Shown: positions 1 through 64,000 of the stretch, one piece after another
Layout: every line of letters begins with the position of its first letter
How positions within the stretch are numbered: the stretch's first letter is position 1
Assembly: GCA_965231095.1 (NCBI GenBank)
Contig: OZ246416.1
Coordinates: forward strand, 50,938 to 114,937
Origin: an uncultured Gammaproteobacteria bacterium
GTDB lineage: Bacteria; Patescibacteriota; Patescibacteriia; XYB2-FULL-38-15
Reading direction: 5' to 3'
Length of the DNA stretch: 64,000 nucleotides
Made by a program: the position numbers and the translations under genes
The notes under the pieces: model-generated
The model's database searches: none
The model's input: only the letters and a program-made list of their open reading frames with translations
What the model was told of the DNA's origin: nothing

Positions 1-35
1 GCGCCGAGGAGCCTCGAATCTCACCCTCTCCGCCA
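1..35 (+). tRNA. 3' fragment of a tRNA (T-arm, acceptor 3' strand, CCA), probably a second tRNA-Ser; the 5' part lies upstream of the window
   Basis: Window starts inside ...ggagcctcgaatctcaccctctccgCCA. The acceptor 3' strand CCTCTCC plus G plus CCA is identical to that of the complete tRNA-Ser just downstream. Confidence 0.5.
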
Positions 36-46
36 TGCCGAAAAGT

Positions 47-137
47 GGAGAGGTGGCCGAGCGGCTGAAGGCAGCGGTTTGCTAAACCGTTATACGGTCG
101 AAAGTCCGTATCGCGAGTTCGAATCTCGCCCTCTCCG
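47..137 (+). tRNA. tRNA-Ser (anticodon GCU), class II tRNA with long variable arm
   Basis: Acceptor GGAGAGG pairs with CCTCTCC at 130-136 (discriminator G137). D-arm GGCCGAGCGG; anticodon loop uuGCUaa closed by a 5-bp stem; long variable arm; T-arm GAGTTCGAATCTC. ~91 nt. Confidence 0.8.
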
Positions 138-172
138 TTTTAATAAAACAATATTCATTAGCCCATAAAAAT

Positions 173-667
173 ATGTCTCCAGAAACAAAAGACATAGAAC
201 GCGGCGCGCTTTTGGCCGGGTGGAAAATTCCCGAATACACAAAACATGAGCGAGGCCGTTATTGGTACCTTTGGGCGGGAATAATTTTTGCGTTGCTTTT
301 GACGTACGCAATTTACACGCTGGATTTTCTTTTTGCGGTTATTTTAGTTTTAGCGGCGGTAATTATTTTTATTCGTTCGCGCGAGGAGCCGGCGGAAATT
401 GATTTTAATATTTTTGAAAGGGGAATTGGCGTGGGGGGAAAATTTCATACATGGAAAGAGATGGTTTGTTTTTACATAATTTATGAACCGCCGGAAGTTA
501 AAAATTTATATTTTGATTTAAAGGGTTTGAGGTCAAGATTATCTATTCCGCTCGGAAGTCAAAATCCAGTTAAAGTAAGGGAGGCATTGTTAAAATATCT
601 GACAGAAAATTTGAATGAGGAGAAGGAACCCCTATCCGAAGAGTATGAAAGATTTTTGAAAATTTAG
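173..667 (+). CDS. hypothetical small membrane protein (two predicted TM helices)
   Basis: 164-aa ORF with hydrophobic segments (WYLWAGIIFALLLTYAIY..LVLAAVIIFI); no recognisable domain. Confidence 0.5.
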   Translation: MSPETKDIERGALLAGWKIPEYTKHERGRYWYLWAGIIFALLLTYAIYTLDFLFAVILVLAAVIIFIRSREEPAEIDFNIFERGIGVGGKFHTWKEMVCFYIIYEPPEVKNLYFDLKGLRSRLSIPLGSQNPVKVREALLKYLTENLNEEKEPLSEEYERFLKI

Positions 668-679
668 TTTAAGATAATA

Positions 680-726
680 AAAATATTTTTTCCCGCGCCC
701 AGCCAGTAAAAAGCGTGGGTTTTTTA
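680..726 (+). terminator. putative intrinsic terminator after ORF 173..667 (imperfect GC stem then T-run gggttttttatt)
   Basis: cccgcgcccagccagtaaaaagcgtgggtttttt. Confidence 0.35.
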
Positions 727-806
727 TTGGATTTAGATATTTTGACGAGGAGTAGACAAAAATTTGATTTTTTGGTTAAATAGTAGAATATTCAGTTTAT
801 TTCCTT

Positions 807-878
807 GCGCCCGTAGCTCAACGGATAGAGTACGAGCTTGCGGAGCTTGTGATCGAGGTTCGATTCCTCGCGGGCGCA
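807..878 (+). tRNA. tRNA-Arg (anticodon loop uuGCGga; anticodon read as GCG/ICG-type)
   Basis: gcgcccg acceptor pairs with cgggcgc at 871-877; D-arm tagctcaacggatagagta is typical of tRNA-Arg; anticodon stem cgagc/gcttg; T-arm gaggttcgattcctc. Upstream TAGTAGAAT extended -10. Confidence 0.75.
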
Positions 879-907
879 GAGAATTAATCTGAATTAAAAA
901 TTTAAAA

Positions 908-2956
908 ATGGTTACCCGAGAAACACCGATAGAAAATCTTCTGCGGGTTGGAAAAGCAACGTCAAAAAAATTACAAAATTTAGGTCTCCGAACTGCCGAA
1001 GACCTTCTTTTTTATTTTCCCTTTAGATACGAAGATTGGAGTAAAATTTTGCCAATCGGCCAGATGACTTATGGATCAGTCGGAACTTGCCGCGGGCGAG
1101 TGGAATTGATTAAAAATACAAGAAGTTTTCATAGAAGAAAAAATATTACTGAAGCGTTAATTTCCGATAATTCCGGATCCATTAAGGCGGTATGGTTTAA
1201 TCAGCCGTTTTTGGTAAAAATTTTAAAAGTCGGCGATGAAATATTTTTATCGGGTAAGGTTGATTTTGACCGGTATGGCATACACCTTACATCTCCGTCT
1301 TATGAAAAAATCGGAGAGGAAGCGGAGACAACTCATACGGCGAGAATTGTTCCGGTTTACCGCACGACGGAGAATTTAACCAACAAACAAATAAGATTTT
1401 TAGTTAAGTTGGCCGCGCCATTGGCTCTGAAAATTTCCGAGTGGTTACCCCCGGGAATTAAAAAAGAGTTTGGTTTAATTGATTTAAATAAGGCCTTGGG
1501 GCAAATTCACTTTCCGGGGAATATTAATTTGCTTAAGGCGGCGCGCCATCGTTTGAAATTTGATGAATTATTTTTAGTTCAGCTGCGGAATTTATTGTTA
1601 AAAAATAATTTACAAAAAAGCGTCGCGCCCAAAATTATTTTCCGCGAAGAGGAAACAAAAAAATTTACCGCCGCGCTCCCTTTTAAATTAACCGACGGTC
1701 AGCGCCAGGCGGCTTGGGAAATTTTAAAGGATTTGGGGGCGGGCGTGCCAACAAATAGGCTCCTCGAGGGAGATGTCGGCTCGGGCAAAACAATTGTGGC
1801 GGCGATCGCGATTTTGAATATTTTTTTAAATGGCTACAAAACAATTTTAATGGCTCCGACAGAAATTTTGGCGCATCAACATTATGACACGTTTTGTAGG
1901 TTATTTCATAGCCTGGACGTGAAAGTTGGATTGGTCACGCGCAGCGAAAAAAAGATGAATGGAGAAAAAGATAAAAATGCGGAATTTGTTATTAGTAATT
2001 CAGATTTAGTTATCGGCACGCACGCCTTGATTCAAGATGGAATTATTTTTGATAAATTAGGGATGGCGATTGTTGACGAGCAACATCGTTTCGGCGTGAA
2101 ACAGCGGCAAGCCCTGAAAGGCAATAGGGAAAATCCGCATTTTCTTTCCATGACCGCGACGCCGATTCCGCGGACAATGTCTTTGGCTTTTTATGGCGAT
2201 TTAGACATTTCCGTCATAAAAGAATTACCAATCGGACGAAAGAAAATTTTGACTAAAGTTGTGCCGCCGGAAAAAAGAGACGCGGCTTATGAATTTGTAA
2301 AAAAGGAAATAAAGGACGGCCGGCAAGTTTTTGTGATTTGTCCGTTGATTGATCAATCAGACAAGCTCGGCGTTAAGTCGGCGAAAGAGGAATATAAAAA
2401 ATTAAGCCAAGAAATTTTTCCCGAATTAAAAATCGGACTTTTGCATGGAAAAATGAAATCGGAAGAAAAGGAAAAGGTGATGGGGGAGTTTTTGGAAAAT
2501 AAAATAAATATTTTAGTTTCTACTTCTGTTGTAGAAGTCGGCGTTGACGTGCCCAACGCGACAGTCATGATAATTGAGGGTGCGGAGCGGTTTGGTTTGG
2601 CGCAGCTGCATCAGTTCCGGGGGAGAGTGGGGCGCTCTGATTTCCAATCGTATTGTTTTTTGTTTTCCGATAGCGACAGCGAGGAAGCGGCGAAAAGGTT
2701 GTTTGTGCTGACAACTTGTAACGACGGATTTGCATTGGCGGAAAAAGATTTGGAATTCCGCGGGCCGGGGGAAATTTGGGGAGTGCGGCAGTCGGGAATG
2801 CCAGACTTACAAATCGCGACCCTTGCGGATTATGCGATTATTAAAGAAGCAAAAACAGCAGCGGAAAATTTAATAAGAAAAGACCCGGAACTTTTATCGT
2901 GGCCGGATCTCAAGGAGAGGTTGGGTGATCTTGAGAAAAAAGTACACCTGGAATAG
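908..2956 (+). CDS. recG: ATP-dependent DNA helicase RecG
   Basis: 682 aa; wedge domain then SF2 helicase motifs GDVGSGKT, DEQHRFG, TATPIPRT, QLHQFRGRVGR. Confidence 0.9.
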   Translation: MVTRETPIENLLRVGKATSKKLQNLGLRTAEDLLFYFPFRYEDWSKILPIGQMTYGSVGTCRGRVELIKNTRSFHRRKNITEALISDNSGSIKAVWFNQPFLVKILKVGDEIFLSGKVDFDRYGIHLTSPSYEKIGEEAETTHTARIVPVYRTTENLTNKQIRFLVKLAAPLALKISEWLPPGIKKEFGLIDLNKALGQIHFPGNINLLKAARHRLKFDELFLVQLRNLLLKNNLQKSVAPKIIFREEETKKFTAALPFKLTDGQRQAAWEILKDLGAGVPTNRLLEGDVGSGKTIVAAIAILNIFLNGYKTILMAPTEILAHQHYDTFCRLFHSLDVKVGLVTRSEKKMNGEKDKNAEFVISNSDLVIGTHALIQDGIIFDKLGMAIVDEQHRFGVKQRQALKGNRENPHFLSMTATPIPRTMSLAFYGDLDISVIKELPIGRKKILTKVVPPEKRDAAYEFVKKEIKDGRQVFVICPLIDQSDKLGVKSAKEEYKKLSQEIFPELKIGLLHGKMKSEEKEKVMGEFLENKINILVSTSVVEVGVDVPNATVMIIEGAERFGLAQLHQFRGRVGRSDFQSYCFLFSDSDSEEAAKRLFVLTTCNDGFALAEKDLEFRGPGEIWGVRQSGMPDLQIATLADYAIIKEAKTAAENLIRKDPELLSWPDLKERLGDLEKKVHLE

Positions 2957-2968
2957 TGGGTCAGAACT

Positions 2969-3592
2969 TTATTTTTTTGATATGAATTTATTTCCCTTAA
3001 TATAAAACCTCCAGGGTTTATTTTTGTATCGGCCGGCGTAATCCACCCCGACTCTTTTCGCGGCAACAATTTCCGACGATTTTATTTTTACGCCGCGATC
3101 TTCAACCCATAAAATATCAGAGGTGAGGTCGGTGGTATTTAAAGATTTATCTATTTTTAACGCCTGACAAAGTTTGCCCGGGCCGTTTGTGAGACTTCGT
3201 TCATCTTTCGGCGCGTGGCGTTCGTGGCGCATTAAGTCAGCTCCCTCGGCTGGTTCTAACGCGCGGATTAAAATTGCCGCCGGATAATTTTCTTTTTCCG
3301 TGACAATATTAAAACAATAATTCAGGCCGTAAATTAAATAAATATAAGCGTGGCCTGGAGGGCCAAACATCGGCGCGGTGCGGGCGGTTTTTCCGCGGGA
3401 GGCATGGCTAGCCTTGTCGCTCGGTCCGACATAGGCTTCAGTTTCTACAATTTTTCCAGCAAGAATTTTTTTACCAATTTTTTTGACTAAAAATTTACCC
3501 AGGATCTCCTGGGCAACTTTCAATGTTTCTCTATTATAAAATTTTTTTTTAATTTTCTTCTTCATTTTTTTCTTCGGTATGGCGTATGTCAA
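2969..3592 (-). CDS. DNA-3-methyladenine glycosylase (Mpg/AAG family); true start probably internal (overlaps radA 3' end)
   Basis: Motifs ETEAYVGPSDKASHA, GPPGHAYIYLIYGLNYCFNIV, LTNGPGKLCQALKI characteristic of PF02245. Confidence 0.8.
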   Translation of the reverse strand: MTYAIPKKKMKKKIKKKFYNRETLKVAQEILGKFLVKKIGKKILAGKIVETEAYVGPSDKASHASRGKTARTAPMFGPPGHAYIYLIYGLNYCFNIVTEKENYPAAILIRALEPAEGADLMRHERHAPKDERSLTNGPGKLCQALKIDKSLNTTDLTSDILWVEDRGVKIKSSEIVAAKRVGVDYAGRYKNKPWRFYIKGNKFISKK

Positions 3593-4937
3593 GTTGGAGA
3601 TATTTTATCGCTTCGGCGATATTTTTTATTTTTGTAATTTTTATATTTCCCTTAACTTGTTGTTTAAAGTTTGGCGCCAAAATTTCTTTGAATCCCATTT
3701 TTTCCGCCTCATTAATTCTTTTTTCAATTTGTCCCGCCGCGCGCACTTCGCCGCCCAAGCCGACTTCGCCAAAAGCGAGCATGGTCCGCGGCAGAGGTTT
3801 ATTTTTAAAAGCGGAGGCTACAGCCAAAACGACGGCAAGGTCGCAGGCCGGTTCTTGAATTTTATAACCGCCGGCGACGTTTAAATGGACATCGTGCGTT
3901 CCCAAATTTATTCCCGCCCTTTTTCCCAAAACCGCGAGAAGGAGCTGCAAGCGATTTAAATCAAAACCGCCGGAACGCCGTTGGGGATAGCCAAAATAAG
4001 TTCGGGAAACAAGCGATTGAATTTCAACGAGTAGCGGCCGGGAACCTTCAATCACGCAAGTCGTAGCCGAGCCGGCGATATCGCTATCGCGTTCTTCAAG
4101 AAAAATCGCCGAAGGATTTTTAACTTCTTCTAGGCCACTTGATTTCATTTCAAAAATTCCCACTTCATCGGTTCCGCCAAATCTATTTTTAACGGTGCGC
4201 AGCAGCCGGTAGGCGTGGAAGCGATCGCCTTCAAGATATAAAACCGTGTCCACTAAATGTTCCAGAGTTTTTGGTCCGGCGACTTGGCCTTCTTTTGTGA
4301 CATGGCCGATTATGAAAATCGGAATATTGTTTTTTTTGGCGACTTCCAAGAGTTTTACGGTGCAGGCGCGGACTTGGTTTACGCTGCCGGCTTCGGAGGG
4401 GAGTTCGGGCGTGGCCATGGTTTGGATTGAATCAATAATCGCCATGGCCGGTTTTAATTTTTCTATTGTCGAACAAATTATATTAATATTTGTTTCGCCC
4501 AAAAATTGAAGGGCGGTGGTTTTAAGCCCCAAGCGGTCCAGCCGCATTTTTATCTGTTCGGCGGATTCTTCTCCGGAAACGTAAAGAGTATTTCCGTTTT
4601 TTCCCGACGCGGCCATTTGCGCCACAAGAGTTGATTTTCCAATTCCCGGTTCGCCGCCCAAAAGTACAAGCGAGCCCGGAACAATTCCGCCGCCTAAAAC
4701 CTGATCAAGCTCATTAATGCCGGTTTTTATCCGCGCGAAATCTTTTCCTGTGACCTCATTAAAATTTACGACTTTACCCATGGGCATTTTTCCCGATTCT
4801 TGCATTTTTTGACTTTCAGATTTCATTACTTCCGAAAGTGTTCCCCACGCGCCGCATTCCAAGCACCGCCCCGCCCACTTGGTGGATTGAGCCCCGCACT
4901 TGGAACATTCATAAATTGTTTGTGGTGAATTGGGCAT
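3549..4937 (-). CDS. radA: DNA repair protein RadA/Sms
   Basis: N-terminal zinc ribbon CSKCGAQSTKWAGRCLECGAWGTL, Walker A GGEPGIGKSTL, KNRFG motif, C-terminal Lon-protease-like domain. Confidence 0.9.
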   Translation of the reverse strand: MPNSPQTIYECSKCGAQSTKWAGRCLECGAWGTLSEVMKSESQKMQESGKMPMGKVVNFNEVTGKDFARIKTGINELDQVLGGGIVPGSLVLLGGEPGIGKSTLVAQMAASGKNGNTLYVSGEESAEQIKMRLDRLGLKTTALQFLGETNINIICSTIEKLKPAMAIIDSIQTMATPELPSEAGSVNQVRACTVKLLEVAKKNNIPIFIIGHVTKEGQVAGPKTLEHLVDTVLYLEGDRFHAYRLLRTVKNRFGGTDEVGIFEMKSSGLEEVKNPSAIFLEERDSDIAGSATTCVIEGSRPLLVEIQSLVSRTYFGYPQRRSGGFDLNRLQLLLAVLGKRAGINLGTHDVHLNVAGGYKIQEPACDLAVVLAVASAFKNKPLPRTMLAFGEVGLGGEVRAAGQIEKRINEAEKMGFKEILAPNFKQQVKGNIKITKIKNIAEAIKYLQLDIRHTEEKNEEEN

Positions 4938-4942
4938 ATTTT

Positions 4943-6673
4943 TTACGGTTCTGGTTTATAGGTTGATGTGAGTGGGAAGGGGAGACCACAGGTGCTTTTT
5001 AGGCAAACAGTCCCTCTTTTGACAACTTTTCCCGGAGAACCCTGAACTACACTGGCTACTCCTGCTCGTGAGGTCCAGCCCATAAAAATCACGGCATGGC
5101 CACCTCGCGTAGACGAGTTGGCATTAAAAATCACAATGGAATCACCGGCCTGCAATTCGTCTGCCCAAGAATCCGGATAACCATCACCGATTCCGCTCCT
5201 TAATTTTTCATAAACCTTTCTTATTTGTTCTGCGGATTTGCAATCGGGTATACTTCCGTCGCAATTCATTGTATCTAAATATGCCCAAAGATCACTGTAT
5301 GAATAGACGGAGTGTCTCACTATGCCGCGGGTTGAGACTCCTAAACCATTTTTTAATGCCTCCTCAACGTTTCGTCCTCTTTGGCCAGCCGTAGCTTGCG
5401 GAACTCCGGCTAAGTAGTTAATTCTCAAATTTGATTCTCCGCAACTTCCCAGGATAACACAACAATTGGCAGCCGCATTTGCGACAGCTGTAACTTTAGC
5501 CCTTGTGCTTCCGCTACTAGGAATTAGTTTTTTCATAAATTCTAACGCACGAGTATTCCCCGGGCCAGTCCCAGTGTCCGCTTGTGCTTCTGCCGAAAAA
5601 GTCACAAAGCATCTTGACAAGCTCTCATCACATTTTTCAGAGGTCGCAATCGGTCTACTCCCTTCTGGAACCGAAGTATCCGATGCCGCGGCTTCACTGG
5701 CCGCAGCAGTATCAACGTTATTCCACGTTGCCTCCTCAATATACTTTACTTTTAATGAATCAAACTCCGTCAATTTGGGATTTATGGCAAAAAGAAGCAA
5801 ATATGAAGTTAAAGCAATAACCAAACCCACGAGTGACGATTCAATAAAACTTTTTGCCGTGGAAACTTTTCCTGCGTCTCCGCCGGCTGTGAGCCAGAGA
5901 AGTCCACCAATGACAATCATAATTCCCGCCAAGATTCCGACGACGCCGATGGCATATTTATAAATTGCCGCAATGTATTGCCCAAGCCAGGGGATTAAGA
6001 GATAACGGTTTGGTGCGTCGCCCTGGAGTGTCAAATCGGCAAATTGAGAAAGACTTGGGAGAGTGGGTAGAGGAATTTCAAGGGTAGGGGTGACAGATTC
6101 AAATTGATGCGGCGCCGGAGGTTCGGCAACGGGGCTCAGTTTTTCGCAAGTCGTTTTTGTTTCATCGCAGAGAAGAGATGATAATGAGGCACCTAAACAT
6201 TGCGCTTTGGCAAGACCGCAAAGATAATTGCAGGCGTCCTCGGTGGCAGTCAGAACTTCGAATCCTCCTACGATAACTTCCGACCCATCACTTTTTCTCG
6301 GAGTAAATTTACATTTTATCGTTAAAGTCGGAGTAGTTGTCTCGCCGCAAGTTGTGTAAGTCGCGTCGCAGTTTTCCGGATCGTGGGGGATGGCGTCAAG
6401 AATGCCGCCGCCTGAAGCGCATTGGGCCATCAGTCCGCCAGAAAATTCTCGGCTGCATTTTAGCAAACATTCTGCTTTTTCCAGTTCTCTGCTCCAAGGC
6501 CGGTGATCGGCGTCAGAGCCGGTATATATGATATTCCGGCTGCTATCGCGCGGGACGTATTCGCACTGAATTTTTTCCGCCAAAACCGGGCCGCCCATAA
6601 ATAAAAATAACACCGGTGATAAAAAAAATACTGACATCGCGGCGAAAAAATTTCGGCGGTTTGTTTTTTTCAT
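4943..6673 (-). CDS. secreted Cys-rich surface protein with a TrbC/VirB2-like two-helix membrane hairpin and a C-terminal CHAP/NlpC-P60-like putative hydrolase domain
   Basis: Signal peptide MKKTNRRNFFAAMSVFFLSPVLFLF; many Cys in the N-terminal region; hydrophobic hairpin IGGLLWLTAGGDAGKVSTAKSFIESSLVGLVIALTSYLLLF resembling conjugative pilins; C-terminal GDSIVIFNANSSTRGGHAVIF resembling the His motif of CHAP/NlpC-P60 hydrolases. Confidence 0.45.
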   Translation of the reverse strand: MKKTNRRNFFAAMSVFFLSPVLFLFMGGPVLAEKIQCEYVPRDSSRNIIYTGSDADHRPWSRELEKAECLLKCSREFSGGLMAQCASGGGILDAIPHDPENCDATYTTCGETTTPTLTIKCKFTPRKSDGSEVIVGGFEVLTATEDACNYLCGLAKAQCLGASLSSLLCDETKTTCEKLSPVAEPPAPHQFESVTPTLEIPLPTLPSLSQFADLTLQGDAPNRYLLIPWLGQYIAAIYKYAIGVVGILAGIMIVIGGLLWLTAGGDAGKVSTAKSFIESSLVGLVIALTSYLLLFAINPKLTEFDSLKVKYIEEATWNNVDTAAASEAAASDTSVPEGSRPIATSEKCDESLSRCFVTFSAEAQADTGTGPGNTRALEFMKKLIPSSGSTRAKVTAVANAAANCCVILGSCGESNLRINYLAGVPQATAGQRGRNVEEALKNGLGVSTRGIVRHSVYSYSDLWAYLDTMNCDGSIPDCKSAEQIRKVYEKLRSGIGDGYPDSWADELQAGDSIVIFNANSSTRGGHAVIFMGWTSRAGVASVVQGSPGKVVKRGTVCLKSTCGLPFPLTSTYKPEP

Positions 6674-6691
6674 AATATTTTAAAAATTTAT

Positions 6692-7939
6692 TTACTGCAA
6701 TCGCACTCGCTCTATCCGGCCCGTCTGGCTATTGGTAAAAGTTAAATATTGGCCGTCGGAAGTGATCGCGACATTTTCCGCGCTAAAAGATCCGTAAGGA
6801 ACGGCGACAAGACTTCTAAGTCCGGTTGTTAAATCAATTCTGTAAAATGAATCCGGGGTGGATCTGAAAAGTTCAGGTTGGAATCCGGCGCCGGTTTCCA
6901 TGGATTGAGGCACGGCGCAGTAAACGGTGTCATCGTCGGCAAAAGTGCATTTGTCGGCCCAAGTATTTACCGAGAGGCTTCTTCTTCCGGTTCCAATACT
7001 GTCTCCTTGCGCGCCCACAATCCAAAGGGTGGGTTTATATTCGGAAGCAGAGTTATAAACAGAATAAAGCAAGCGATCGCCGGTTTCCGACCATTCGGAT
7101 TGGAATCCTTGCCCTTCAACAGTTAACCCCGGAAAATTTTCATGATTTTTCCCGACGAAAAGAATTTGTTGGCGTTCAAAACCCATGGCCTGGCCGGTGC
7201 GCGAGGTGGCAATCACTTGATTGTTTGGCGACCAATTTACATCTACTTTATCCGCGTTATCGCCAAGGGGTTCAATGGCTTTTACTCCCGTGCCGTCGGG
7301 ATTGGAAGTAAAAAGCCAACGGTTATTTGGATCAATGCCAATGCTTTTACCGGCGATTTGGGCGCCGTCAGGAGAAAAACTAAAACCCTCCCAGTGTTTT
7401 GGCAGAGTGAATTGCTTGTCTGACGCGAAATCGTAGAGAACATTCGCCCCGTCGGGAAATTCCAAAATTGCCTTGTCGGTCGTGGGCGCCCAATTTACTT
7501 TTTCCACATTTTGAAAAGTTTTGTCGGAGAGTTTTAAAATATTTCCGTTTTCATCAACGCGATAGAATTTTCCATCGGTTGTGTCATAATAGGCAACATC
7601 TTTTCCGCTTGATGACATTAAAGCGTTAGCTACGGGTTTATCAACAAGCGTCCCCACCCAAGTTACGCCGCCCTTGGCAACAGTTGAAATTTCTTTAGGC
7701 AATTGTGGTGGAGGAGTAAGCGATGGCGCGAGAATTTGTGTCGGGGTCGCGGAAACTTCAACCGGCGTGGGCGGGCCCTCTAACGCTCGGCCAAGGCCGC
7801 CCGGCGTTACGGCTTCATTTGTGATTGGGGCGTTTACAATCGGAGCGGTGGGCCGGAAAAAAACATAATACATTAAATATCCGATGCCAAGCGTGACACC
7901 GATAAAAGCTGCAACAATTAATATTTTTTTCCAATCCAT
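6692..7939 (-). CDS. membrane-anchored TolB-like beta-propeller (PD40/WD40-like repeat) protein
   Basis: N-terminal TM anchor, Pro-rich linker, then repeated beta-propeller-like blades (NWAPTTD, FSFSPDGAQIAGKS, NWSPNNQVIATS, SPDGQYLTFT). Confidence 0.55.
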   Translation of the reverse strand: MDWKKILIVAAFIGVTLGIGYLMYYVFFRPTAPIVNAPITNEAVTPGGLGRALEGPPTPVEVSATPTQILAPSLTPPPQLPKEISTVAKGGVTWVGTLVDKPVANALMSSSGKDVAYYDTTDGKFYRVDENGNILKLSDKTFQNVEKVNWAPTTDKAILEFPDGANVLYDFASDKQFTLPKHWEGFSFSPDGAQIAGKSIGIDPNNRWLFTSNPDGTGVKAIEPLGDNADKVDVNWSPNNQVIATSRTGQAMGFERQQILFVGKNHENFPGLTVEGQGFQSEWSETGDRLLYSVYNSASEYKPTLWIVGAQGDSIGTGRRSLSVNTWADKCTFADDDTVYCAVPQSMETGAGFQPELFRSTPDSFYRIDLTTGLRSLVAVPYGSFSAENVAITSDGQYLTFTNSQTGRIERVRLQ

Positions 7940-7981
7940 ATTTTTAGTTATTAGTTAATAGTTATCAGTTAGCAGTTTTTA

Positions 7982-8878
7982 TTACGTCATACTGCGAAGA
8001 GATTTGATCCTTTCTTCCGCCGGGGGATGAGTCGAAAATAATTTATGAAAAAATTTTCCGGTTTTTGCGCCGAAAGGATTTGAAATATAAAGATGAGCCG
8101 TGGCGTCGTTGGCGCGTTTCATTGGTTCCCTATAAGCGGTAATTTTTTCGAGCGCTCGCGCCAATCCTTCGGGGTAGCGAGTTAAAAGCGCTCCGTCGGC
8201 GTCAGCTAAAAATTCTCGTTTTCGGGAAACCGCGAGTTGGATAAGTTTACCGATAAGCGGCGAGATTATTGCCAAAACAATGCCGGCTATAAGTAAAATC
8301 GCGCCAAGCTGTCCGCCGCCGTCGCGGTCATCGCGCCTTCCTCCAAAAAAACGAAAGCGTAAGAGCCAATCGGAAAGAAGCGCCACAACGCCGACTAAAA
8401 CAATCACCACCATCATTAACCGGATGTCATAATTTTTAATATGAGAAAGTTCGTGGGCAATAACTCCTTCCAGTTCCTCATTTTCCAGCCGTTCAATCAA
8501 GCCGGTAGTTATGGCGATTGAAGCGTGCTTCGGATCGCGGCCGGTGGCAAAGGCATTGGGCGCCGGATCAGTAATGATATAAACTTTAGGCGTGGGAAGG
8601 CCAGAGGTGATGCAGAGATTTTCCACCATTCGGTAGACGTAAGGATTATCATTTTTTTGGATCGGCCCTTTCGCGCCGGCAGTCCAAAGGGCGATTTTAT
8701 CTCCGCTATAAAAACTAAAGAGCGCCATCACAAGAGAAATAATAATGGCGAAAAAAAGCGAGCCGTATCCAAAATCCGAGATTTGGCTGAAAATCCAGCC
8801 GACAAAAATTACGAAAATAACAAAAATCGCGATTAACAAAAATGATTTTCGCTTATTAGAAGTGATTTGTTTATACAT
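7982..8878 (-). CDS. htpX: M48 family zinc metalloprotease HtpX
   Basis: HELSHIKNYD HExxH motif, two N-terminal TM segments, typical HtpX size; ATG at 8876-8878 preferred over the TTG at 8920. Confidence 0.85.
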   Translation of the reverse strand: MYKQITSNKRKSFLLIAIFVIFVIFVGWIFSQISDFGYGSLFFAIIISLVMALFSFYSGDKIALWTAGAKGPIQKNDNPYVYRMVENLCITSGLPTPKVYIITDPAPNAFATGRDPKHASIAITTGLIERLENEELEGVIAHELSHIKNYDIRLMMVVIVLVGVVALLSDWLLRFRFFGGRRDDRDGGGQLGAILLIAGIVLAIISPLIGKLIQLAVSRKREFLADADGALLTRYPEGLARALEKITAYREPMKRANDATAHLYISNPFGAKTGKFFHKLFSTHPPAEERIKSLRSMT

Positions 8879-8941
8879 AAACAGGTTTGAGACTTGAGAA
8901 TTGAGAAATTTTAATCTCAATTCTCATTTTCCAAATCCGTT

Positions 8942-9505
8942 TTAGAATTTCACGGCCGGGGCTTCTCTTTGTGCCGCTTCTTCTATTTCAAAAAATTCTT
9001 TTGACTTGAAGCCAAACATTCCGGCAATAGTGTTCGTCGGGAATTGTTCCGTTTTAGTGTTGAAGTCGCGGACGTTGCCGTTATAAAAGCGGCGGGCGGC
9101 TTGAACTTTATTTTCTGTGTCGGATAATTCATCTTGCAACTGCAAAAAATTTTGCGAAGCCTTGAGGTCGGGATAATTTTCCGCTACGGCAAAAAGGGAT
9201 TTTAGGGTTCCGGCGAGCATATTTTCCGTTTTGGCAATTTCGGCCGGATTTCCGCCTTTTTCCGCGTTAATAGCCGCGGCGCGGGCCAAAGTTACTTTTT
9301 CAAAAACTTCCTTTTCGTGGCCGGCGTAGCCTTTGACTGTTTCCACAAGATTTGGGATCAAGTCGTAGCGGCGTTTTAGTTGGACATCAATGTCAGACCA
9401 GGCTTCGTCCGTGCGGTTTCGGAGAGTAATTAATCCGTTGTAGGTGGCGATGAGCCAGATTACAATCAGGCCGACGGCACCTAAGAGTACCCAGAGAATA
9501 ATCAT
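8942..9505 (-). CDS. lemA: LemA family protein
   Basis: N-terminal TM then [51 protein letters not shown], characteristic LemA; conserved htpX-lemA pairing. Confidence 0.85.
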
Positions 9506-9647
9506 AAATTTAGACAGACGACTGACGACAAACGACTGACGACGCGGAGGTTGTTAGTTGTAAGTCGTTAGTTGTAAGTTGTAAGAATTCTTTTATTATT
9601 ATATAATGAAAAAATACAAAAGTCAAAGTTATCTTTGAAGTTGTTTT

Positions 9648-10997
9648 ATGTCCATAAATTCATCAATTTTTAAGGCTTACGATATCCGCGGGATTTACCC
9701 CGAAGATTTGAATGAAGAGGTAGTATACCGTATTGGCCGGGCGGCGGTTGTTATTACCGGCGCGAAAACCGTGGTGATTGGACGTGATGTCCGCGCTTCG
9801 TCGGACGCCCTTTTTGAATCATTGGCAAAAGGCGTAATGGAACAGGGGGCAAATGTGGTTGATATTGGAGTTGTGACCACTCCAATGTTGAATTTTGCGG
9901 TGGGTGAATATAAGGAGCATGAGGCGGGGATTATGGTGACCGCTTCGCATAATCCGAAAGAATATAATGGTTTAAAATTGTGTTATGAAAATACTTTGCC
10001 AATCGGTGAAAATACGGGCATGGCCGAGCTTGCACGGGCGGCCACGGAAGAGAATTTTCCCGCTGCGCCGACTGTTGGTAAATTGGTAAAAAAAGAAATC
10101 TTGAATGCTTATATAGAAAAAGTTTTAAGTTTGGTGGATGTTAAAAAAATCAAACCGTTAAAAGTTGTGGTGGATACGGCGAACGCGGTGGGGGCGGTTC
10201 CATTGCCCGAAATTTTTAAAAAAATTCCGTGTAAATTAATCCCGCTATATTTTGAACTTGACGGAAATTTTCCAAATCATGAAGCCAATCCGCTGAAAGA
10301 AGAAACTTTGGAAGATTTAAAAAAGAAAGTTTTAGAAGAAGGGGCGGATCTTGGCGTGGCAATTGACGGCGACGCCGACCGGATTGGTTTTGTTGATGAA
10401 AAAGGGAACACTGTGCGCGCTGATTTGATTTCAACTTTGATTGCCAAAGAGTTATTACGGGAAAAACCGGGAGAATTAATTTTATATGATGTGCGTTCAA
10501 GTCTGGTAGTTCGTGAAGAAGTTGAAAACGCTGGCGGCCGGGCGGAAATGTGCCGCGTCGGCCACGCCCCAATAAAAAAACAAATGTGGGATCATGGCGC
10601 GCTTTTTGCCGGGGAATTTTCTTCGCATTTTTATTATCGGGATTTTTATAACGTGGAATCCGGAGATCTGACCATGTTGAAATTATTGGAAATTATTAGC
10701 GAGTCCGGGAAAAATTTTAGAGATATTGTCGCGCCGCTTAATCGGTATTTTCATTCCGGAGAAATAAATTTTAAAGTGAGTGATAAGACGGGAAAAATGA
10801 AAGAATTAGAAAAAAAATATGGCGCCGCGGCAAAAGAAGTTTCTCATCTTGACGGAATTCGTTTGGATTTTTCTGATTGGTGGTTTAATGTCCGGCCGTC
10901 AAATACTGAACCGCTTTTAAGATTAAATTTGGAAGCAAAAACAAAAGAAATGATGGAGGAAAAGAAAAAAGAATTAACAGAGTTTATCAACAAATAA
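9648..10997 (+). CDS. phosphomannomutase/phosphoglucomutase family (alpha-D-phosphohexomutase)
   Basis: FKAYDIRG and TASHNPKEYNGLK active-site serine loop; GVAIDGDADR metal-binding loop. Confidence 0.85.
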   Translation: MSINSSIFKAYDIRGIYPEDLNEEVVYRIGRAAVVITGAKTVVIGRDVRASSDALFESLAKGVMEQGANVVDIGVVTTPMLNFAVGEYKEHEAGIMVTASHNPKEYNGLKLCYENTLPIGENTGMAELARAATEENFPAAPTVGKLVKKEILNAYIEKVLSLVDVKKIKPLKVVVDTANAVGAVPLPEIFKKIPCKLIPLYFELDGNFPNHEANPLKEETLEDLKKKVLEEGADLGVAIDGDADRIGFVDEKGNTVRADLISTLIAKELLREKPGELILYDVRSSLVVREEVENAGGRAEMCRVGHAPIKKQMWDHGALFAGEFSSHFYYRDFYNVESGDLTMLKLLEIISESGKNFRDIVAPLNRYFHSGEINFKVSDKTGKMKELEKKYGAAAKEVSHLDGIRLDFSDWWFNVRPSNTEPLLRLNLEAKTKEMMEEKKKELTEFINK

Positions 10998-10999
10998 TT

Positions 11000-11785
11000 A
11001 TGATTGGAGTTTTTGATTCGGGTGTTGGCGGCCTGACGGTGGTGCGCGAGATAATTAAAAAATTACCGGATTACAAAATTATTTATTTCGGCGACACGGC
11101 GCGAACTCCGTATGGCACTAAAAGCAAAGAGACAATTATAAAATACGCCCGCGAAGACGCTAAATTTTTATTGGATCACGGCGCGAAAATAATTGTTATC
11201 GCTTGTAATACCGCCTCGGCCGTGGCGGCGGAGGTTTTGCAGGAAGAATTAAATGTTCCAGTTTTTGAAGTGATTATCCCGGCCGTTTCGGCGGCAGTTT
11301 CCGCGACGCGCGGGAAAATCGGGGTGATTGGGACGCGAGCCACGATTAGAAGCGGCGTTTACGAGGAAATGATAAAAAAAGAAAATAAAAATATAGAGGT
11401 GGAAAGCCAAGCCTGTCCGCTTCTTGTGCCGCTCGTGGAAGAAGCTTGGTTAAACCAGCCGGAAACGAAAAAAATTGTTAGAAAATATCTTCAGCCGTTA
11501 AAAAATAAGCAGATTGATACGTTAATTTTGGGCTGTACGCATTATCCGGTTTTAAAAAATATTATTAAAACGCGGATCGGCCGGAAGGTTAAATTGGTGG
11601 ATTCGGCCGAAGAGGTGGTGGGTAATTTAGAAAAATTTTTGGCGAAAAATAGCGAGGTAGAAAAAAGTTTGGAGAAAGATGGTGAACATAAATTTTTTGT
11701 TTCCGACTTGACGGAGCAGGTGCCGAAAATCGCGGAGAAGTTACTTGGCAGAGCGGTAAAATTTGAAAAAGCGGAAGTGGGGTAA
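11000..11785 (+). CDS. murI: glutamate racemase
   Basis: VFDSGVGGLTV, IACNTAS, LGCTHYP motifs. Confidence 0.9.
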   Translation: MIGVFDSGVGGLTVVREIIKKLPDYKIIYFGDTARTPYGTKSKETIIKYAREDAKFLLDHGAKIIVIACNTASAVAAEVLQEELNVPVFEVIIPAVSAAVSATRGKIGVIGTRATIRSGVYEEMIKKENKNIEVESQACPLLVPLVEEAWLNQPETKKIVRKYLQPLKNKQIDTLILGCTHYPVLKNIIKTRIGRKVKLVDSAEEVVGNLEKFLAKNSEVEKSLEKDGEHKFFVSDLTEQVPKIAEKLLGRAVKFEKAEVG

Positions 11786-11832
11786 ATAATTTAAAGATGA
11801 TCATAAATCATAATTTTTAATAAAATAAAAAA

Positions 11833-12942
11833 ATGTTTCTTACTATAATCGTTTTTATCCTAATCCTCGGCCTTCTCGTTTTTGTCCACGAGCTTGGTCA
11901 TTTTGTCGCCGCGAGAAAAAACGGCGTAAAGGTTGAGGAATTTGGTTTTGGTTTTCCTCCGAGAATTTTTGGGATAAAAAGGGGAGACACAATTTATTCC
12001 TTAAATTGGATACCGCTCGGAGGTTTTGTAAAAATTAAAGGTGAAGGAGGAGAAAACAGGGAAGATGAGGACAGTTTTTCTCATAAAAAAATTTGGCGGC
12101 GCGCGGTAATTTTGGCGGCGGGAGTTTTGATGAATTTTATTTTGGCGGCCGTTCTTTTGTCCATCGGTTTTATGGTCGGCTTGCCTCAAGTGGTTGACGG
12201 AGAAAATGGTTATGCCAAAGTTAAAGACGCTAAAGTTCAAGTTGTCCAGATTTTAGAGGGGACGCCGGCCTCAGAGGCGGGGGTGGCGGTGGGAGATGCG
12301 ATTTTAGAAATTGATGGGCAAACCTTGGAAGAAGTTGAAACCATGCAAAATTATCTCGCGGGAAAAATTGACGCGCCGGTGAAATTTGTTTTGGAAAGAG
12401 ACGGGCAAAAAATTGAAAAGGAAATCAGTCCGACGTTTTTGATTGAAACCGGCCGCGGGGGAATTGGCGTGGGGCTTATAAAAACCGGAATAGTTTCTTA
12501 TCCTTGGTATTTATCTTTATGGAAAGGGGCGGAGAGCGCGGTTTTGTTCACCGGAGAAGTGGTGGTCGCTTTTTATGAATTAATTAAAAATTTAATTGTC
12601 ACGCAAAAAGTTTCCGTTGATCTCTCGGGTCCGGTCGGTATCGCGGTTTTGACCGGACAAGTGGCGAGAATGGGAATAATTTATCTTTTGCAATTTACAG
12701 CGCTGCTCTCTATAAATTTAGCAGTGATAAATTTTTTGCCGTTTCCGGCGTTGGATGGCGGAAGAATTTTATTTTTGATAATTGAAAAAATTCGCCGCAA
12801 GCCGGTCAGCCAAAAAATTGAAAATTTAGTTCATAATATTGGTTTTGGCCTTCTGATGCTTTTAGTGCTGCTCGTCACTTATCGCGATGTTATAAAATTT
12901 AGCGATAAATTTGTGGGATTGTGGGATAAAATCGTAAAATAA
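11833..12942 (+). CDS. rseP: RIP site-2 metalloprotease (M50, RseP family) with PDZ domain
   Basis: HELGHF HExxH in TM1, PDZ domain, LAVINFLPFPALDGG motif. Confidence 0.85.
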   Translation: MFLTIIVFILILGLLVFVHELGHFVAARKNGVKVEEFGFGFPPRIFGIKRGDTIYSLNWIPLGGFVKIKGEGGENREDEDSFSHKKIWRRAVILAAGVLMNFILAAVLLSIGFMVGLPQVVDGENGYAKVKDAKVQVVQILEGTPASEAGVAVGDAILEIDGQTLEEVETMQNYLAGKIDAPVKFVLERDGQKIEKEISPTFLIETGRGGIGVGLIKTGIVSYPWYLSLWKGAESAVLFTGEVVVAFYELIKNLIVTQKVSVDLSGPVGIAVLTGQVARMGIIYLLQFTALLSINLAVINFLPFPALDGGRILFLIIEKIRRKPVSQKIENLVHNIGFGLLMLLVLLVTYRDVIKFSDKFVGLWDKIVK

Positions 12943-12946
12943 TTAT

Positions 12947-13972
12947 ATGATGCAAGAAAACCTTCAACAATTAAAGGCGCGGGCATTGGATGAAATTAAA
13001 AAAATCGGCGACCAAAATCAGCTGCAAAGTTTGGAAATTAAGTATCTCGGCCGAAAAGGGGAGCTGACAAAAATTTTGCGGACGGTCGGCGAATTGCCGG
13101 CGGAAGAACGCGGAAAAATGGGAGATCTTGCAAATCAGGTGAAGCAAGTTTTGGCGAGCGAAATTGGGCGAGTAAAAAAATCTCTCGGCGAAAAAAGTGG
13201 CGGGGTGACAGATGAAAAAGAATGGATTGATGTGACTGCTTCAAAAACGAGCGACGGTTTTGGCCATTTAAATCCGGTTTCTAAAATTCAGTATGAATTA
13301 GAAGATATTTTTTCTTCTATGGGTTTTATGGTTTTGGACGGCCCGGAACTGGAATCGGAATATTATAATTTTGAGGCGCTGAATATTCCCTCCTGGCATC
13401 CGGCGCGGGAAATGCAAGATACTTTTTACGTTGAAGGTGATGGACTCCTGATGCGCACACAGACTTCGGCGATGCAAGTGCGGGCCATGGAAAAATATGG
13501 AGCGCCACTTCGGGCGATTGTGCCCGGCCGCTGTTTTAGAAATGAGGCGACTGATGCCCGTCATGAACATACATTTTATCAATTTGAAGGCTTTATGGTT
13601 GATAAAAATATTTCTTTTGCCAACTTAAAAGCAGTTTTGGAAGTGGTGGCAAGAAAATTATATGGTCCGGAAACAAAAATGCGCTTGCGGCCAAAATATT
13701 TTCCTTTTGTTGAGCCAGGAGTAAATGGTGAAGTGACCTGTTTTTTGTGCCACGGAAAAGGTTGCCGGCTTTGTAAAAATACCGGATGGTTGGAAATTTT
13801 TGGCGCGGGCTTAATTCATCCAAATGTTTTGAAAGCGGGCGGAATCAATCCGGAAAAATGGAGTGGGTTTGCTTTTGGTTTTGGGCTGACGCGGCTCGCA
13901 ATGCTAAAATATGGTATTGATGACGTTAGATTATTTTGTAGCGGAGATATTAGGTTTTTAAATCAATTTTAA
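12947..13972 (+). CDS. pheS: phenylalanine--tRNA ligase alpha subunit
   Basis: FRNEATDARHEHTFYQFEG and GAGLIHPNVL class II aaRS motifs. Confidence 0.9.
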   Translation: MMQENLQQLKARALDEIKKIGDQNQLQSLEIKYLGRKGELTKILRTVGELPAEERGKMGDLANQVKQVLASEIGRVKKSLGEKSGGVTDEKEWIDVTASKTSDGFGHLNPVSKIQYELEDIFSSMGFMVLDGPELESEYYNFEALNIPSWHPAREMQDTFYVEGDGLLMRTQTSAMQVRAMEKYGAPLRAIVPGRCFRNEATDARHEHTFYQFEGFMVDKNISFANLKAVLEVVARKLYGPETKMRLRPKYFPFVEPGVNGEVTCFLCHGKGCRLCKNTGWLEIFGAGLIHPNVLKAGGINPEKWSGFAFGFGLTRLAMLKYGIDDVRLFCSGDIRFLNQF

Positions 13973-13975
13973 TAT

Positions 13976-16408
13976 ATGAAAATATCTTTAAATTGGCTGA
14001 AAGATTTTGTAAGCGTTTCCAAAAATGTTACGCCGGAAATTTTGGCGTCAAAATTAATGCTCGTGACAACGGAAATTGAAGGAATGGAAAAACGCGGTGA
14101 GGTTTTGGATAAATTAATTGTGGGATATGTCGAAAGCCGAGAGAAACATCCGAATGCCGACCGGCTTTCCGTGACAAAAGTTGATGTTGGTGGCGGGAAA
14201 ATTTTGACGATTGTTTGCGGCGCACCAAACGTCGCGGCCGGACAAAAAGTAGTCGTGGCCTTGCCGGGAGTAACTTTGCCGAATGGTCTCACATTGGAAC
14301 GGCGGGAAGTTCGAGGAATCGTGTCAGAGGGTATGATCTGCTCAGCAGACGAAGTGGGCCTTGGCCCGTCGTCGCACTCCGGGATTTTGGTTTTAAATCC
14401 TTCGGCAAAAGTCGGGACAAAAGTGAGCGAAGTAATGCCCTCGAAAGATGTAATTTATGAAATTGACAATAAATCACTTTCTCATCGAAGCGATCTTTGG
14501 GGACATTATGGTTTGGCGCGGGAAGTGGCGGCGATTCTTGGGCAGAAATTTAAAGAATATAAAATTAAGAAAGCAAAAACGGCGGCGAAGTCCTCAATAA
14601 AATTTGATGTTAAAGTTCAAAATAAAAAATTGTGTCCAAGGTATCTCGGCGTTGTCGTGGAAAATATTAGCGTCGGTCCGTCGCCCGCGTGGCTTGCCGC
14701 GAGATTGGAGGCGGTTGGGGTTCGTTCTATTAATAATATTGTGGATATTACAAATTATGTAATGTTGGAATTTGGCCAGCCGATGCATGCATTTGATTTT
14801 GATAAAATTGGTGACGCGAAACAAAGAACAATTGTGGTTCGGGAAGCAAAAGAGGGAGAAAATTTGACCACGCTTGACGGCGCGCAAAGAAAATTAGATA
14901 AATCCATGCTCGTGATCGCCGATAATAAAAAGGCAGTGGCGATTGCCGGAGTGATGGGCGGGGCAAACAGTGAGGTTGATGAAAAAACCACGGCCATTAT
15001 TTTGGAAGCGGCAAATTTTGATTTTGTCAGTGTCAGAAAAGCTTCAATGAAATTGGGTTTGCGGTCCGAGGCTTCGATCCGTTTTGAAAAAGGACTGGAC
15101 CCGGATCTGGCGGAAATGGGAATGGCGCGGGCGATTGAGCTTATTTTGAAAGTTATGCCCGGAGCAAAACTCGGCGGAAAAATTATTGACGTGAAAAATT
15201 TTAAATTAAATCAGGGTCCGATAAAATTGAGCTTGGATTATTTGGATAAAAAAATCGGCGAAACAATTCCGCCGGCAAAAGTGGTAAGTATTTTAAAATC
15301 TCTAGGTTTTGGAGTGACAAAAGTTGGAAAAAATTTAAATGTTAAAATTCCGAGCTGGCGGGCGACGGGTGATATTAAAATTACCGAAGATTTGATTGAA
15401 GAAGTGGCGCGGGTTTATGGGTACGATAATATCCCGGGAAAAATGCCGGAAGTATCAATGTCGGCGCCGGAAGAAAATCGCGCGCGAAAAGCGGAACGGA
15501 TGGTAAAAAATATTTTGGCCGCTGGGCTCGGGATGACCGAAGTTTATAATTATTCTTTTACCGAGGAAAAGGTTGTAAGAAAATTTGGGCTTAATCCGGC
15601 CGAACATATTAAATTAAAAAATTCCATCAATAAAAATTTAACTCATCTGCGGCAGAGTTTGATTCCCGGGCTGGTGGAAAATATCTCTACCAACCAATAT
15701 TTTGCCGACGAAGTTAGAATTTTTGAAATGGGAAAAATTTTCTTCCGCGAATTGGGAGAATTAAAAAAAGACGGAAAAGGCGCCGAACGTCTGAGCCGGC
15801 AGGATGAATCTTTAGCCGGGATGATTTTGGCAAAAAATAATGAGACCCCGTTTTATGAAGCAAAAGCCGCAGCCGAAGAGATTTTAAACGCCTTGCACAT
15901 CGCGCATAAATTTGAAATTTGGCAAAAAGATTTGCCGACTTGGGCGAACGGGGCGAGAACCGCGAAGATTGTGGCCGGCGGAAGGACGCTGGGAGTTGTG
16001 AGCGAACTTGCGACGGGAGTGCAACAGAGCTCGGGCATCCGGCATCGGGTTGGAATTTTTGGCATGAATTGGTTGAATCTGGTAGAATTACATAAAGAGG
16101 CCGTGGTCTATAAGCCGATTCCTAAATATCCGGGCGTCGAGCTTGATTTGGCGATTTTAGTGCCAAGAAAAACGGTTTGGAATGATGTTTTGAAAAATAT
16201 TTTTGAAACGGAAAATAAATTAGTAAAAGAAGTTAAACTTTTTGATGTTTATGAGGGCAGGGGAATGGAGCCGGGGAAAAAGAGTTTGGCTTTCAGGGTT
16301 GTTTATCTCTCGGACGAGAGGACATTGAAACTTGAAGAGGTAAAAAATGTGGAACAAAAAATCATTAAAAAGTTGGAGCAGAAATTTGGCGCAAAGTTGA
16401 GAAGTTAA
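13976..16408 (+). CDS. pheT: phenylalanine--tRNA ligase beta subunit
   Basis: MKISLNWLKDFV N-terminus, tRNA-binding domain, B3/4, B5, FDX-ACB domains; 810 aa. Confidence 0.9.
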   Translation: MKISLNWLKDFVSVSKNVTPEILASKLMLVTTEIEGMEKRGEVLDKLIVGYVESREKHPNADRLSVTKVDVGGGKILTIVCGAPNVAAGQKVVVALPGVTLPNGLTLERREVRGIVSEGMICSADEVGLGPSSHSGILVLNPSAKVGTKVSEVMPSKDVIYEIDNKSLSHRSDLWGHYGLAREVAAILGQKFKEYKIKKAKTAAKSSIKFDVKVQNKKLCPRYLGVVVENISVGPSPAWLAARLEAVGVRSINNIVDITNYVMLEFGQPMHAFDFDKIGDAKQRTIVVREAKEGENLTTLDGAQRKLDKSMLVIADNKKAVAIAGVMGGANSEVDEKTTAIILEAANFDFVSVRKASMKLGLRSEASIRFEKGLDPDLAEMGMARAIELILKVMPGAKLGGKIIDVKNFKLNQGPIKLSLDYLDKKIGETIPPAKVVSILKSLGFGVTKVGKNLNVKIPSWRATGDIKITEDLIEEVARVYGYDNIPGKMPEVSMSAPEENRARKAERMVKNILAAGLGMTEVYNYSFTEEKVVRKFGLNPAEHIKLKNSINKNLTHLRQSLIPGLVENISTNQYFADEVRIFEMGKIFFRELGELKKDGKGAERLSRQDESLAGMILAKNNETPFYEAKAAAEEILNALHIAHKFEIWQKDLPTWANGARTAKIVAGGRTLGVVSELATGVQQSSGIRHRVGIFGMNWLNLVELHKEAVVYKPIPKYPGVELDLAILVPRKTVWNDVLKNIFETENKLVKEVKLFDVYEGRGMEPGKKSLAFRVVYLSDERTLKLEEVKNVEQKIIKKLEQKFGAKLRS

Positions 16409-16444
16409 TTATATAATTTAAATAATTAATTTGTAGGGGGAAAT

Positions 16445-16726
16445 ATGATTGAGACAAGTAAAGATTTACTTTACGTAGTTTTGGCTTTTTCGGTTTTGTG
16501 GCTGACGATTTTTCTTTCCTGGATGCTTTACTATGTTATAATGATGCTACGTCAGACAAACCAGGCGGTAAAACATTTCCGCGAAAAAATGGAAAAAGTT
16601 AGCCAGGCCGTGGAGAAAATCAAGGAGAAATTTGAAAACACCTCGGCGTATTTGGGGCTTATCGGCAAGGCCGTGGAGAAAATGGTTGAGTTTATTGGGG
16701 AGAGGAAGAAAAAATCCAGAAAGTAG
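16445..16726 (+). CDS. small membrane protein with coiled-coil tail (hypothetical)
   Basis: 93 aa, one TM helix, KE-rich C-terminus; AGGGGG Shine-Dalgarno-like upstream. Confidence 0.45.
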   Translation: MIETSKDLLYVVLAFSVLWLTIFLSWMLYYVIMMLRQTNQAVKHFREKMEKVSQAVEKIKEKFENTSAYLGLIGKAVEKMVEFIGERKKKSRK

Positions 16727-16819
16727 AAAGAGAATAAGAAGTAAGGGTTTTTAAAGTCAAAATTCCTATTTTAGTTTTTTATAATGTAAGGGGGATTTTG
16801 ACTTTTGAGTTTTATAAAT

Positions 16820-19800
16820 ATGTTTGTCCATCTCCACACCCACAGCCACTACTCTCTGCTTGACGGCTTGGCAAAACTTGATGATTTGATTGCCAAAGCC
16901 AAAGCAGAAAAGATGCCGGCGCTGGCCTTAACCGATCACGGCGTGATGTATGGTGTGGTTGAATTTTATCAAAAATGTCGGGCGGCCGGCGTAAAACCGA
17001 TTTTGGGAGTGGAGGCGTATCTCGCGAGAAACGGGCGGCAGAATAAACGGGCAAGAATTGACGAACGGCCATATCACCTCGTACTCCTCGCGAAAAATAA
17101 AACCGGTTATCAAAATCTTATCAAACTGACTTCCATTGCTCATTTGGAAGGTTTTTATTATAAACCAAGAATTGATTGGGAAATTTTGGAAAAATATCAC
17201 GAAGGATTGATTGCTCTCTCGGCTTGTCTTCAGGGGGAAATTCCCGCGTCGGTTTTAAACGGTGATTTAGAAAAAACTAAAGAATTAATTTTAAAATATC
17301 AAAATCTTTTTGGTCCGGAAAATTTTTATTTGGAAATACAGCACCATCCCTCAAGCGAAGAACAAAAAGTTGTAAATCGTGAGTTAATAAATTTTTCTAA
17401 AACCTTGGGCGTGCCGCTTGTCGCGACCAATGATATTCATTATTTAAACTCAGAAGACGCCGAAGCGCAGGATGTTTTGCTTTGCCTTCAGACTAAAAGA
17501 AAAATTAATGAAAAGGATAGAATGTGCATGTTGGGTGAAGATTATTCAATGCGACCGACAGAGCAGATGGAGAGAGATTTTAGCGCGACACCGGAGGCAA
17601 TCGCGAACACCGCAAAAGTTGCCGAGATGTGCAACGTGGAATTGGAGCTTGGGAAAATAATGTTGCCGCACTTTGAAGTGCCGGACGGGAAAACGGCGAA
17701 TGTTTACCTCCGTGAATTATGCGAGAAGGGTTTGGAAAAAAGATATGGGATTGTCCGTGATGGCGAAGAATTTATGGTGAAAGATGGCGCGGGAGAAGTG
17801 GATGTGAATAAAGTTATTGAAAGATTAAATTATGAATTGGGAGTAATTGATAAAACCGGATTTGCATCTTACTTTTTAATTGTTCAGGATTTTGTTAATT
17901 GGGCGAAAAATAATGGAATTGTTGTCGGGCCGGGACGTGGGTCGGCTGCCGGATCAATCGTGTCCTATTTAACAAACATTACAAACATTGATCCGTTGCT
18001 TTACAATTTGCTTTTTGAAAGATTTTTGAATCCGGAAAGAATCAGCATGCCTGATATTGATTTGGATTTTACCGACACCAGGCGCGACGAAGTTATCCGT
18101 TATGTGGAAGGAAAATACGGCCGTGATCATGTGGCGCAGATTATTACTTTTGGAACAATGGCCGCGCGCGCCGCGATCCGCGATGTCGGGCGCGTATTGG
18201 ATTTTCCGTATGGTTTTTGCGATCAGTTAGCAAAATTAATCCCCATGATGTTTACGCTTGATGAAGCTCTAAAAAATATTTTGGAATTTAAGGAAGTATA
18301 CGACAAAGATGTCGGCGCGAAAAAATTAATTGATACGGCGCGAAAATTGGAAGGAGTGGCACGCCACGCTTCAACTCATGCTTGTGGGGTTGTAATTACA
18401 AAAAATCCGCTGGATCACCACACGCCGCTGCAGTTCGCGAGTAGCGGCGACCAGACTATTGTTTCCCAATATTCTCTGCATCCGATTGAAGATTTGGGAC
18501 TTTTGAAAATGGACTTTTTGGGATTGAAAAATTTAACCATTTTGGAAAATACGCTGGGAATTATTGAAAAAATTCATGGTGAAAAAATTCACACGGAAAC
18601 AATTCCGCTGCAAGATGAAAAAACATTTGCGCTTTTGCGAAAAGGGGACACGACGGGTGTGTTCCAATTAGAATCCTCGGGCATGAAAAGATATTTGCGC
18701 GAGTTGAAACCGACAATTTTTGAAGACATCATTGCCATGGTTGCGCTCTATCGGCCGGGACCGATGGACTGGATACCGAGTTTTATTGCCGGGAAAAATT
18801 CAAATAAAAAAATAAAATATCTTCATCCAAAATTGGAGCCGATTTTGGCGACGACGCATGGCATCGCTGTTTATCAAGAACAAGTTTTGCAAATCGCCCG
18901 CGATCTCGCCGGCTTCACTCTTGGCGAAGCGGATATTTTGCGTAAAGCTGTCGGTAAAAAAATCGCCAAACTCCTGGCCGAACAAAAAGAAAAATTTATT
19001 AATGGTTGTATAAAAAATGGCATCAGTAAAGAAACGGCGGAAAATGTTTTTGCTTTTATTGAACCCTTCGCCGGTTATGGTTTTAATCGGTCGCACGCCG
19101 CCTGCTACGCGCGAATTGCTTATGAAACGGCATATTTCAAGGCAAATTATCCGGCCGAATTTATGGCCTCGCTTTTGACTTCAGACCAAGGGGACATTGA
19201 GCGCATCGCTGTTTTGGTTGAAGAATGCAAGCAGATGAAGTTGGAAGTTTTGCCGCCGGATATTAATGAAAGTTTTTCCACTTTTACGGTTGTGGCTGCA
19301 TCCCTCGCCGAAGGCCGGCCGCGCATCAGGTTTGGACTTTTGGCCGTGAAAAATGTTGGAGAAAATATTGTTAAAACGATAATTCATGAAAGAAAAGCAA
19401 ATGGGCCGTATAAAAATTTGGAAGATTTTCTGACGAGAGTCCAGACAAAAGATTTAAATAAAAAATCTTTGGAAAGTTTGATAAAATGCGGGGCGTTGGA
19501 TTTTTTTGGTGAGAGAAATCAGATGCTTCATAATTCGGACAGGCTACTTGATTTTACAAAAGATTTGGGGCGCGAAGCGGCGAGCCAGCAGACAAGTTTA
19601 TTTGGAATGATGGCGACGTCGTCGGGCGTTCCGACGCTACGGCTTGACCCCGCACCTGAGGCGACGAAAGAAGAAAAACTTTCTTGGGAAAAAGAACATC
19701 TTGGATTATACATCAGTGAGCATCCTTTAACCGAGTTTGCGCCCAGTCTCCGGGAAATTGTTGTGGCGTGTTCGGCGCTAAACCAATGTCCGCCCAATAC

Positions 19801-20413
19801 AAAAATAAAAATTGCCGGAGTGATCAATGATGTTAAAAAAGTAATTACGCGAAGCGGTGAGCCGATGATGTTTGCCAAAGTGGAAGATCTGGGCGGTTCC
19901 ACAGAACTTTTAATTTTTCCTAAAACGTTAAAAAATTTAAGCGACGTTTTTCATGTTGGAAAAATGATTCTGGCGGGCGGCCGGCTATCGGATAAAGACG
20001 GGGAGATGAAATTGATTTGTGAAGACGCGAAAGAAATAAATAAAAATAATATCACGGAAGTCGTAAGAAACGCAGGAAAAACAAACGGAAATTTTTATCA
20101 TACGGCTCGATCGGCCGAAGAAAACGGCGCGGCAAAAATTCAAAATGGCCTCGGCGCCCCGCCGGCTTCCGAAATTTTAAATTGTCCCAAGGCCGTGTGT
20201 ATTCGGATAAATTCTTTGGGCGCGGAAACAACGCAAAAATTAAAAGAGATATTTTTTCAATACAAGGGAGAACATAGGGTAGTGCTCTCGGTTTTAAGCC
20301 CTGACGGCAGAAAAAAAATTCAGACAGATTATGCCGTTTCTCCAAACGACGAATGCCGCGCGGCTCTTGAAGCGATAATCGGCAAGGGGAATTTACAGGT
20401 TTTGACAAGTTAG
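16820..20413 (+). CDS. dnaE: DNA polymerase III alpha subunit
   Basis: PHP domain MFVHLHTHSHYSLLDG, polymerase core, OB fold; start moved to the ATG at 16820 rather than the TTG at 16805. Confidence 0.9.
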   Translation: MFVHLHTHSHYSLLDGLAKLDDLIAKAKAEKMPALALTDHGVMYGVVEFYQKCRAAGVKPILGVEAYLARNGRQNKRARIDERPYHLVLLAKNKTGYQNLIKLTSIAHLEGFYYKPRIDWEILEKYHEGLIALSACLQGEIPASVLNGDLEKTKELILKYQNLFGPENFYLEIQHHPSSEEQKVVNRELINFSKTLGVPLVATNDIHYLNSEDAEAQDVLLCLQTKRKINEKDRMCMLGEDYSMRPTEQMERDFSATPEAIANTAKVAEMCNVELELGKIMLPHFEVPDGKTANVYLRELCEKGLEKRYGIVRDGEEFMVKDGAGEVDVNKVIERLNYELGVIDKTGFASYFLIVQDFVNWAKNNGIVVGPGRGSAAGSIVSYLTNITNIDPLLYNLLFERFLNPERISMPDIDLDFTDTRRDEVIRYVEGKYGRDHVAQIITFGTMAARAAIRDVGRVLDFPYGFCDQLAKLIPMMFTLDEALKNILEFKEVYDKDVGAKKLIDTARKLEGVARHASTHACGVVITKNPLDHHTPLQFASSGDQTIVSQYSLHPIEDLGLLKMDFLGLKNLTILENTLGIIEKIHGEKIHTETIPLQDEKTFALLRKGDTTGVFQLESSGMKRYLRELKPTIFEDIIAMVALYRPGPMDWIPSFIAGKNSNKKIKYLHPKLEPILATTHGIAVYQEQVLQIARDLAGFTLGEADILRKAVGKKIAKLLAEQKEKFINGCIKNGISKETAENVFAFIEPFAGYGFNRSHAACYARIAYETAYFKANYPAEFMASLLTSDQGDIERIAVLVEECKQMKLEVLPPDINESFSTFTVVAASLAEGRPRIRFGLLAVKNVGENIVKTIIHERKANGPYKNLEDFLTRVQTKDLNKKSLESLIKCGALDFFGERNQMLHNSDRLLDFTKDLGREAASQQTSLFGMMATSSGVPTLRLDPAPEATKEEKLSWEKEHLGLYISEHPLTEFAPSLREIVVACSALNQCPPNTKIKIAGVINDVKKVITRSGEPMMFAKVEDLGGSTELLIFPKTLKNLSDVFHVGKMILAGGRLSDKDGEMKLICEDAKEINKNNITEVVRNAGKTNGNFYHTARSAEENGAAKIQNGLGAPPASEILNCPKAVCIRINSLGAETTQKLKEIFFQYKGEHRVVLSVLSPDGRKKIQTDYAVSPNDECRAALEAIIGKGNLQVLTS

Positions 20414-20517
20414 TTTTGTTAGTGGAGTTTTACTAAAACCCCATTTTCGTGTATAATTGAATAATGTGTTTTGTTAATATTAGCTCCAAGCGGGGCTGTA
20501 ATATATTTTTTAAAAAT

Positions 20518-21969
20518 ATGAAAAAACTCATCGCGAAAAAAGTATTTTTTGGGGTGGCGATTTTTGTTGTCACCTTTTTGCCATTTGGCCTCGGCGCCCA
20601 ATCTTTAGAATACGATTTGGGCATAAGCGCGGGTGATATTTTCTTTTCAGAGGCAACTTTAATCGCGGGCAAGCCAATGAGGCTTTATGCCTCCATAAGA
20701 AATTATGGCACGAGAGATGTTTCGGGTTATGCCACTTTTTATTCGGGTCCAACCATTATTGGTTCATCGCAAGTCGTTTCAGTGCGCGCCGGCGGTTATA
20801 GCGACGAAGTTTTTGTTGACTGGACCATTCCCGAAGGAAGTTTCAATGTGAAAGTTGATATAAATGGCCAATTGCCTCAAGATCAAAATCCATCCAACGA
20901 TTCGGCCCTGACTGGAATGTTTTTTCCGGAAAAAGATACCGATGGCGATGGAGTGATTGATAAAAATGACAATTGCCCCAGCATGGCGAATTCCAACCAA
21001 ACAGATACCGACGGCGATGGAATAGGAAATGTTTGCGATGCCGACGATGATAATGACGGATTGACTGATGTAAAAGAACAAGAAATCGGGACAGATCAAC
21101 TTGATTCAGATACTGACAATGACGGAGTTTTAGACGGCCAAGATAATTGCCCAAAAGTTTCCAACGCGAACCAAGCCGATAAAGACAAAGATGGCGCGGG
21201 TGATGCTTGCGATTCAGTTGATAATAGCGGTCCGCCGCCAAGTTCTGGCGGTGGCTCCTCCTCTCCGGTTGATACAGATGGAGACGGAGTGGCCGACGGC
21301 CGTGATAATTGTAAAACAGTGGCTAACGCTTCCCAGGCAGACAACGATAAAGACGGGATCGGAGATGTTTGCGATTCTGATGATGATAATGACGGAGTGA
21401 GCGACGTCGACGAAGGAAAAACCGGGACTGATCCAAAAAATTCAGATACTGATAATGATGGGACAAAAGACGGCGATGATGCCGCGCCATTGAATCAAGA
21501 TGAAAGTGGTGTCTTAGGCGAAGAGGGTGGAGAGGGTGAGGATGTTTTAGTAGGCGGAGGAACTCTCAGGGGCGACGATTTTTCCGGACAAACCACGGGA
21601 CTAGAAAATATATTTATTGATTCATCCCAACTAAGTTGGAATACTTTTATTTTTAAAGTCAGAGATAATTCCGGAATGGAAAATTTAAGTTATGACTGGG
21701 ATTTAGGGGATAATACGGCCGCCTCCGGAAGCGAAGCCCAGCATTCCTACGGAAAGTCGGGGACGTACCTTGTAATTTTAAGCATTAATGACGGAGCGGG
21801 CGTTGTGAAAAAAGTTCCGACCACCGTGCGAGTAAGTTTCTTGTCAGTAAAAAATCCATACCTCTCTTTCCCGCTCGGAATTTTGTTTGGCTTGACAATT
21901 CTTTTCGGAACCAGAAAATGGTTAAAGAAGAAAAATGAATTGAACGAGATAGACGGAGAAATTAAATAG
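20518..21969 (+). CDS. secreted calcium-binding surface protein with thrombospondin type-3 repeats and a PKD-like domain, C-terminal TM anchor
   Basis: Signal peptide MKKLIAKKVFFGVAIFVVTFL; repeated DTDGDGVxDxxDNCPxxxNxxQxDxDxDGxGDxCD units; YDWDLGDNTAASGSEAQHSYGKSGTYLVILSINDGAG PKD signature; C-terminal hydrophobic helix. Confidence 0.7.
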   Translation: MKKLIAKKVFFGVAIFVVTFLPFGLGAQSLEYDLGISAGDIFFSEATLIAGKPMRLYASIRNYGTRDVSGYATFYSGPTIIGSSQVVSVRAGGYSDEVFVDWTIPEGSFNVKVDINGQLPQDQNPSNDSALTGMFFPEKDTDGDGVIDKNDNCPSMANSNQTDTDGDGIGNVCDADDDNDGLTDVKEQEIGTDQLDSDTDNDGVLDGQDNCPKVSNANQADKDKDGAGDACDSVDNSGPPPSSGGGSSSPVDTDGDGVADGRDNCKTVANASQADNDKDGIGDVCDSDDDNDGVSDVDEGKTGTDPKNSDTDNDGTKDGDDAAPLNQDESGVLGEEGGEGEDVLVGGGTLRGDDFSGQTTGLENIFIDSSQLSWNTFIFKVRDNSGMENLSYDWDLGDNTAASGSEAQHSYGKSGTYLVILSINDGAGVVKKVPTTVRVSFLSVKNPYLSFPLGILFGLTILFGTRKWLKKKNELNEIDGEIK

Positions 21970-21996
21970 ATTTAAAAATATTTTTAAGGAGGTACT

Positions 21997-23178
21997 ATGG
22001 CAAAAAACAAAACATCGCGAAAACATGAGGCGCCGGTCAGTTTTTATAGAAAAATCGCTTTTGTTTTCGTGGCGCTGACGAGTGTTTTAATAATTTTCGC
22101 GGCGTACTTTGTTTTGAGTAGGGCCGAGATAACCGTGACTATTGCCAAGGAATCGGTCAGTACGGATTTTATTGCCGACTTGAAGGAAGTGGCTGTGCAA
22201 AATCCGGCCGAGCCGTCGGTTGCCGTGCCCGGCGCGGCGACAATTTCGGGAAAAGTTACGGAAGCGACTGTTTCGGGAAGCGAAGAGTATCCGACTACCG
22301 GGAAGAAAACCGCGGAAGGGGAGGTGGGCGGGACGGTTACAATTTTTAACAATTACAGCAAAGACCAGCCGCTTGTGGCGACCACGCGATTGCTTTCTTC
22401 AGAAGGTATTTTATATCGTCTAAAAAACAGAGTTAACGTCCCAGCCGGCGGCAAAGTGGAAAATGTGGAAGTCTACGCCGACACGCCCTCGGAGGCGGCA
22501 TCAAAACTCGGGCCGACAAAATTTACCATTCCCGGACTTTGGGAAGGATTACAAGATAAAATTTATGCCCAGAGTTTTGGGGCGATGCACGGCGGAGAGC
22601 AAGAAGTTAAATTTGCCACACAAGCTGATCTGGATAATGCTTACGCCGATTTAACAAAAACTCTTTCGGAACAACTATTGAATGATTTAAAAAAGGAAAT
22701 GCCCTCGGCCGGAGAGATTTTTGGAAAAGTTGTAATAAAAGAAATTTCTGAAAAACGCAGTAGTCTTAAGGCAGACGCCGTGGGAGATAAATTTACCATC
22801 AACTTGAAAATGAAAGTTATTGGCATCGCTTTTTACAAGCGAGATTTGGAAAGTTTGGCATGGCAAGAATTGAGCGCGAAAATTCCGGCGGATAAAGAGT
22901 TAAAGAGCGTTGATTATGAAGGCATGACTTTCCTGGTGGAAAAATATGATGTGGAAAGCGGCGAGGCAAATATTTTAGTTCATCTTGCCGGAGAGATGGC
23001 TCTGAAAGTTGACAGCTCCATTTTTGACAAAGATAAATTTATCGGACTCTCCAAGGAAAAAATAATCCAGTATCTGTCTATTTATCCGGAGATTGAACGC
23101 ATCACCATAAAATTTTCTCCTTTCTGGGTGAAAAAAGTTCCGCAGATAAAAAATAATATCAGCATCATTGTTAAATAA
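21997..23178 (+). CDS. hypothetical membrane-anchored protein
   Basis: 393 aa, N-terminal TM (IAFVFVALTSVLIIFAAYFVL), no recognised domain. Confidence 0.5.
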   Translation: MAKNKTSRKHEAPVSFYRKIAFVFVALTSVLIIFAAYFVLSRAEITVTIAKESVSTDFIADLKEVAVQNPAEPSVAVPGAATISGKVTEATVSGSEEYPTTGKKTAEGEVGGTVTIFNNYSKDQPLVATTRLLSSEGILYRLKNRVNVPAGGKVENVEVYADTPSEAASKLGPTKFTIPGLWEGLQDKIYAQSFGAMHGGEQEVKFATQADLDNAYADLTKTLSEQLLNDLKKEMPSAGEIFGKVVIKEISEKRSSLKADAVGDKFTINLKMKVIGIAFYKRDLESLAWQELSAKIPADKELKSVDYEGMTFLVEKYDVESGEANILVHLAGEMALKVDSSIFDKDKFIGLSKEKIIQYLSIYPEIERITIKFSPFWVKKVPQIKNNISIIVK

Positions 23179-23302
23179 AGGGCTTCGCCCTGTGTTATCT
23201 GCACTCGCTCGGAAATGAATAAATTCATTTCTCTTACTCGCTTGATAATAAAAAATTTATATTTATAGAATCTTTGTAAATGGGGGAGACAAAGTTTTAT
23301 TT

Positions 23303-25087
23303 ATGAATAAAGAAAAATTGGAAATGATGAGACATTCCGCGGCACATGTTTTGGCAGCCGCTGTTTTGGAGTTATATCCGACCGCGAAATTCGGAGTGGG
23401 GCCGGTTGTGGAAAATGGATTTTATTATGATTTTGAATTGGGAAAAAATTTGACCGTGGCTGATTTGCCAAAAATTGAAAGTAAAATGCGCGAAATTATA
23501 AAAAGGAATTTGCCCTTTGAAAGACAAGAATTGTCGCGCGAAGAAGCAATCAAACTTTTTGAACAATATAAACAGCCGTATAAATTGGAATTGTTGCGCG
23601 AGGGAACGGTGGGCGTTGAAGGGAAAATGGAATCGCTTGGTGAACGCGTCACAATTTATAAAACCGGAAAATTTACCGATCTTTGCCGGGGGCCGCATAT
23701 CCCGACGACGCGGGGGATCGGCGTTTTTAAATTGACGACCGTGGCCGGCGCGTATTGGCGCGGCGATGAAAATAAGCCGATGCTCCAGCGGATTTATGGT
23801 GTGGCTTTTGAAACGCAGAAAGAATTGGATGAATATTTGAAAATGCGGGAAGAAGCAGAAAAACGAGATCATAGAAAGCTTGGAAAAGATCTGCAGATAT
23901 TTTCCTTCAGTGATTTTGTCGGTCCGGGTTTGCCGCTTTGGCTTCCGAACGGCGCAGTGGTTATTAATGAATTGGAAAAATTAGCGAAAGAAACGGAGCG
24001 CGAAGCCGGGTATCTTGAAGTCAGAACGCCGCATGTTGCCAAGGAAGAAATGTATTTAAAATCCGGGCATCTTCCGTACTATAAAGACAGCATGTTTCCT
24101 CCAATGATTATGATGGAAGAAAATGGCCAAAAGACGACGTATTACCTGAAAGCGATGAATTGTCCGCACCATCATCAAATTTTTGCGGCCGATCCCAAGA
24201 GTTATCGCGATATGCCGCTCCGACTCGCGGAATATGGAACTTGTTATCGTTATGAAAAAAGCGGTGAACTTTTTGGTTTGATGCGCGTTCGGATGCTCTC
24301 CATGAACGATGCCCATATTTATTGCACTGAAGAACAATTTGCTAATGAGTTTATGGGCGTGATAAAACTTTATTTGAAATATTTTAAAATTTTCGGAATC
24401 AAAAAATACGTGATGCGGTTAAGTTTGCACAGCAAAGAGGGTTTGGGCAAAAAATATATTGATAACCCCGAACTTTGGAAAAAAACAGAAGAGATGGTGC
24501 GAGCGGCGATGAAAAAAGGAAAAGTTTCTTTTGTGGAGGTGGCTGACGAGGCGGCATTTTACGGGCCGAAAATTGATGTGCAAATTTGGAGCGCGATCGG
24601 CCGGGAGTTTACGCTCGCCACCAATCAAGTTGATTTTGCCGTGCCGGAAAGATTCGGTCTGGCTTACAAAGATGCTGACGGAAAAGATAAAACGCCGATT
24701 TGCATTCATCGCGCGCCCCTCTCCACTCATGAACGAATGATCGGATTTTTGCTTGAGCATTATGCTGGGGCTTTTCCGACGTGGCTCGCGCCCGTGCAGG
24801 TAGCCGTGATTCCGGTTGGCAAGCGCCACGTTAAGGCATCGCAGAAGTTGGGAAAAGAATTACGTGCAGAGGGGATTAGAGTTCAGGTCGAAGACGCCAA
24901 CGAAACAGTTGGTTACAAGATCAGAAAAGCGGAAAAACAAAAAGCGCCGTATATGCTCGTGATCGGAGATAAGGAAATGGGTGGGAAGAAGTTAAACGTC
25001 CGCGTCCGCGGTAAACAAAAGACCGTAGCGATGACCGTGAAGAAATTTATTGAAAAAGTTAAGACGGAAATTGATAAGAGAAAATAA
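23303..25087 (+). CDS. thrS: threonine--tRNA ligase (lacks N-terminal TGS domain)
   Basis: Begins at second additional domain (HSAAHVLAAAV...GFYYDFEL), class II core, anticodon-binding domain; 594 aa. Confidence 0.9.
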   Translation: MNKEKLEMMRHSAAHVLAAAVLELYPTAKFGVGPVVENGFYYDFELGKNLTVADLPKIESKMREIIKRNLPFERQELSREEAIKLFEQYKQPYKLELLREGTVGVEGKMESLGERVTIYKTGKFTDLCRGPHIPTTRGIGVFKLTTVAGAYWRGDENKPMLQRIYGVAFETQKELDEYLKMREEAEKRDHRKLGKDLQIFSFSDFVGPGLPLWLPNGAVVINELEKLAKETEREAGYLEVRTPHVAKEEMYLKSGHLPYYKDSMFPPMIMMEENGQKTTYYLKAMNCPHHHQIFAADPKSYRDMPLRLAEYGTCYRYEKSGELFGLMRVRMLSMNDAHIYCTEEQFANEFMGVIKLYLKYFKIFGIKKYVMRLSLHSKEGLGKKYIDNPELWKKTEEMVRAAMKKGKVSFVEVADEAAFYGPKIDVQIWSAIGREFTLATNQVDFAVPERFGLAYKDADGKDKTPICIHRAPLSTHERMIGFLLEHYAGAFPTWLAPVQVAVIPVGKRHVKASQKLGKELRAEGIRVQVEDANETVGYKIRKAEKQKAPYMLVIGDKEMGGKKLNVRVRGKQKTVAMTVKKFIEKVKTEIDKRK

Positions 25088-25115
25088 TGGATCTAAATCT
25101 ACAAAATAACAAAAA

Positions 25116-25138
25116 CCCGCCGGCGAGGCGGGTTTTTT
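25116..25138 (+). terminator. bidirectional intrinsic terminator between thrS and the convergent PP2C gene
   Basis: aaaaacCCGCCggcgaGGCGGGtttttt. Confidence 0.7.
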
Positions 25139-25145
25139 AACATAT

Positions 25146-26522
25146 TTAAGCTACTTTGGATTTTATTCTATCAATGGTTTCTTGATCTCGCGCCTTAAGA
25201 TGTTTTTCTCTGGTTTCCCGGAGTTCGCGAAGCTGCTCAGTTATTTTTTGCATGTCCGCGATATTTCCTTGATGTTCCGCAAGGTTACGTTCCATTTGGA
25301 GAATTTCCGTTTGAGTTGTGTAAAGCGTGTCTTCCACACCGCGCGCTCCGCCCAATACCATAATTTCTTCCAATCTTTTTTTACTGGTCAGCGGCTTTAA
25401 TCCTTTTTCCATGGTTTTAGCCATAGGTAAAAGTTTTCCAAGATACTCGGACATTTCCCGGAGTTTTTGGAGATCAACCTCTATTTTAGCGGCTTGCTCG
25501 GGAGTGATAGTTGGTTCCTCGGCCGCTTCCATGGCTTCAATCTTTTCTGGAACCTCAATAACAAGCGCAGTTTTATCATCTTCTTTAGATCTTAAAACTT
25601 TTTTAGCAACACGTTTTCCTGCCGCCTCAACAAGCCGCGCGGAAATTTCCGCTGGCGTTCCGCCTTTTATCATTTCTAACTGAATTTCCTCATCGGTTAG
25701 ATTATCGTGGATACCATCAGAAGTAACAACTGTTAGGTCGCCCGGCTCAAGGTGTTCAATGCCTGTTTGAAATTCACATCCGTTAAGTCCAAGGGCGCTC
25801 TTTACGCCTCGTCGTAAATCTTTGTAAAGAAGGGCTACGGTTTTACCTCTTTCCGGTCCGAATTTTTGAATTATTTCCTCTTTGCTGGTCGCTTGGTCAA
25901 TAAAATCGGCCTCTTCTTTTGTAATGTATTTGTTTTGAACAGCTTCTTCTAGGGCGCCTTGATCTTTCGTTAGTCTTTTAAATTCCTTACCTCCCTTTAA
26001 AACATAAATTCTACTGTCGCCAGTGTGACCGAATACCAAGTCGGCGCCGCCGTCTGGTTGTTCAAGCATTTTTATGATAGAAGCTGTTGTTCCTGCAGGG
26101 GACATTCCCTTTTCCATAATTAATTCTTGGATTTTATCTTGGGGTTGGTCTTTATAGGCGGCTTCAGTAAAGGGGTCGTCTAATTGTTCAAAAAAAAGAT
26201 GGTTGCCTAATTTTATAACTTCTTCTTGAGTTTTTTCTAGGGCTCGTCTAATAGCAGTCTCCCATTTTTTGGCATCGACCCCCTCGGGGACTCGAGCTAG
26301 CTCTTCAGAAGAAATTTTGGCAGCTAATTCACTAGTTTGTTTTCCAGCCAAACCACCGCCCATGCCATCAAAAAGACCAGATAATTCTTTTTGGGCGTCT
26401 ACAAAAGTAGAGTCTTCATTGTCGGGATGGTTTTTTGATTTTTCAGAAGTTTTTGCGATATGGGCCGCAATTTTTTCTATTTCTGGCGCCGCAATTTTTT
26501 CTGCCCTTGAAGTTTGTGGCAT
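25146..26522 (-). CDS. PPM/PP2C-family Ser/Thr protein phosphatase with long C-terminal coiled-coil extension
   Basis: PP2C motifs LFDGMGG, TGDSRIYVL, VVTSDGIHDNL; C-terminal ~200 aa Glu/Lys-rich predicted coiled coil. Confidence 0.65.
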   Translation of the reverse strand: MPQTSRAEKIAAPEIEKIAAHIAKTSEKSKNHPDNEDSTFVDAQKELSGLFDGMGGGLAGKQTSELAAKISSEELARVPEGVDAKKWETAIRRALEKTQEEVIKLGNHLFFEQLDDPFTEAAYKDQPQDKIQELIMEKGMSPAGTTASIIKMLEQPDGGADLVFGHTGDSRIYVLKGGKEFKRLTKDQGALEEAVQNKYITKEEADFIDQATSKEEIIQKFGPERGKTVALLYKDLRRGVKSALGLNGCEFQTGIEHLEPGDLTVVTSDGIHDNLTDEEIQLEMIKGGTPAEISARLVEAAGKRVAKKVLRSKEDDKTALVIEVPEKIEAMEAAEEPTITPEQAAKIEVDLQKLREMSEYLGKLLPMAKTMEKGLKPLTSKKRLEEIMVLGGARGVEDTLYTTQTEILQMERNLAEHQGNIADMQKITEQLRELRETREKHLKARDQETIDRIKSKVA

Positions 26523-26650
26523 ATAAATTAATCAAGAATTATTCTTTTATTTTAACATAAAATCATAGCTTATTTAAGAGAAAAAGTCAACCCTACGTAA
26601 AAAATAAAAAAAAGGGGACCGAAGCGCTTTTTCGCGTCGATCCCATGCGG

Positions 26651-27055
26651 TCACGAGGTTTCCTTGACCTCGTGTATTTTGTCCTCCTTGGTGGCGACAA
26701 ACGACTTTTCTTGTTCACCAGCCACAAAGACGATTTCTAGCGTTTTCCACTCCCCGAGGGGTTCTTCGCGGCCCGTTTTCGGGTCGCGGAACTCAATCCT
26801 CGCATAATGGATGTTCTCTTCGTTCGAAAAATGATGGAGCCCCTGACAGCGTCCTCCATCAAGAGTCCGCTCGCCGCCGTTCACAATGAAGCGGAAAATC
26901 ACGTGGCTGGTGATCCAGTGGTAATTCACATCACCGGTTGCAGCCAAGCGAAGGTAAAGGCAGCCGTTCATGTAGTCGAGGTCAAGCCTCGTGATTCGGT
27001 CCAAGAGTTGCCGATGGAGTCTGCCATCGGCGAAGATACTTTTTACTTCACCCAT
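26651..27055 (-). CDS. GC-rich island A: hypothetical 134-aa protein, no recognisable domain
   Basis: ~58% GC versus ~38% for flanks; strong SD aaaGGAGtacgATG; upstream TTGACA-N17-TAAGAT promoter (27101-27129, minus); hairpin overlapping stop. Confidence 0.55.
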   Translation of the reverse strand: MGEVKSIFADGRLHRQLLDRITRLDLDYMNGCLYLRLAATGDVNYHWITSHVIFRFIVNGGERTLDGGRCQGLHHFSNEENIHYARIEFRDPKTGREEPLGEWKTLEIVFVAGEQEKSFVATKEDKIHEVKETS

Positions 27056-27100
27056 GGCGTACTCCTTTCTTTTGCCACGCGCTCCTTGTGGAGACCTCTT

Positions 27101-27129
27101 ATCTTATAATGATATCATAAATTTGTCAA
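27101..27129 (-). promoter_or_regulatory. sigma70-type promoter of island A (TTGACA-N17-TAAGAT, minus strand)
   Basis: Minus-strand reading cTTGACAaatttatgatatcattaTAAGATaag; contrasts with native extended -10 promoters. Confidence 0.5.
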
Positions 27130-27173
27130 GCCTTGAAGAAAGTAAGGTTTTTTGATAGAATAATTTTACGAGT

Positions 27174-28460
27174 ATGAAAAAATATTTTATTATTTCCTAC
27201 GGCTGCCAAATGAATAAGAGCGATTCCGAGCGAGTGGCGGCGGCGCTGGAAAAAATCGGTTATAAGCCCGCTCGGAGCGAAGCGCAGGCTGATTTGGTTG
27301 TGCTCGTAGCGTGCTCCGTGCGGCAGGCGGCGGTGGATCGGCTTTTTGGGAAAGCAAGAGAGTTGGCCAAACTTAAAACTCATAACTTAAAACTTAAAAC
27401 AGTTTTAACCGGTTGCGTTTTGCCGCAGGACAAGAAAAAATTTATAGGCAAATTTGATTTTATTTTAAATTTAGAAGATATCTCAAAATTAAAAAATCCA
27501 AAATCCAAGATACAAGATACTAAATACAAAATACTAAACACGGGCTATTTGCACCTTCAGCCGCGGCGTACGGAAAAATTTCGCGCTTACGTGCCGATTA
27601 TGACCGGCTGTAATAATTTTTGTTCATACTGCGCCGTGCCTTATGTCCGGGGAAGGGAAGCAAGCCGCCCAGCCGCCGAAGTCCTGGCCGAAATAAAAAA
27701 TTTAGCAAAAAATGGCTGCCTTGAGGTGACACTTCTTGGACAAAATGTAAATGCTTATCGGCCGAGTGACGTGAAAATTTTTTCCAAAAAAAATCCATAT
27801 AAGCATCCTTTTGCCGCGCTCTTATGGGAAGCAAATCAAACCCCGGGTATAGAGCGAATATTTTTTACCGCGCCGCATCCGCGCGATATGACGGACGATG
27901 TAATTCGCGCTCTGACTTTACCCAAAATGGTAAATTATTTGCATCTGCCGGTGCAGGCGGGCGATGATGAAGTTTTAAAACGGATGAATCGCCGTTATAC
28001 CGTGGCAGATTATTTAAAATTGGTGGCGAAAATAAAAAAGAAAAAACCGGGCATCGCGCTCGGCACGGATATTATTGTTGGATTTCCCGGCGAAACCAAA
28101 AAGGCGTTTCAAAATACTGTGGAACTTTATAAAAAAGCGGATTTTGATATCGCGTATCTGGCAATATACTCGCCACGGCAGGGGACAGCGGCAGCGAAAT
28201 TAGTTGATGATGTTCCGCGGCAAGAGAAAAAACGTCGGCGGGATATTTTGCAAAAGTTAATGGAGAAAATAGTTTTAGAAAAAAATCAAAAGTATGTCGG
28301 AAAGACAGTGTCAGTTTTGGTTGATAAATTTAAAAACGGCCAGTGTGTCGGTAATTCGCGGGAAATGAAAGTAGTACGATTTTCCGGAAAGAAAAATATG
28401 GTTGGGAAAATTTTTGAGGTTAAAGTTAAAAAAGCGTTGGAGTGGATTTTGGAAGGATAA
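27174..28460 (+). CDS. miaB: radical-SAM methylthiotransferase, MiaB/RimO family, with in-frame low-complexity insert
   Basis: MTTase N-domain YGCQMNKSDSE, radical SAM CNNFCSYC, C-terminal TRAM domain; tandem DNA repeats at 27375-27410 and 27490-27545 encode KLKTHNLKLKT and KSKIQDTKYKILNTG. Confidence 0.8.
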   Translation: MKKYFIISYGCQMNKSDSERVAAALEKIGYKPARSEAQADLVVLVACSVRQAAVDRLFGKARELAKLKTHNLKLKTVLTGCVLPQDKKKFIGKFDFILNLEDISKLKNPKSKIQDTKYKILNTGYLHLQPRRTEKFRAYVPIMTGCNNFCSYCAVPYVRGREASRPAAEVLAEIKNLAKNGCLEVTLLGQNVNAYRPSDVKIFSKKNPYKHPFAALLWEANQTPGIERIFFTAPHPRDMTDDVIRALTLPKMVNYLHLPVQAGDDEVLKRMNRRYTVADYLKLVAKIKKKKPGIALGTDIIVGFPGETKKAFQNTVELYKKADFDIAYLAIYSPRQGTAAAKLVDDVPRQEKKRRRDILQKLMEKIVLEKNQKYVGKTVSVLVDKFKNGQCVGNSREMKVVRFSGKKNMVGKIFEVKVKKALEWILEG

Positions 28461-28495
28461 AAAAAGGGCTCGCTTTGAGGTGGAGCCCGTACCAT
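28461..28495 (-). terminator. intrinsic terminator of island B operon (also downstream of miaB)
   Basis: Minus strand GGGCTCcacctcaaagcGAGCCCttttttt. Confidence 0.6.
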
Positions 28496-28505
28496 TTGCT
28501 GTCCG

Positions 28506-28754
28506 CTAGCCGATCCTTTGGACGACTTTGACATCGTGGATCTTCTGGACGTCGAACCAGTGAGTTGCTTCGCAGAGCGGTTTGTGGGGTTGATCGTACC
28601 CGCAGGGCAAGAGTTGGAAGATGTGACCATGGACCGTGATCACCTCGCCGATAAAAGCGTCCCATGGGTCGACCCACAATTGTTTTCCCTCTTTAGCCGT
28701 CTTCACAAAAGAGATCAACTTGCCGAGGTACCTTTCGGCCGATGCTTCAGCCAT
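28506..28754 (-). CDS. GC-rich island B gene 3: 83-aa soluble His/Cys-containing protein (hypothetical)
   Basis: MAEASAERYLGK...ITVHGHIFQLLPCGYDQPHKPLCEATHW; SD GAGGAGGAGG; start overlaps stop of upstream gene (gATGgcTGA). Confidence 0.55.
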   Translation of the reverse strand: MAEASAERYLGKLISFVKTAKEGKQLWVDPWDAFIGEVITVHGHIFQLLPCGYDQPHKPLCEATHWFDVQKIHDVKVVQRIG

Positions 28755-28980
28755 CGTCTTCCTCCTCCTCTTCTTCGCAGTTTTTCTTGCGGGCGCGGCG
28801 GAGAGATTCAGCCACGCAAATGACAAGGACGACGGTCATGCCGACAAGCACGGCGATCATGTAGGCCTTTCGCCAGAAGGTCAGTCCCTCGGCGGGAAGA
28901 ACCACAATGACGCCGATCACGCAGAGAATCGCGAGTAGGGCGAAGAACAGAGCGCGTAGCACGCTCCAGAGTTGTTTCAT
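28747..28980 (-). CDS. GC-rich island B gene 2: 77-aa two-TM membrane protein with poly-Glu/Asp C-terminal tail (holin-like topology)
   Basis: MKQLWSVLRALFFALLAILCVIGVIVVLPAEGLTFWRKAYMIAVLVGMTVVLVICVAESLRRARKKNCEEEEEEDDG; SD GGGGGGAG; ATGA start/stop overlap with gene 1. Confidence 0.55.
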   Translation of the reverse strand: MKQLWSVLRALFFALLAILCVIGVIVVLPAEGLTFWRKAYMIAVLVGMTVVLVICVAESLRRARKKNCEEEEEEDDG

Positions 28981-29210
28981 GGGCGTGACTCCCCCCAACG
29001 CCGCCGGGCGAAAAGCGATGCCACCGAGGTGCCGACAACCGAAAGAGCAATCCCGACGAAGCATCCAAGGATCACTTCCGTCTTCAGCTCTCCGAAGAGG
29101 TTGGTATGCGCCGCCAGGGGAATCGCCGCGGCCAGGGTGCATCCGATCAGGGCGAAGACGAGCAGACAACGGCCCGTCCTATCCTCACGTCGCGATTCTT
29201 CAAGAGTCAT
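28977..29210 (-). CDS. GC-rich island B gene 1: 77-aa two-TM membrane protein (holin/antiholin-like topology)
   Basis: MTLEESRREDRTGRCLLVFALIGCTLAAAIPLAAHTNLFGELKTEVILGCFVGIALSVVGTSVASLFARRRWGESRP; SD GGAGGAAG 2 nt before ATG. Confidence 0.55.
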   Translation of the reverse strand: MTLEESRREDRTGRCLLVFALIGCTLAAAIPLAAHTNLFGELKTEVILGCFVGIALSVVGTSVASLFARRRWGESRP

Positions 29211-29248
29211 GGCTTCCTCCTTTGCCACTTATAAGTTAATATAAAAAG

Positions 29249-30232
29249 ATGAAAGTGTCAAGAATTAAACCCCGCCTAAAGGCGGGACTCCGATCGGAGT
29301 ATAAATTGCCAAAACTAATTGTTATTTTAGGTCCGACGGCGTCGGGAAAGACGGGCTTGTCTTTGAAATTGGCAAAAAAATTTGGTGGAGAAATCGTGAA
29401 TGCCGACTCGCGGCAAGTTTATAAAAAAATGGATATTGGAACTGGAAAAGTTGAAAATAAAAAAGGAGTAAGGCATTATTTGTTGGACGTGGTCAATCCC
29501 GACGAAGAGTTTACTTTGGCAGGTTATAAAAAAAAAGCCGTGGCGGCGATTGACCATATTTTGAAACGTGGGAAAACCCCGTTTTTAGTCGGTGGCACTG
29601 GGTTATATATTCAAGCCATCGTGGACAACTTAACTATTCCCAGTGTTCCGCCGAATAAGAAACTTCGCACTGAATTCGAGCATGAACTGGCTAAAGCAAA
29701 AGAATTAGGAATTAAGAAGTATGAATTAAGAGTTTTGGAGAAGTGGTTTAAGAAATTATTAAAACTTGATCCTTGCGTAAAAGATGTAGTGGACGCTAAA
29801 AATCCGCGGAGAATAATTCGGGCGCTGGAAATTTGTCTTGCAACCGGCCGGCCGTTTTCAAAAATGCGGGGAAAGGGCGAGCCGTTGTTTCACGCGCTAC
29901 AACTTGGCATCACCATGCCGCGAGAAAAACTTTATAAAAATATTGATGATCGCGTAGACGAAATGATTAAAGACGGGTTAATAGAGGAGACAAAAAAATT
30001 ATTAAAAAAATATAATCCGAATATCCCATCAATGAGCGGGATTGGATATAAAGAAATAGGGGACTATCTGGGTGGAAGCTATGATTTAGATGAGGCGGCA
30101 GAGAAAATTAAATTTCGAACGCACGCGTACGCTCGGCGGCAGATGACGTGGTTCCGCCGTGGTAAAAGAATTAAGTGGATAAAAAATTATAAAGAAGCGG
30201 AACGAAAAATTGGTAAATGGCTAAATGGTTAA
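29249..30232 (+). CDS. miaA: tRNA dimethylallyltransferase; real start probably the SD-preceded TTG near 29309 (the first ~60 nt as tracked look like island B promoter/operator sequence)
   Basis: P-loop ILGPTASGKT, DSRQVYK motif; annotated N-terminal 20 aa are GC-rich and contain hairpins and the palindrome ACTCCGATCGGAGT. Confidence 0.8.
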   Translation: MKVSRIKPRLKAGLRSEYKLPKLIVILGPTASGKTGLSLKLAKKFGGEIVNADSRQVYKKMDIGTGKVENKKGVRHYLLDVVNPDEEFTLAGYKKKAVAAIDHILKRGKTPFLVGGTGLYIQAIVDNLTIPSVPPNKKLRTEFEHELAKAKELGIKKYELRVLEKWFKKLLKLDPCVKDVVDAKNPRRIIRALEICLATGRPFSKMRGKGEPLFHALQLGITMPREKLYKNIDDRVDEMIKDGLIEETKKLLKKYNPNIPSMSGIGYKEIGDYLGGSYDLDEAAEKIKFRTHAYARRQMTWFRRGKRIKWIKNYKEAERKIGKWLNG

Positions 30233-30284
30233 ATTGTTAAAACAAAAACGCCCCGGGATATAACCGAGGTGTTTTTTTATTTTT

Positions 30285-31850
30285 TTATGACAACTTCTTT
30301 TTAATAATTTCTTCGGCGACTTTTGGATTGGCCTTTCCTTGAGTTTTTTTCATTGTCTGGCCGATGAAGAATTGGAGAAGCGCTAGTTTACCTTGTTTAT
30401 ATTCCGCTACTTCCTCGGGATGTTCAGCGATCAGCGCGTCAATTATTTTTTCAAGTTCCCCGGTATCGCTAATTTGGCCAAGATTTTTACTTTCCATAAT
30501 CTGCGAAGGATCGCCGCCGGTCATCATCATTTCTTCAAGAATTTTTAAGGCCGTCGGACCGGAAATTTTATTTTGATAAATCATGGTGATAAATTCGGCA
30601 AAATTTTCCGGAGTGATTTTCAAGCGGCGAATATCAATTTTATTGTCCGCCATCAAACCGCCGAGTTTATTGATAAGCCATCCGGCGAGGAGGCGAACTA
30701 ATTTATGTTTATGCTTTTCCCAAATTTCTTTTTCCGTGCCTTCTACTTCTTCCAGCGACAAAAGCCATGACTGAAGTTCGGAAATAACGTTTTCCGCGTA
30801 GCTAGCTAATTTTTTATCTTCAACTAAAATTCGCGTTTCTTCTTCGGTAAATTCGTATTGAGTTATAAATCGGATTTTTTTGGCGCGCGGCAATTCGGGC
30901 AGATGGCCGATAACTTTATCGCGTAATTTACTTAAATCAAGTGGCGGCAAATCCGGTTCGGGAAAATAGCGATAATCATTTTCCGCTTCTTTGGTGCGCT
31001 GCGGAACGGTTTTCTGCCCCGCATCATCCCAGCCGCGAGTCGTCGTGACGGCCGGCGGTTTTCCGGCTTCCCAAAGTTCGGTTTGTCTTTTTATTTCATA
31101 CTCAAGCGCTCGCTCAACCGCCCGGAAAGAATTTAAATTTTTAATTTCCGTTTTCGCATTAAGTTTAAGAAGATTTTTTTCTTTAGCAGGATTATCCAAA
31201 GCTTCTCGAAGAGAAATATTGGCGTCGCAGCGGAGATGCCCCTTTTCCATATCGGCATCGGAAATTTCAAGATAGCGGGCAATGAGCCGCAATTCTTGCA
31301 TAAAAATTTTTGCTTCAAGTGGTGAATGCAAATCCGGTTCAGTGACAATCTCCAAAAGCGGCGTGCCGGAACGGTTGTAATCAATCAGGCTGTATTTTCC
31401 GTCTTCGCTATGGAAATTTTTAGCCGCGTCTTCTTCAAGATGGACGCGGTTGATTTTTATTTTTGCCCAAGGGCGTTGTTTTTTTTCATCCTTGGTCGGA
31501 ATATCAATTTCCAGAAATCCGCCCAGACAGACAGGTTTGTCGTATTGAGAAATTTGATAACCCTTTGGCAGATCAGGATAAAAATATTGTTTGCGGTCAA
31601 ATTTTGATTCATCTTGGATTTTACAATTCAAAGCCATGGCCAGAAGTCCCGCCCATTCGAGCGCCTGCTCATTTATGACTGGCAATGTGCCGGGATGGCC
31701 CATGCAGATCGGGCAGACGGTAGAGTTCGGCGGTTGGTCTTCGCCGGTATTGTCGCAACCGCAGAACATTTTTGATTTTGTTTTCAATTGGACATGGATT
31801 TCAAGCCCAATGACCGGGACGAGATGCATAAAAAATAATTCAAAAATCAA
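30285..31850 (-). CDS. gatB: aspartyl/glutamyl-tRNA amidotransferase subunit B
   Basis: VIGLEIHVQLKTKSKMFCGCDN...CPICMGHPGTLPV, GatB/YqeY C-terminal domain; start may be the internal Met (MHLVPVIGLE) at 31829. Confidence 0.9.
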   Translation of the reverse strand: MIFELFFMHLVPVIGLEIHVQLKTKSKMFCGCDNTGEDQPPNSTVCPICMGHPGTLPVINEQALEWAGLLAMALNCKIQDESKFDRKQYFYPDLPKGYQISQYDKPVCLGGFLEIDIPTKDEKKQRPWAKIKINRVHLEEDAAKNFHSEDGKYSLIDYNRSGTPLLEIVTEPDLHSPLEAKIFMQELRLIARYLEISDADMEKGHLRCDANISLREALDNPAKEKNLLKLNAKTEIKNLNSFRAVERALEYEIKRQTELWEAGKPPAVTTTRGWDDAGQKTVPQRTKEAENDYRYFPEPDLPPLDLSKLRDKVIGHLPELPRAKKIRFITQYEFTEEETRILVEDKKLASYAENVISELQSWLLSLEEVEGTEKEIWEKHKHKLVRLLAGWLINKLGGLMADNKIDIRRLKITPENFAEFITMIYQNKISGPTALKILEEMMMTGGDPSQIMESKNLGQISDTGELEKIIDALIAEHPEEVAEYKQGKLALLQFFIGQTMKKTQGKANPKVAEEIIKKKLS

Positions 31851-31885
31851 AAGTCAAAATGCAAAATTAATTTTGTAATAAAAAT

Positions 31886-32656
31886 TTATTGTTTAGCCGG
31901 CGTGGGCGCAATTTCTTTTTTAACGGAGTTGTAGAGGATTAAACCTAACGCGTAGAAAAGCGGAGCGGCTAAAACAGGAATGATGTTGGCGATAATCATT
32001 GACCACCAGGTTGAGGCGGCGGTAAAGCTTGCGCCGGGTCGGCCCGCGGCAAAATCAATTATGTAAATAGGAACCAAGATGATAATTAAAAGAATTATGC
32101 CGTAAACAAAATTTGGGGCAATCCACCGCCAGAGAAGCGGCCAAAATTTTCCCTTTACCAATTCGCGGCTCGCGGAAAGCGCCTCGGTTCCTTTTTTATT
32201 TTCCAGAACAAGAACATAAAGGCTGAAGGAAAACCAGACAGAAAAAATTATGCCGGGGATAATCAAAAGCAGCGTGCCAAAACCAACCGCAAGGGAAACC
32301 AAAATGGAAAGGATTATTCCGGAAAAAGTTTTTGAATAACTCAAATTATAAATATTTTTAAAATTGACTGGTTCTTTCTTAATTGTGGCGTCCATTACTA
32401 AAATCAAAGCGATTGTGACCAAAACGCTCAACACCCACGAGGCGAGGGAAAGGATGAAGTTCGTCGCCAAAAAGGCCACGGGACTTGAGATAAAGTAGGG
32501 GAGTAAAGACAAGATGACGGACGGAATAAGGAGCCAGGCAATAATTTTGGCGAAGAGGGCAAAATTATTTTTGTAAAGCGTCCAGCTCTCGCGCATTAGG
32601 GCGCCGACTTGAATAAGCATAAGATTACGAATTAAAGCGAATAAAAGCGAATACAA
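31886..32656 (-). CDS. polytopic integral membrane protein (hypothetical)
   Basis: 256 aa, ~6 predicted TM helices, no recognised motif. Confidence 0.5.
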   Translation of the reverse strand: MYSLLFALIRNLMLIQVGALMRESWTLYKNNFALFAKIIAWLLIPSVILSLLPYFISSPVAFLATNFILSLASWVLSVLVTIALILVMDATIKKEPVNFKNIYNLSYSKTFSGIILSILVSLAVGFGTLLLIIPGIIFSVWFSFSLYVLVLENKKGTEALSASRELVKGKFWPLLWRWIAPNFVYGIILLIIILVPIYIIDFAAGRPGASFTAASTWWSMIIANIIPVLAAPLFYALGLILYNSVKKEIAPTPAKQ

Positions 32657-32686
32657 ATAAATTTGTATTGATTCGCTATGATTTGC

Positions 32687-33418
32687 TTAAGATTCGCATT
32701 TATTTATTATAAAATTTTTCCAAATATTAACCGCTTCTTCCATTGTATCATAAACGGTTTTGTCTGTCTTTAAATAAACAAATTCACTGCCGCGCGATTC
32801 CATGAGTTTCCGAAACCACGGCGCGTCGTATCTTTTGGCTATTTTTTCCAAGAATGGCAATTTTTCAAAAATAGAATTATCTTTTTTATCACGTTCGGCA
32901 AGGCGCGCCATTGCTTCTTTGGGATCAACTTGGGCAATGATCAATAAATCCGGCCGGTACTCCAGCGCAAGTTTATTGCCGGGCAATTCCATAATTTTTT
33001 CAAGAGGCAACGCCTCCTCCTGAATCGGCTGATAAATTATTGAAGTTGTGACGCCGCGTTCTTGAAAAATAATTTTTCCTTGGGCAAGCGCCGGAATAAT
33101 TACGCGGCGGTATAAAATTTCCCGGTCGAGAGAAAAAGCTTGAGAGGTAGTCCAGGCAGAATAATGGCGATTATTTTCGCGGACAATTTCTTCGCGAATC
33201 GCCTGGCCAACCATGGCAAAAGTCGGTTCATTGGAAATGATAACGTCAAACTCGGCAATTTCTTCCGGCTCCGGGAAGGTGTGTTTTTCTTTCCAATAAT
33301 TTCTTATATCAAAAATCTTCATCTTTTCCGCCGCCGCCCAGTCGGCGAAAGTTTTCAAAATTACGCCTTTGCCGCTGCCGTCAATTCCATCAATCATGAC
33401 AAGGATACCCTTTTTCAT
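32687..33418 (-). CDS. deoxynucleoside / thymidylate kinase-like P-loop kinase
   Basis: VMIDGIDGSGKG P-loop resembling dNK/Tmk families; embedded in dTMP-synthesis gene block. Confidence 0.55.
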   Translation of the reverse strand: MKKGILVMIDGIDGSGKGVILKTFADWAAAEKMKIFDIRNYWKEKHTFPEPEEIAEFDVIISNEPTFAMVGQAIREEIVRENNRHYSAWTTSQAFSLDREILYRRVIIPALAQGKIIFQERGVTTSIIYQPIQEEALPLEKIMELPGNKLALEYRPDLLIIAQVDPKEAMARLAERDKKDNSIFEKLPFLEKIAKRYDAPWFRKLMESRGSEFVYLKTDKTVYDTMEEAVNIWKNFIINKCES

Positions 33419-33987
33419 ATTTTATTTAAAATATTTTCTATTTGGGTGTAAGCATTTTCCAGCGTGCTGGTATTTAAAATTGTATAATCAGCCATGGCGA
33501 TTGGCCCACCCTTTTCTATATTTTCAATTTCCGCATAATCACGATCCCTCGCCGCTTCGGGGGTAGAAGAGCGATATTTTAATTTTGAATCGTCTCCATG
33601 GCGCGCGGCGCGGCCGGACAATCTTTTGTATCTTAATTTCGGCGGGGCGTAAACCGCGATAACAATTAAATTTTCTCCGTATTTATCTTTTAAAATTTTA
33701 TATTCCGACCAACTGTAAAGTCCGTCGCCAACCACATCGCCGTTTTTCAAAGCCTCATCAAATTTTGGGATATTTAAAGTAGCAAAAGCGCCAGGGCCAT
33801 ATTGTTTTCGGAGTTCTTCGCGGATTGGCCGCTCGTTTTCTTCGGTCGGCGCGAGCCCTCGTTTTTTAACTTCGTCCAGGGTGATCTGGCCAAAACGAAT
33901 ATATTGATAACCTTGTTTTTTTAAAAAATCGGCCACCTCGGTTTTTCCCGCACCAGGCATCCCGACTAGGGCGACAAAGTTATTCAT
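33415..33987 (-). CDS. P-loop nucleotide kinase (adenylate/dNMP kinase-like)
   Basis: VALVGMPGAGKTEVADFL Walker A; 190 aa. Confidence 0.5.
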   Translation of the reverse strand: MNNFVALVGMPGAGKTEVADFLKKQGYQYIRFGQITLDEVKKRGLAPTEENERPIREELRKQYGPGAFATLNIPKFDEALKNGDVVGDGLYSWSEYKILKDKYGENLIVIAVYAPPKLRYKRLSGRAARHGDDSKLKYRSSTPEAARDRDYAEIENIEKGGPIAMADYTILNTSTLENAYTQIENILNKI

Positions 33988-33994
33988 AAATGTT

Positions 33995-34492
33995 TTATTT
34001 TACCAATTCAATAAATTTAAATTTCAATCCGTTGTGTTCCTGTGTTTCAGATTCATTTATAATTTTAAATTTAGAATAATCTGGGAAAAAAGTGTCAACT
34101 TCTGCGGGCTCATCATCAACAATTGTTAAATAAAGTTTTTCCACGCGCGGGAGAAGCTGCGTATAAATTGACGCGCCGCCGATGACAAAAATTTCTTTGT
34201 GATCGTTTGCCAATTTTTCTTCTTCAATTTTTGCGCGCTCCAAGGCTTCGTCCGGAGAAGAAACAATAATGCAACCTGGCGCGGTAAAATCTTTGTTTTT
34301 GGTGATAACAATATTTGTGCGGTTCGGAAGCGGGCGGCCGAGCGATATAAAAGTATTGCCACCCATAATAACCGTATGGCCGGAAGTAATTTTTTTGAAA
34401 TGTTCCAAATCAGGCGGAAGATTCCAAAGTAATTTATTTTTAAAACCGATGGCGCGGTTTTTGTTTGTAACCGCGATGGCTGAAATTGTCAT
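33995..34492 (-). CDS. folA: dihydrofolate reductase
   Basis: ISAIAVTNKNRAIGFKNKLLWNLPPDLEHFKKITSGHTVIMG, GGASIY motif. Confidence 0.85.
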   Translation of the reverse strand: MTISAIAVTNKNRAIGFKNKLLWNLPPDLEHFKKITSGHTVIMGGNTFISLGRPLPNRTNIVITKNKDFTAPGCIIVSSPDEALERAKIEEEKLANDHKEIFVIGGASIYTQLLPRVEKLYLTIVDDEPAEVDTFFPDYSKFKIINESETQEHNGLKFKFIELVK

Positions 34493-34495
34493 AAA

Positions 34496-35494
34496 TTAAA
34501 ATCCTCCGATGTTTGCGATTTCGGCTTTGATCGCCGGATGAGATTCGTAATTTTGTAATTCAAAATCTTCAAATTTAAAATCATCAATATTTTTTATCTC
34601 TGGATTTAATTTTAGAGCAGGGAAGGGGAATGGCTTGCGTGAGAATTGTTCTTTAACCGCGTCAAAATGATTTGAGTAAATATGAACGTCGCCAAAAGTA
34701 TGAACAAATTCTCCGGGTTTAAGCCCGGTGATTTGCGCGACCATAAGTAAAAGCATGGCGTAACTTGCGATATTAAACGGAACACCCAAAAATAAATCGG
34801 CGCTTCGCTGATAAAGTCCAAGATTTAATCGGCCGTCGGAGGTGGTTTGAAATTGAAAAGTCGTGTGGCAAAACGGGGGAACTTCGTTAGCGTTTCCCTT
34901 GCTCGCCATGGCGTAAATAAAATCCGGATTCCAGGCGGAAACAACATAAGATTTTCTGTAAGGTTTTTCTTTTAAACCTTGGATGCACCAACCGAGTTGA
35001 TCAATCTCGCGACCGTCGGAGGCCGGCCAGCGCCGCCACATTTTTCCATAAACCATAATCAAATCGCCCCATTTTTTTACGAATTCATCCGTCGCTGGCA
35101 GCGATTCCAGTTTCGCGATAAATTGTTCTTGGGTCAAATCTTCTGTCGGGGCGGAGGCGAGGCAATATTTATGATAACGTTTCCACGCCCATTCATCCCA
35201 AATATGGATTTTTTGATCAAGTAGAGGTTTGATGTTCGTGTCGCCGGATAAGAACCAAAGAAGTTCAACTAAAATTCCCCGGAAAAAAGTTTTTTTCGTG
35301 GTGAGGAGCGGAAAACCTTGCGACAAATCAAACCTAATCTGCCGGCCAAAAACCGAACGGATAAACGGCGGTTCTTCGCCTTTCTTTTTATATTCTTCCA
35401 AAACTTCGGGAGTAAAAAAAAGTTTTTTATCCGAGCCGTGATCTAAAATATCTTGCGCGAGGTCAAGATATTGGTATTCGGGATGTTTGTCCAT
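34496..35494 (-). CDS. thyA: thymidylate synthase ThyA
   Basis: LVELLWFLSGDTNIKPL, catalytic Cys region PFCHTTFQF; start set at MDKHPEYQYL. Confidence 0.85.
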   Translation of the reverse strand: MDKHPEYQYLDLAQDILDHGSDKKLFFTPEVLEEYKKKGEEPPFIRSVFGRQIRFDLSQGFPLLTTKKTFFRGILVELLWFLSGDTNIKPLLDQKIHIWDEWAWKRYHKYCLASAPTEDLTQEQFIAKLESLPATDEFVKKWGDLIMVYGKMWRRWPASDGREIDQLGWCIQGLKEKPYRKSYVVSAWNPDFIYAMASKGNANEVPPFCHTTFQFQTTSDGRLNLGLYQRSADLFLGVPFNIASYAMLLLMVAQITGLKPGEFVHTFGDVHIYSNHFDAVKEQFSRKPFPFPALKLNPEIKNIDDFKFEDFELQNYESHPAIKAEIANIGGF

Positions 35495-35498
35495 AAAA

Positions 35499-35996
35499 TT
35501 ATTTATTAAAAATTGCCATGGATAAAAAATCGTGATACTTACCTTTATAAAAAACTTCATCTTTCATTCTTCCTTCGATGACAAAACCCAGAGATTGATA
35601 TACTTTAATCGCATGGTTGTTGTCTTTGACGACACCAAGGTTGATTTTGTGGAGTTTCAGTTTTTTAAATCCGTAATTGATGAGCCATATTATGGCGATT
35701 TTTCCAATTCCCTTGCCACGATAATCATCTTCGCCGATAGCAATAAATAAATCAGCGTTTTTATTGGACTTGCTAATATTCGATAATCCCATAAAACCTA
35801 TTGGTTTGGAATTATCACAGATAGTAAAAAATTTCTTGTTTTTCGCTTTTTGATAATTAAAAAACCATTCTTTTTCTTTTTTTAGATTTGTCTTTTGTCC
35901 CATCTCGTCACCAATAAATTTGTTTACCTCGGGATTGTTTAACCATTTTACACGGTAGGGAATGTCTTTTTGTAAGTGTTTTCTAATTTTTATCAT
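35499..35996 (-). CDS. GNAT family N-acetyltransferase
   Basis: Acetyl-CoA binding motif IAIGEDDYRGKGIGKIAI; N-terminal Arg-rich extension in the track is out-of-frame overlap with dcd. Confidence 0.65.
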   Translation of the reverse strand: MIKIRKHLQKDIPYRVKWLNNPEVNKFIGDEMGQKTNLKKEKEWFFNYQKAKNKKFFTICDNSKPIGFMGLSNISKSNKNADLFIAIGEDDYRGKGIGKIAIIWLINYGFKKLKLHKINLGVVKDNNHAIKVYQSLGFVIEGRMKDEVFYKGKYHDFLSMAIFNK

Positions 35997-36541
35997 ATTT
36001 GCGTTTCTTTGCCGCCAGTCGCGACTCGGCCGCCTTGCCACTGGCCGCGGTATTGGTTGCCTTCGCCCAGCACTTCGTGAAAAGTGATATGGACAACCCG
36101 CGCGCCGAAAGAAATTTTGATATTTGATTTTCCAAGATTGCAAAGTCCAAAAGTCAGTTCGCCTTGATATCCCGGCTGGACAACGCCGTTAAAAAGGCCC
36201 AAGCCGGAGCGGAATAGCGTTGTGCGGGGGAAAATAATTCCGGAGACAGTGACCGGCAGATTTACTTTTTCCATTGTCTTTACCAAATAATATTTTCCCG
36301 GTTCAAAAATGAAAAAGTTTTCGCTTTCTGGTTTGCCTTCCTCATTTTTTGCCACGAGTTTGATGGTCGGCGTGTTTCGCTCTTCAACTCCCAAAAATCC
36401 GTCGCCTTCCAATTCATAAATTTCTCCCAGTCGCAAATCAAAACCCGCGCCTTCGGGATTATTTTTTTCCCGGTCACAGAGATTTTCCACTAAATTCATT
36501 TCCTTAACTAATTCGTGTAATTTTTTTATTCCAAGGATCAT
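35993..36541 (-). CDS. dcd: dCTP deaminase
   Basis: dUTPase-like fold motifs VTVSGIIFPRTTLFRSGL, GYQGELTFGLCN. Confidence 0.75.
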   Translation of the reverse strand: MILGIKKLHELVKEMNLVENLCDREKNNPEGAGFDLRLGEIYELEGDGFLGVEERNTPTIKLVAKNEEGKPESENFFIFEPGKYYLVKTMEKVNLPVTVSGIIFPRTTLFRSGLGLFNGVVQPGYQGELTFGLCNLGKSNIKISFGARVVHITFHEVLGEGNQYRGQWQGGRVATGGKETQI

Positions 36542-36662
36542 ATGATAATAGTGTCATTGCGAGCGGAACGTAGTGGAGCGAAGCAATCTCATGGGGTTTA
36601 GAAACAAGGGGATTGCCGCGTCGCTTCCTTCGGTCGCTCCTCGCAATGACATGTTGAGTGTG

Positions 36663-37193
36663 TTATTTAGTAAAATCAATATCGCAATAAACTTTGCCGT
36701 CGTATTTTCTGATAACAATACCTCGTTTGTCGGCCAACTCTTGCGCCTCGTTTTCTTCTTCTTTCCCTTCGCCGCCGGTTTTTATCCGTTCGTATTTTTC
36801 AAAATAAACAATTTCTTTCACTCCAACATTATTAAAAGCTTTCATGCAGTCGTAGCAGGGATAAAGGGCGGTGTAGACCGTCGCGCCGTTTAGGCGTCTT
36901 GTGTCCTGGGCGTTGATAATGCTGTTTATCTCGGCGTGCGCCCCGCGGCAGCGTTTTAATTTTCCCGTCACCGGATCGCCGTCAACTTTGGCGCAACCGA
37001 CTTCAAGGCAATGGTCGTCTCCGGCGGTCGGGCCGTTGTAACCGACAGAGACAATTCTCTTGTTTGCATCAACTACGACGACGCCGGCGGTATGAAATTT
37101 GCAGGCGGTGCGTTGCGCCGCTATCAGCGCCATGTTCATAAATGTCTCGTCCCAAGAGAGGCGGTTTTTTCTAGGATTTTGCAAATTACTCAT
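36663..37193 (-). CDS. dCMP deaminase (ComEB/cytidine-deoxycytidylate deaminase family)
   Basis: Zinc-binding HAEINSIINA...PCYDC motifs. Confidence 0.85.
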   Translation of the reverse strand: MSNLQNPRKNRLSWDETFMNMALIAAQRTACKFHTAGVVVVDANKRIVSVGYNGPTAGDDHCLEVGCAKVDGDPVTGKLKRCRGAHAEINSIINAQDTRRLNGATVYTALYPCYDCMKAFNNVGVKEIVYFEKYERIKTGGEGKEEENEAQELADKRGIVIRKYDGKVYCDIDFTK

Positions 37194-37296
37194 ATAAGTT
37201 TAGATCAAATTATTTATTAGTCAGTCTTTATATTTTAGCAAAATGAAAAAGAATAGGCAATTAAAAATCAAGGGGGATAAATGGCGCCAAAATAAG

Positions 37297-37329
37297 CAAA
37301 AAAACACCCCGATTAGAGGGTGTTTTTTA
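37297..37329 (-). terminator. intrinsic terminator downstream of rplA
   Basis: aaaaaaACACCCcgattagaGGGTGTtttttat. Confidence 0.65.
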
Positions 37330-37342
37330 TGTAAAATTTTAA

Positions 37343-38020
37343 TTATACGCTAAGTTTTATTCCCGGGCCCATGGTGGTGCAAAGTACCGCGGTTTGGATG
37401 TAGACACCCTTGGATGCCGCCGGTTTGGCTTTTTTCACCACTTCAATAAACATGGTCAAATTTTCCAAAAGCTTTTCTTTATCGTAGGAAACTTTGCCGA
37501 GTAATTGATGAATATTCCCGCCATCATCATTTTTGAAATTGATTTTTCCTTTTTTTAATTCACCAATTATTTTTTTGATGTTTGGGTTAACAGTTTCTGT
37601 TTTTGGATTTGGCATCAAACCCTTTGGACCCAAAATTTTCGCGATCTGGGCCAATTTAGGCATCATGGAGGGCGTTGCCACGGCGATTTCAAAGTTTGCT
37701 CTTTCTGTGGATTTGATTTCTTTAATCAAGTCCTCACCGCCGACAATTTCCGCTCCGGCTTCTTTCGCTTCTTTTTCCAAGGCCGGTTCAACGAAAGCGG
37801 CAATTTTTTTGGTCTTGCCGATTCCGTGCGGTAAAACTAAAGTGCCGCGCACGAGCTGGTCGCCTTTTTTAGGATCAATACCAAGTTTGATGTGGACTTC
37901 CACGCCGGCATCAAATTTTTCTTTTGGTCCGTTTTTTATTAAGTCCAAAGCCTCGGCGAGCGAATAGCTCTTTTTCGGGTCAATGGATTTTTTTGTTTCT
38001 TCGTAGCGTTTTCCGCGCAT
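37343..38020 (-). CDS. rplA: 50S ribosomal protein L1
   Basis: 225 aa; GKTKKIAAFV, L1 fold motifs. Confidence 0.9.
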   Translation of the reverse strand: MRGKRYEETKKSIDPKKSYSLAEALDLIKNGPKEKFDAGVEVHIKLGIDPKKGDQLVRGTLVLPHGIGKTKKIAAFVEPALEKEAKEAGAEIVGGEDLIKEIKSTERANFEIAVATPSMMPKLAQIAKILGPKGLMPNPKTETVNPNIKKIIGELKKGKINFKNDDGGNIHQLLGKVSYDKEKLLENLTMFIEVVKKAKPAASKGVYIQTAVLCTTMGPGIKLSV

Positions 38021-38044
38021 AAGTTTTTGGTGGTAATAACGTCC

Positions 38045-38190
38045 CCCACTAATTTTGCCATCGATAGATAAAAGTAATTTTGAGTGATTAATTTATTTTC
38101 TAAATTTGTGGCGCCGCTTGCCCGAATAGGGCAGGGCTATTCGCCCTCGCGGCGCCCCCGGGATCGGGAGCAAAATTAGTGGGGGACTCC
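38045..38190 (-). promoter_or_regulatory. large structured leader upstream of rplA: 17-bp outer inverted repeat enclosing GC-rich hairpins (possible L1-binding autoregulatory mRNA mimic or inserted GC-rich element)
   Basis: tcccccactaattttgc (38046-38062) pairs with gcaaaattagtggggga (38166-38184); inner ggcgccgc...gcggcgcc and cgaatag..ctattcg stems. Confidence 0.45.
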
Positions 38191-38203
38191 CACAAATTAT
38201 TTT

Positions 38204-38641
38204 TTAAACTTCTTTATTGTTTTCTTTCGACTCTTTTGTTTCTTTGCTAATCATTTTCCAGTGCCACAAGAACAGGGGAATAGCAACAACGAGCATGGAA
38301 ATATCGCGAACAGCGTTTTTCTGTTTTCTCGCAACTTTCATAATTCCTTGCTGATCCTGCCAATTTTTATAATCAACCAACCAATTTTGAATCTGCAATT
38401 TTTCGTCGGCAGTCAGGTCGCATTTTTCCGCGCAACGCTCGGCCGTTTCACCCTGCGCCCGCTCATTAATCATGTAAGGAACCGGCGGCGCCCATTCATC
38501 GGCGCGATCAGCGTTTTTAAAGACCCAAGTTTTGAGGCCGAGATTTGCGAGATCAACCGTTCCCCAAACAATCATCATTAAAGCAATCAAGGCAATCAGG
38601 TAGAAATAAACCGTTCGGATTGAGTTTAGTTTGATGGCCAT
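38204..38641 (-). CDS. hypothetical membrane protein inserted between rplK and rplA
   Basis: Start set at MAIKLNSIRTVYFYLIALIALMMIVW (TM helix); upstream track extension is GC-rich overlap with island G. Confidence 0.5.
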   Translation of the reverse strand: MAIKLNSIRTVYFYLIALIALMMIVWGTVDLANLGLKTWVFKNADRADEWAPPVPYMINERAQGETAERCAEKCDLTADEKLQIQNWLVDYKNWQDQQGIMKVARKQKNAVRDISMLVVAIPLFLWHWKMISKETKESKENNKEV

Positions 38642-38724
38642 ACATTGTAAATTAAGAGAAATAATTTTTTGTTCGCATAAAATTAGGTGGGGGAGTACTT
38701 GCGGAAGCACGCCCCCAACCTGGT

Positions 38725-38940
38725 CTACTTGGTCGCTGGTGGTGTTACGGCGTCGCCGTGATGGACGGGACAATTGGGGTCGTCTCGCTTAATCACATTC
38801 AGCTTTATCCCCATGCCAGTGCGCAAATGTCCGCAGGTGCATCTTGGGTCTACTCTGCCCAATCCGAAGCACGAGCAAACGGCAAAGTTGCAGTCGTCAT
38901 AGAATACGGCGCCGCACTTGTCACACCGGAATTCATGCAT
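38725..38940 (-). CDS. GC-rich island G: 71-aa Cys-rich putative metal-binding protein
   Basis: MHEFRCDKCGAVFYDDCNFAVCSCFGLGRVDPRCTCGHLRTG...NCPVHHGD (8 Cys, 4 His); SD GGAGG 7 nt before ATG; hairpin tgggggagtacttgcggaagcacgccccca at 38691-38722. Confidence 0.5.
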   Translation of the reverse strand: MHEFRCDKCGAVFYDDCNFAVCSCFGLGRVDPRCTCGHLRTGMGIKLNVIKRDDPNCPVHHGDAVTPPATK

Positions 38941-39008
38941 CTCTTTCCTCCTTCTCTTTACGGGAACAAAAAATTATTTCTCAAAATTTTTAATGAACTT
39001 TTATTATT

Positions 39009-39434
39009 TTATCCAACGACTTCCAAACCCATCTGCCGCGCCGTGCCTTCAATAGTTCTCATCGCCGCGTCAATATCATGAGCATTCAAGTCCGGCATTT
39101 TTTTCTCGGCGATTTCCCGGATTTGCGCTTTTGTCACTTTGCCAACTTTTTCCTGAAGCGGTTTTCCTGAACCCTTGGCGATTCCCGCTGCTTTTTTCAA
39201 AAGTTCAGCCGCCGGAGGAGTTTTTAAAATGAAAGTATAGGTGCGGTCTTCGTAAACCGTGATTTCCGCCGGAATAACATCGCCGGCCATTTTTGCAGTC
39301 GCGGCATTGAACTTCGTGCAGAACTCAGCGATATTCAAACCATGCTGACCCAAGGCCGGGCCGATTGGCGGCGCGGGGTTTGCTTTAGCAGCCTCAATTT
39401 GTAATTTTATTACTGTCTTAATTTTTTTTGCCAT
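39009..39434 (-). CDS. rplK: 50S ribosomal protein L11
   Basis: [35 protein letters not shown]. Confidence 0.9.
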
Positions 39435-39501
39435 AATTCTTATGTTACATAGTTAAGAGCTAAACTAGAAGCCTTTAGCGCTTAATAATGTAATTTTTAT
39501 T

Positions 39502-40047
39502 TTATATTTTTTTAACTTGTAAAAAATCCAGTTCTACCGGAGTTTCGCGGCCAAACATACTCACTAATACTTTAACTTTTCCGCGAGCTTCGTCAATCGC
39601 CGAAATTTTTCCTTCAAAGCCCTTAAACGGCCCGTCATTAATTTTAACCGGCGCGCCGACCGTGACATCAATTTTATATTGCGGTTCTTCTTCACCCATT
39701 CTTTTTTGTAAAACTTTTATTTCCGCTTCGGAAAGGGGAGTCGGGATTGTGCCCGTGCCGATAAAACCGGTGACATTCGGCGTATTTCGGACAACATACC
39801 ACGAATCATCAGTGACAAGCATTTCCACTAAAACATATCCCGGAAAAATTTTTTCAATGACTGTCCGGCGTTTGCCGTTTTTTATTTTTATCTTTTTTTC
39901 GGTGGGAATCAAGACATTGAAAATTTTGTCCTGCATTGCCATTGATTCAATTCTTTGTTTTAAATTGTGGGCGACATTTTCTTCATAACCGGAATAAGTG
40001 TGAATCGCGTACCAGAGCCGGCCTCTTTGGGCTATTTGTTTAGGCAT
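39502..40047 (-). CDS. nusG: transcription termination/antitermination factor NusG
   Basis: WYAIHTYSGYEENV NGN domain, KOW domain GPFKGFEG. Confidence 0.9.
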   Translation of the reverse strand: MPKQIAQRGRLWYAIHTYSGYEENVAHNLKQRIESMAMQDKIFNVLIPTEKKIKIKNGKRRTVIEKIFPGYVLVEMLVTDDSWYVVRNTPNVTGFIGTGTIPTPLSEAEIKVLQKRMGEEEPQYKIDVTVGAPVKINDGPFKGFEGKISAIDEARGKVKVLVSMFGRETPVELDFLQVKKI

Positions 40048-40094
40048 AAATAAAATTCAAAAGTCAAAATTCAAAAGTCAAAAGTTTTGTAAAA

Positions 40095-40295
40095 TTACTT
40101 TATATATTTTTCCAAGAGCCAAGTAAAAAGAAAATCAAGCGCTCCAAGAAAAACAGCCACGCCCAAACTTATGCCGATCACGGCCAGAGTGTGGTTTGTG
40201 GTTTCGCGTCTTGTCGGCCAGACAACTTTCTTTAATTCCCGATAAGAATCGCGAAAGTAGTTTGTTAATTTGTTGTTGGGAATGGATAGTTGCAT
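40095..40295 (-). CDS. secE: preprotein translocase subunit SecE
   Basis: 66 aa, single C-terminal TM; conserved position upstream of nusG. Confidence 0.8.
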   Translation of the reverse strand: MQLSIPNNKLTNYFRDSYRELKKVVWPTRRETTNHTLAVIGISLGVAVFLGALDFLFTWLLEKYIK

Positions 40296-40448
40296 GTTTT
40301 TATGTATTTTAAGCGGTTTTTAGCAAAATTTATGGTATTTAAAACAGCCCTGGGGGCTATTTAAATAAAGTATAGCACAGGGTGGAAAAAGCGCAAGGGC
40401 TGGGGGGTGATATAAATAAAAATGCGCCAAATTTGATAACAATTTTAG

Positions 40449-42506
<2,058 letters not shown>

Positions 42507-42717
42507 TTAAACCTCTCCGCCCACGGCGGAAAATGAGGTGAAATTGGCTAATATTTATTAAGTTATTATAGCATAGATTATTTTGTAAAACAAGGGTTTA
42601 ATGTTTGACTTTTTATAATAAAAAAAGATAGGATAAAAGCGCTTCTCATGGCGAGAAGACCCGGGCCACGGGCAGTGGCAAATTACCTTCGGGCTTACAG
42701 TCCGGAAGGAGACAGAA

Positions 42718-43632
42718 ATGGCGAAGTATGAAAAGCTGAACCTGGGTCAGATTGAAGCGCTCGTGAACATCTTGGGTGGCATGGAGGTCGTGAAGAAGAT
42801 TCTTCGCGGGACGAAGAAGCCTCTTCCCCCGGACAAAGGCTTTCGGTCCCTTTTTGACAACTACGGCCGCCGCGTTGCGCCTCCTACGATGAGCGACAAG
42901 GGAGGAGCCGATCCGGAGGTGTGTTTGGCTCAGCCGGCGATGCATCTTCCACCGGGACCGGGAACAAGGTTCAAGGGTTTGTGCGAACGCCTTGGCTGGC
43001 AGAACCAGATGACTCCGGAAGAATTTCGCGCGCGGGTGGACAAGGCGGTAGAGAAGATCAACTTCGGCAGCATCAGAGAAGAGGTGAGGGGAATTTTGGG
43101 TGGTGTGTATCTGCCCTTTGGTCTTCCGCAGGTGACCTCCAGCGATTGCGGGGAGATCCTTGACGAACTCGGCTTGATCAATGCGGTTGAGCGTGTTTTC
43201 AAGGAAAGATTTCCCGAGGGGCAGTTTTTCGGACAAGAAAAATCCCTGAAGGGAGGCTTCCGCTTGATCGAAGGAAGTCGCCACGAGCGATTTTTGGAGG
43301 CCTTGACAAAGGAGCCGGTCGTTGCCATCTACTTCCCATTGGCGCTCCAAGGGTATTTGCCCGATAAGGCCGTCGAGCAGATGGAGAGCCTGCCGGAAGA
43401 GTTTCTGCTTTCCGGTGTGGTTGATACAGCGGCGGCGATCATGATGTATCCGGAAGTTCTACTTCGGGACACCTGCGTGCCGCAGCTCGGATGTTCGGCA
43501 GTGAAGCGCTGGGTGACCGGAGTTTCCTCATTCGATGTCAGTGACGGCAGCGACAAGATCACGCTCGCCTTCGGGGGGTGCCAGATCTTTGGGCGCGGCA
43601 AGTTTACTTCCGGCCTCACCGTCATCGCGTAG
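42718..43632 (+). CDS. GC-rich island C: hypothetical 304-aa protein, no recognisable domain
   Basis: ~60% GC; SD GGAAGGAGA 6 nt before ATG; TTGACT promoter-like element at 42605; downstream terminator 43695-43728. Confidence 0.6.
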   Translation: MAKYEKLNLGQIEALVNILGGMEVVKKILRGTKKPLPPDKGFRSLFDNYGRRVAPPTMSDKGGADPEVCLAQPAMHLPPGPGTRFKGLCERLGWQNQMTPEEFRARVDKAVEKINFGSIREEVRGILGGVYLPFGLPQVTSSDCGEILDELGLINAVERVFKERFPEGQFFGQEKSLKGGFRLIEGSRHERFLEALTKEPVVAIYFPLALQGYLPDKAVEQMESLPEEFLLSGVVDTAAAIMMYPEVLLRDTCVPQLGCSAVKRWVTGVSSFDVSDGSDKITLAFGGCQIFGRGKFTSGLTVIA

Positions 43633-43694
43633 TGCAGAGTCGTTGTGCCTTGAGTTAAACCCGATAAGGGTTTGATTCTTGGACGCTAGTCGTC

Positions 43695-43728
43695 TGAGCG
43701 GATCCCGTGCGGTCCGCTCTTTTTTATA
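43695..43728 (+). terminator. intrinsic terminator of island C
   Basis: GAGCGGAtcccgtgcggTCCGCTCtttttt. Confidence 0.65.
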
Positions 43729-43783
43729 TTCGCCCAGATTTCATTTTTTTGGTATAATATAAATGTAATTAAAATTATTTTTT

Positions 43784-44653
43784 ATGGCAGTAGGAGTTGA
43801 GGGCCGAATGGCCGCACAATTGGACCGTGAACGGGTTTGGGGCTTTACTGATGATGAGAAATTTAACCGTGAGATTGCGCGGCCATGGAAAGACTCCGCT
43901 TTTAATCCGGAAGATTTTGTCGGCCGGCCGTACGCGCGCGCGGAAATTGCCGCGGATTTAGAGAGAGTTTCGGAAATAAAAAAATCTCCGGAGTTTGTGC
44001 ACGAACGAAGGAGCGAGGCGGTTGCTCTGGAATATGTTTTGATGGAAGGAATAAAAGTTCATGGTTGGTTTGGGGACAACGTGGAGTCGGTTCAAAAAAC
44101 TTCAGAATACGACGATGTGATGAATGGCGCGGATTTTGTCGTGACATTTCACGATGAGGATACGGATAGATTTATCCATTTGGCAGTTGATGCTACGACT
44201 TCTTCGGACGAAATGGTTCTTTGGCGTAAGGCGGAAAAAAATTTTGAAAAATTGGCCGGAGGGAAAATGGCAAAAATAAAATATTTTGAAGATCCGGATG
44301 AAACAGCGGGCGAGGTTCAAATGCCGCGAGTTGTTTTGGCCTTAAGCCCGGAAAAAACCGTGGCGTTACAAAAATTAATGTCCAATCCCAAAAACGCGGT
44401 AGGGGACGCGGCGGAAAAATATGAGTTTCTCGCTTCAGTGGAAAATCAATTATTAAAATTTATAAATTATATTTTGATTCGCGGAAAATTTCTCGGTGAA
44501 GGAAGAGACCTTAAAAGTTACGGCGAAGTTTTGGAGTTTATGTCGCGCCATGATGGAGATTTGGATGAAAAAACAAAAAATTTAATTTCAGCGCACATGG
44601 ATGTCTTGCAGTTTGTGTATGCCTCCGCGCCAAGACCGAAATCCTTGCATTAA
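43784..44653 (+). CDS. hypothetical protein (intermediate GC ~48%)
   Basis: 289 aa, no recognised motif; TATAAT -10 upstream. Confidence 0.45.
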   Translation: MAVGVEGRMAAQLDRERVWGFTDDEKFNREIARPWKDSAFNPEDFVGRPYARAEIAADLERVSEIKKSPEFVHERRSEAVALEYVLMEGIKVHGWFGDNVESVQKTSEYDDVMNGADFVVTFHDEDTDRFIHLAVDATTSSDEMVLWRKAEKNFEKLAGGKMAKIKYFEDPDETAGEVQMPRVVLALSPEKTVALQKLMSNPKNAVGDAAEKYEFLASVENQLLKFINYILIRGKFLGEGRDLKSYGEVLEFMSRHDGDLDEKTKNLISAHMDVLQFVYASAPRPKSLH

Positions 44654-44670
44654 ATTAATCATACAAAAAT

Positions 44671-45537
44671 ATGGACAACCAAAATCAGCCGGCGGATTTT
44701 ACCGAAAGCCAATTAAAAGTCGCTTCATGGTATGTCTCCCATAAAATTTTGTTGAAGAAAATTTTTATAGGTTTTTTGATTTTTTTGTGCGCGATTTTTT
44801 GGGGATTTGGGCTTTATGGTTTGATAAATTATTATTTTATTGAAGGTCCGAGTTTTAATTTGGCGATCAGAGAATTGAGCCGCGGAACGGATTATTCCAT
44901 TATCAATCAAAAAATTCAGCCAAAAGGCTTAGATATTGGAACAACGACAATTTTTTCTTCGGGAAAGGGGAGATATGATTTTGTGGGAAAGATTTTTAAT
45001 TCCTCCGCCGATTGGCGCGCGGAATTTACTTATGATTTTTTAGTGGATGGGGTGGCGCGAGCGGGGAAGAGCGGATTTATTTTGCCCGGCGAGGAAAAAT
45101 ATATTTTTGAACTTGGCGTGGAGGCGCCGGCAAAACCGCGTTCCGCGACTTTAGAAATTAAAGAGATAAAATGGCAGAGAATTGACGCCCACGAAATTTC
45201 CGATTACGCCGCCTGGCAGGACGAGCGCTTGAATTTTCCCGTGGCCGACGTGAAATTTACTCCGGCGGCGGTCGGAGAAAATATTCCGATAAGCCGAGCG
45301 TCTTTTACGGCGCGAAACGCGACAGCTTTCAGTTTTTGGGATGTGGGTTTTGCTATTTTTCTTTATCGCGGAAGTTCGGTTGCCAGCGTAAATTACGTGA
45401 CACTTGAGGAATTTCGTTCTGGACAAACCCGCCCGGTTGAAGTAAGTTGGTTTGAAACATTGCCAAGCATTACGCAAGTAAAAGTCGTACCGGAAGTGAA
45501 TATTTTTGATCCAAAAGTTTTCATGCCGGTGAATTAA
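44671..45537 (+). CDS. hypothetical membrane-anchored protein
   Basis: 288 aa, N-terminal TM region ILLKKIFIGFLIFLCAIFWGFGLYGLINYYF. Confidence 0.45.
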   Translation: MDNQNQPADFTESQLKVASWYVSHKILLKKIFIGFLIFLCAIFWGFGLYGLINYYFIEGPSFNLAIRELSRGTDYSIINQKIQPKGLDIGTTTIFSSGKGRYDFVGKIFNSSADWRAEFTYDFLVDGVARAGKSGFILPGEEKYIFELGVEAPAKPRSATLEIKEIKWQRIDAHEISDYAAWQDERLNFPVADVKFTPAAVGENIPISRASFTARNATAFSFWDVGFAIFLYRGSSVASVNYVTLEEFRSGQTRPVEVSWFETLPSITQVKVVPEVNIFDPKVFMPVN

Positions 45538-45621
45538 TTTAAAAGTCAAAGGTCAAAAATCAAAGGTCAAAAATTAAAGTCGAAATCCGAAATTTTGTCT
45601 TTTGAATTTTGACTTTTTGTT

Positions 45622-46716
45622 ATGCTCTCAAAATATTTTTCATTTTTAAAACGTTTTGACTGGGTGCTCGTCGTTGCAGTTTTTTTGCTTTTGGTTTTAA
45701 GTTTGGTCGCGCTCTACAGCGTTTCTTTAAGCAAAACAAATCCTGATTTTTTAAATTTGAAAAAGCAGATGATTTTCATTTTGGTCGGGTTGGTCGGATT
45801 TTTCGCCTTGTGCGCCATTGATTACAAGTGGTTGAAGTTTTACAGCATTCCCATTTATGGTTTGGCCGCCGCGCTCCTCCTCGCCGTTTTGATTTTTGGC
45901 CGGGTTATTCGCGGAACTCAAGGATGGTTTGGATTTGGGTGGTTTAATTTTCAGCCGGTGGAATTTGCCAAGCTCGCGATGATTATTTTTTTGGCAAAAT
46001 ATTTTTCCCGCGGGGCGCATGAAATTTTTCGCTTTCGGCATATTATGGTTAGCGGAATTTTTTCGGCAATTTTAATTGGCCTTGTTTTACTTCAACCCGA
46101 TTTTGGTTCCGCGCTTGTGCTCTTTTTTTTGTGGCTTCTGATGTTATTTTTAATTGGAATAAAGCGATCGCATTTGGTTGTTCTTTTACTTTTAGTTGCG
46201 ACGTTTTTGGCCGGTTCGTGGCTTTTTATTTTCCAAGATTATCAGAAAGAAAGAATTTTGGGATTTTTTGATCCTTCGCGCGATCCACTCGGCCGCGGTT
46301 ACAACATTACTCAAGCGCAAATCGCCGTTGGTTCCGGCCAAATACTCGGCCGCGGAATCGGTTTTGGGCCGCAAAGCCAATTGCGTTTTGTGCCGGAAAA
46401 TCAGACGGATTTTATTTTCGCCGTTTTGGCCGAAGAACTCGGATTTTTGGGAGCGGCGTTGATTCTTGCGCTTTGGGGAATTATTTTTTGGCGGATTCTT
46501 CGGATTGCCCGGCGGGCGCGAGATGATTTCAGTTTATTTTTTGCGGCCGGGTCGGCGATTGTTTTTTTGATTCAGATTTTTATTAATATCGGAATGACGG
46601 TCGGTGTGGCGCCGGTGACGGGCATTTCTCTGCCCTTTGTAAGTTATGGGGGAAGCGCGCTAGTTGTAAATTTGGCCATGGTCGGGATTTTGGAAAGTAT
46701 CGCGGCGAGAAGTTAA
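45622..46716 (+). CDS. SEDS family peptidoglycan glycosyltransferase (FtsW/RodA)
   Basis: 10 TM helices, NFQPVEFAKL, GISLPFVSYGGSALV motifs. Confidence 0.85.
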   Translation: MLSKYFSFLKRFDWVLVVAVFLLLVLSLVALYSVSLSKTNPDFLNLKKQMIFILVGLVGFFALCAIDYKWLKFYSIPIYGLAAALLLAVLIFGRVIRGTQGWFGFGWFNFQPVEFAKLAMIIFLAKYFSRGAHEIFRFRHIMVSGIFSAILIGLVLLQPDFGSALVLFFLWLLMLFLIGIKRSHLVVLLLLVATFLAGSWLFIFQDYQKERILGFFDPSRDPLGRGYNITQAQIAVGSGQILGRGIGFGPQSQLRFVPENQTDFIFAVLAEELGFLGAALILALWGIIFWRILRIARRARDDFSLFFAAGSAIVFLIQIFINIGMTVGVAPVTGISLPFVSYGGSALVVNLAMVGILESIAARS

Positions 46717-46812
46717 ATTGTTAGCCATTTAGCCATGGTTCATCTTGACTATTTTTATCTTTACTGCTAACATCTAATTATCGTATTTTAATTTAATTAA
46801 GCAGAGAATCTT

Positions 46813-47514
46813 ATGACCTTGAGTCTAAATGTCAAAAAACGAGAAGTGACTGGGAAGGGAGTAAAGAATCTCCGTAAGCAAAATTTGATTCCGGCCGTTA
46901 TCTATGGAAAAGACGTGCCGTCCCAAAATTTGGCTGTGGAGTATCTTCCCTTCAATAAACTTTACAGGGAAGCCGGAGAAAGTACGCTCATTGATTTAAA
47001 AGTTGATGACGCCGCGCCGGTAAAAGTTTTGGTGCAGGAAGTGCAATCGGATCCACTGACGGGAAAATTCGCGCACGTTGATTTTCGCCAAATTAAGATG
47101 ACGGAGAAACTCAAGGTGGACGCGCTCTTGAAATTTATTAATGAATCGCCGGCGGTTAAAGAACTTGGCGGAACTTTTGTCCACAGCATGGATAAAGTGG
47201 AAATTGAATGTTTACCGAGCGATTTGGTTCACGAAATTGAAGTTGATATTTCCGGGCTTAAAACTTTTGAAGACAGGATTCATATTAGAGATTTGAAAGT
47301 TTCTTCCGGTGTTAAAATTTTATCTGATATGAACGCGACGATTGCCGCGGTTGAAGCGCCTTTGACTGAAGAAGAATTGAAGGCAGAACTTGAAACGCCG
47401 GTCGTCGAGAAAGTTGAAGAAGTTGGCGTGGTGGAAAAAGAAAAGAAAGAAGGCGAAGAAGAGGCTGCTGCCGCTCCGGAAGCTCAAGGCGAGAAAAAGG
47501 AAGAGAAAAAATAA
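46813..47514 (+). CDS. rplY: 50S ribosomal protein L25 / general stress protein Ctc with Lys/Glu-rich C-terminal tail
   Basis: MTLSLNVKKREVTGKGVKNLRKQNLIPAVIYGK; two-domain Ctc form. Confidence 0.85.
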   Translation: MTLSLNVKKREVTGKGVKNLRKQNLIPAVIYGKDVPSQNLAVEYLPFNKLYREAGESTLIDLKVDDAAPVKVLVQEVQSDPLTGKFAHVDFRQIKMTEKLKVDALLKFINESPAVKELGGTFVHSMDKVEIECLPSDLVHEIEVDISGLKTFEDRIHIRDLKVSSGVKILSDMNATIAAVEAPLTEEELKAELETPVVEKVEEVGVVEKEKKEGEEEAAAAPEAQGEKKEEKK

Positions 47515-47536
47515 AAAAATTATCAGAATTATTTTG

Positions 47537-48628
47537 ATGGAGAAATTATTCAAAAAAATAATTGCTTTTGTAAAGAAACAACCGTCGATCTGGCTGGTTG
47601 TTTCTTTGTTATTAATTTCAGTTTTTGTTGTGGCCGGCGGAGGTTATCTACTTTTATCCCGAACTTCTTTTTTGGATTTTTTTTCACGGGCGGGAGCCGA
47701 GCAGAGAAATGAAGAAAACGAAACAGCGCCAGCCGCGGAATTTCGCCGGTTGATTGACGGGGTGAAAGTTGACGACGAAGCAAAAATAAATCCCGCGCTT
47801 TTTGCCGTGCAGATTGAAAATATGGTCGACGCTCGTCCGCTCTCGGGGGTGTCTCGCGCAAATTTAGTTTATGAAACTTTGGCCGAGGCCGGGATCACAA
47901 GATTTCTCGCGATTTATGCCGCAGACAGCGATGTTTCGGAAATCGGACCGGTTCGAAGCGCCCGGCCGTATTTTCTGGATTGGGTTTCTGAATTTGGCGC
48001 GCTCTACGCCCATTCCGGCGGCAGTCCGGAAGCGCTGCGCTTGATTCCCCAGTACGATATTTTGGATTTGAACGAATTTGCTTACGGAAGATTTTTTTGG
48101 CGAGCAAAGTCAAGATATATGCCGCATAATCTTTACACTTCAACTGAATTGCTGAACGAAGCTTTTGCGGCAAAAGAAGGCGAGATAAAAAATTTTCGCG
48201 GCTGGCAGTTTAAAGATGAAGCCTTATTGGAGGCGCGCCCGGAAGAAGAGAAAAGAATTAAAATTTATTTTTCCACAAAAACCTACGAAGCTGGATGGCA
48301 GTATAGTCGCGAGACAAATGATTATTTGAGATATCAAGCTGGATTGATCCAGCAAGACAGAGATGGCGGCGAAGTTCGGGCAAAAAATATTGTAGTGCAG
48401 TTTACGCGCGTGGTGGTTTTGGATGAAATTGGGAGAAAAGATATTGATACAGTTGGAGGGGGCGAGGCAATTGTTTTTCAGGATGGAGTCCGGATTGAAG
48501 GAACTTGGAAAAAAGAGGCGCGCGGGGAGCGGACAAGTTTTTATGATACAGTCGGAGTAGAAATAAAATTCAACCCAGGAGTGACTTGGGTTGAAGTGGT
48601 GCCAAACGGAACGGAAATTGAATTTTAA
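47537..48628 (+). CDS. DUF3048-like secreted/membrane-anchored protein
   Basis: N-terminal TM then conserved GVSRANLVYETLAEAGITRFLAIYAADS...SARPYFLDW; track start 47390 is out-of-frame readthrough of rplY tail. Confidence 0.55.
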   Translation: MEKLFKKIIAFVKKQPSIWLVVSLLLISVFVVAGGGYLLLSRTSFLDFFSRAGAEQRNEENETAPAAEFRRLIDGVKVDDEAKINPALFAVQIENMVDARPLSGVSRANLVYETLAEAGITRFLAIYAADSDVSEIGPVRSARPYFLDWVSEFGALYAHSGGSPEALRLIPQYDILDLNEFAYGRFFWRAKSRYMPHNLYTSTELLNEAFAAKEGEIKNFRGWQFKDEALLEARPEEEKRIKIYFSTKTYEAGWQYSRETNDYLRYQAGLIQQDRDGGEVRAKNIVVQFTRVVVLDEIGRKDIDTVGGGEAIVFQDGVRIEGTWKKEARGERTSFYDTVGVEIKFNPGVTWVEVVPNGTEIEF

Positions 48629-48738
48629 TTTTATATTTTAAAAATAACCAAACGATCTCGGCCGGCGAGGTCTTTTTTTACCCTCACACCAATGCATTGG
48701 TGTGAGGGTTTATTTCTCTTTGGGCTGGGGGTATAATT

Positions 48739-49623
48739 TTAAATTTCAAAAATAGCAATTCTATTTCTTCCCGAAAGATCTTGTTTAATCTTAATTTTTG
48801 CGGAAGGGAAGCGGCGTTTGATTAATTTTGTGATGGATTTTTTTTGAGAAGGGTCGATTTCAAAGATTGAAGTAATGGGTGACGAGTAATGGGTAACGAG
48901 GAATTCTATTTGTTGGAGGAGCTCGCGGTAATAATTTAAGCCATCGGTACCGCCGTCAAGCGCCGTTCGTGGTTCGTATTTTTTTATTTCCGGCTGGGTT
49001 TTTTGCCATTGGCGGGTTGTGAGATACGGAAGGTTGGCGACAATTAATAAATTTTCAATTTTCAATTTACAATTTTCAATTTTGCGAATTACAGGTTTTA
49101 GTAAGTCGCCATGGATTAGGGTGACGGCCGCCTCGTGGTGTTTAATATTTTTTCTTGCCACCTCCATGGCGCCGGAGGAAATTTCCGTGGCGAAGATTTT
49201 GGCATTGGGCAGACGGCGGGCAAGTGCGATGGCGATGGCCCCGCTTCCGGTTCCGACATCGACGATTGATGTATCTTGTATCTTGTATTTTGTATTTTGT
49301 ATTTTTCTCAAAACTTCCTCCACTAAAATTTCCGTTTCGGGGCGGGGGATTAAAACATTTTTGTTTACAAAAAAATCCAGGCCAAAAAATTCTTTGAGGC
49401 CAGTGATGTAGGCGATTGGTTCATGTTTGGCGCGGCGGGCGATAAGTTTTTTAAATTTTAACAATTGTGCCGCCGTCAATTTTTTTTCAGAATGCGCGTA
49501 TAAAAATTCTCGCGGTTTTTTTATGACAAAAGATAAAAGAATCTCGGCGTCCAAAGACGGGGAGAGAGTTTTTGATTTTTTTAAAATTTTTATCGCCCAG
49601 ACGATGGATTGTTTGATGGTCAT
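48739..49623 (-). CDS. prmC: release factor glutamine N5-methyltransferase PrmC/HemK with several in-frame tandem-repeat inserts
   Basis: SAM motif VDVGTGSGAIAIALA, NLPY substrate motif; in-frame repeats at 48860-48895, 49040-49090, 49265-49300. Confidence 0.85.
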   Translation of the reverse strand: MTIKQSIVWAIKILKKSKTLSPSLDAEILLSFVIKKPREFLYAHSEKKLTAAQLLKFKKLIARRAKHEPIAYITGLKEFFGLDFFVNKNVLIPRPETEILVEEVLRKIQNTKYKIQDTSIVDVGTGSGAIAIALARRLPNAKIFATEISSGAMEVARKNIKHHEAAVTLIHGDLLKPVIRKIENCKLKIENLLIVANLPYLTTRQWQKTQPEIKKYEPRTALDGGTDGLNYYRELLQQIEFLVTHYSSPITSIFEIDPSQKKSITKLIKRRFPSAKIKIKQDLSGRNRIAIFEI

Positions 49624-49650
49624 ATAAATATTTAAATATTATAACATAAA

Positions 49651-49692
49651 AAATCACCCGAGCGTTGCGTGCGATTGGGCGCGCAAAACTCG
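49651..49692 (-). terminator. intrinsic terminator of island D 197-aa gene
   Basis: Minus strand CACCCGAGttttgcgcgcccaatcgcacgcaacgCTCGGGTGattttttat. Confidence 0.6.
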
Positions 49693-49706
49693 GGTGTGAC
49701 GGTCGG

Positions 49707-50297
49707 TTACGGGGAAGTGATGTCCTTCGTCCCGTCGTAGGGATCGCCGGAGTCGGCGGAATCGTCGGCGGGCGGCGCAGCGGGCGAGACGACCTCGACT
49801 TCCTCCTCGATGTCCTCGGCCACCACGACCGTGGTTTCCGGCGCGTCTTCGAGGATCTCGACCATCTTCATCGCCTGGCGCACACAGGCCGACAGCTCGG
49901 CGGTGGAGAAGGCGTAGGAGAGTTGTTCGAAGGTAACCCGGCGTCCTGGTTCCGTGTCCTTCGACATCCAGTGTTCGATCAGCTTGGCGAGATCATCGTC
50001 GGAGACGCGTTTCAGGATCTCCTCGATCGCGGATTTTGCGCCGTTCTCGATACCGCCGAGCATCGCCTGGCGCATGATGGGCACGGTGTCTTTCTTGTCA
50101 CCGGGCCAGATCCCGAGTAGATCGCCAACGATCTTCTCGAAGGTGTGCACTTGGGCAATGTGAGCCAGGCCGCTGGCCCGGCTCAAATTGATGTGGTGCA
50201 AGATGATCCAGATGTTCAGGACGCCGAGATCCACGAAGTGCTGGAGCATCGCCGCTAGCGTCAACTTCTTGTCTCTTTCCTTCTTGGATTCCGCCAT
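49707..50297 (-). CDS. GC-rich island D gene 2: hypothetical ~197-aa protein (helical, acidic C-terminal tail)
   Basis: MAESKKERDKKLTLAAMLQHFVDLGVLNIWIILHH...; ~62% GC; minus-strand promoter cTTGACAa-N17-TAAGGT at 50342-50370; 5' UTR palindrome CTCCGATTAATCGGAG. Confidence 0.55.
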   Translation of the reverse strand: MAESKKERDKKLTLAAMLQHFVDLGVLNIWIILHHINLSRASGLAHIAQVHTFEKIVGDLLGIWPGDKKDTVPIMRQAMLGGIENGAKSAIEEILKRVSDDDLAKLIEHWMSKDTEPGRRVTFEQLSYAFSTAELSACVRQAMKMVEILEDAPETTVVVAEDIEEEVEVVSPAAPPADDSADSGDPYDGTKDITSP

Positions 50298-50382
50298 TGT
50301 CTTCCACTCGCTCCGATTAATCGGAGTCCTTTCTATCCGCACCTTAGTTTAAAAAATAAAATTTGTCAAGATAAAAAAAGAG

Positions 50383-50445
50383 CCCGTGGATTGCTTGGAG
50401 TTGGGGCACGGGACGTGTCTCCAAAGCAATCCACGGGCTGGGTGA
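50383..50445 (-). terminator. long-stem intrinsic terminator after island D zinc-ribbon gene
   Basis: agcccgtggattgcttggag...ctccaaagcaatccacgggct ~20-bp stem followed on minus strand by ctcttttttt. Confidence 0.6.
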
Positions 50446-50608
50446 TGCCCAGCGGGTGCCGTGAGGCTGGCCGGCTGGGCTCAGTCGCGTGACCCGCCCG
50501 GGGGGTAGGAGGGCACCGGGGAGCCGACGCGAGCTTGGGGAACGGAGAGTTCTCGAGCGAACTCGCAAACTCTCACGTTATTGGTGGGTAAGTTACAGGC
50601 GGGTCTTG

Positions 50609-50881
50609 TCAGGGTCGGGGGCAGTTCCGGACGACATGCATTCGCTTGCGCCTGGCGCGGGCGACGCCGTCCGTGTACTTCTTGCCCTTGCGTTCGGCGA
50701 AAGTGTGCATCGAGCAGTAGTGCCCGGTATTCCCGCTACGGAGAATCGTTCCACAGTCGGGTTCCTGGCATCGCCGCGGCTTGCCATCGTCGGTGCTCCG
50801 ACCGCTGTCGTGCACGTCGCCGAGCGAATTGGCGCCGACCGTGCCGGTACCCTGATCCATTCCGAGCGCGCTCCAGTCCAT
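50609..50881 (-). CDS. GC-rich island D gene 1: 90-aa Cys/His-cluster (zinc-ribbon-like) protein, possibly nucleic-acid binding
   Basis: ...RRCQEPDCGTILRSGNTGHYCSMHTF...; SD GGAGGAGGAAGG before ATG; 5' UTR hairpin ccttgcgt..acgcaagg. Confidence 0.55.
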   Translation of the reverse strand: MDWSALGMDQGTGTVGANSLGDVHDSGRSTDDGKPRRCQEPDCGTILRSGNTGHYCSMHTFAERKGKKYTDGVARARRKRMHVVRNCPRP

Positions 50882-51004
50882 CCTTCCTCCTCCTCAACCT
50901 TCCCTATTATCAACTCGTCCTGTCCACCAGGCCGAGGCTTAGGGCCACCTTCCTTGCGTTTTGACGCGTGCCAATAACGCAAGGCCACCCTGTTTGTTGA
51001 TTTT

Positions 51005-51065
51005 AGAATATAATAAAAAGCTTAATTTGTCAACCCCTTGACAAATTTTAAGATTGTGGTAGAGT
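51005..51065. promoter_or_regulatory. divergent sigma70-type promoter pair with palindromic overlapping -35 boxes (TTGTCAAccccTTGACAA)
   Basis: Plus: TTGACA(51038-43)-N16-TAGAGT(51060-65). Minus: TTGACA-N16-TATTCT (plus agaata 51005-10). Perfect inverted repeat ttgtcaa/ttgacaa around cccc. Confidence 0.55.
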
Positions 51066-51071
51066 GTTCTG

Positions 51072-51388
51072 TAGGGTAATGGGGAGTCCTGTTTGGTTGA
51101 TGCCGGCAGCGCACCGGCGTCGTGGGCAGTCATTTTTTGCTTCACTCTGAATCCGGAACCCTTGGCTGGTGAACAGCGCGTTGTAGCGCGGCTGGCCTTG
51201 TGGCGAAGGACCCACGGAGTGGCCCGACAGGAACCCGGTTCGCGAGCTGCCCGTTAAGCAGACGTGGGCTGAAATCTCCCCAGCGCATCTGATCCTCCAA
51301 GTCCGCTTCGGCGGGCACGGAGGTCACCATTCTTTGCACACCGCTGCATTTCGCGTTGTGCCCGTCGGTCGAACACCCTGTTCGACCG
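51072..51388 (+). ncRNA. candidate ~320-nt GC-rich structured non-coding RNA of unknown class, driven by the island D plus-strand promoter and ending in a strong intrinsic terminator
   Basis: No plus-strand ORF with SD; CCGCuucgGCGG UUCG tetraloop hairpin, several GC stems; terminator GTCGGTCGAACaccctGTTCGACCGACtctttttt at 51354-51388. Confidence 0.45.
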
Positions 51389-51394
51389 ACTCTT

Positions 51395-51418
51395 TTTTAT
51401 ATAAAAAACCGGCCTTGC
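51395..51418 (-). terminator. intrinsic terminator of prfA
   Basis: Minus strand CCGGCCgcaaGGCCGGtttttt, preceded by cccgactaaagtcggg hairpin. Confidence 0.6.
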
Positions 51419-51489
51419 GGCCGGAGGGAACGGAGTCCCGACTTTAGTCGGGTTATACATTGCCCACCCTGAAGAGTGGACTCCAAAAT

Positions 51490-52530
51490 TTAGTTTATAT
51501 CTTTTTTCAATACCTCAATAATTCCGTCCAATTCGCCGTCCATTACGTTATTAATATTGTGCCAACTTTCTTTTACCCGATGATCGGAAACGCGGTCTTG
51601 GGGAAAATTGTAAGTTCTGATTTTTTCCGCGCGCATGGCCGAACCGATTTGCGAACGCCGCGACGCAACTTCTGCCGCCTGGCGTTTTTCTTGTTCCATG
51701 GCAAAAAGACGGGCGCGCAAAACCTGCATGGCTTTTTCCCGGTTTTGCTGCTGCGATCGTTCGTCTTGGCAGGCGACAACAAGCCCGGTTGGAAGATGCG
51801 TAATTCTTACGGCCGAATATGTTGTTTGCACGCTTTGTCCGCCGTGGCCGCCGGATAAAAATGTATCAATGCGCAAATCCTTTGGTTCAATTTTTATATC
51901 AATTTCTTCGGCTTCGGGAAGTACGGCGACCGAGGCGGTTGAGGTATGAACCCGTCCGCTTTTTTCCGTGTCCGGAACGCGCTGAACGCGGTGCACGCCG
52001 CTTTCAAATTTTAAATTTCCCCAGGCGCCTTTTCCAATGACGGAAAAAATAATTTCTTTAAAACCGCCGAGGTCAGTGCGGCTTGAGGATATTAATCTTG
52101 TCTGCCAACCTTTCCATTCGGCAAACATGGAATACATTCTGAATAATTGCGCGGCAAAAAGCGCGGCCTCGTCTCCGCCCGCGCCGGCCCGGATTTCCAC
52201 AATAATATTTCTTTTGTCCAGCGGATCTTTTGGCGTCAGCTCTTCTTTGATTTCTATTTCAAGCGCTGCCTTATCTTGCCGAATTTTTTCCAACTCATCT
52301 TTCGCGATGGCGACCAGTTCCGGAACATTTTGTTTTGCGACTGTTTCTGTGTCGGCTTCTTCTTTTTCCCATTTATGAAATTTTTTTATTTTTTCCATCA
52401 CGTCTTTTATCTCGCTGTATTCACGGGAAACGGTTTTTAATTTTTCCGGATTAGAAACCACCTCGGGGCGGGCAAGTTCCGCTTCGAGTTCGGCAAAACG
52501 TTTTTCAGCTTTTTGGATTTCCGGGAGCAT
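51490..52530 (-). CDS. prfA: peptide chain release factor 1
   Basis: GGQ motif [12 protein letters not shown], PxT-type recognition motif RVPDTE, RF-1 size 346 aa; normally directly upstream of prmC. Confidence 0.85.
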
Positions 52531-52605
52531 AATTTAAATATTAGTTTATTCTAACATAAAAACATGATAACAAAAACGTCACCATGTTTTTTATGATTGG
52601 AATAG

Positions 52606-52863
52606 CTACTTTGTTTTTTTCGCTCTCGGTTTCTTTTCTTTTTTTGTTGCCGCCATAGACGCCTTCTTTTCCATTTTTTCTTTGAATTTTTCCACGCGTC
52701 TGGCCGAATCAACTAATTTCTGTTTGCCGGTGTAGAACGGATGGCAGGCAGAACACAACTCAACCTTTATTTCTTTTAAGGTTGAGCCGACGGTAAAAGC
52801 GTTGCCGCAGGCGCAAGTCACTTTTGCTTTTGGATAATATTCTGGGTGAATTTCTTTTTTCAT
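52606..52863 (-). CDS. rpmE: 50S ribosomal protein L31
   Basis: [23 protein letters not shown]...[10 protein letters not shown]. Confidence 0.9.
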
Positions 52864-52925
52864 AAAATAGATTATTTATTTACATTAATCTTAATTTAAC
52901 ATAAGGCCGTGAGTTTGGCAAGGGG

Positions 52926-52956
52926 TTGACAAAATTACGGGGTGGAGTAATAAGAT
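52926..52956 (+). promoter_or_regulatory. sigma70-type promoter of island E (TTGACA ... TAAGAT)
   Basis: ggggTTGACAaaattacggggtggagtaaTAAGATgag. Confidence 0.5.
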
Positions 52957-52987
52957 GAGTAGGGGTTGCCACAAAAGGAGGTGTTCT

Positions 52988-53224
52988 ATGGCAAGAAGAA
53001 GTTGGAGTTTCGAGCATCGGGGTACGGAAGGCGTCATCAAGACGCCTGACGGGGAGCACGTCGTCCATTCCAAAGAGGAGGCCAAGCGGCACTTGCAAGA
53101 GGGTGCACACCTGAAATATATCAGCTCTTCGATTGCCGGCCCTACCCTCGCGGAGCGGGACGAGGCCAGGGAATGGAGAGAGGCGGTGAGGCAGGTCAAT
53201 GAGTCCAGCCTTCCCGACAAGTAG
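52988..53224 (+). CDS. GC-rich island E: hypothetical 78-aa protein
   Basis: MARRSWSFEHRGTEGVIKTPDGEHVVHSKEEAKRHLQEG...; SD aaaGGAGGtgttctATG; terminator 53233-53285 with nested tccga-gaaa-tcgga hairpin. Confidence 0.55.
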   Translation: MARRSWSFEHRGTEGVIKTPDGEHVVHSKEEAKRHLQEGAHLKYISSSIAGPTLAERDEAREWREAVRQVNESSLPDK

Positions 53225-53232
53225 TCGGACAT

Positions 53233-53285
53233 CGGTTGTGTTGGTCGGCAGGAAATCCGAGAAATCGGAGAGTACTGCCGGCCGT
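53233..53285 (+). terminator. intrinsic terminator of island E with nested GAAA-tetraloop hairpin
   Basis: GTCGGCAGgaaaTCCGAgaaaTCGGAgagtaCTGCCGGCcgttttttt. Confidence 0.6.
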
Positions 53286-53621
53286 TTTTTTATTTTCAAA
53301 AATCTCTCCCCCTCCTTTCGAAGGAGGGGTTAGGGGTGGTTTTTAAAAACTCCCACCCCACCTAACCTCCCCTCGGGCAGGGGAGGAATATTGAGCATTT
53401 GCCCTTGCCCCCACACCAATTTCAGCGAGGCCATTTTTATCCGAGTTTAAAATAAAAAAATTGGTGTGGGGGCTTGCATTATTTTTGCTTTTGTGTAAAA
53501 ATAGATGAAAGTCATTTATTAATAGTAATCCCACATGTTTTGCCTTTAAAACTTGTTCCTGATCCCCGCCACTGCGGGGACCCGCAAGTTTTGGCAAAAC
53601 AGAGGTTAAAAAGGAAAATTT

Positions 53622-54407
53622 ATGCCAGAGATCCCAACAATGTTGGAAATGCTCCAGGCCGGTGTTCATTTTGGACACAAGGCCTCAAAGTGGCATCCGA
53701 AAATGAAGCCGTTTATTTTTGGAGAACGGAGCGAGGTCCACATCATCAACTTAGAAGAAACGGCGAAAAAATTAAAAGAAGCGTTAGAATTTGTCAGAAA
53801 AACAACAGCCGCGGGCGGAGTTGTTCTTTTTGTCGGTTCAAAAGAGCAAGCCAAAGAAATTGTGAAGCGCCACGCAAAAGACGCCGGCATGCCTTATGTT
53901 ACGACTCGTTGGCTCGGCGGAACTTTTACAAATTTTAAAACTATCAAGAGTGTGACTGATCGGTTTACTGATTTAAAAAACAAAACAGCGACCGGCGGAC
54001 TCGCGAAGTACACCAAAAAAGAGCAGTTGAATTTCCAAAAAGAAATTGTGAAATTGGAAGAATTGGTTGGCGGCATTGAAACTTTAAAGAAATTGCCGGA
54101 AGCGATTTTTGTCGTTGACGTCAGGGCGGAAAAAACCGCGGTGGCCGAAGCGAGAAATAGAAAAGTTCCGGTGGTCGCTCTTTGCGATACAAATATTAAT
54201 CCGGAAGATGTTGATTATCCGGTTCCTTCAAACGATGACGCGGTAAAAGCGATTGAAATGATGGTGGGACTTTTCGCCGCGGTCGCGAAAGAGGGAAAAG
54301 CGGAGTTTGAATCAAAAAGAGGCGCGGCTCCGGCTGCGGAAAAACCGGCGGCTCCAACTCCAACTCCGGCTCCGGTTACGGAGGTGAAAGAGGAAGAGAA
54401 AAAATAA
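53622..54407 (+). CDS. rpsB: 30S ribosomal protein S2
   Basis: MLEMLQAGVHFGHKASKWHPKM...; Pro/Ala-rich C-terminal tail. Confidence 0.9.
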   Translation: MPEIPTMLEMLQAGVHFGHKASKWHPKMKPFIFGERSEVHIINLEETAKKLKEALEFVRKTTAAGGVVLFVGSKEQAKEIVKRHAKDAGMPYVTTRWLGGTFTNFKTIKSVTDRFTDLKNKTATGGLAKYTKKEQLNFQKEIVKLEELVGGIETLKKLPEAIFVVDVRAEKTAVAEARNRKVPVVALCDTNINPEDVDYPVPSNDDAVKAIEMMVGLFAAVAKEGKAEFESKRGAAPAAEKPAAPTPTPAPVTEVKEEEKK

Positions 54408-54536
54408 TTCAATTGAAGTAATTAGTAATTGGTAATTAGTGCAGAACCACCCCCAACCCCCTCCTTCTAAAGGAGGGGAAAATGGTGGTTGAAATTACTC
54501 GTTGCCCGTTACGCGTTACTCGTTACTTATAAACAT

Positions 54537-55127
54537 ATGGGGGTAGATTCAAAATTAGTCATGCAACTTCGAGAACAAACCGGCGCGGGAATTGTTGAAT
54601 GTAAAAATGCCTTAGATGAGGCGGGCGGAGATATTCTAAAAGCGATTGAAGTTTTAAGAAAAAAAGGTGAAATAAAAGCGGCGAAAAAATCGGCGGAACG
54701 GACAGCCAAGGAAGGTTTAATCCATGCTTACGTCCACGCCAATGGAAAAGTCGGAGCAATGGTTGAAATAAGTTGTGAAACAGATTTTGTGGCGCGCACC
54801 GAAGAATTCCAAGCGTTGGTTCATGATATTGCCATGCAAGTCGCGGCGACGAATCCATTGTATGTAAAACCGGAAGACGTGCCGGAAGAAGTGGTTGCCA
54901 AAGAAAAAGAAATGTATCTTGAAGAAGTGCAGGGACAGGAAAAACCGCCAGCGGTCATAGAAAAAATTTTAGAGGGAAAATTGGAAAAATATTTTGAAGA
55001 CATTTGTCTTACCAAACAGCCGTTCGTGAAAGACGAAGATACTACGATTGAAGAATTGGTAAATCAAAAAATCGCCAAGATCGGAGAGAAGATTGAAATA
55101 AAAAGATTTGTAAGATTCCAAATATAA
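54537..55127 (+). CDS. tsf: elongation factor Ts (start at internal Met; track ORF begins earlier in a GC-rich repeat)
   Basis: LVMQLREQTGAGIVECKNAL UBA-like N-terminus typical of EF-Ts. Confidence 0.85.
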   Translation: MGVDSKLVMQLREQTGAGIVECKNALDEAGGDILKAIEVLRKKGEIKAAKKSAERTAKEGLIHAYVHANGKVGAMVEISCETDFVARTEEFQALVHDIAMQVAATNPLYVKPEDVPEEVVAKEKEMYLEEVQGQEKPPAVIEKILEGKLEKYFEDICLTKQPFVKDEDTTIEELVNQKIAKIGEKIEIKRFVRFQI

Positions 55128-55133
55128 GCCGCT

Positions 55134-55925
55134 ATGAAAATTGTTGAAGTCCAATTCACGCCCTGGGGGAGAATTTACGATTTTGACGCCGGGGAGATTA
55201 ATTTCTCAGTGGGTGATTTTGTGGTGGTGAAAACCGATTTGGGAGTGGAGATAGGAAAGGTGGTTGGCACGAAAGAATTTAACGCGAAAGAAATTGAAGC
55301 GGCGAAAATTGAAATCAAACCGATTTTCAGAAAAGCCAGCACGGCCGACATGATAAAATTTAAAGAAAAAGAAGATCAGAAAAAAGAGGCGCTCGCGGTT
55401 TGCAAACAATTAGTTAAAAAATATAATTTGCCGATAAAATTAATTGACGCTCACTTTTCTTTTGACGGTGGGCGTCTTACTTTTGCTTTTGTGGCCGACG
55501 GGCGAGTTGATTTCCGCGACTTGGTAAAAGATTTAACCAAAAATTTTCAAAAATCAATCAGGCTTCAGCAATTGGGAATTCGTGATGAAGCGAAAATTTC
55601 CGGCGACGTCGGAGCTTGCGGCAGAAATCTTTGCTGCCAAAAATTTAAAAAAGATTTGGGAAATATTTCTTCGGATTTGGCCGATCTCCAGCAAATCGCC
55701 CATCGCGGGAGCGATCGGCTGACCGGAGTTTGTGGCCGGCTGATGTGCTGTTTGGCCTACGAGCAAAAAAATTATGAAGAAGCGGTGAAAAAACTTCCGC
55801 CGATTGGCACAAGTGTCCGGACCGACCGCGGCCGGGGAAAAATAATCGGCTGGCATACCCTAAAACAGTCAGTTGTAGTAAAATTAGATGAAGGGACGAT
55901 AATTGAGGTGCAGATAAAAAAATAA
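55134..55925 (+). CDS. PSP1 C-terminal domain protein (RicT/YaaT-like)
   Basis: MKIVEVQFTPWGRIYDFDAGEINFSVGDFVVVKTDLGVEIGKVVG; Cys cluster CGRNLCCQ...CGRLMCC. Confidence 0.7.
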   Translation: MKIVEVQFTPWGRIYDFDAGEINFSVGDFVVVKTDLGVEIGKVVGTKEFNAKEIEAAKIEIKPIFRKASTADMIKFKEKEDQKKEALAVCKQLVKKYNLPIKLIDAHFSFDGGRLTFAFVADGRVDFRDLVKDLTKNFQKSIRLQQLGIRDEAKISGDVGACGRNLCCQKFKKDLGNISSDLADLQQIAHRGSDRLTGVCGRLMCCLAYEQKNYEEAVKKLPPIGTSVRTDRGRGKIIGWHTLKQSVVVKLDEGTIIEVQIKK

Positions 55926-56000
55926 GAGAATAGTTTCGTTTCGTGATTTTAATAGATTTTAATATTATATTTTGAAGACATAACCTGTTTTCAAAAATAG

Positions 56001-57020
<1,020 letters not shown>

Positions 57021-57042
57021 GATTTTTGATTTAAGATTTTAG

Positions 57043-57078
57043 ATTAAAATATAGAGCCAGCCCCGCCATGGCGGGGCT
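57043..57078 (+). terminator. intrinsic terminator after gap
   Basis: GCCAGCCCCGCCatgGCGGGGCTGGCttttattt. Confidence 0.7.
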
Positions 57079-57139
57079 GGCTTTTATTTATAATGCCTTC
57101 ATGTTAAAATGTTATAATGATTAAATGTTTTAATAGGGT

Positions 57140-57754
57140 ATGTTTTATCGCGCGATGAGAATTATTTTTTGGTTGGCCTTTTGCGTGGCTTTGGCGGCGG
57201 CGGCGTTTTATGGCTGGCAAGGAAATATTTTTTTGTTAAATAGTTTTGTTCTGGGAGCCTTGGCCTTACTTTTCCTTTATTTTTTACAAAAATCGGCGTT
57301 CGTTAGAAAATATTATAATGATAATTTTGGGGATACTTTGCTCGGGCTTGGCGGTTTGATTTTTTTAACAACCTCGCTTGGCACTTTTTATTTTTATCAT
57401 TACATAAAATTTTTTGAATACGATTTAATCGCCCACACGGTTATTCCGGCTTCTTTTGTAATTATGGGGGCGATGGCGTACGAAATCTTAAAAATAAAAA
57501 ATGGCGCGCCGAAAAAAATTGAAGCAATTTTGATCAGCGGAATTTTGGTTTTGTTGTTATCATTTTTTTGGGAACTTTTTCAGGAGCAGGGGGATATTTG
57601 GTGGGGGACGCGGATGTTTTTTGATTCCAACCAGCCGATCGCCGTTGACGTGGCAAATGATTTAGCGGCTGATACCTTTGGAGTTTTTGTCGGTTGTGTT
57701 TTGATTTTTAAAAATTGGGAGGGGTGGAATAAAAAGTGGCTCAAAAATAGTTAG
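57140..57754 (+). CDS. hypothetical integral membrane protein
   Basis: 204 aa, ~6 TM helices. Confidence 0.5.
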   Translation: MFYRAMRIIFWLAFCVALAAAAFYGWQGNIFLLNSFVLGALALLFLYFLQKSAFVRKYYNDNFGDTLLGLGGLIFLTTSLGTFYFYHYIKFFEYDLIAHTVIPASFVIMGAMAYEILKIKNGAPKKIEAILISGILVLLLSFFWELFQEQGDIWWGTRMFFDSNQPIAVDVANDLAADTFGVFVGCVLIFKNWEGWNKKWLKNS

Positions 57755-57847
57755 CGGGCGACGGTCAACAGTTAACAGTAATAAATATAGAGCGGGTTTT
57801 ATGCCCGCCTTTTTTGTGTTATAATGTTTTAATGTTAAAACGATTTT

Positions 57848-58813
57848 ATGACTCATAGCGAGTTGCAAAAATTTGTCGGATTTTTGATGAAGCGCGGTTA
57901 TATTGTGTGGGCGCCGGAAAAACGGCCGGAGGAAGTGGTCTACGCGAAAGTGGAAGACGCTACAAAAGTGAAATTGATTTCCGAGCCGCCGCTGCATTCG
58001 TTCAAGAGATTTTTAGTTCCGCCCGAGGAAACGCTTTTTGAATATAAAAAAGATAAAATGAGTGAAGCGCGGGAGAAGGGAGGGCAGGTAATTTTTGGTA
58101 TTAATCCGGTGGATTTAAAAGCGGTGGTAATGCTGAATCAAATTTTTGAGCGCGATCCGTGGTACCAAGAAAGAATGCGGCGGACGTTAATTATCGGCCA
58201 GAGTTTGATTCCGGAAGATGCCGAGCAAAATCTTTTCCAAATTAAATACGAAGAAGATATTTTGGAACATTTGCAATTTGATATTTTTTTGGAGGTGCAG
58301 AAAAATAAATATTTTGTTTTTACCGGTTCGGAAGAAGGGCAGAAAATTTTGGAAAAATTCGGGTACAAAGATTATGAGCATGTTGCCTACGCCGGCCCGA
58401 TTAAAGAAAGTGGGTTGGATCCCATGATGGTGAAATATCGCGACGCACTCCGGAAAAATTATAAAAAAGAAATTTGGGAGGAAGATGTTGGCGCGCGTTG
58501 CATTGAATGCGGGAAATGTACTTTAATTTGTCCGACTTGTTTTTGTTTTGATATGAAAGATCAGCCGGATCTCGTGGGCGACGGGGGAACGAGAAAACGG
58601 ACGTGGGGCGCCTGTTTTTATAATGATTTCTCAGAAGTCGCTGGCGGACATAAATTTTTGAAGACGACGGCGGAGAGAATTCATTTTTGGTATTATCATA
58701 AATTTGTTCGGATTCCCGACCAGATTCAGATTATGGGTTGCGTCGGCTGCGGGCGATGCGCGAAAGTTTGCCCCGTGAATATTAATATTTTTAAAGTGCT
58801 GGCGGCGTTATGA
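57848..58813 (+). CDS. sulfhydrogenase (group 3b [NiFe]-hydrogenase) beta subunit-like 4Fe-4S protein
   Basis: CIECGKCTLICPTCFC and CVGCGRCAKVCPVNI ferredoxin-type cluster motifs; operon context with gamma, delta, alpha subunits. Confidence 0.7.
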   Translation: MTHSELQKFVGFLMKRGYIVWAPEKRPEEVVYAKVEDATKVKLISEPPLHSFKRFLVPPEETLFEYKKDKMSEAREKGGQVIFGINPVDLKAVVMLNQIFERDPWYQERMRRTLIIGQSLIPEDAEQNLFQIKYEEDILEHLQFDIFLEVQKNKYFVFTGSEEGQKILEKFGYKDYEHVAYAGPIKESGLDPMMVKYRDALRKNYKKEIWEEDVGARCIECGKCTLICPTCFCFDMKDQPDLVGDGGTRKRTWGACFYNDFSEVAGGHKFLKTTAERIHFWYYHKFVRIPDQIQIMGCVGCGRCAKVCPVNINIFKVLAAL

Positions 58814-59622
58814 AAAATCCATATCAAACAGAGTCCGTAAAAATTTTAAAGATTGAGGACGAAGGTTCGCGTTCTCGGCTTTTTACGCTCGCCGCGCCGC
58901 GCGGATTTAAGGTTAAAAGTGGACAGTTCGTGGAAATTTCTTTGCCGGGATTTGGCGAGGCGCCGATTTCACTTTGTTCTGATCCGTTGGAAAAAAATAA
59001 ATTTGAATTGTGCGTCCGAAAAGCGGGAATGGTGACGGGCGCTCTGCACAAAATGAAAGTTGGCGACAAAGTCGGAGTGCGCGGCCCGTACGGCCGGCCG
59101 TTTCCGGTGGAACTTGGAAAAAAAAGAAATTTACTTTTGGTGGCCGGCGGATTGGGTTTGGAACCATTACGTCCAGCGATTTGGGAAATTATGAAAAACC
59201 GCGAGCAGTTTCAAAAAGTCCAAATTTTTTACGGCGCTTGCGACGAGAATGATTTGCTTTTTGCGAAAAATTACGACGAGTGGAAGAAAAAAATTGATTT
59301 ACATATTACCCTTGATAAACCAAGGGGCGGCAAAACTCCGGTGGCTTGCGGCACGGGCGTTGTCACCACACTTTTTGATCACGTAAAACTTTATAAAAAA
59401 CCGGTGGCGTTTTTGTGCGGTCCGCCCGTGATGTATAGATTTGTCATTAAAAAATTAAAAGAATTAAATTTTGAAGATAGCGATATATATTTATCGCTCG
59501 AGCGGCGGATGCATTGCGGCATCGGCGTTTGTAATCACTGCGCCGTCGGGAGTTTTTTTGTCTGCCAGGACGGTCCGGTTTTTTCTTGGGCGGAATTGAA
59601 AGATATTCGCGGCGCGATATAA
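58810..59622 (+). CDS. sulfhydrogenase gamma subunit-like FAD/NAD(P)-binding oxidoreductase with C-terminal 2Fe-2S motif
   Basis: Ferredoxin-NADP reductase-like fold, C-terminal CGIGVCNHCAV. Confidence 0.7.
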   Translation: MKNPYQTESVKILKIEDEGSRSRLFTLAAPRGFKVKSGQFVEISLPGFGEAPISLCSDPLEKNKFELCVRKAGMVTGALHKMKVGDKVGVRGPYGRPFPVELGKKRNLLLVAGGLGLEPLRPAIWEIMKNREQFQKVQIFYGACDENDLLFAKNYDEWKKKIDLHITLDKPRGGKTPVACGTGVVTTLFDHVKLYKKPVAFLCGPPVMYRFVIKKLKELNFEDSDIYLSLERRMHCGIGVCNHCAVGSFFVCQDGPVFSWAELKDIRGAI

Positions 59623-59659
59623 ACCTGACAATTAACAGTTGACAATTAACAATTAACAG

Positions 59660-60565
59660 TTGACTATGAAAAATAAAGGATATTTTTTGGTTTTAGGAAC
59701 GGCGATAATTTCCGGCGTTTCTATTTTTGTAAATCAGTTTGGCGTTAAAGTTATCAATTCGGATATTTTTACCGGTTTGAAAAATATAGTGGTGGCCGTA
59801 ATTTTGTTGTGTCTTATTTTTTGGTTTAAAGAATGGAAGTTATTGGCAAAATTAAAAATCAAGGAATGGCTGACTTTGGTTTTAATCGGTTTGGTCGGCG
59901 GCAGCATTCCGTTTTTACTTTTCTTCAAGGGCCTGGCCGCGACAAGCGGAGCGAGCACGTCTTTTATTCATAAAACTTTATTTATTTATGTAATAATTTT
60001 GGCGGCGCTGTTTTTGAAAGAAAAAATAAGTAAAAATTTAGCGATCGGCGCGGCCTTGCTTTTGCTCGGCAATGTGGCGCTCTTGAAAATTTTTAATGGA
60101 TTTCAATTCGGTTATGGCGAGTTATTGGTTTTGTTTGCTACGCTGTTTTGGGCGGCGGAACAAATTATTTCTAAGCGGGCGCTTCAAGATATTTCTCCGA
60201 AAATTGTCGCTTGGGGCAGAATGTTTTTCGGATTTTTATTTATTTTTATTTTTTGGGCGGCGACGGGTCAGTTGAAATTGCTGGGCGGGGTGGGAGCGGC
60301 GGAATTAAGTTGGGTTTGGATTACAGCCGTTTTTCTTTTAGGCTATGTTTTAACTTGGTATTCTGGCTTGAAATATATAAAAGTTTCAACCGCGGCGTGT
60401 ATTTTATCTTTAGGCGCGCCAATTACCAGCTTGCTTGAAATGGCGCAAAAAGGAATTTTTGATTGGCAGATTTTTCTCGGGAGTTTGTTGATGTTTGCGG
60501 GAGTAATTTTAGCGGTAGATTTATTTTCACGGATTAAAATGGCGGCAACAAACGCGATCCGTTAA
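59660..60565 (+). CDS. EamA/DMT superfamily transporter, flanked by ~35-bp inverted repeats
   Basis: 10 TM helices in two EamA-like halves; flanking caattaacagttgacaattaac (59629-59663) and its reverse complement (60561-60597). Confidence 0.65.
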   Translation: MTMKNKGYFLVLGTAIISGVSIFVNQFGVKVINSDIFTGLKNIVVAVILLCLIFWFKEWKLLAKLKIKEWLTLVLIGLVGGSIPFLLFFKGLAATSGASTSFIHKTLFIYVIILAALFLKEKISKNLAIGAALLLLGNVALLKIFNGFQFGYGELLVLFATLFWAAEQIISKRALQDISPKIVAWGRMFFGFLFIFIFWAATGQLKLLGGVGAAELSWVWITAVFLLGYVLTWYSGLKYIKVSTAACILSLGAPITSLLEMAQKGIFDWQIFLGSLLMFAGVILAVDLFSRIKMAATNAIR

Positions 60566-60599
60566 CTGTCAACTGTTAATTGTTAACTGTTTATTTACC

Positions 60600-60833
60600 A
60601 TGTGTTTTGGTGTCCCTTGTAAAATTGAAAAAGTAAATAAAAATAAAGCCACCATAAAAAATGGCGGCAAAGTTTTTGATATAGACACCTCGCTCTTGCC
60701 AAAAATAAAAAAAAATGATTGGATATTGGTGCAGGGCAATATTGGAATGAAGCAAATATCGGAGGATGAAGCAAAAAGTTGCCTTGCCGTTTTGGACGAA
60801 TTCCAAAGTAAAGAGGGGAAGGGAGGACTGTGA
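60600..60833 (+). CDS. hypC: [NiFe]-hydrogenase maturation chaperone HypC/HupF family
   Basis: N-terminal MCFGVPCKI (MCxxxP signature), ~77 aa. Confidence 0.75.
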   Translation: MCFGVPCKIEKVNKNKATIKNGGKVFDIDTSLLPKIKKNDWILVQGNIGMKQISEDEAKSCLAVLDEFQSKEGKGGL

Positions 60834-61567
60834 TGGAGAGAACATACGCAAGAGCGGCGCGCTACGCGCTCTATCCGAACATGCTCGGGCTTTGCGGGCC
60901 GCGCGGAAGGGGCAAGGAAAAACTCTACGAGTATTTGACTCTCAAGACCAAGGTGGACGACCAAGAGGCGAGGGAATTACTCGAGCAATTCACCGCGGCC
61001 ACGGCCTACATGAAACTGATTGCCGCGGCAAACGAGATTCCGGACTGGCTGGATCCGAGGGTGGTTGACGCCTACTGGATTGGAAACGACCTTTTGAACC
61101 TTGTCCGCGCCGAGGATCTGAAGGAATTGATCCATGGTCTCGTTCTAGCAGGAAAGCTTGCCGAGTCCGCGGCGGAAGAAGCGATTGCCCGTGTCCACCG
61201 CGATCATCGTCCGCACCATAGCTTCCATGTTTTTGTGATCGGCGGACTTTCCGGCCAAGTGGAGCGCGGGTCAATCGGCTGGGAACTTTGCCGTATCGGC
61301 TGGGGGACGGTCGCCCGCGTCAAGCATGACGGCAACCTCACAGTTTTGGCAGAGTCTTTGTTGCAAAAGGGCGGCAAGATTTTTCCTGAACTTGAGGGAG
61401 TGGAAAGAGAGCGGCTCATCAGGCGCGACCGGGAACTTTTCCCACGCGTTTCCTCTGGTGACCTCGTTGCTTTCCACTGGGGCAGAGTGGTTGAAATTAT
61501 TGACCACGACGCAGCACGGCGGCTGGACTATTGGACCGAACGGACGCTCCGGCACTGCAGACTGTAG
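60833..61567 (+). CDS. GC-rich island F: hypothetical 244-aa protein inserted in the hydrogenase cluster directly after hypC
   Basis: ~60% GC; SD AAGGGAGG; start overlaps hypC stop (gtgATGg); terminator 61593-61625 AGACTAGCttttaggGGCTAGTCttttttt. Confidence 0.55.
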   Translation: MERTYARAARYALYPNMLGLCGPRGRGKEKLYEYLTLKTKVDDQEARELLEQFTAATAYMKLIAAANEIPDWLDPRVVDAYWIGNDLLNLVRAEDLKELIHGLVLAGKLAESAAEEAIARVHRDHRPHHSFHVFVIGGLSGQVERGSIGWELCRIGWGTVARVKHDGNLTVLAESLLQKGGKIFPELEGVERERLIRRDRELFPRVSSGDLVAFHWGRVVEIIDHDAARRLDYWTERTLRHCRL

Positions 61568-61592
61568 AAAAAATCCATCGCAAACGTTTTCG

Positions 61593-61625
61593 GAGACTAG
61601 CTTTTAGGGGCTAGTCTTTTTTTGT
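61593..61625 (+). terminator. intrinsic terminator of island F
   Basis: GAGACTAGCttttagggGCTAGTCTttttttgtg. Confidence 0.65.
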
Positions 61626-61676
61626 GAATAAAAAATTCCGCCGAAGCGGATTTTTATTTTTGATATTTAATTTTTT

Positions 61677-62309
61677 TTAAAGTTTTTTTATAAGATTAAT
61701 TACTTCATCGTCGGTCGTCTGGCCAAATTCTTCGTAAAAAGATCCGACGGCGCCGAAAAAGGCCGGAGCTTCAAGATAAATTATTTCGTGAACTTCTTTT
61801 TTTATCAATTCCGCCGCTTCCGGCGAAGTGATAGGAGTGGCGACAATAATTTTTGCCGCGCCCATTTTTTCCACAGATTTTATTGCCGCGCGCATCGTAA
61901 GCCCGGTTGCCAGGCCGTCGTCAACAATAATGGCGGTTTTATTTTTCAGATCAAACGGCGAACGCGAACCTCGGTATAATTTTAACCGTCGCCCTGCTTC
62001 GACTTTTTCTTTTTCAATTTCATTTTGTAAATAAGATTCAGTTATTCCGTAAGCGCCGACTGTCATTTCGTCAAAAACTCCTTCGCCAGTCTCGGTAATG
62101 GCGCCGATCGCAAATTCGGGATTTCCCGGCGCGCCGATTTTTCGGGGGACAACAATATCCATCGGCAAGTTCAATTTTTTTGCCACTTCATACCCGACAA
62201 CAACTCCGCCTCTTGGCAAGGCCATGATTACGGTATTTGCCGCGTTTTTAAATTTTTCCAGCGCTTCAGCCAATTTTTGGCCTGCTTCCACGCGATTTTT
62301 GAATAACAT
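61677..62309 (-). CDS. type I phosphoribosyltransferase domain protein
   Basis: PRPP-binding motif TAIIVDDGLATGLTMRAA; start set at MLFKNRVEAG. Confidence 0.7.
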   Translation of the reverse strand: MLFKNRVEAGQKLAEALEKFKNAANTVIMALPRGGVVVGYEVAKKLNLPMDIVVPRKIGAPGNPEFAIGAITETGEGVFDEMTVGAYGITESYLQNEIEKEKVEAGRRLKLYRGSRSPFDLKNKTAIIVDDGLATGLTMRAAIKSVEKMGAAKIIVATPITSPEAAELIKKEVHEIIYLEAPAFFGAVGSFYEEFGQTTDDEVINLIKKL

Positions 62310-62357
62310 ATTAATAAATAATAGCAGTTTTAAACATTCCGTAAAAGTGCTATAATA

Positions 62358-63125
62358 ATGAAACATATGCCGAAGCCAACATTAGCCATTGCCAGCATGA
62401 CTTGTTGTGAAGGTTGTCAGGTGGAAATTTTGAATTTAGGGAAAAGGTTATTGGACATTTTCCAGGTTTTTGATTTAGGAAATTTTTCCTGGGCAGAAGA
62501 AAAGCGCGAACGGCCAAGTTATGACATCGCTGTGGTTGAGGGCACGCCGCTTACGGAAGAGGATATAAAATATTTAAAAGAATTAAGAAAAAAATCAAAA
62601 ATTTTGGTGGCGATTGGGAGTTGCGCCCATTTGGGCGGAGTTCAGGAAATAAAAAATTACGCCGAAAAAAATAAAGATGAAAAAGTAAAATACGTTTATC
62701 CAAAATATCAGCGGATACAAAATCCGACGGTCGTGCCGGTTTGGAAAGTGGTGAAAGTTGATTATACCGTGCCGTGCTGTCCGATTGATAAAGATGAATT
62801 TTTTCGGGTGATTTCAGATATTGCTTTTGGGCGCGCGCCGCGGATTCCTCTTCGACCGGTGTGTTTTGAGTGCCAGACACAAGGATATGAGTGTCTTTTG
62901 CAAAAAGGGGAGCCGTGTCTTGGGCCAATTACGATCGGCGGTTGCAAAGCGATTTGTTTACGCAGTAAAAGATTTTGCTACGGTTGCCGCGGACCGCTCG
63001 CTGGAGCCGGATCGCAAATTAAAAAACATCTGCGGAATTTAGAAAAATTAGTTGGGAAAAAATATCTCGCCGAAATTATGGAAACCTACGGCGCGGAAGA
63101 CGATTTTTTACGAATTGAAAAATAA
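62358..63125 (+). CDS. [NiFe]-hydrogenase small subunit (sulfhydrogenase delta-like)
   Basis: TCCEGCQV proximal cluster motif, GSCAHLGG, CPIDKDEF, C-terminal Cys cluster. Confidence 0.75.
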   Translation: MKHMPKPTLAIASMTCCEGCQVEILNLGKRLLDIFQVFDLGNFSWAEEKRERPSYDIAVVEGTPLTEEDIKYLKELRKKSKILVAIGSCAHLGGVQEIKNYAEKNKDEKVKYVYPKYQRIQNPTVVPVWKVVKVDYTVPCCPIDKDEFFRVISDIAFGRAPRIPLRPVCFECQTQGYECLLQKGEPCLGPITIGGCKAICLRSKRFCYGCRGPLAGAGSQIKKHLRNLEKLVGKKYLAEIMETYGAEDDFLRIEK

Positions 63126-63126
63126 T

Positions 63127-64000
63127 ATGAAAATCAAAATAAGCCATCTTGCCAAAATTGAAGGGCACGCCAGTTTTTTTGCTGATATGCTCGCCGGTGA
63201 TATTCGTAACGCCAAATTAAAAATTACGATTGGTGCGCGGTTGATTGAGTCAATAATTTTAAATCGGAATTATATTGAAACGCCGATTGTGACGTCGCGA
63301 ATTTGCGGCATATGTTCCGTGGCGCACAATATCACGAGTATCAAGGCGATTGAAAACGCCCTTGGCGTGAAAATTAATCCGCAAATTGAACGGCTCCGAA
63401 AAGTTTTGGTCCTCGCCGAGCCGATTCAAAGTCATGCGGCTCATCTTTTCTTTTTGTCCTTGTCTGATTTTTTTAAATATGAAAGCGACGTTGATTTGAT
63501 AAAAAAATATCCTGACCTCGCCAAAAAAATAATTTTAATTCGTGATTTTGGGAATAAAATAAAAGATGTGGTCGGCGGGCGGGATATGCACATGATTGTG
63601 ACGGAAATTGGGGGATTTAGAAGAGTGCTCGATGATAAAATTATTCAAGGATTAATTAATGAAACTGAAGGCGTGCTTGAAGCAGCGATTGGTGCGGCGA
63701 AATTTTTTCGGGCGCTTAATTATCCAAAATATGAAAGAAAAGTTGAATTTGCCGGATTGGTTGCGTCGCGGGAGTACGCGTTTTATGATGGCATGGTTGG
63801 ATCAAATATGGGATCAGCTCGCCCCGTGAAGAAATTTTATAAAGAACTTGCGGAAAAACAAACGACCAATGATCCGACCAAGCGCGCGAGCCATCTTGGA
63901 AAAAGTTTTATGCCCGGGGCGATTGCGCGGCTGAATTTGAGCCATAAATTTTTAAATCCCGAGGCAAAAAAGTTTTTGTCATTTTTTGAAAAACCAAACG
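63127..64000 (+). CDS. [NiFe]-hydrogenase large subunit (sulfhydrogenase alpha-like), 3' truncated by window end
   Basis: N-terminal Ni-binding RICGICSVAH (RxCGxCxxxH) motif. Confidence 0.8.
   Translation, partial: MKIKISHLAKIEGHASFFADMLAGDIRNAKLKITIGARLIESIILNRNYIETPIVTSRICGICSVAHNITSIKAIENALGVKINPQIERLRKVLVLAEPIQSHAAHLFFLSLSDFFKYESDVDLIKKYPDLAKKIILIRDFGNKIKDVVGGRDMHMIVTEIGGFRRVLDDKIIQGLINETEGVLEAAIGAAKFFRALNYPKYERKVEFAGLVASREYAFYDGMVGSNMGSARPVKKFYKELAEKQTTNDPTKRASHLGKSFMPGAIARLNLSHKFLNPEAKKFLSFFEKPN

What the first reader, a model, noticed from the sequence alone, without database searches (positions are those of the whole stretch)
4943..7939. Adjacent surface-protein pair: Cys-rich VirB2-like/CHAP-like protein and TolB-like beta-propeller
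The 576-aa protein combines a signal peptide, a disulfide-rich ectodomain, a membrane hairpin strikingly similar to TrbC/VirB2 pilins, and a C-terminal domain with the His motif of CHAP/NlpC-P60 hydrolases (GDSIVIFN...GGHAVIF). The neighbouring gene encodes a membrane-anchored PD40-type propeller. In an episymbiont-like genome this could be a host-attachment or cell-wall-remodelling apparatus, or a conjugation/T4SS remnant.
Basis: inference. Interest (0 to 1): 0.55.

Follow-up and report, generated by a model that had tools for sequence, protein, structure and literature searches.

The report
Pilin-anchored cell-wall hydrolase beside conserved propeller
In this ultrasmall (Patescibacteria) genome, a membrane hairpin of the kind that builds type IV secretion pili carries two disulfide-rich outer domains, one of them a predicted cell-wall-cutting enzyme, and it belongs to a fast-shuffling family of such "pilin-enzyme" fusions that the papers I could search do not describe.

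Summary
Both genes are real and sit exactly where reported (minus strand: 576 aa at 4943-6673, 415 aa at 6692-7939).

**576-aa protein, in order:**
- A signal peptide.
- A 12-Cys duplicated N-domain.
- A two-helix hairpin of Pfam T4SS_pilin (PF18895, the Patescibacteria "VirB2-like" pilin).

**Family pattern:**
- Relatives carry the same hairpin fused to other, mostly wall-active, enzymes: SLT, glucosaminidase, M15/VanY, 3D, C39-like, GDSL and metallophosphatase.
- They occur as arrays of 1-4 genes at one fixed locus.
- N- and C-domains are shuffled independently and diverge far faster than the flanking genes.

**415-aa neighbour:** a membrane-anchored, generic seven-bladed propeller, not TolB. 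It is very widespread in Patescibacteria and usually lies just upstream of these arrays, often with a DsbA-like gene between. The whole block is syntenic, so a functional link is unproven.

**T4SS link:** a VirB4-like ATPase lies 6-9 kb away in relatives. In this genome that region falls outside the window.

**Verdict:** This is a new variant of a known kind. Function is inferred, not shown.

The parts
4943..6673 (-). Gene for the 576-aa pilin-hairpin / hydrolase fusion protein (stop codon 4943-4945)
   Evidence: ORF; 42 homologues, all Patescibacteria; PF18895 hit
6578..6673 (-). Signal peptide, aa 1-32 (n-region KKTNRR, hydrophobic core, VLA|EK)
   Evidence: Hydropathy; conserved N-termini in homologues; coordinates. 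Cleavage is inferred
6104..6577 (-). N-terminal ectodomain, aa 33-190: 12 Cys arranged as two tandem 6-Cys modules (Cys37-109 and Cys121-176); variable 'type A' cassette
   Evidence: No family or fold assignment; a binding role is inferred
5714..6103 (-). Conserved core, aa 191-320: pre-hairpin motif (P.LEIPLPTLP...RY..IPW.GQY) plus the T4SS_pilin hairpin (TM1 aa 232-263, loop GGDAGKVSTAK, TM2 aa 275-298)
   Evidence: PF18895 aa 230-290; 79-92% identical among close relatives while the ectodomains are 34-53%; 50-61% identical to small stand-alone pilins
5642..5713 (-). Low-complexity Ala/Ser linker, aa 321-344
   Evidence: Sequence; pLDDT < 50 at its end
4946..5641 (-). C-terminal ectodomain, aa 345-576: predicted papain-like (NlpC/P60-CHAP superfamily) Cys/His hydrolase. 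It has 7 conserved Cys (3 likely disulfides plus 1 free)
5441..5443 (-). Codon of Cys411, predicted nucleophile (LGSCG, at the N-terminus of a helix)
   Evidence: 67/67 conserved; helix starts at domain residue 80
5096..5098 (-). Codon of His526, predicted general base (GGHAVIF, at the start of a beta strand)
   Evidence: 67/67 conserved; strand 194-202 of the model
5042..5044 (-). Codon of Gln544, candidate third catalytic residue
   Evidence: Q43/N7/E6/S5/H2/T2 across 67 members. The His-to-Gln spacing of 18 compares with 17 between His117 and Glu134 in the LysK CHAP sequence; that those two LysK residues are catalytic is from my own knowledge
6692..7939 (-). Gene for the 415-aa membrane-anchored beta-propeller protein
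   Evidence: ORF; more than 2170 homologues; AF2 pLDDT 87
7856..7933 (-). N-terminal transmembrane anchor of the propeller protein, aa 3-28
   Evidence: Helix 3-28; hydropathy
7688..7855 (-). Pro-rich, predicted disordered spacer, aa 29-84
   Evidence: pLDDT < 50 for aa 37-70
6695..7687 (-). Seven-bladed beta-propeller, aa 85-415 (28 strands in 7 groups of 4, plus a closing strand)
   Evidence: DSSP of the model; Foldseek top hits are 7-bladed propellers
9598..9626 (-). Best promoter-like site (TTGACT-17-TATAAT) upstream of lemA; possible start of a lemA-htpX-propeller-pilin fusion-radA-mpg transcription unit
   Evidence: The number of sites is not above chance, so the operon is inferred only from 5-63 bp gaps and an overlap

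Best explanation
The 576-aa gene encodes a Sec-exported ecto-enzyme held on the outer face of the cell membrane by a Patescibacteria VirB2-like pilin hairpin (PF18895). After signal-peptide cleavage the N-domain lies outside, TM1 crosses inward, the short Lys-containing loop is cytoplasmic, and TM2 returns outward. Both Cys-rich domains are therefore extracytoplasmic and disulfide-bonded. The C-domain is a divergent NlpC/P60-CHAP-type Cys411/His526/Gln544 hydrolase that most likely cleaves peptidoglycan peptide or amide bonds. The duplicated 6-Cys N-domain is most likely a targeting or binding module. The protein is one cassette of a modular family in which the same strongly conserved hairpin carries interchangeable, mostly wall-active enzyme domains. 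The family occupies a fixed locus (propeller, sometimes DsbA, then the array, then radA) and lies close to a VirB4-type T4SS ATPase in relatives. I propose that it works with the T4SS-like apparatus to open peptidoglycan at the cell surface: certainly within reach of the cell's own wall, and of the host's wall if the hairpin is incorporated into a pilus or stalk. The anchored seven-bladed propeller is a conserved envelope protein of the same locus, possibly a scaffold or partner. My step-by-step probabilities are: architecture and topology about 0.85; wall-hydrolase activity about 0.6; functional coupling to the T4SS about 0.45; host wall as the target about 0.3; direct propeller partnership about 0.3.
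Confidence: 0.5

Rival explanations
1. Housekeeping autolysin. The hairpin is only a membrane anchor, and the enzyme trims the cell's own peptidoglycan for growth, division or type IV pilus passage. It has no relation to a T4SS, and its adjacency to the propeller is mere synteny.
For: A membrane-tethered enzyme on a linker of about 45 residues reaches its own wall most easily. The locus lies among housekeeping genes whose order is conserved across Patescibacteria. The propeller persists without the fusions, next to a type IV pilus cluster, in L021 and L022. No T4SS genes are in the window.
Against: The hairpin sequence is conserved far more than a simple anchor needs, and it is shared with stand-alone pilins. 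The ectodomains diverge and recombine much faster than the neighbours (34-53% against 75-93% identity), and copy number and enzyme type vary between close relatives. That is unusual for a core autolysin. VirB4 is near the locus in several relatives.
Confidence: 0.3
2. The papain-like C-domain acts on something other than peptidoglycan (a protease, transglutaminase, deamidase or acyl-transferase on proteins or lipids), or it is a catalytically dead binding module. The protein would then be chiefly an adhesin or processing factor.
Confidence: 0.12
3. One reading: a decayed conjugation/T4SS remnant next to a TolB-like (Tol-Pal type) periplasmic protein.
For: The pilin-family hairpin has no other T4SS gene in the window. 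Weak PD40 signal. JGI names some homologues 'Tol biopolymer transport system component'.
Against: Both genes are intact, and the pair and its locus are conserved across deeply divergent Patescibacteria. The hairpin is under strong constraint. The propeller has seven blades, a TM anchor and no TolB N-domain, and TolB is only rank 39. Related loci hold intact VirB4-like genes.
Confidence: 0.03

Closest known systems
Patescibacteria VirB2-like T4SS pilins (Pfam PF18895 T4SS_pilin), e.g. the essential pilin array in the Southlakia epibionticum T4SS cluster
   Same: The same hairpin family, 50-61% identical to small members. A Sec signal peptide is present. They occur as tandem, highly divergent arrays and lie near virB4 in relatives (PMC12102498, PMC10633639).
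   Different: This protein is 576 aa, against 134-226 aa for the small pilins found. It has a folded domain on each side of the hairpin, one of them enzyme-like. The array sits at a chromosomal locus between a propeller gene and radA rather than inside the T4SS operon. Enzyme fusions are not mentioned in the papers I could read.
VirB1-type cell-wall hydrolases of Gram-positive conjugative T4SSs (PrgK of pCF10, TraG of pIP501, TcpG of pCW3, CwlT of ICEBs1, Tn916 Orf14). The list is from my own knowledge and from PMC12102498
   Different: Those proteins are anchored by a single N-terminal TM helix, not a pilin hairpin. They usually combine two catalytic domains in one protein and are encoded inside the T4SS operon. 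Here each cassette has one enzyme domain, a Cys-rich N-module, rapid shuffling and no sequence similarity.
CHAP and NlpC/P60 (clan CA, C40/C51) peptidoglycan amidases and endopeptidases, e.g. Ly7917, LysK/LysGH15 CHAP, CwlO, LytE, MepS
   Different: There is no profile-level similarity. About 55 extra residues lie between Cys and His. There are three conserved disulfides. Only about 45% of the domain superposes, and Foldseek is not significant.
TolB / PD40 beta-propellers
   Same: An extracytoplasmic beta-propeller. PD40 repeats are detected above threshold in some homologues (29-35 bits against 20.9).
   Different: It has seven blades and an N-terminal TM anchor with a Pro-rich spacer instead of the TolB N-domain. 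There are no Tol-Pal genes or outer membrane. The best fold matches are generic WD40-type seven-bladed propellers.
Modular type IV pilins with grafted functional modules (e.g. Streptococcus sanguinis PilB/PilC). This is from my own knowledge
   Same: The concept is the same: a filament-subunit module carries a bulky functional domain that would be displayed on the filament.
   Different: The pilin superfamily is unrelated (a single N-terminal helix, type IV pilus machinery). Whether the present hairpin polymerises at all is unknown.

Membership tests
Pfam PF18895 T4SS_pilin (Patescibacteria VirB2-like pilin) | Match to the family HMM at or above the gathering score (26.6 bits) | tested here: inconclusive
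   This protein scores 26.2 bits, E 8.2e-6, over aa 230-290 and 60 of 71 model positions. Homologues pass (L015 34.3 bits, P0036 30.4 bits). 54 of 67 proteins sharing the C-domain hit at E <= 0.01.
Pfam PF18895 T4SS_pilin (Patescibacteria VirB2-like pilin) | Signal peptide followed by two hydrophobic helices joined by a short polar loop | tested here: met
   Hydropathy peaks at 16-24, 242-257 and 284-291; loop GGDAGKVSTAK. It aligns column for column with 134-226-aa stand-alone pilins.
Pfam PF18895 T4SS_pilin (Patescibacteria VirB2-like pilin) | Small protein consisting essentially of the hairpin | tested here: not met
   The protein is 576 aa, with a domain of about 160 aa before the hairpin and about 230 aa after it.
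Pfam PF18895 T4SS_pilin (Patescibacteria VirB2-like pilin) | Encoded near virB4 or other T4SS genes | not testable with these tools
   None is present in the 64-kb window. In relatives VirB4-like and TraC-like genes lie 6-9 kb beyond recG, which here falls left of window position 1. The 886-kb source contig could not be fetched.
Canonical VirB2/TrbC pilins (PF04956; A. tumefaciens VirB2) | Sequence or profile similarity to TrbC/VirB2 | tested here: not met
   No PF04956 hit for this protein, and only 2 of 67 relatives hit at E about 7e-3. hhalign of the core profile against VirB2 (sequence confirmed against PDB 8cue) gives probability 1.7%, within the range of shuffles. No pilin chain was found by the profile search of the PDB.
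Canonical VirB2/TrbC pilins (PF04956; A. tumefaciens VirB2) | Polymerises into a conjugative pilus | not testable with these tools
   This needs multimer modelling or cryo-EM/cryo-ET.
CHAP (PF05257) / NlpC_P60 (PF00877) peptidoglycan hydrolases | Match to the family HMMs | tested here: not met
   No hit at E <= 1 in Pfam or NCBIfam. Among 67 relatives there were only single weak hits to DUF1175 (1.8e-3) and Amidase_6 (5e-3). hhalign against LysK/PlyGRCS CHAP gives probability 0.2%.
CHAP (PF05257) / NlpC_P60 (PF00877) peptidoglycan hydrolases | Papain-like alpha+beta fold | tested here: met
CHAP (PF05257) / NlpC_P60 (PF00877) peptidoglycan hydrolases | Conserved catalytic Cys (helix N-terminus) and His (beta strand), plus a polar third residue | tested here: met
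   Cys411 67/67, His526 67/67, residue 544 Q/N/E/S/H/T. Secondary-structure positions are as expected. The dyad geometry in the model could not be inspected, and the Cys-His spacing (115) is atypically long.
CHAP (PF05257) / NlpC_P60 (PF00877) peptidoglycan hydrolases | Hydrolysis of peptidoglycan | not testable with these tools
   This needs a biochemical assay.
TolB (Tol-Pal system) | N-terminal TolB alpha/beta domain followed by a six-bladed PD40 propeller | tested here: not met
   The protein has a TM helix, a disordered Pro-rich spacer and 28 strands forming seven blades. PD40 scores 18.8 bits, below the 20.9 cut-off. TolB is at Foldseek rank 39, behind generic seven-bladed propellers. 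The six-blade count for TolB is from my own knowledge.
TolB (Tol-Pal system) | Encoded with tolQRA/pal | tested here: not met
   The neighbours are lemA, htpX, the pilin fusion and radA. The same holds in 13 related loci.
VirB1-like hydrolases of monoderm T4SSs | [quoted passage not shown] | tested here: inconclusive
   A membrane-anchored predicted hydrolase is present. Its position inside a T4SS cluster is not met in the window, and it lies 6-9 kb from virB4 in relatives. Whether it is required for assembly cannot be tested here.

The most novel reading that the evidence does not exclude
The hairpin is a true polymerising (or T4SS-docking) VirB2-like subunit. Patescibacteria would then build a T4SS pilus or stalk whose subunits display swappable enzyme cassettes (NlpC/CHAP-like, SLT, glucosaminidase, M15, C39-like, esterase, phosphatase) and Cys-rich binding modules. 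This would be an 'enzymatic pilus' that drills the host cell wall. It would supply the VirB1 function reported as missing in this phylum, and it would be diversified by recombination in an arms race with hosts. The conserved anchored propeller and the DsbA-like oxidase would serve as its assembly and folding factors.
Probability: 0.2. Interest if true: 0.85.

Novelty: new variant of a known kind. Interest (0 to 1): 0.6.

Why it matters
The role of the T4SS that is essential for epibiotic growth of Patescibacteria is unknown. Published surveys report many VirB2-like pilins but mostly no VirB1-type wall hydrolase (PMC12102498, PMC11665869).

A family in which the pilin hairpin itself carries wall-hydrolase and other enzyme domains offers a concrete, testable candidate for how these cells breach peptidoglycan, whether their own or the host's. 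Three further features strengthen this:
- The family sits at a conserved locus.
- It recombines its outer domains independently.
- It diverges far faster than its neighbours.

The finding also defines an unannotated branch of the NlpC/P60-CHAP superfamily (167 representative clusters). It flags a near-universal anchored propeller of unknown function, and it corrects a mis-called start codon. If the hairpin polymerises, this would be the first VirB2-type filament known to me with enzyme-bearing subunits.

Tried and rejected
**Sequence and profile searches for the C-domain that found nothing usable**
- Sequence searches of both proteins against the PDB gave nothing significant.
- Profile searches against the PDB gave no hit for the fusion family and only E > 0.03 propeller fragments for the neighbour.
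- NCBIfam gave no hit.
- PHROGs on 67 family members gave only four single-member hits at E about 1e-3.

**hhalign comparisons**
- The hairpin profile against A. tumefaciens VirB2 gave probability 1.7%, no better than shuffles. I therefore do not claim canonical VirB2 homology.
- The C-domain profile against LysK/PlyGRCS CHAP gave probability 0.2%.
- The C-domain profile against the C39_2-type sister cassettes gave probability 0.15%. The His motifs line up, but this is not statistically meaningful.

**Structure searches**
- Foldseek of the C-domain against the PDB returned the same CHAP lysins on top but no hit at E <= 1e-3.
- The afdb50 library was not available.

**Attempts to see the genome left of the window, where relatives have VirB4**
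- Three look-ups returned only a 23-kb Logan contig that ends there, or nothing.
- The genome-contig scan did not return the source genome.

**Other**
- A third homology search with the hairpin core alone returned only 5 proteins, so it did not give a census of architectures. It did reveal close stand-alone pilins.
- I rejected 'TolB-like' on blade count, missing N-domain, gene context and fold ranks.
- I rejected 'T4SS remnant' because the genes are intact, constrained and widely conserved.
- The promoter and terminator scan was no better than chance, so the operon is inferred only from short gene spacing.
Full report
**1. The observation**

The window carries two co-directional minus-strand ORFs exactly as reported: 4943-6673 (576 aa) and 6692-7939 (415 aa), separated by 18 bp.
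- They sit in a run of same-strand genes, lemA (8942-9505), htpX/M48 (7982-8920), propeller, fusion protein, radA (3549-4937) and mpg (2969-3592). These are separated by 5-63 bp or overlap.
- The best promoter-like site lies upstream of lemA, but the scan was no better than chance.
- All named homologues come from Patescibacteria genomes, Falkowbacteria among them.
- The rest of the window is housekeeping: RecG, DnaE, ThrRS, GatB, GyrB, FtsW, PrfA and others.

**2. Anatomy of the 576-aa protein**

BLAST mapping of 42 homologues and a full-length alignment divide the protein into five parts.
- **Signal peptide, aa 1-32.** It is conserved in homologues. The public 546-aa gene call starts too late and loses it.
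- **N-domain, aa 33-190.** It has 12 Cys arranged as two tandem 6-Cys modules.
- **Strongly conserved core, aa 191-320.** It comprises a Pro-rich pre-hairpin motif and two hydrophobic helices joined by the loop GGDAGKVSTAK.
- **Ala/Ser linker, aa 321-344.**
- **C-domain, aa 345-576.**

With a cleaved signal peptide and two membrane passes, both large domains are outside the membrane. This topology is inferred.

**3. The hairpin**

- Pfam places aa 230-290 in PF18895 (T4SS_pilin) at 26.2 bits, E 8e-6. That is 0.4 bits under the curated cut-off.
- The family-level signal is solid. 54 of 67 proteins sharing the C-domain hit PF18895, with a best E of 9e-11.
- Stand-alone pilins of 134-226 aa are 50-61% identical to the hairpin and align column for column.
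- I found no detectable similarity to canonical VirB2. hhalign against the A. tumefaciens sequence, confirmed against PDB 8cue, gives probability 1.7%, within the range of shuffles. TrbC PF04956 is hit weakly by only 2 of 67 relatives.
- The correct statement is therefore 'member of the Patescibacteria VirB2-like pilin family'. The link of that family to VirB2 rests on Pfam's naming and on the literature (PMC12102498, PMC10633639, PMC12857230).

**4. The C-domain**

*Sequence level.*
- A full HMMER scan of 1.84 billion representatives finds 167 relatives at E <= 1e-3. The domain is always at the C-terminus of proteins mostly 350-600 aa long.
- No sequence or profile method assigns it to a known family.

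*Predicted structure.*
- An AlphaFold model built on 67 sequences is confident: pLDDT 86, pTM 0.86.
- Foldseek ranks the same CHAP lysins first, but weakly: best E 4e-3 and TM-score about 0.2.

*Catalytic pattern.*
- Cys411 (in LGSCG) is invariant and sits at the N-terminus of a helix.
- His526 (in GGHAVIF) is invariant and sits at the start of a strand.
- Residue 544, 18 positions later, is Q, N, E, S, H or T.
- The His-to-third-residue spacing matches LysK CHAP, where His117 to Glu134 is 17 residues. That those LysK residues are catalytic is from my own knowledge.
- Seven Cys are conserved, an odd number. That fits three disulfides plus one free nucleophile.

*Caveats.*
- Only about 45% of the domain superposes on the templates.
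- The Cys-His spacing of 115 residues is about double the usual.
- I could not inspect the model coordinates.

**5. A modular, shuffled family**

*Interchangeable enzyme domains.* The same core is fused in relatives to the following domains:
- SLT/SLT_3
- glucosaminidase
- Peptidase_M15_4/VanY
- 3D
- Peptidase_C39_2
- GDSL esterase
- metallophosphatase

Most of these are wall-active.

*Arrays.* An HMM of the core finds one copy in the window and arrays of two to four paralogues in related loci.

*Unequal divergence.* Against the closest syntenic genomes (L001, L002, L006, L007):
- flanking genes are 75-94% identical;
- the hairpin core is 79-91% identical;
- the N-domain is only 48-53% identical;
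- the C-domain is only 34-35% identical, or is replaced altogether.

*Independent shuffling.*
- Among 11 full-length proteins, three N-domain types combine incongruently with three C-domain subtypes.
- For example, P0009 has N-type A, yet its C-domain is 81% identical to that of P0018 (N-type B) and 78% identical to that of P0022 (N-type C).
- This is the signature of cassette exchange around a constrained hairpin.
- The hairpin is conserved far more than a mere membrane anchor would need.

**6. The 415-aa neighbour**

- It has more than 2170 homologues.
- Pfam gives only sub-threshold PD40 and WD40 signals here. Some homologues pass the PD40 cut-off.
- The AlphaFold model (pLDDT 87) shows a TM helix at aa 3-28, a disordered Pro-rich spacer, and 28 strands forming seven blades.
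- Foldseek's top hits are generic seven-bladed propellers. Tricorn is at rank 11 and TolB only at rank 39.
- It is an anchored extracytoplasmic seven-bladed propeller, not TolB.

**7. Context**

- In all 11 genome loci found with the fusion protein, a propeller homologue lies directly upstream on the same strand.
- In six look-ups seeded with propeller homologues, which is an unbiased sample:
  - four have pilin-fusion arrays directly downstream (L015, L017, L019, L023);
  - two have none (L021, L022), and there the propeller sits beside a type IV pilus cluster.
- A DsbA/MdbA-like gene lies between the propeller and the array in nine loci. This fits disulfide-rich exported domains and the CPR-enriched oxidoreductase noted in PMC6744442.
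- The entire PGM-LemA-HtpX-(ClpB)-propeller-(DsbA)-[array]-RadA-MPG-RecG block is syntenic. Adjacency alone therefore does not prove a functional pair.
- In L001/L004, L002/L005, L006 and L015, a VirB4-like ATPase (P-loop_TraG 91-100 bits, AAA_10, DUF87) and a TraC-like gene lie 6-9 kb away, beyond recG.
- In this window recG is at 908-2956, so that region lies off the left edge. I could not retrieve it.
- No VirB4 or VirD4 gene is in the window.

**8. Interpretation**

*Shown:*
- the two genes;
- the domain architecture;
- membership of the hairpin in PF18895;
- the predicted papain-like fold with an invariant Cys/His pair;
- the modular family, its arrays, and its unequal divergence and mosaicism;
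- the conserved locus.

*Inferred:*
- the topology;
- disulfide bonding;
- peptidoglycan as the substrate;
- coupling to the T4SS;
- the target wall;
- any role of the propeller.

I commit to a pilin-hairpin-tethered NlpC/P60-CHAP-type wall hydrolase that works at the cell surface with the T4SS-like apparatus.
- **Main rival:** an ordinary autolysin using the hairpin only as an anchor.
- **Most novel reading not excluded:** the hairpin polymerises and displays enzyme cassettes on a pilus directed at the host wall.

**9. Comparison and novelty**

*What is already known.*
- VirB2-like pilin arrays in Patescibacteria are known and are essential in one cultured species.
- The same literature notes that most genomes with these pilins lack a recognisable VirB1 hydrolase.
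- It also notes that the role of the T4SS is unknown (PMC12102498, PMC10633639, PMC11665869, PMC12857230).

*What appears new.*
- None of the papers I could search or read mentions pilin-enzyme fusions.
- Automatic annotation simply calls them 'pilin', 'C39 family peptidase' or 'GDSL-type esterase'.
- The enzyme repertoire mirrors that of the VirB1-type hydrolases of Gram-positive T4SSs. The anchor, the architecture and the evolutionary behaviour all differ.

I rate this a new variant of a known kind, of moderate to good interest. The functional claims remain to be tested.

Noticed in passing
window 49800-51000: A 60-67% GC island in a genome of about 43% GC, between prmC (48739-49623, -) and prfA (51490-52530, -). 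ORFs overlap on both strands (e.g. 49707-50342 -, 211 aa; 50489-50977 +, 162 aa). None has a Pfam hit, and there is no Rfam match or tandem repeat. It may be a foreign insert or an undescribed RNA or gene.
   Followed up: partly
window 42600-43600: A second GC-rich patch (51-57%), with long ORFs overlapping on opposite strands (42646-43350 - and 42718-43632 +). Neither has a Pfam hit.
   Followed up: partly
window 20464-23178: A 501-aa predicted surface protein with five thrombospondin type-3 repeats and a PKD domain, followed by a 393-aa ORF with no Pfam hit. They are candidate adhesins in the same genome.
   Followed up: no
window 6578-6673: The public gene call for the fusion protein (P0001, 546 aa) starts 30 codons downstream of the conserved ATG and so omits the signal peptide. 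Homologues align from the upstream start.
   Followed up: yes
L019 9365-9970; L023 8278-8967; L021 8235-8975; L008-L014 about 9150-9990 or 7350-8060: A DsbA/MdbA-like thioredoxin gene sits directly after the propeller gene in many Patescibacteria, usually just before the pilin-fusion array. It is absent from that position in the window, and no homologue was found elsewhere in the 64 kb.
   Followed up: partly
L021 1-6811; L022 1-6693: In the two relatives that lack pilin fusions next to the propeller, the propeller gene is divergently adjacent to a complete type IV pilus cluster (PilM, two T2SSE ATPases, a response regulator and a T2SSF platform protein). This hints that the propeller may serve envelope machines more generally.
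   Followed up: no
window 173-667 (+); L001 16016-16510: A conserved 164-aa membrane protein with a weak DUF5673 match lies between recG and the T4SS-side genes in relatives and is flanked by two tRNA genes in the window. Its function is unknown.
   Followed up: no

Follow-up and report, generated by a model that had tools for sequence, protein, structure and literature searches.

What the motif AAAGTCAAAA/TTTTGACTTT represents, and why it should recur immediately upstream of housekeeping genes, is the question raised by the 64,000-nucleotide stretch of DNA analysed here (the window). That it does recur, as the original prediction held, is clear: there are seven exact AAAGTCAAAA matches on the two strands versus 0.76 ± 0.79 expected (dinucleotide shuffles, none of 100 reaching seven), and 47 versus 21.6 expected at up to one mismatch. 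Nor is the motif equally common in coding DNA, as six of the seven exact copies (four of five independent loci) lie in the non-coding 8.4% of the window, with the seventh (4807–4816) located within a coding region. The coordinates initially assigned to the motif proved accurate to 1–2 bases, and the housekeeping gene identities were borne out for PGM/PMM and DnaE by Pfam and for GatB, NusG and FtsW/RodA from recorded Pfam matches. As upstream sites, dnaE, gatB, nusG and rodA stand, whereas the phosphohexomutase (PGM/PMM) is the weakest case, with a lone one-mismatch unit AAAGTCAAAG. The elements at these genes are:

40052–40086, − strand: direct array in the secE–nusG spacer (Tandem Repeats Finder: period 7, 4.9 copies)
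31837–31867, − strand: direct array upstream of gatB (Tandem Repeats Finder), with an exact AAAGTCAAAA at 31850–31859
45541–45579, + strand: A-rich 5′ arm of the rodA hairpin, units AAAAGTC/AAAGGTC/AAAAATC (Tandem Repeats Finder: period 14, 2.8 copies)
45591–45617, + strand: U-rich 3′ arm of the rodA hairpin, TTTTGTC TTTTGAA TTTTGAC, then TTTTTGTT and the ATG (45622)
16753–16762, + strand: 5′ arm of the dnaE hairpin, an exact AAAGTCAAAA; the loop contains TATAAT (16780–16785)
16793–16813, + strand: 3′ arm of the dnaE hairpin with a short array, TTTTGAC TTTTGAG TTTTATA; 10 nt separate its end from the ATG (16820)
9619–9647, + strand: lone AAAGTCAAAG unit (one-mismatch match at 9619–9628) and a partial inverted partner CTTTGAAGTTG, before the PGM/PMM ATG (9648)

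Rather than being a discrete site, the motif is the unit repeated in tandem arrays of heptamers, (TTTTGAC/TTTTGAA)n. The nusG sense strand reads TTTTGAC TTTTGAA TTTTGAC TTTTGAA, then TTTTATTT and the ATG (40047), with exact AAAGTCAAAA copies at 40060–40069 and 40074–40083, and that of gatB reads TTTTGCA TTTTGAC TTTTGAT TTTTGAA, then TTATTTTTT and the ATG (31829). As first described, copies are often tandem or inverted: direct arrays are found at nusG and gatB and inverted pairs at rodA (exact AAAGTCAAAA at 45607–45616, one-mismatch copies in both orientations over 45542–45609) and at dnaE, where the 5′ copy and an inverted one at 16796–16805 (− strand) indeed flank the TATAAT. The arrays are directly upstream of their genes, ending 8, 9, 8 and 10 nt before the ATGs of nusG, gatB, rodA and dnaE, respectively (the DnaE start is confirmed by a PHP domain beginning at residue 4, Pfam), and the TTTTGAM loci near starts are U-rich on the sense strand in 4/4 cases; as there are just four such loci, their orientation and spacing are weak statistics.

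This spacing bears on the suggestion of a promoter, in which the TTGAC core would be the −35 hexamer of the following gene or the A/T tracts its UP element. The presence of TTGAC within the motif, the TATAAT between the two dnaE copies and the position of some relatives' arrays upstream of a conserved −35 element (L004, spacer downstream of rodA) are in its favour, but arrays that end 8–10 nt from the ATG are too close to it for a −10 box plus transcription start to fit in between, the nusG array is located between secE and nusG, i.e. within an operon, and the upstream dnaE copy is wrongly oriented for a −35 element. A consensus scan gave no usable site (11 sites versus 10.5 expected), and the sole consensus match running through an array (TTGACT at 45609, 17-nt spacer, AATATT) would put the −10 box inside rodA. 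Moreover, relatives conserve the sequence of a real promoter, TTGACT-17-TAACAT at 46745, but not that of the arrays, and the promoters of this genome resemble TGnTATAAT boxes. A promoter element is thus not supported, and we consider it highly improbable.

The motif is only one unit of a far wider period-7 repeat phenomenon. Arrays of at least three units at lag 7 number 18 in the window versus 0.45 in shuffles, with none at lag 6, one at lag 8 and none at lag 9; autocorrelation of non-coding DNA peaks at lags 7 and 14, and 17 of the 28 arrays found by Tandem Repeats Finder have period 7 or 14. In pooled CPR loci, lag-7 arrays occur at 14 per 100 kb (lag 8: 1.6 per 100 kb), and in loci titled non-CPR, most of which have Tandem Repeats Finder array periods that are multiples of 3, at 3.2 per 100 kb. 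At least about ten different, unrelated heptamer units are present, some of them at several loci (TTTTGAM at five, TTAACAG at three, AAGATAC at two). The proposal of a lineage-specific dispersed repeat was essentially correct, tandem TTTTGANTTTTGA being present, of 82 loci, in just the window and its closest relative, but too narrow in treating a single motif as the repeat.

The diversity of units also weighs on a global regulator binding site, the remaining initial suggestion, in which a DNA-binding protein, possibly global, would control housekeeping genes via tandem or inverted TTTTGAC heptads. Tandem short boxes can be operators, e.g. the MetJ metboxes, TTTTGAC-type units recur, directly repeated or inverted, at five loci, and the nusG copy is conserved. 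Against this, about ten unrelated units behave alike and are swapped between orthologous spacers, inverted half-sites stand at varying distances (4 nt, 33 nt, as much as ~900 nt), coding sequences and rRNA contain arrays too, and in tandem form the motif is limited to the window and a single close relative; an operator therefore seems very improbable.

What the arrays do share is one of two architectures, i.e. direct arrays giving structure-free leaders without a Shine-Dalgarno sequence, or inverted pairs giving long hairpins (z −4 to −8.6). In the first group, the nusG leader is predicted to be unstructured (dG −2.3, z +0.5) and the gatB leader folds with dG −1.7 (z +0.2). Another member has a different unit:

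7940–7977, − strand: TAACTGA-like direct array (Tandem Repeats Finder), filling the entire spacer before the gene at 6692–7939

Its sense strand reads CTGCTAA CTGATAA CTATTAA CTAATAA CTAAAAAT ATG, and the leader is predicted to be fully unstructured (dG 0). A Shine-Dalgarno 4-mer match was found for 11 of 58 genes and for none of the five genes flagged with an upstream array; since 81% of genes are without one, this absence is no distinguishing mark of the array genes. Shine-Dalgarno sequences are seldom used by this genome in general.

At nusG, the ATG-proximal array is strongly conserved: the last 25 nt before the ATG are identical at 24/25 and 25/25 positions in L003 and L004, whereas third codon positions of nusG in these two are just 71–74% identical to the window and the leader from −60 to −26 is ~60–66% identical. 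The window, L003 and L004 have equal array copy numbers, and slippage is therefore not seen directly at this gene. The equally diverged L001 has a Shine-Dalgarno-type leader in place of the nusG array, and its orthologous gatB spacer is ~20 nt long and without an array. We propose that direct (UUUUGAM)n arrays provide a structure-free leader without Shine-Dalgarno sequence up to 8–10 nt before the AUG and that, at nusG and gatB, this U-rich leader is probably the region from which translation is initiated. As 7 = 2 × 3 + 1, UGA falls in each of the three frames just before the start once three units are present. U-rich Shine-Dalgarno-independent translational enhancers, with starts set by local lack of structure, are known from ribosomal protein S1 targets and the E. 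coli rnd leader; these share with the window arrays a U-rich unstructured leader adjoining a start codon without Shine-Dalgarno sequence, but are not periodic. No S1 or cold-shock-domain gene was found in the DNA searched.

In the second group, the two rodA arms pair (dG −21.1, z −4.1, 0/200 shuffles) and the dnaE upstream region folds similarly (dG −21.6, z −4.4, 0/200 shuffles), with the small PGM/PMM hairpin not being significant (dG −5.6, z −1.3). Inverted arrays of other units are found elsewhere:

9513–9585, + strand: (GACNGAC)n at 9513–9543 and (GTTGTAA)n at 9550–9585 (Tandem Repeats Finder), between the divergent lemA and PGM
54416–54528, + strand: stem of a large hairpin in the rpsB–tsf spacer, (AGTAATT)n at 54416–54440 and (GTTACNC)n at 54495–54528
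59623–59664, + strand: array ACAATTA/ACAGTTG (Tandem Repeats Finder), occupying the spacer in front of the EamA transporter gene (59660–60565)
60559–60595, + strand: reverse-complement array GTTAACT/GTCAACT (Tandem Repeats Finder), at the EamA stop codon

Between lemA and PGM, the stem, as counted from the fold, has about 30 base pairs, many of them G-U pairs, and the hairpin (9506–9590) is far more stable on the + strand (dG −37.9, z −8.6, 0/200 shuffles) than on the − strand (dG −16.1, z −2.5), an asymmetry that points to + strand RNA or single-stranded pairing and fits the G-U pairs. The rpsB–tsf spacer (S2 and EF-Ts by Pfam) folds with dG −45.3 (z −6.8, 0/200 shuffles), with ~9 nt between the end of its 3′ arm and the tsf ATG (54537), and the arrays bracketing EamA are complementary to each other (59623–59664 with 60559–60600: duplex −31.3 kcal/mol, z −9, 0/300 shuffles). 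Orthologous spacers upstream of rodA in L001, L004 and L005 also form hairpins from different sequences, and the rpsB–tsf spacers of L004, L006 and L012 contain inverted arrays of other units; at both spacers the hairpin is thus kept in four genomes with differing units. A neighbouring spacer, downstream of rodA, lacks structure in every genome compared. A terminator scan covered one of these hairpins, that of rodA, and did not report it. In our reading, inverted array pairs give long A-U/G-U-rich hairpins in the intercistronic spacers at rodA, dnaE and, with another unit, rpsB–tsf, where they probably serve in attenuation, processing or stability. Known structures of comparable kind are attenuator or RNase III-type hairpins between cistrons and the intervening sequences of 23S rRNA. 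The former are likewise long hairpins in operon spacers such as rpsB–tsf, whereas the stems predicted here are AU/GU-rich; the latter are matched by a relative (L023), in which inverted heptamer arrays form insertions in a 4384-nt 23S rRNA gene.

Arrays also occur within or after coding sequence:

27369–27400 and 27484–27538, + strand: two in-frame heptamer arrays in a MiaB-like gene, encoding LKLKTHNLKLKT and KSKIQDTKYKILNT
48871–48904, 49047–49084 and 49267–49307, − strand: three in-frame arrays in prmC, the last encoding KIQNTKYKIQDT
29700–29731, + strand: in-frame array (AAGAATT) inside miaA
57012–57048, + strand: array ATTTAAG/ATTTTAG (Tandem Repeats Finder), from the GAPDH stop codon, before a canonical terminator

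L001 PrmC has an 8-residue gap at the 49267–49307 array, and prmC orthologues carry arrays of different units and lengths at the same positions. Such arrays, in proteins whose orthologues lack them and in 23S rRNA insertions, would be expected if all of them were slippage debris, a neutral by-product tolerated where harmless, with start-codon proximity merely reflecting short spacers. The many different units, the arrays at 57012 and 60559 that follow stop codons rather than precede starts, and the lack of nusG and gatB arrays in L001 are consistent with this, as is the lack of any orientation rule: in spacers between co-directional genes of the pooled CPR loci, arrays A-rich on the sense strand outnumber U-rich ones (21 versus 10), and an orientation bias looked for among TTTTGAN arrays in metagenomes was not seen. 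Yet conservation of the ATG-proximal nusG array far exceeds that of synonymous sites and of the distal half of its spacer, hairpins persist at two spacers in four genomes despite sequence turnover, and G-U pairing is strand-asymmetric in the 9506–9590 hairpin, so that we regard a purely neutral origin as unlikely, if still worth considering.

Considerably less probable is a selfish palindromic MITE- or REP-like element spreading among spacers. Hairpin-forming inverted arms do occur at several loci, unit types are dispersed, with the TTAACAG type bracketing a whole gene (EamA), and TTTTGAN arrays are present in many unrelated metagenome contigs, GC-rich ones included. However, the copies are without common ends or flanks, no near-identical copies or target-site duplications were seen, many arrays are direct only, and arm lengths and loops vary freely among loci.

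We therefore favour, with moderate confidence, the explanation that AAAGTCAAAA/TTTTGACTTT is the unit of one heptanucleotide simple-sequence repeat type of Candidatus Falkowbacteria (CPR/Patescibacteria), generated by slippage and acting at the RNA level. Arrays would arise and turn over via slipped-strand mispairing in 7-nt register steps, with intramolecular template switching probably also involved in inverted pairs, and selection would afterwards filter them. Units shared by several loci (TTTTGAM, TTAACAG, AAGATAC) are not obviously explained by independent slippage.

The window arrays belong to a known, poorly understood class of bacterial heptanucleotide repeats; in CPR, no description of heptamer arrays was found in the literature searched. 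Cyanobacterial short tandemly repeated repetitive (STRR) heptanucleotides were reportedly described by Mazel in 1990, and in 2007 Mrazek is said to have found long heptameric simple-sequence repeats to be in general excess among prokaryotes. Both are covered by later work (PMC4679880, PMC4692102). With STRR sequences the window arrays share a unit length of precisely 7, the presence of several unit families in one genome, intergenic over-representation, patchy phylogenetic distribution and polymerase slippage as proposed origin, but they are short (3–8 units), AT-rich and found in a streamlined, ~92% coding genome. Heptameric simple-sequence repeats in general are in intergenic excess, flanked by the same genes with varying sequence and length, sometimes inverted, and ascribed to polymerase slippage (PMC4692102). 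The G-rich GGGAATC/GGGGAYT repeats of Xanthomonas and Nostoc form G-quadruplexes (Rehm 2015, PMC4692102), of which the A/U-rich window units are incapable; the two are alike in being intergenic, between the same gene pairs in related species and variable in length and sequence, with some stem-loop-capable inverted repeats.

Directly repeated TAACTGA heptamers of marine Beggiatoaceae and some Cyanobacteria and Bacteroidetes (MacGregor 2015, PMC4679880) occur in 2–6 copies directly before the start codons of essential genes, including ribosomal-protein operons, where they replace the usually absent Shine-Dalgarno sequence, and a translational role has been proposed (PMC4679880). Now and then they lie within open reading frames or are inverted. 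The window arrays are likewise tandem 7-nt units before essential genes mostly without Shine-Dalgarno sequence, and some of them too are within open reading frames or inverted. In contrast to the Beggiatoaceae genome, which is dominated by one unit (169 sets) and in which hairpin-forming inverted pairs are rare, the window has many units, TTTTGAM being the commonest, and prominent inverted pairs, and its lineage is CPR. It also has one TAACTGA-like array of its own, at 7940–7977.

A TTGAC-containing motif had been described in the original prediction as recurring upstream of the phosphohexomutase (PGM/PMM), dnaE, gatB, nusG and rodA genes, and its occurrence is indeed non-random: the decamer AAAGTCAAAA has 7 matches in the 64-kb window, both strands counted, against 0.76 expected from dinucleotide-preserving shuffles (0 of 100 shuffles gave 7 or more), and 47 against 21.6 expected if up to one mismatch is allowed. 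Six of the seven exact copies are located in non-coding DNA, i.e. in 8.4% of the window. The gene identities hold (PGM/PMM and DnaE by Pfam; GatB, NusG and FtsW/RodA by Pfam matches on record), and the copies at dnaE, gatB, nusG and rodA are found within 1–2 bases of where they had been placed. A copy is also present at the phosphohexomutase gene (9619–9628), but consists of a single one-mismatch unit. When written in the coding direction of the gene that follows, the strong TTTTGAM sites (i.e. of the TTTTGAC/TTTTGAA type) are tandem 7-nt units that adjoin the start codon.

Motif copies and array leaders (leaders in the coding direction of the gene that follows)
dnaE: motif copies at 16753–16762 and 16796–16805; leader TTTTGAC TTTTGAG TTTTATAAAT ATG
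gatB: motif copy at 31850–31859; leader TTTTGCA TTTTGAC TTTTGAT TTTTGAA TTATTTTTT ATG
nusG: motif copies at 40060–40083; leader TTTTGAC TTTTGAA TTTTGAC TTTTGAA TTTTATTT ATG
rodA: motif copies at 45542–45616; leader TTTTGTC TTTTGAA TTTTGAC TTTTTGTT ATG

The motif belongs to a far broader tandem-repeat phenomenon, of which it is the most frequent unit. Tandem Repeats Finder reports a period of 7 or 14 for 17 of the 28 tandem arrays in the window (40052–40085, 31840–31867, 45541–45617 and more than 10 other sites). In a custom scan, which called segments of three or more units that are ≥85% identical at a given lag, lag 7 yields 18 segments (0.45 in shuffles), compared to none at lag 6, one at lag 8 and none at lag 9, and the autocorrelation of the non-coding DNA has peaks at lags 7 and 14. 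Of about 20 arrays, about 12 are located in the non-coding 8.4%. Besides TTTTGAC/TTTTGAA, the window contains at least about ten other units, with no single one dominating, among them TTAGTTA, GACNGAC, GTTGTAA, AGTAATT, GTTACNC, ATTTTAG, ACAATTA and GTTAACT; some recur across loci, i.e. TTTTGAM at five, TTAACAG at three and AAGATAC in both MiaB and PrmC. Single-linkage clustering of units differing by no more than one mismatch chained nearly all AT-rich units together and thus set no objective family limits, and Rfam, searched at gathering threshold over the whole window, returned two tRNAs only and no match at the arrays. That the arrays might be an assembly artefact was rejected, since they are seen in independent assemblies (Logan, two from ENA, GenBank metagenome-assembled genomes (MAGs)); being shorter than typical sequencing reads, they would hardly be expected to arise in this way either.

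At least three head-to-tail units, an excess of period 7 and intergenic over-representation are what characterizes heptanucleotide simple-sequence repeats (SSR/STRR), and the best-supported reading is that the arrays are repeats of this already described kind. According to the passages on such repeats in PMC4679880 and PMC4692102, heptameric repeats, including the cyanobacterial STRR, are in excess in prokaryotes, with polymerase slippage being blamed; there is no detailed literature on them according to PMC4692102, which also describes heptamer repeats of Xanthomonas and Nostoc as being kept between the same genes while varying in sequence and length and sometimes being inverted. In Beggiatoaceae, TAACTGA arrays are found a few nucleotides from start codons, at the Shine–Dalgarno position (PMC4679880). 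The arrays studied here share with this type their forward orientation, an array end near the start codon and the absence of a Shine–Dalgarno sequence, but differ in their units, of which TTTTGAC/TTTTGAA is the commonest among many, with a TAACTGA-like array only at 7940–7977.

In all four TTTTGAM arrays of the window the array ends 8–10 nt from the ATG, and all four are U-rich on the sense strand. As RNA, direct arrays are essentially without predicted structure.

Predicted folds of direct arrays
nusG array: dG −2.3, z +0.5
gatB array: dG −1.7, z +0.2
array at 7940–7977: dG 0

A 4-mer Shine–Dalgarno match 4–13 nt upstream of the start was found for 11 of 58 window genes, which indicates, as far as these starts represent the genome, Shine–Dalgarno-poor start sites genome-wide. 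Such a match is absent from all five genes flagged with an array upstream, but 81% of all genes also lack it. Because the whole genome is Shine–Dalgarno-poor, the arrays are not so much Shine–Dalgarno substitutes as a source of the A/U-rich unstructured sequence typical of most starts here. Stop-containing units are confined to spacers, because 7 equals 2 × 3 + 1 and three units with TGA, TAA or TAG thus stop all three frames; stop-free units such as AAAATAC and AAAATTG occur inside genes.

The nusG array, located between secE and nusG, retains 4 units in the window and in the related loci L003 and L004. In the latter two, the 25 nt adjoining the ATG are identical to the window at 24 and 25 positions, respectively, compared to 71–74% identity at third codon positions of nusG and about 60–66% in the distal half of the spacer. 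Another related locus, L001, encodes a NusG protein identical to that of the window, at the same synonymous divergence, behind a completely different leader with a Shine–Dalgarno-like GGAG...GAAGGA. The 25-nt identity seen against the third positions, together with the L001 leader, thus indicates, at the level of sequence comparison, that the ATG-proximal part of the array is under purifying selection and can be replaced by a Shine–Dalgarno-type initiation region. This natural contrast between a selected array leader in three lineages and a Shine–Dalgarno-type leader in a fourth, with NusG itself being identical, makes the function of STRR/TAACTGA heptanucleotide repeats (PMC4679880, PMC4692102) testable. 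At the place of the nusG array, locus L006 has a palindromic element, GTCATTCCCGC...GCGGGGATGAC; the window has a long GC-rich palindromic spacer element, GTCATTGCGAG...CTCGCAATGAC, at 36542–36662 (dG −39.6), and the two look like members of a separate REP-like repeat family.

Where arrays occur as inverted pairs, long hairpins are predicted.

Predicted hairpins from inverted arrays
upstream of rodA: dG −21.1, z −4.1
upstream of dnaE: dG −21.6, z −4.4, with a TATAAT within the loop
rpsB–tsf spacer: dG −45.3, z −6.8
9513–9585: + strand dG −37.9, z −8.6; − strand dG −16.1; stem rich in G–U pairs

Watson–Crick inverted partners within 200 nt of each array are in modest excess only, with 16 cases (13/14 matches) compared to 2 in one control and 12 in the other; as AT-rich low complexity confounds this test, weight was given instead to orthologous spacers and to the z-scores of folds. 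For both the rodA upstream spacer and the rpsB–tsf spacer, a significant hairpin is predicted in four genomes, with arms that consist of differing heptamers, of octamers in L004 and of a plain stem in L005, and both arms of a hairpin switch their unit together between genomes. The neighbouring spacer 3′ of rodA is unstructured in all genomes compared. The rodA hairpin does not look like an intrinsic terminator: a terminator scan that covered 39400–47000 did not pick it up; the dnaE, rpsB–tsf and 9506–9590 hairpins are located outside that region. The stems of array hairpins are long and AU/GU-rich, in contrast to the short GC-rich stem and U tract of an intrinsic terminator; U runs do follow the rodA hairpin in three of four genomes, and canonical terminators are present elsewhere in the window. 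A GC-rich palindrome, CCCTCCTTNNNAAGGAGGG, is present on either side of rpsB, at 53310–53328 and 54459–54477 (0 copies expected by chance), the second copy being within the loop of the rpsB–tsf array hairpin. An EamA transporter gene (59660–60565, 906 nt) has reverse-complementary heptamer arrays on both sides (59623–59664 and 60559–60600), whose duplex would have an energy of −31.3 kcal/mol (z −9); this bracketing could reflect mRNA 5′–3′ pairing, an invertible segment or an insertion relic.

Arrays are also found in frame within housekeeping genes, i.e. those for a MiaB-like protein (27369–27538), MiaA (29700–29731) and PrmC (48871–49307, − strand), where they encode loops rich in Lys, Ile, Asn, Gln and Thr, e.g. 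KIQNTKYKIQDT in PrmC and KSKIQDTKYKILNT in MiaB; the AAAATAC/AAGATAC unit is common to the MiaB-like and PrmC arrays. At these positions, orthologues differ in unit or in length or lack an array. In prmC, arrays occur at three positions, with units and lengths that vary among orthologues (+12, +21, +24 nt); L001 and L004 lack the one that encodes KIQNTKYKIQDT. Overall, comparison with related genomes shows arrays being swapped for other units or lost in L001, L004, L005, L006 and L012. Even rRNA is affected: in L023, a locus of a Moranbacteria MAG, the 23S rRNA gene (4089–8472) is 4384 nt long, compared to 2925 positions in the Rfam model, and has several insertions built of heptamer arrays, some of them inverted pairs such as (AAATCCA)n...(TTGGAAA)n at 5020–5165 and again at 6002–6144.

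With respect to what the motif might be, three options had been offered. A promoter element of the −35 or UP type is not borne out, since a σ70 consensus scan gave 11 sites against 10.5 expected, with none usable at the arrays and none at nusG, and a match running through the rodA array puts its −10 box inside the rodA coding sequence. Moreover, the arrays adjoin the ATG, that of nusG following secE, and their sequence is not conserved at orthologous sites, unlike TTGACT-17-TAACAT at 46745 upstream of rplY, which is conserved in L001, L004, L005 and L012 and, by all appearances, is a real promoter. In many genes a TGnTATAAT-type −10 box is located 6–30 nt from the ATG (e.g. for starts at 20464, 43784, 49623, 57140 and 57848; TATAAT TGAATA ATG at 20464); such boxes are likely to be promoters here, and their proximity to the ATG suggests very short or absent leaders. 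A DNA-binding global regulator is hard to reconcile with variable spacing of inverted arms, on which ground an operator was rejected, with about ten unit types and with arrays also occurring inside genes and rRNA. A lineage-specific dispersed repeat was the right option, but understated, as the motif is one unit of a wider period-7 phenomenon; a MITE- or REP-type element was rejected, because copies share the heptamer unit only and have no common flanks or termini.

The window belongs to a contig of a Logan assembly. Its RodA protein shares 86% and 73% identity with the counterparts in MAGs named Candidatus Falkowbacteria, which places the organism in the CPR/Patescibacteria. In a set of 80 RodA-anchored loci, arrays of period 7 are frequent in some CPR, with a patchy distribution, e.g. 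in L023 and in L034 (Nealsonbacteria), and rare in loci titled as non-CPR, where tandem periods are mostly multiples of 3. In pooled CPR loci the density of arrays is 14 per 100 kb for lag 7 and 1.6 for lag 8, with 59 of 103 arrays outside ORFs, where roughly 15% of the DNA lies; between co-directional genes, arrays are A-rich on the sense strand in 21 cases against 10. The tandem form TTTTGANTTTTGA was found only in the window and in L004, its closest relative among the loci compared. A metagenome scan for TTTTGAN ×3 found arrays in many unrelated organisms (GC 31–68%) without consistent orientation to genes and is not informative on function in the Falkowbacteria lineage. In viral contigs, this query and two control heptamers, which are rotations of one another, gave at least 120 matches each, so that these scans provide no measure of relative abundance. 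The Falkowbacteria locus L004 (RodA 86% identical) has six period-8 arrays by Tandem Repeats Finder, e.g. TTTAACYA upstream of rodA, beside its period-7 ones, and thus the preferred register is not strictly 7 in every lineage.

No description of such arrays in CPR was found in the literature searched, and they are a CPR/Falkowbacteria addition to the known class of heptanucleotide repeats. Where they act at all, this would be at the RNA level, with the nusG and gatB arrays serving as an unstructured U-rich initiation region and those of rodA, dnaE and rpsB–tsf as hairpin arms; we infer this initiation role as well as an origin by slippage and a function of the hairpins in attenuation, processing or stability. 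A streamlined, roughly 92%-coding genome thus still has fast-evolving heptamer arrays, which are used, or at least tolerated, as initiation leaders, intercistronic hairpin arms, protein loops and rRNA insertions. For annotation, this means that clusters of TTGAC repeats upstream of CPR core genes should not be counted as promoters or operators.

A more far-reaching idea, to which we give little credence, is that the 7-nt period, beyond being a mere quantum of slippage, has a function as a register on RNA. Each heptad would then be the footprint of one OB-fold module, e.g. a cold-shock or S1 domain; a chaperone filament loaded by direct arrays would hold Shine–Dalgarno-less starts open or, alternatively, direct arrays would let 70S ribosomes scan from the upstream stop codon, inverted arrays would be processed hairpins as in the 23S rRNA insertions, and lineages would change the unit sequence and retain the geometry. 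If true, this would amount to a CPR-wide, not previously described post-transcriptional layer made of heptad repeats. B. subtilis CspB, as cited in PMC4679880, binds heptamer repeats with one protein per heptamer and a preference for T-rich sequence, which by analogy suggests a possible reason for a 7-nt register on RNA; a tblastn search of the window and of loci L001–L083 with a CspB query turned up no gene for a cold-shock-domain protein.

Several other elements were observed in the window. Between + strand and − strand genes, a GC-rich stretch of 512 nt without a called gene (50978–51489) combines a strong, TG-extended promoter-like TTGACA-17-TAGAGT (near 51040) with a hairpin and ensuing T run close to its end, making it a candidate for an unannotated non-coding RNA; Rfam gave no match to it even at E ≤ 1, and chance-level matches only in an E-value scan of 50300–53700. 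An insertion at 38021–39008, which is shorter in L001, parts rplK from rplA and contains a DUF5671-like ORF (38204–38773) as well as a small Cys-rich ORF (about 38790–38960, − strand) with a strong Shine–Dalgarno sequence; the spacer upstream of rplA (38021–38203) has an inverted pair of GCAAAATTAGTGGGGGAC and a predicted fold of dG −79.6 (z −7.8). Finally, gyrB and the gene at 42718 diverge from a 220-nt spacer with a single copy of TTTGACTTTT (within 42605–42717); 3′ of this copy, a structured, GC-rich leader of some 80 nt, which ends in GGAAGGAGACAGAA ATG, may represent an uncharacterised 5′ UTR element.

Follow-up and report, generated by a model that had tools for sequence, protein, structure and literature searches.

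What are the small blocks of GC-rich DNA that interrupt the housekeeping operons of an AT-rich bacterium, and how did they get there? The window, i.e. the whole stretch of 64,000 nucleotides analysed here, belongs to Candidatus Falkowbacteria (Patescibacteria/CPR), a tiny groundwater bacterium with an AT-rich genome of ~0.9 Mb, and holds about nine small, self-contained, GC-rich transcription units wedged among housekeeping genes. The original prediction took these for a dispersed, co-regulated set of foreign genes. The units are indeed dispersed, compositionally alien and self-contained, and shared regulation is plausible, but a foreign origin does not fit the data: we propose, with a probability of roughly 0.6, that the islands are clade-specific, moron-like accessory units that carry their own expression signals and are reshuffled by recombination, and not recent foreign inserts. 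The source is a metagenome, which brings to mind an assembly or binning artefact with GC-rich reads chimerically joined into an AT-rich contig; however, the probability of such an artefact is negligible given that the same cassettes occupy the same junctions in independent NCBI MAG, JGI, ENA and Logan assemblies from different samples. The window itself was recovered in Logan, NCBI and ENA contigs, the longest of 886 kb, indicative of a genuine assembly.

Composition and expression signals

GC analysis finds discrete segments of GC 0.55-0.69 at or near every position originally predicted, whereas the GC content of the window is 0.438, not the claimed ~38%:

26614-27032, GC 0.55
28466-29194, GC 0.58
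38108-38193, GC 0.69
38686-38929, GC 0.58
42639-43719, GC 0.57
49655-51484, three blocks, GC 0.60-0.64
53011-53432, GC 0.57
60813-61564, GC 0.58

The proposed tally of at least eight cassettes has to be amended nonetheless, the segment at 38045-38190 being a hairpin element only and the one at 49640-51470 comprising three units (E, F and G). Codon usage of the island ORFs remains non-native upon recomputation, with GC3 of 0.63-0.82 vs 0.33-0.54 for native genes of the window and sharply shifted fractions of AAG (0.75 vs 0.15), ATC (0.66 vs 0.20) and TTA (0.01 vs 0.25).

The typical unit, as predicted from sequence, starts with a -35-dependent sigma-70-type promoter and a GC-rich, often structured leader that ends in a strong Shine-Dalgarno (SD) sequence; one to three rapidly evolving ORFs restricted to the clade (a structured RNA in G) come next, and a conserved trailer with an intrinsic terminator closes the unit. 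Native genes, by contrast, combine an extended -10 promoter with a very short leader and AT-rich codons, and mostly lack an SD. Both predicted hallmarks are borne out: the native extended -10 box TGNTANAAT has 28 matches against 11 expected, many of them directly upstream of native starts, and an SD precedes all 10 island ORFs but is missing from most native genes. Judging by these signals, two expression styles coexist in one ~0.9 Mb genome, and both persist across species.

The cassettes have in common an extended promoter box, (c)TTGACAAATTT. The exact 11-mer TTGACAAAWTT occurs four times in the 64 kb, each time at the 5' edge of an island and in the correct orientation (A, E, G and I); the box of F is one mismatch away, and the promoter cores are near-identical, with 14 nt common to E and G and 15 nt common to F and I. 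Across 14 clade loci, all 25 sites matching TTGACAA[AT][AT]T lie ahead of GC-elevated DNA. A canonical TTGACA promoter, predicted for every cassette, is found in some but not in others: the exact box is absent from B (non-canonical spacing), D (TTGACT), and C and J (no such promoter). The cassettes plausibly share regulation as a group, which the common box might bring about. Likewise, the description of one to three unrecognisable ORFs per cassette fits neither G nor the element at 38045-38190, which have no ORF, nor J, which encodes a DUF6390 protein.

Fixed slots between core genes

Units sit at fixed intergenic positions, flanked by core genes that adjoin each other in more distant relatives. 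As predicted, cassettes split conserved operons (prfA/prmC and rplK/rplA, but also miaB/miaA), and one follows hypC. When ~20 kb of the locus was compared for each relative (denoted L below), about a dozen related Falkowbacteria proved to have orthologous cassettes in matching slots: PP2C-miaB, miaB-miaA, gyrB-n43784, prfA-prmC, S2-L31 and after hypC. Cassettes A, B and J illustrate the pattern:

26598..27129, minus strand: cassette A, between a PP2C-like gene and miaB
27119-27129 and 27101-27106, minus strand: A promoter, -35 TTGACAAATTT and -10 TAAGAT, followed by a ~45-nt leader with SD AAAGGAG
26651-27055, minus strand: A coding sequence, 134 aa
~26600-26645, minus strand: A terminator hairpin and T-run
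28466..29261, minus strand: cassette B, between miaB and miaA
29256-29261, minus strand: B promoter TTGACA, spacing to the -10 non-canonical as read directly; SD AAGGAGGAAGCC
28977-29210, minus strand: B1, 77 aa, two transmembrane segments (TM)
28747-28980, minus strand: B2, 77 aa, two TM
28506-28754, minus strand: B3, 82 aa, soluble
28466-28492, minus strand: B terminator hairpin
60833..61625, plus strand: unit J, a GC-rich DUF6390 gene (coding sequence 60833-61567, 244 aa; SD GGGAGGA)
61592-61619, plus strand: J terminator

The orthologue of A in L084 is 72% identical at the amino acid level, in the same slot and under the same promoter, with GC3 of 0.65 vs 0.63 in the window; that in L088 is 30% identical. 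A shows a weak link to sCache_2 repeats. The miaB-miaA slot follows the same pattern across relatives as prfA-prmC (below): the two genes are adjacent (gap of 0-25 bp) in distant relatives, and in L084 the slot holds a cassette of two small-TM ORFs whose terminator is conserved. The B proteins gave only holin and 2TM-effector matches, all sub-threshold. The start of J overlaps the stop of an AT-rich hypC-like gene, hence the lack of a promoter of its own; its protein, predicted to be unrecognisable, matches the DUF6390 profile at 2e-40, and the L003 orthologue after hypC is 65% identical with GC3 of 0.67.

So could the islands have been recently acquired from a GC-rich donor, as a regulon, a defence or symbiosis module, or a new type of mobile cassette? 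The atypical GC, GC3, codon usage, SD and promoter type all suggest so, and presence or absence varies among close relatives at some slots, D for instance being missing in L002. Yet the relatives, expected to lack the segments if these were foreign, carry them in the same slots, together with their leaders and trailers, at equally high GC and inside equally AT-rich genomes. Because related species have the cassettes at identical sites and with an equally odd composition, these do not appear to be recent inserts. Moreover, orthologue GC3 is 0.65-0.85 in every lineage vs 0.33-0.55 for native genes, even though native dS between species is about 0.5-3, i.e. near saturation; assuming the native mutational regime, this composition is maintained, as opposed to being an un-ameliorated relic. 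Among 1.8-5.8 billion proteins, no homologue was found outside the clade (8 relatives of D, 16 of E and 10 representatives of A, those checked all belonging to this clade), and GC-rich relatives do not generally use SDs. PADLOC, PHROG and NCBIfam yield no match, and no defence system was recognised; nor does a mobile cassette seem to be involved, given the lack of integrase, transposase and reverse transcriptase genes in the window and of att sites and target-site duplications at the cassettes. Recent foreign acquisition is therefore highly improbable.

Candidate structured RNAs in the prfA-prmC slot

The slot between prfA and prmC contains three units:

49650..50369, minus strand: cassette E, directly upstream of prmC
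50359-50369 and 50341-50346, minus strand: E promoter, -35 TTGACAAATTT and -10 TAAGGT
49707-50297, minus strand: E coding sequence, 196 aa, helical bundle and disordered acidic tail
49655-49696, minus strand: E terminator hairpin
50374..51033, minus strand: cassette F
51005-51033, minus strand: F promoter, TTGACAAATTA-N-TATTCT
~50882-50998, minus strand: F leader, ~115 nt, conserved and structured
50609-50881, minus strand: F coding sequence, 90 aa, zinc-ribbon-like (C-x4-C...C-x2-H) with a basic tail
50381-50439, minus strand: F terminator hairpin, with a conserved 3' element
51038..51398, plus strand: unit G, ~325 nt without ORF, a candidate for a novel structured ncRNA gene
51038-51065, plus strand: G promoter, TTGACAAATTT-16-TAGAGT
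51364-51390, plus strand: G terminator

Most distant relatives that have both genes on the locus (L013-L016, L018, L020-L022) show a spacing of 23-170 bp between prfA and prmC, compared with 0.9-3.2 kb in L002-L012; in the close relatives L002-L006, GC of the slot is 0.54-0.58 (peaks of 0.64-0.69) vs 0.44-0.48 for the genomes. Orthologues of E and F occupy it in L002, L003, L004, L164, L166 and L168, and all five E family members with context examined (L002, L003, L164, L166, L168) map to this slot. E evolves fast (dN of 0.54-0.69 vs 0.04-0.33 for native genes) but retains GC3 of 0.74-0.85 in all lineages. Its AF2 model (pLDDT 82) is a nine-helix bundle, with no decisive match in fold comparison. 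The F leader is present in nine genomes, each time after prfA, and in L002, L006 and L168 an unrelated ORF, F', is found under the F-type promoter, leader and 3' element; all four combinations of leader variant and cargo (F or F') exist.

G is divergent from F, with the -35 boxes palindromic back-to-back (AATTTGTCAA-CCCC-TTGACAAATT), and its nucleotide identity among the window, L002, L006 and L166 is 68-84%. The predicted fold (MFE z = -3.6) pairs 97.8% of the alignment cells and is backed by compensatory changes in 11 of 90 pairs, with none of 500 shuffles as good; Rfam gave no match even at E<=10. The F leader, too, has support as a structured RNA, and these two cassette parts, G and the F leader, look like undescribed structured RNAs.

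A further, ORF-less GC-rich element lies in the rplA 5' region:

38041..38187, minus strand: inverted-repeat element, its GC-rich multibranch core enclosed by a perfect closing stem of 18 bp (88% over a 25-nt arm)

Its RNA fold has z = -8.0 and no match in Rfam; having neither promoter nor ORF, it is not the expression cassette it was thought to be at 38045-38190. Are the islands, then, mainly structured RNA genes or elements, GC-rich as is the case in AT-rich genomes, with incidental ORFs? Besides G and this element, the greater conservation of the F leader and the D untranslated regions compared with their ORFs points that way, as does the fact that GC-rich DNA yields long chance ORFs on both strands. 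However, the ORFs have an SD and ATG at the correct spacing and are conserved at the amino acid level (F dN/dS ~0.3, indicative of protein-level constraint; A 72% and I 86% identical), the GC excess peaks at third positions (GC1/GC2/GC3 of 0.60/0.39/0.80 in E), AF2 gives confident models even when the alignments are shallow, and A and J match protein families. That the islands are mainly RNA is accordingly very unlikely.

Are the cassette genes young?

Two more units bear on this question:

38643..38995, minus strand: unit C, after rplK in the rplK-rplA interval
38725-38940, minus strand: C coding sequence, 71 aa, Cys-rich, SD AAGGAGGAAAGAG, starting 68 nt past the rplK stop
~38684-38722, minus strand: C terminator hairpin
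38643-38681 and 38957-38995: flanking 39-nt inverted repeat of C, the left arm overlapping the next gene's start codon
42605..43728, plus strand: cassette D, flanked by gyrB and a native gene of 289 aa (n43784)
42605-42634, plus strand: D promoter, TTGACT-18-TAGGAT, followed by a conserved, structured leader of ~80 nt
42718-43632, plus strand: D coding sequence, 304 aa
43696-43719, plus strand: D terminator, with a conserved 3'UTR

C directly follows the rplK stop, is oriented alike in each of the three contigs where it occurs, and is a singleton among 5.8 billion proteins. D has an orthologue in L082, and its AF2 model (pLDDT 80) adopts a C-type-lectin/FGE-like fold. Recent de novo birth of the ORFs out of palindromic elements or GC-rich transcripts of intergenic regions would explain both orphan status and fast evolution, and is compatible with the tiny families, with C flanked by inverted repeats, and with the abundance of GC-rich hairpin elements that shift position in these intergenic regions. 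Such an origin is nevertheless hard to credit for the set: D, E and A have confident complex folds (C-type-lectin/FGE-like, nine-helix bundle and Cache-like domain, respectively), J is a member of a widespread family, and the families span species with saturated native dS and hence are not young.

Mosaicism and the mode of turnover

Conserved frame and variable cargo are recurrent features: conservation is higher in promoter, leader and trailer than in the ORFs (for promoter plus leader, in 9 of 10 comparisons), F or F' is swapped inside such a frame, slots are empty, singly or doubly occupied, and cassettes are mosaics of segments from different lineages. Cassette I is a case in point:

52926..53283, plus strand: cassette I, between the L31 and S2 genes
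52926-52936, plus strand: I promoter, -35 TTGACAAAATT; SD AAAGGAGG
52988-53224, plus strand: I coding sequence, 78 aa
~53245-53283, plus strand: I terminator hairpin

Its orthologues in L004 and L005 are 86% and 48% identical in amino acids, the slot being empty in L003 and L164; the coding sequence resembles L004 (90% of nucleotides) and the trailer L005 (91%), and dS against L004 is 0.25 vs 0.73-0.74 in the flanking genes.

Promoter, ORF and terminator set between conserved genes, with odd composition, are the anatomy of a moron. True morons, steadily re-supplied from a clade-specific GC-rich reservoir of phages, plasmids or other extrachromosomal elements co-evolving with Falkowbacteria, would keep GC high and account for cargo swapping; the mosaicism, the low dS of I and the sharp compositional boundaries agree with this. 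Still, such re-supply seems unlikely: cassettes match no phage families or viral contigs, with no relatives of E or D among 2.9 million viral contigs (where F-leader matches are chance seeds), although CPR phages are poorly sampled and this absence is weak evidence; BFVD yields no structural relative for D; the best PHROG match, a membrane protein vs B2, is sub-threshold (E=0.0016); and all examined homologues of E, F and D are in chromosomal housekeeping context, those of E and F without exception in one and the same slot.

For moron-like units that are specific to the clade, the mosaics, seen in a handful of sequences, suggest turnover by homologous recombination between related lineages, in which the conserved non-coding frames and flanking core genes would serve as homology arms and dedicated mobility machinery would play no part. 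The high GC3 might be under active maintenance, either through selection acting on the transcripts or through a conversion bias that affects cassettes only, as opposed to being inherited from a donor. Native gene ends abutting cassettes show no GC3 spill (0.448 vs 0.434, p = 0.56), which speaks against GC conversion linked to recombination as a simple explanation. Structured leaders may gate access to the SD, in which case cassette translation would be controlled separately from that of the SD-less bulk genes. The proteins could be accessory factors in sensing, binding or conflict, with selection on them either relaxed or diversifying; small two-TM proteins and zinc ribbons appear to be among them, as do a Cache-like domain and a C-type-lectin/FGE-like fold.

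Outside cassette I but adjoining it is a further feature:

53290..53480, no strand assigned: GC-rich palindromic hairpin cluster, including CCCCCACACCAATTT/AAATTGGTGTGGGGG

Related hairpins are found at another position in L005 and also at 48680-48709, and a second copy of 53309-53341 is present at 54445-54478.

Host, gene content and base composition

The window is a real segment of a metagenome-assembled chromosome: Logan run SRR8863431 contains it, as do NCBI and ENA contigs that reach 886 kb in length. Its host belongs to Candidatus Falkowbacteria (Patescibacteria/CPR) and has a genome of about 0.9 Mb; the RF1 sequence is 88-91% identical in the closest public MAGs. All genes outside the GC-rich units encode ordinary housekeeping functions (RecG, RadA, PheST, DnaE, ThrRS, MiaB, MiaA, GatB, ThyA, DHFR, L1, L11, NusG, GyrB, FtsW, L25, PrmC, RF1, L31, S2, EF-Ts, GAPDH and hydrogenase subunits), and no integrase, transposase, reverse transcriptase or phage gene is found among the window proteins. 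Amid the housekeeping genes, a gene of native composition at 20464-21969 encodes a probable surface protein of 501 aa that contains thrombospondin type-3 and PKD repeats.

The GC content of the window is 0.438 rather than the approximately 38% given in the original prediction, and the discrete GC-rich segments that it described are recovered by log-odds segmentation:

28466-29194, strong GC-rich block
42639-43719, strong GC-rich block
49655-50262, strong GC-rich block
50380-50992, strong GC-rich block
51081-51484, strong GC-rich block
53011-53432, strong GC-rich block
60813-61564, strong GC-rich block
26614-27032, weaker GC-rich block
38108-38193, weaker GC-rich block
38686-38929, weaker GC-rich block

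The count of eight segments needs to be revised: 49640-51470 comprises three units (E, F and G, all in the prfA-prmC slot), and 38045-38190 is not a cassette at all but an inverted-repeat element upstream of rplA (fold z-score -8.0). When codon usage is recomputed, the island ORFs remain far from native usage. The GC excess resides mainly in third codon positions (GC3 of 0.63-0.82 vs 0.33-0.54 in the native genes), with both G-ending and C-ending codons raised, such that codon choice is almost inverted between islands and natives (AAG 0.75/0.15; ATC 0.66/0.20; TTC 0.65/0.16; TTA 0.01/0.25). Known RNA genes (rRNA, tRNA, RNase P, tmRNA, SRP, 6S) can be dismissed as the cause of the islands, given that none has an Rfam match there even at permissive thresholds; the only tRNAs in the window are at 46-138 and 806-879.

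Slots shared across species and the upkeep of high GC

Gene order around the window is conserved across the Patescibacteria relatives. The prfA-prmC gap of distant relatives is mostly 23-170 bp and their miaB-miaA gap 0-25 bp, whereas in the close clade these joints are occupied by inserts of 0.9-3 kb; the prfA-prmC insert has a GC content of 0.54-0.58 (peaks of 0.64-0.69) in host genomes of 0.44-0.48. The placement of cassettes at intergenic joints is thereby borne out for prfA/prmC, miaB/miaA, S2/L31 and gyrB/n43784 (a native 289-aa gene), which are adjacent or empty in some relatives. Orthologs occupy the same slots in other genomes: that of A (between a PP2C-like gene and miaB) in L084 (72%, same promoter) and L088 (30%); D (gyrB/n43784) in L082; E and F in L002, L003, L004, L164, L166 and L168; and I (S2/L31) in L004 and L005. 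J, located after hypC, has an ortholog in L003. Altogether, the cassette slots are orthologous across about a dozen species. The E family consists of 16 members among 5.8 billion proteins and lies between prfA and prmC in all five members with context examined; D has 8 relatives, 10 cluster representatives of A were found among 1.84 billion, and no relatives of C (between rplK and rplA) turned up among 5.8 billion proteins.

A foreign-looking composition is normally read as a sign of recent transfer that will ameliorate with time, and the cassettes had indeed been taken for foreign rather than native genes. This part of the prediction does not hold. The synteny comparison places filled cassettes in the same slots of close relatives, and the two marks of a recently transferred island, absence from close relatives and un-ameliorated composition, are not seen. 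Native synonymous sites are near saturation between these species (dS of 0.5-3), and the GC3 of the cassette orthologs stays at 0.65-0.85 in all lineages, including at dS of about 1 or more, compared with 0.33-0.55 in the natives. Thus, we have to view the composition as maintained, not as the fading signature of a donor. The anomaly is inherited across species and tied, within a genome of about 0.9 Mb, to a separate style of promoter, ribosome-binding site and codon choice. If true, this provides a test system for the forces behind local base composition (selection acting on transcripts, or biased conversion), for the gain, exchange and loss of moron-like units where no mobility genes take part, and for the regulation of the many clade-specific orphan proteins of CPR bacteria.

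So what could keep the GC content high? GC3 does not spill into the abutting ends of native genes (0.448 vs 0.434, p = 0.56); GC-biased conversion spreading to the flanks is thus not seen, and a diffuse recombination-linked conversion bias is unlikely. Import from GC-rich Patescibacteria can be discarded as well: the homologs are absent there and Shine-Dalgarno (SD) sites are not used as a rule. Three viral scans for a phage reservoir, including IMG/VR, were negative, the 22 matches to a 15-mer being chance seeds. Three options are left: selection on the transcripts (for their structure, their stability or initiation that depends on the SD), a conversion process restricted to the cassette frames, or a reservoir yet to be sampled.

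Two further observations concern the slots themselves. A GC-rich PRPP synthetase gene resides in the prfA-prmC slot of two relatives (L003, 11135-12103, GC3 0.71; L166, 3116-4099), so that the GC-rich class is not limited to orphan proteins. In L003, a further GC-rich unit (approximately 1399-2429, 0.55 GC) with the promoter box TTGACAAAAT is located between J and a phosphoribosyltransferase gene; since the window has only a terminator at this joint, it represents another variable slot.

Expression signals

At the sequence level, A, D, E, F and I appear to be self-contained, each with a promoter, an ORF and a terminator, and G likewise, as an RNA. The strong SD sites and hairpin terminators that had been proposed are found: an SD precedes 10 of the 10 island ORFs and is absent from most natives, and at the 3' ends a GC hairpin precedes a T-run. 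Equally well founded were the extended -10 promoters of the background, because the box TGNTANAAT that precedes native genes is enriched (28 matches vs 11 expected), with many copies directly upstream of native starts. The canonical TTGACA promoter claimed for every segment stands only in part. The exact 11-mer TTGACAAAWTT occurs four times in the window, each time at the 5' edge of an island unit and in the correct orientation (A, E, G and I), and F carries a copy with one mismatch. The remaining units deviate: D has TTGACT, the TTGACA box of B (between miaB and miaA) has non-canonical spacing, and neither C, which follows the rplK stop, nor J, which overlaps the hypC stop, has a promoter of its own. 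The promoters that share the common box, hereafter TTGACAAATTT promoters, have cores that are near-identical past the hexamer, with 14 nt common to E and G and 15 nt to F and I. A distinct -10 class, TANGNT, had to be dropped because only A, E and one unrelated site fit it.

The association of the box with GC-rich DNA extends beyond the window. All 25 TTGACAA[AT][AT]T sites in 14 clade loci precede GC-elevated DNA (mean 0.565 vs 0.443), and the downstream DNA is more than 0.08 above background at 20 of the 25, compared with 11.5% of random windows. In L007, a relative with lower GC, the units behind the same box are lower in GC too, yet above background. The description of the cassettes as dispersed and distinct is borne out, and their co-regulation is probable, judging from the shared signals.

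SD use is very low in these Patescibacteria (6-20% of genes in the window and the relatives), and native leaders extend just 15-25 nt or so after the extended -10 box; together, these observations suggest that bulk genes initiate translation largely independently of SD sites.

RNA components

Unit G encodes no protein and appears to be an RNA gene:

51038-51398 (+), G, RNA candidate of about 325 nt with its own promoter and terminator and no ORF

G shows 68-84% nucleotide identity in four genomes and an MFE z-score of -3.6. In its consensus fold, 97.8% of cells are paired vs about 40% with the partners slid, and compensatory changes occur in 11 of 90 pairs vs 4.3±1.7 in shuffles, figures that come from few sequences and a fold derived from the same sequences. 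The second component is the leader of F, found in nine genomes, always just after prfA, where it precedes either F or F', an unrelated ORF in the same frame. It comprises the helix AGGGUGGCC/GGUGGCCCU, covarying inner hairpins and an invariant UAGGGAAGG ahead of the SD; the paired cells make up 95.3%, and compensatory changes affect 6 of 25 pairs vs 2.2±1.0 in shuffles, again for few sequences from which the structure itself was derived. No island has an Rfam match at the gathering score, and G, the F leader and the element upstream of rplA have none even at E<=10 or E<=0.5. G and the F/F' leader are candidates for new RNA classes. RNase P-like motifs in G (GGGGAGUCC, ACAGGAACCCGG) are supported by no model. 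To our knowledge, almost no structured RNAs are known in the phylum, for which the RNA of about 325 nt and the leader of about 100 nt before alternative ORFs are two concrete new candidates.

Gain, loss and exchange of cargo

Comparison of filled and empty sites indicates that the unit of gain and loss is the whole transcription unit, from approximately 10 bp upstream of the -35 box to the T-run of the terminator, with no target duplication in these comparisons. The gyrB/n43784 slot comes in several states: empty in L002, occupied by D in the window, by an unrelated GC-rich gene, X, in L006, and by X and D in tandem in L082. The S2/L31 slot is empty in L003 and L164 and filled by I in the window, L004 and L005.

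The non-coding frames are better conserved than the genes they enclose. Nucleotide identity is 0.75-0.93 in promoter and leader vs 0.62-0.75 in the coding sequence, the non-coding part being higher in 9 of 10 comparisons; in D, the leader and trailer are 88% and 91% identical and the protein 45%. F and the Arg-rich F', which are mutually unrelated, alternate within one frame made up of the F promoter, the nearly invariant leader (about 115 nt) and a conserved 3' element, and leader variants and cargo occur in all four combinations. I is a mosaic, with a coding sequence of the L004 type and a trailer of the L005 type, and its dS from L004 is 0.25, compared with 0.73-0.74 for the flanking genes. 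These patterns point to recombination between lineages, within and around the cassettes; the cassettes' own promoter, leader and trailer would appear to act among the homology arms. The rates of protein change differ: dN is high in E (0.54-0.69) and D (0.53), intermediate in F (0.23-0.51) and J (0.26) and native-like in A (0.17), the natives ranging from 0.04 to 0.33.

Encoded proteins

The segments were said to carry one to three unrecognisable ORFs each. This holds for nine of the 10 island proteins, for which Pfam, PHROGs, PADLOC and NCBIfam return nothing significant; G lacks an ORF, and J is a full-length DUF6390 protein (Pfam PF19927, 2e-40, 139 bits vs a gathering cutoff of 25). HMM and structure searches add only weak leads. 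A has distant relatives in sCache_2 repeats (E = 7e-5 vs a protein with 13 Cache stretches), E is predicted to form a nine-helix bundle with a disordered acidic tail, for which the fold search gave weak helical-bundle matches, none decisive, F and C are Cys-rich and zinc-ribbon-like, and B1 and B2 are small two-TM proteins. B2 has sub-threshold matches to a PHROG (E=0.0016) and to the generic 2TM effector of PADLOC (E=0.003), but no island protein matches a PADLOC defence-system model above threshold, which leaves the suggested defence module without backing. PDB sequence searches with D, E and F found no solved structure, and a fold search of D against viral structures (BFVD) found nothing. 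There is no paralogy among the cassette proteins, so the 'family' is architectural, not homologous.

A diversity-generating retroelement (DGR) was considered for D and rejected. The variable protein of a DGR has a reverse transcriptase close by and a template repeat that differs from its variable region specifically at adenines. The divergence of D is spread along the whole protein, unlike that of the DGR target proteins of CPR, and in the window there is neither a template-repeat copy of D nor a reverse transcriptase among the proteins.

Relation to known systems

Among known concepts, phage morons and flexible islets driven by recombination come nearest. Morons, in the concept of Hendrix and Juhala, are autonomous units of a promoter, one or more ORFs and a terminator between genes that are adjacent in relatives, with atypical composition, presence or absence between relatives, and accessory proteins without assigned function. 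The window units resemble them in all these respects, being autonomous, patchy, odd in composition, located between genes adjacent in relatives and coding for accessory orphan proteins. Unlike morons, however, they are set in a bacterial chromosome among housekeeping genes and away from any phage gene (all flanks are housekeeping, and there are no significant PHROG, BFVD or IMG/VR matches), occupy orthologous sites in about a dozen species with composition kept over saturated synonymous divergence, share an extended -35 box, and have conserved structured leaders and trailers; in addition, one unit is a candidate RNA gene.

Flexible genomic islands, or integration hotspots between core genes, are replaced by homologous recombination in the flanks. 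They share with the cassettes fixed positions between core genes, cargo that differs between lineages, mosaics and the lack of dedicated mobility genes, but the window units are single transcription units of 0.3-1.1 kb rather than multi-gene islands, have their own promoter, RBS and codon style, and apparently count their own promoter, leader and trailer among the homology arms. Integron cassettes are likewise small and modular, can be stacked in tandem (as X and D in L082) and have 3'-end hairpins; the window units, in contrast, are scattered rather than in one array, have their own promoters, and end in GC hairpins with T-run terminators, with no integrase, attI or attC in the window. Terminal inverted repeats, target-site duplications and transposases, the hallmarks of transposons, MITEs and IS, were not found, with the exception of the inverted repeat of C. 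Finally, GC-rich structured ncRNAs in AT-rich genomes are the basis of discovery pipelines that use GC content and the length of intergenic regions. G and the F leader are similarly GC-rich, intergenic, conserved in nucleotide sequence and marked by compensatory base-pair changes, but they belong to no Rfam family, and most islands encode proteins with a GC excess at third codon positions.

The original observation was largely right, and four features set the cassettes apart from these concepts: the chromosomal housekeeping context, slot-bound inheritance across species, maintained composition with private expression signals, and conserved RNA frames. In the literature we found no prior description of such cassettes.

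A bold possibility is that one tiny CPR genome stably keeps two expression 'dialects', a scenario to which, taken as a whole, we would assign a probability of only about 0.12. The bulk dialect would consist of extended -10 promoters, no SD and AT-rich codons, and that of the cassettes of -35-dependent promoters with the common box, structured leaders, strong SDs and GC-rich codons. Selection would retain the latter because a separate expression regime is needed, perhaps for times when transcription and translation of the bulk genes are switched off, perhaps under a factor that targets sigma region 4 or the leaders, and control of this regime would fall to G and the F leader as new classes of RNA. 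In the boldest version, the cassettes would be expressed inside the bacterial host cell of the presumed episymbiont; for comparison, T-DNA genes carry host-type signals.

Local features

Flanking repeats are absent from A, B, D, E, F, G, I and J. The singleton gene C alone is bracketed by an inverted repeat, and a structured element lies nearby:

38643-38681 and 38957-38995, 39-nt inverted repeat around C, 85% complementary, with a perfect core of about 20 bp, GAGAAATAATTTTTTGTTC
38021-38200 (-), structured element upstream of rplA, MFE z = -8.0, 18-bp closing stem

The left arm of the repeat overlaps the start codon of the next gene, and there is no target duplication or second copy. The repeat could be a long-range RNA stem, insertion ends or the arms of an invertible segment; as for an inverton, the opposite orientation is not seen in three contigs, all from the same genome. 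The element upstream of rplA shares the motif AAAATTAG(G)TGGGGG with the C terminator and is possibly a leader for L1 autoregulation, or else a palindromic element. The rplK-rplA pair is almost universally adjacent, and an extra gene between them is unusual; in the window a gene of native composition (38204-38641, minus strand) for a one-TM protein of 145 aa with a faint DUF5671 match also lies there.

A sub-threshold Rfam match to FtrB at 57033-57125 (E=0.022; 35.9 bits, the gathering score being 66) falls on a bidirectional terminator hairpin with 14 bp of perfect pairing, downstream of the GAPDH gene, and probably reflects no more than that hairpin. GC-rich palindromic hairpins with the sequences CCC[CT]CACACCAAT... 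and CCTTTCGAAGGAGGGG... recur in intergenic regions:

53290-53480, GC-rich palindromic hairpins
48680-48709, GC-rich palindromic hairpin
54445-54478, GC-rich palindromic hairpin
L005, approximately 4150-4250, GC-rich palindromic hairpins

They behave like REP or MITE elements because their positions differ in relatives. A stretch of about 150 nt upstream of rpsB/S2 (approximately 53480-53621), which has no Rfam match, is almost invariant in six genomes, with conservation far above that of synonymous sites, and is likely to be an rpsB regulatory leader.
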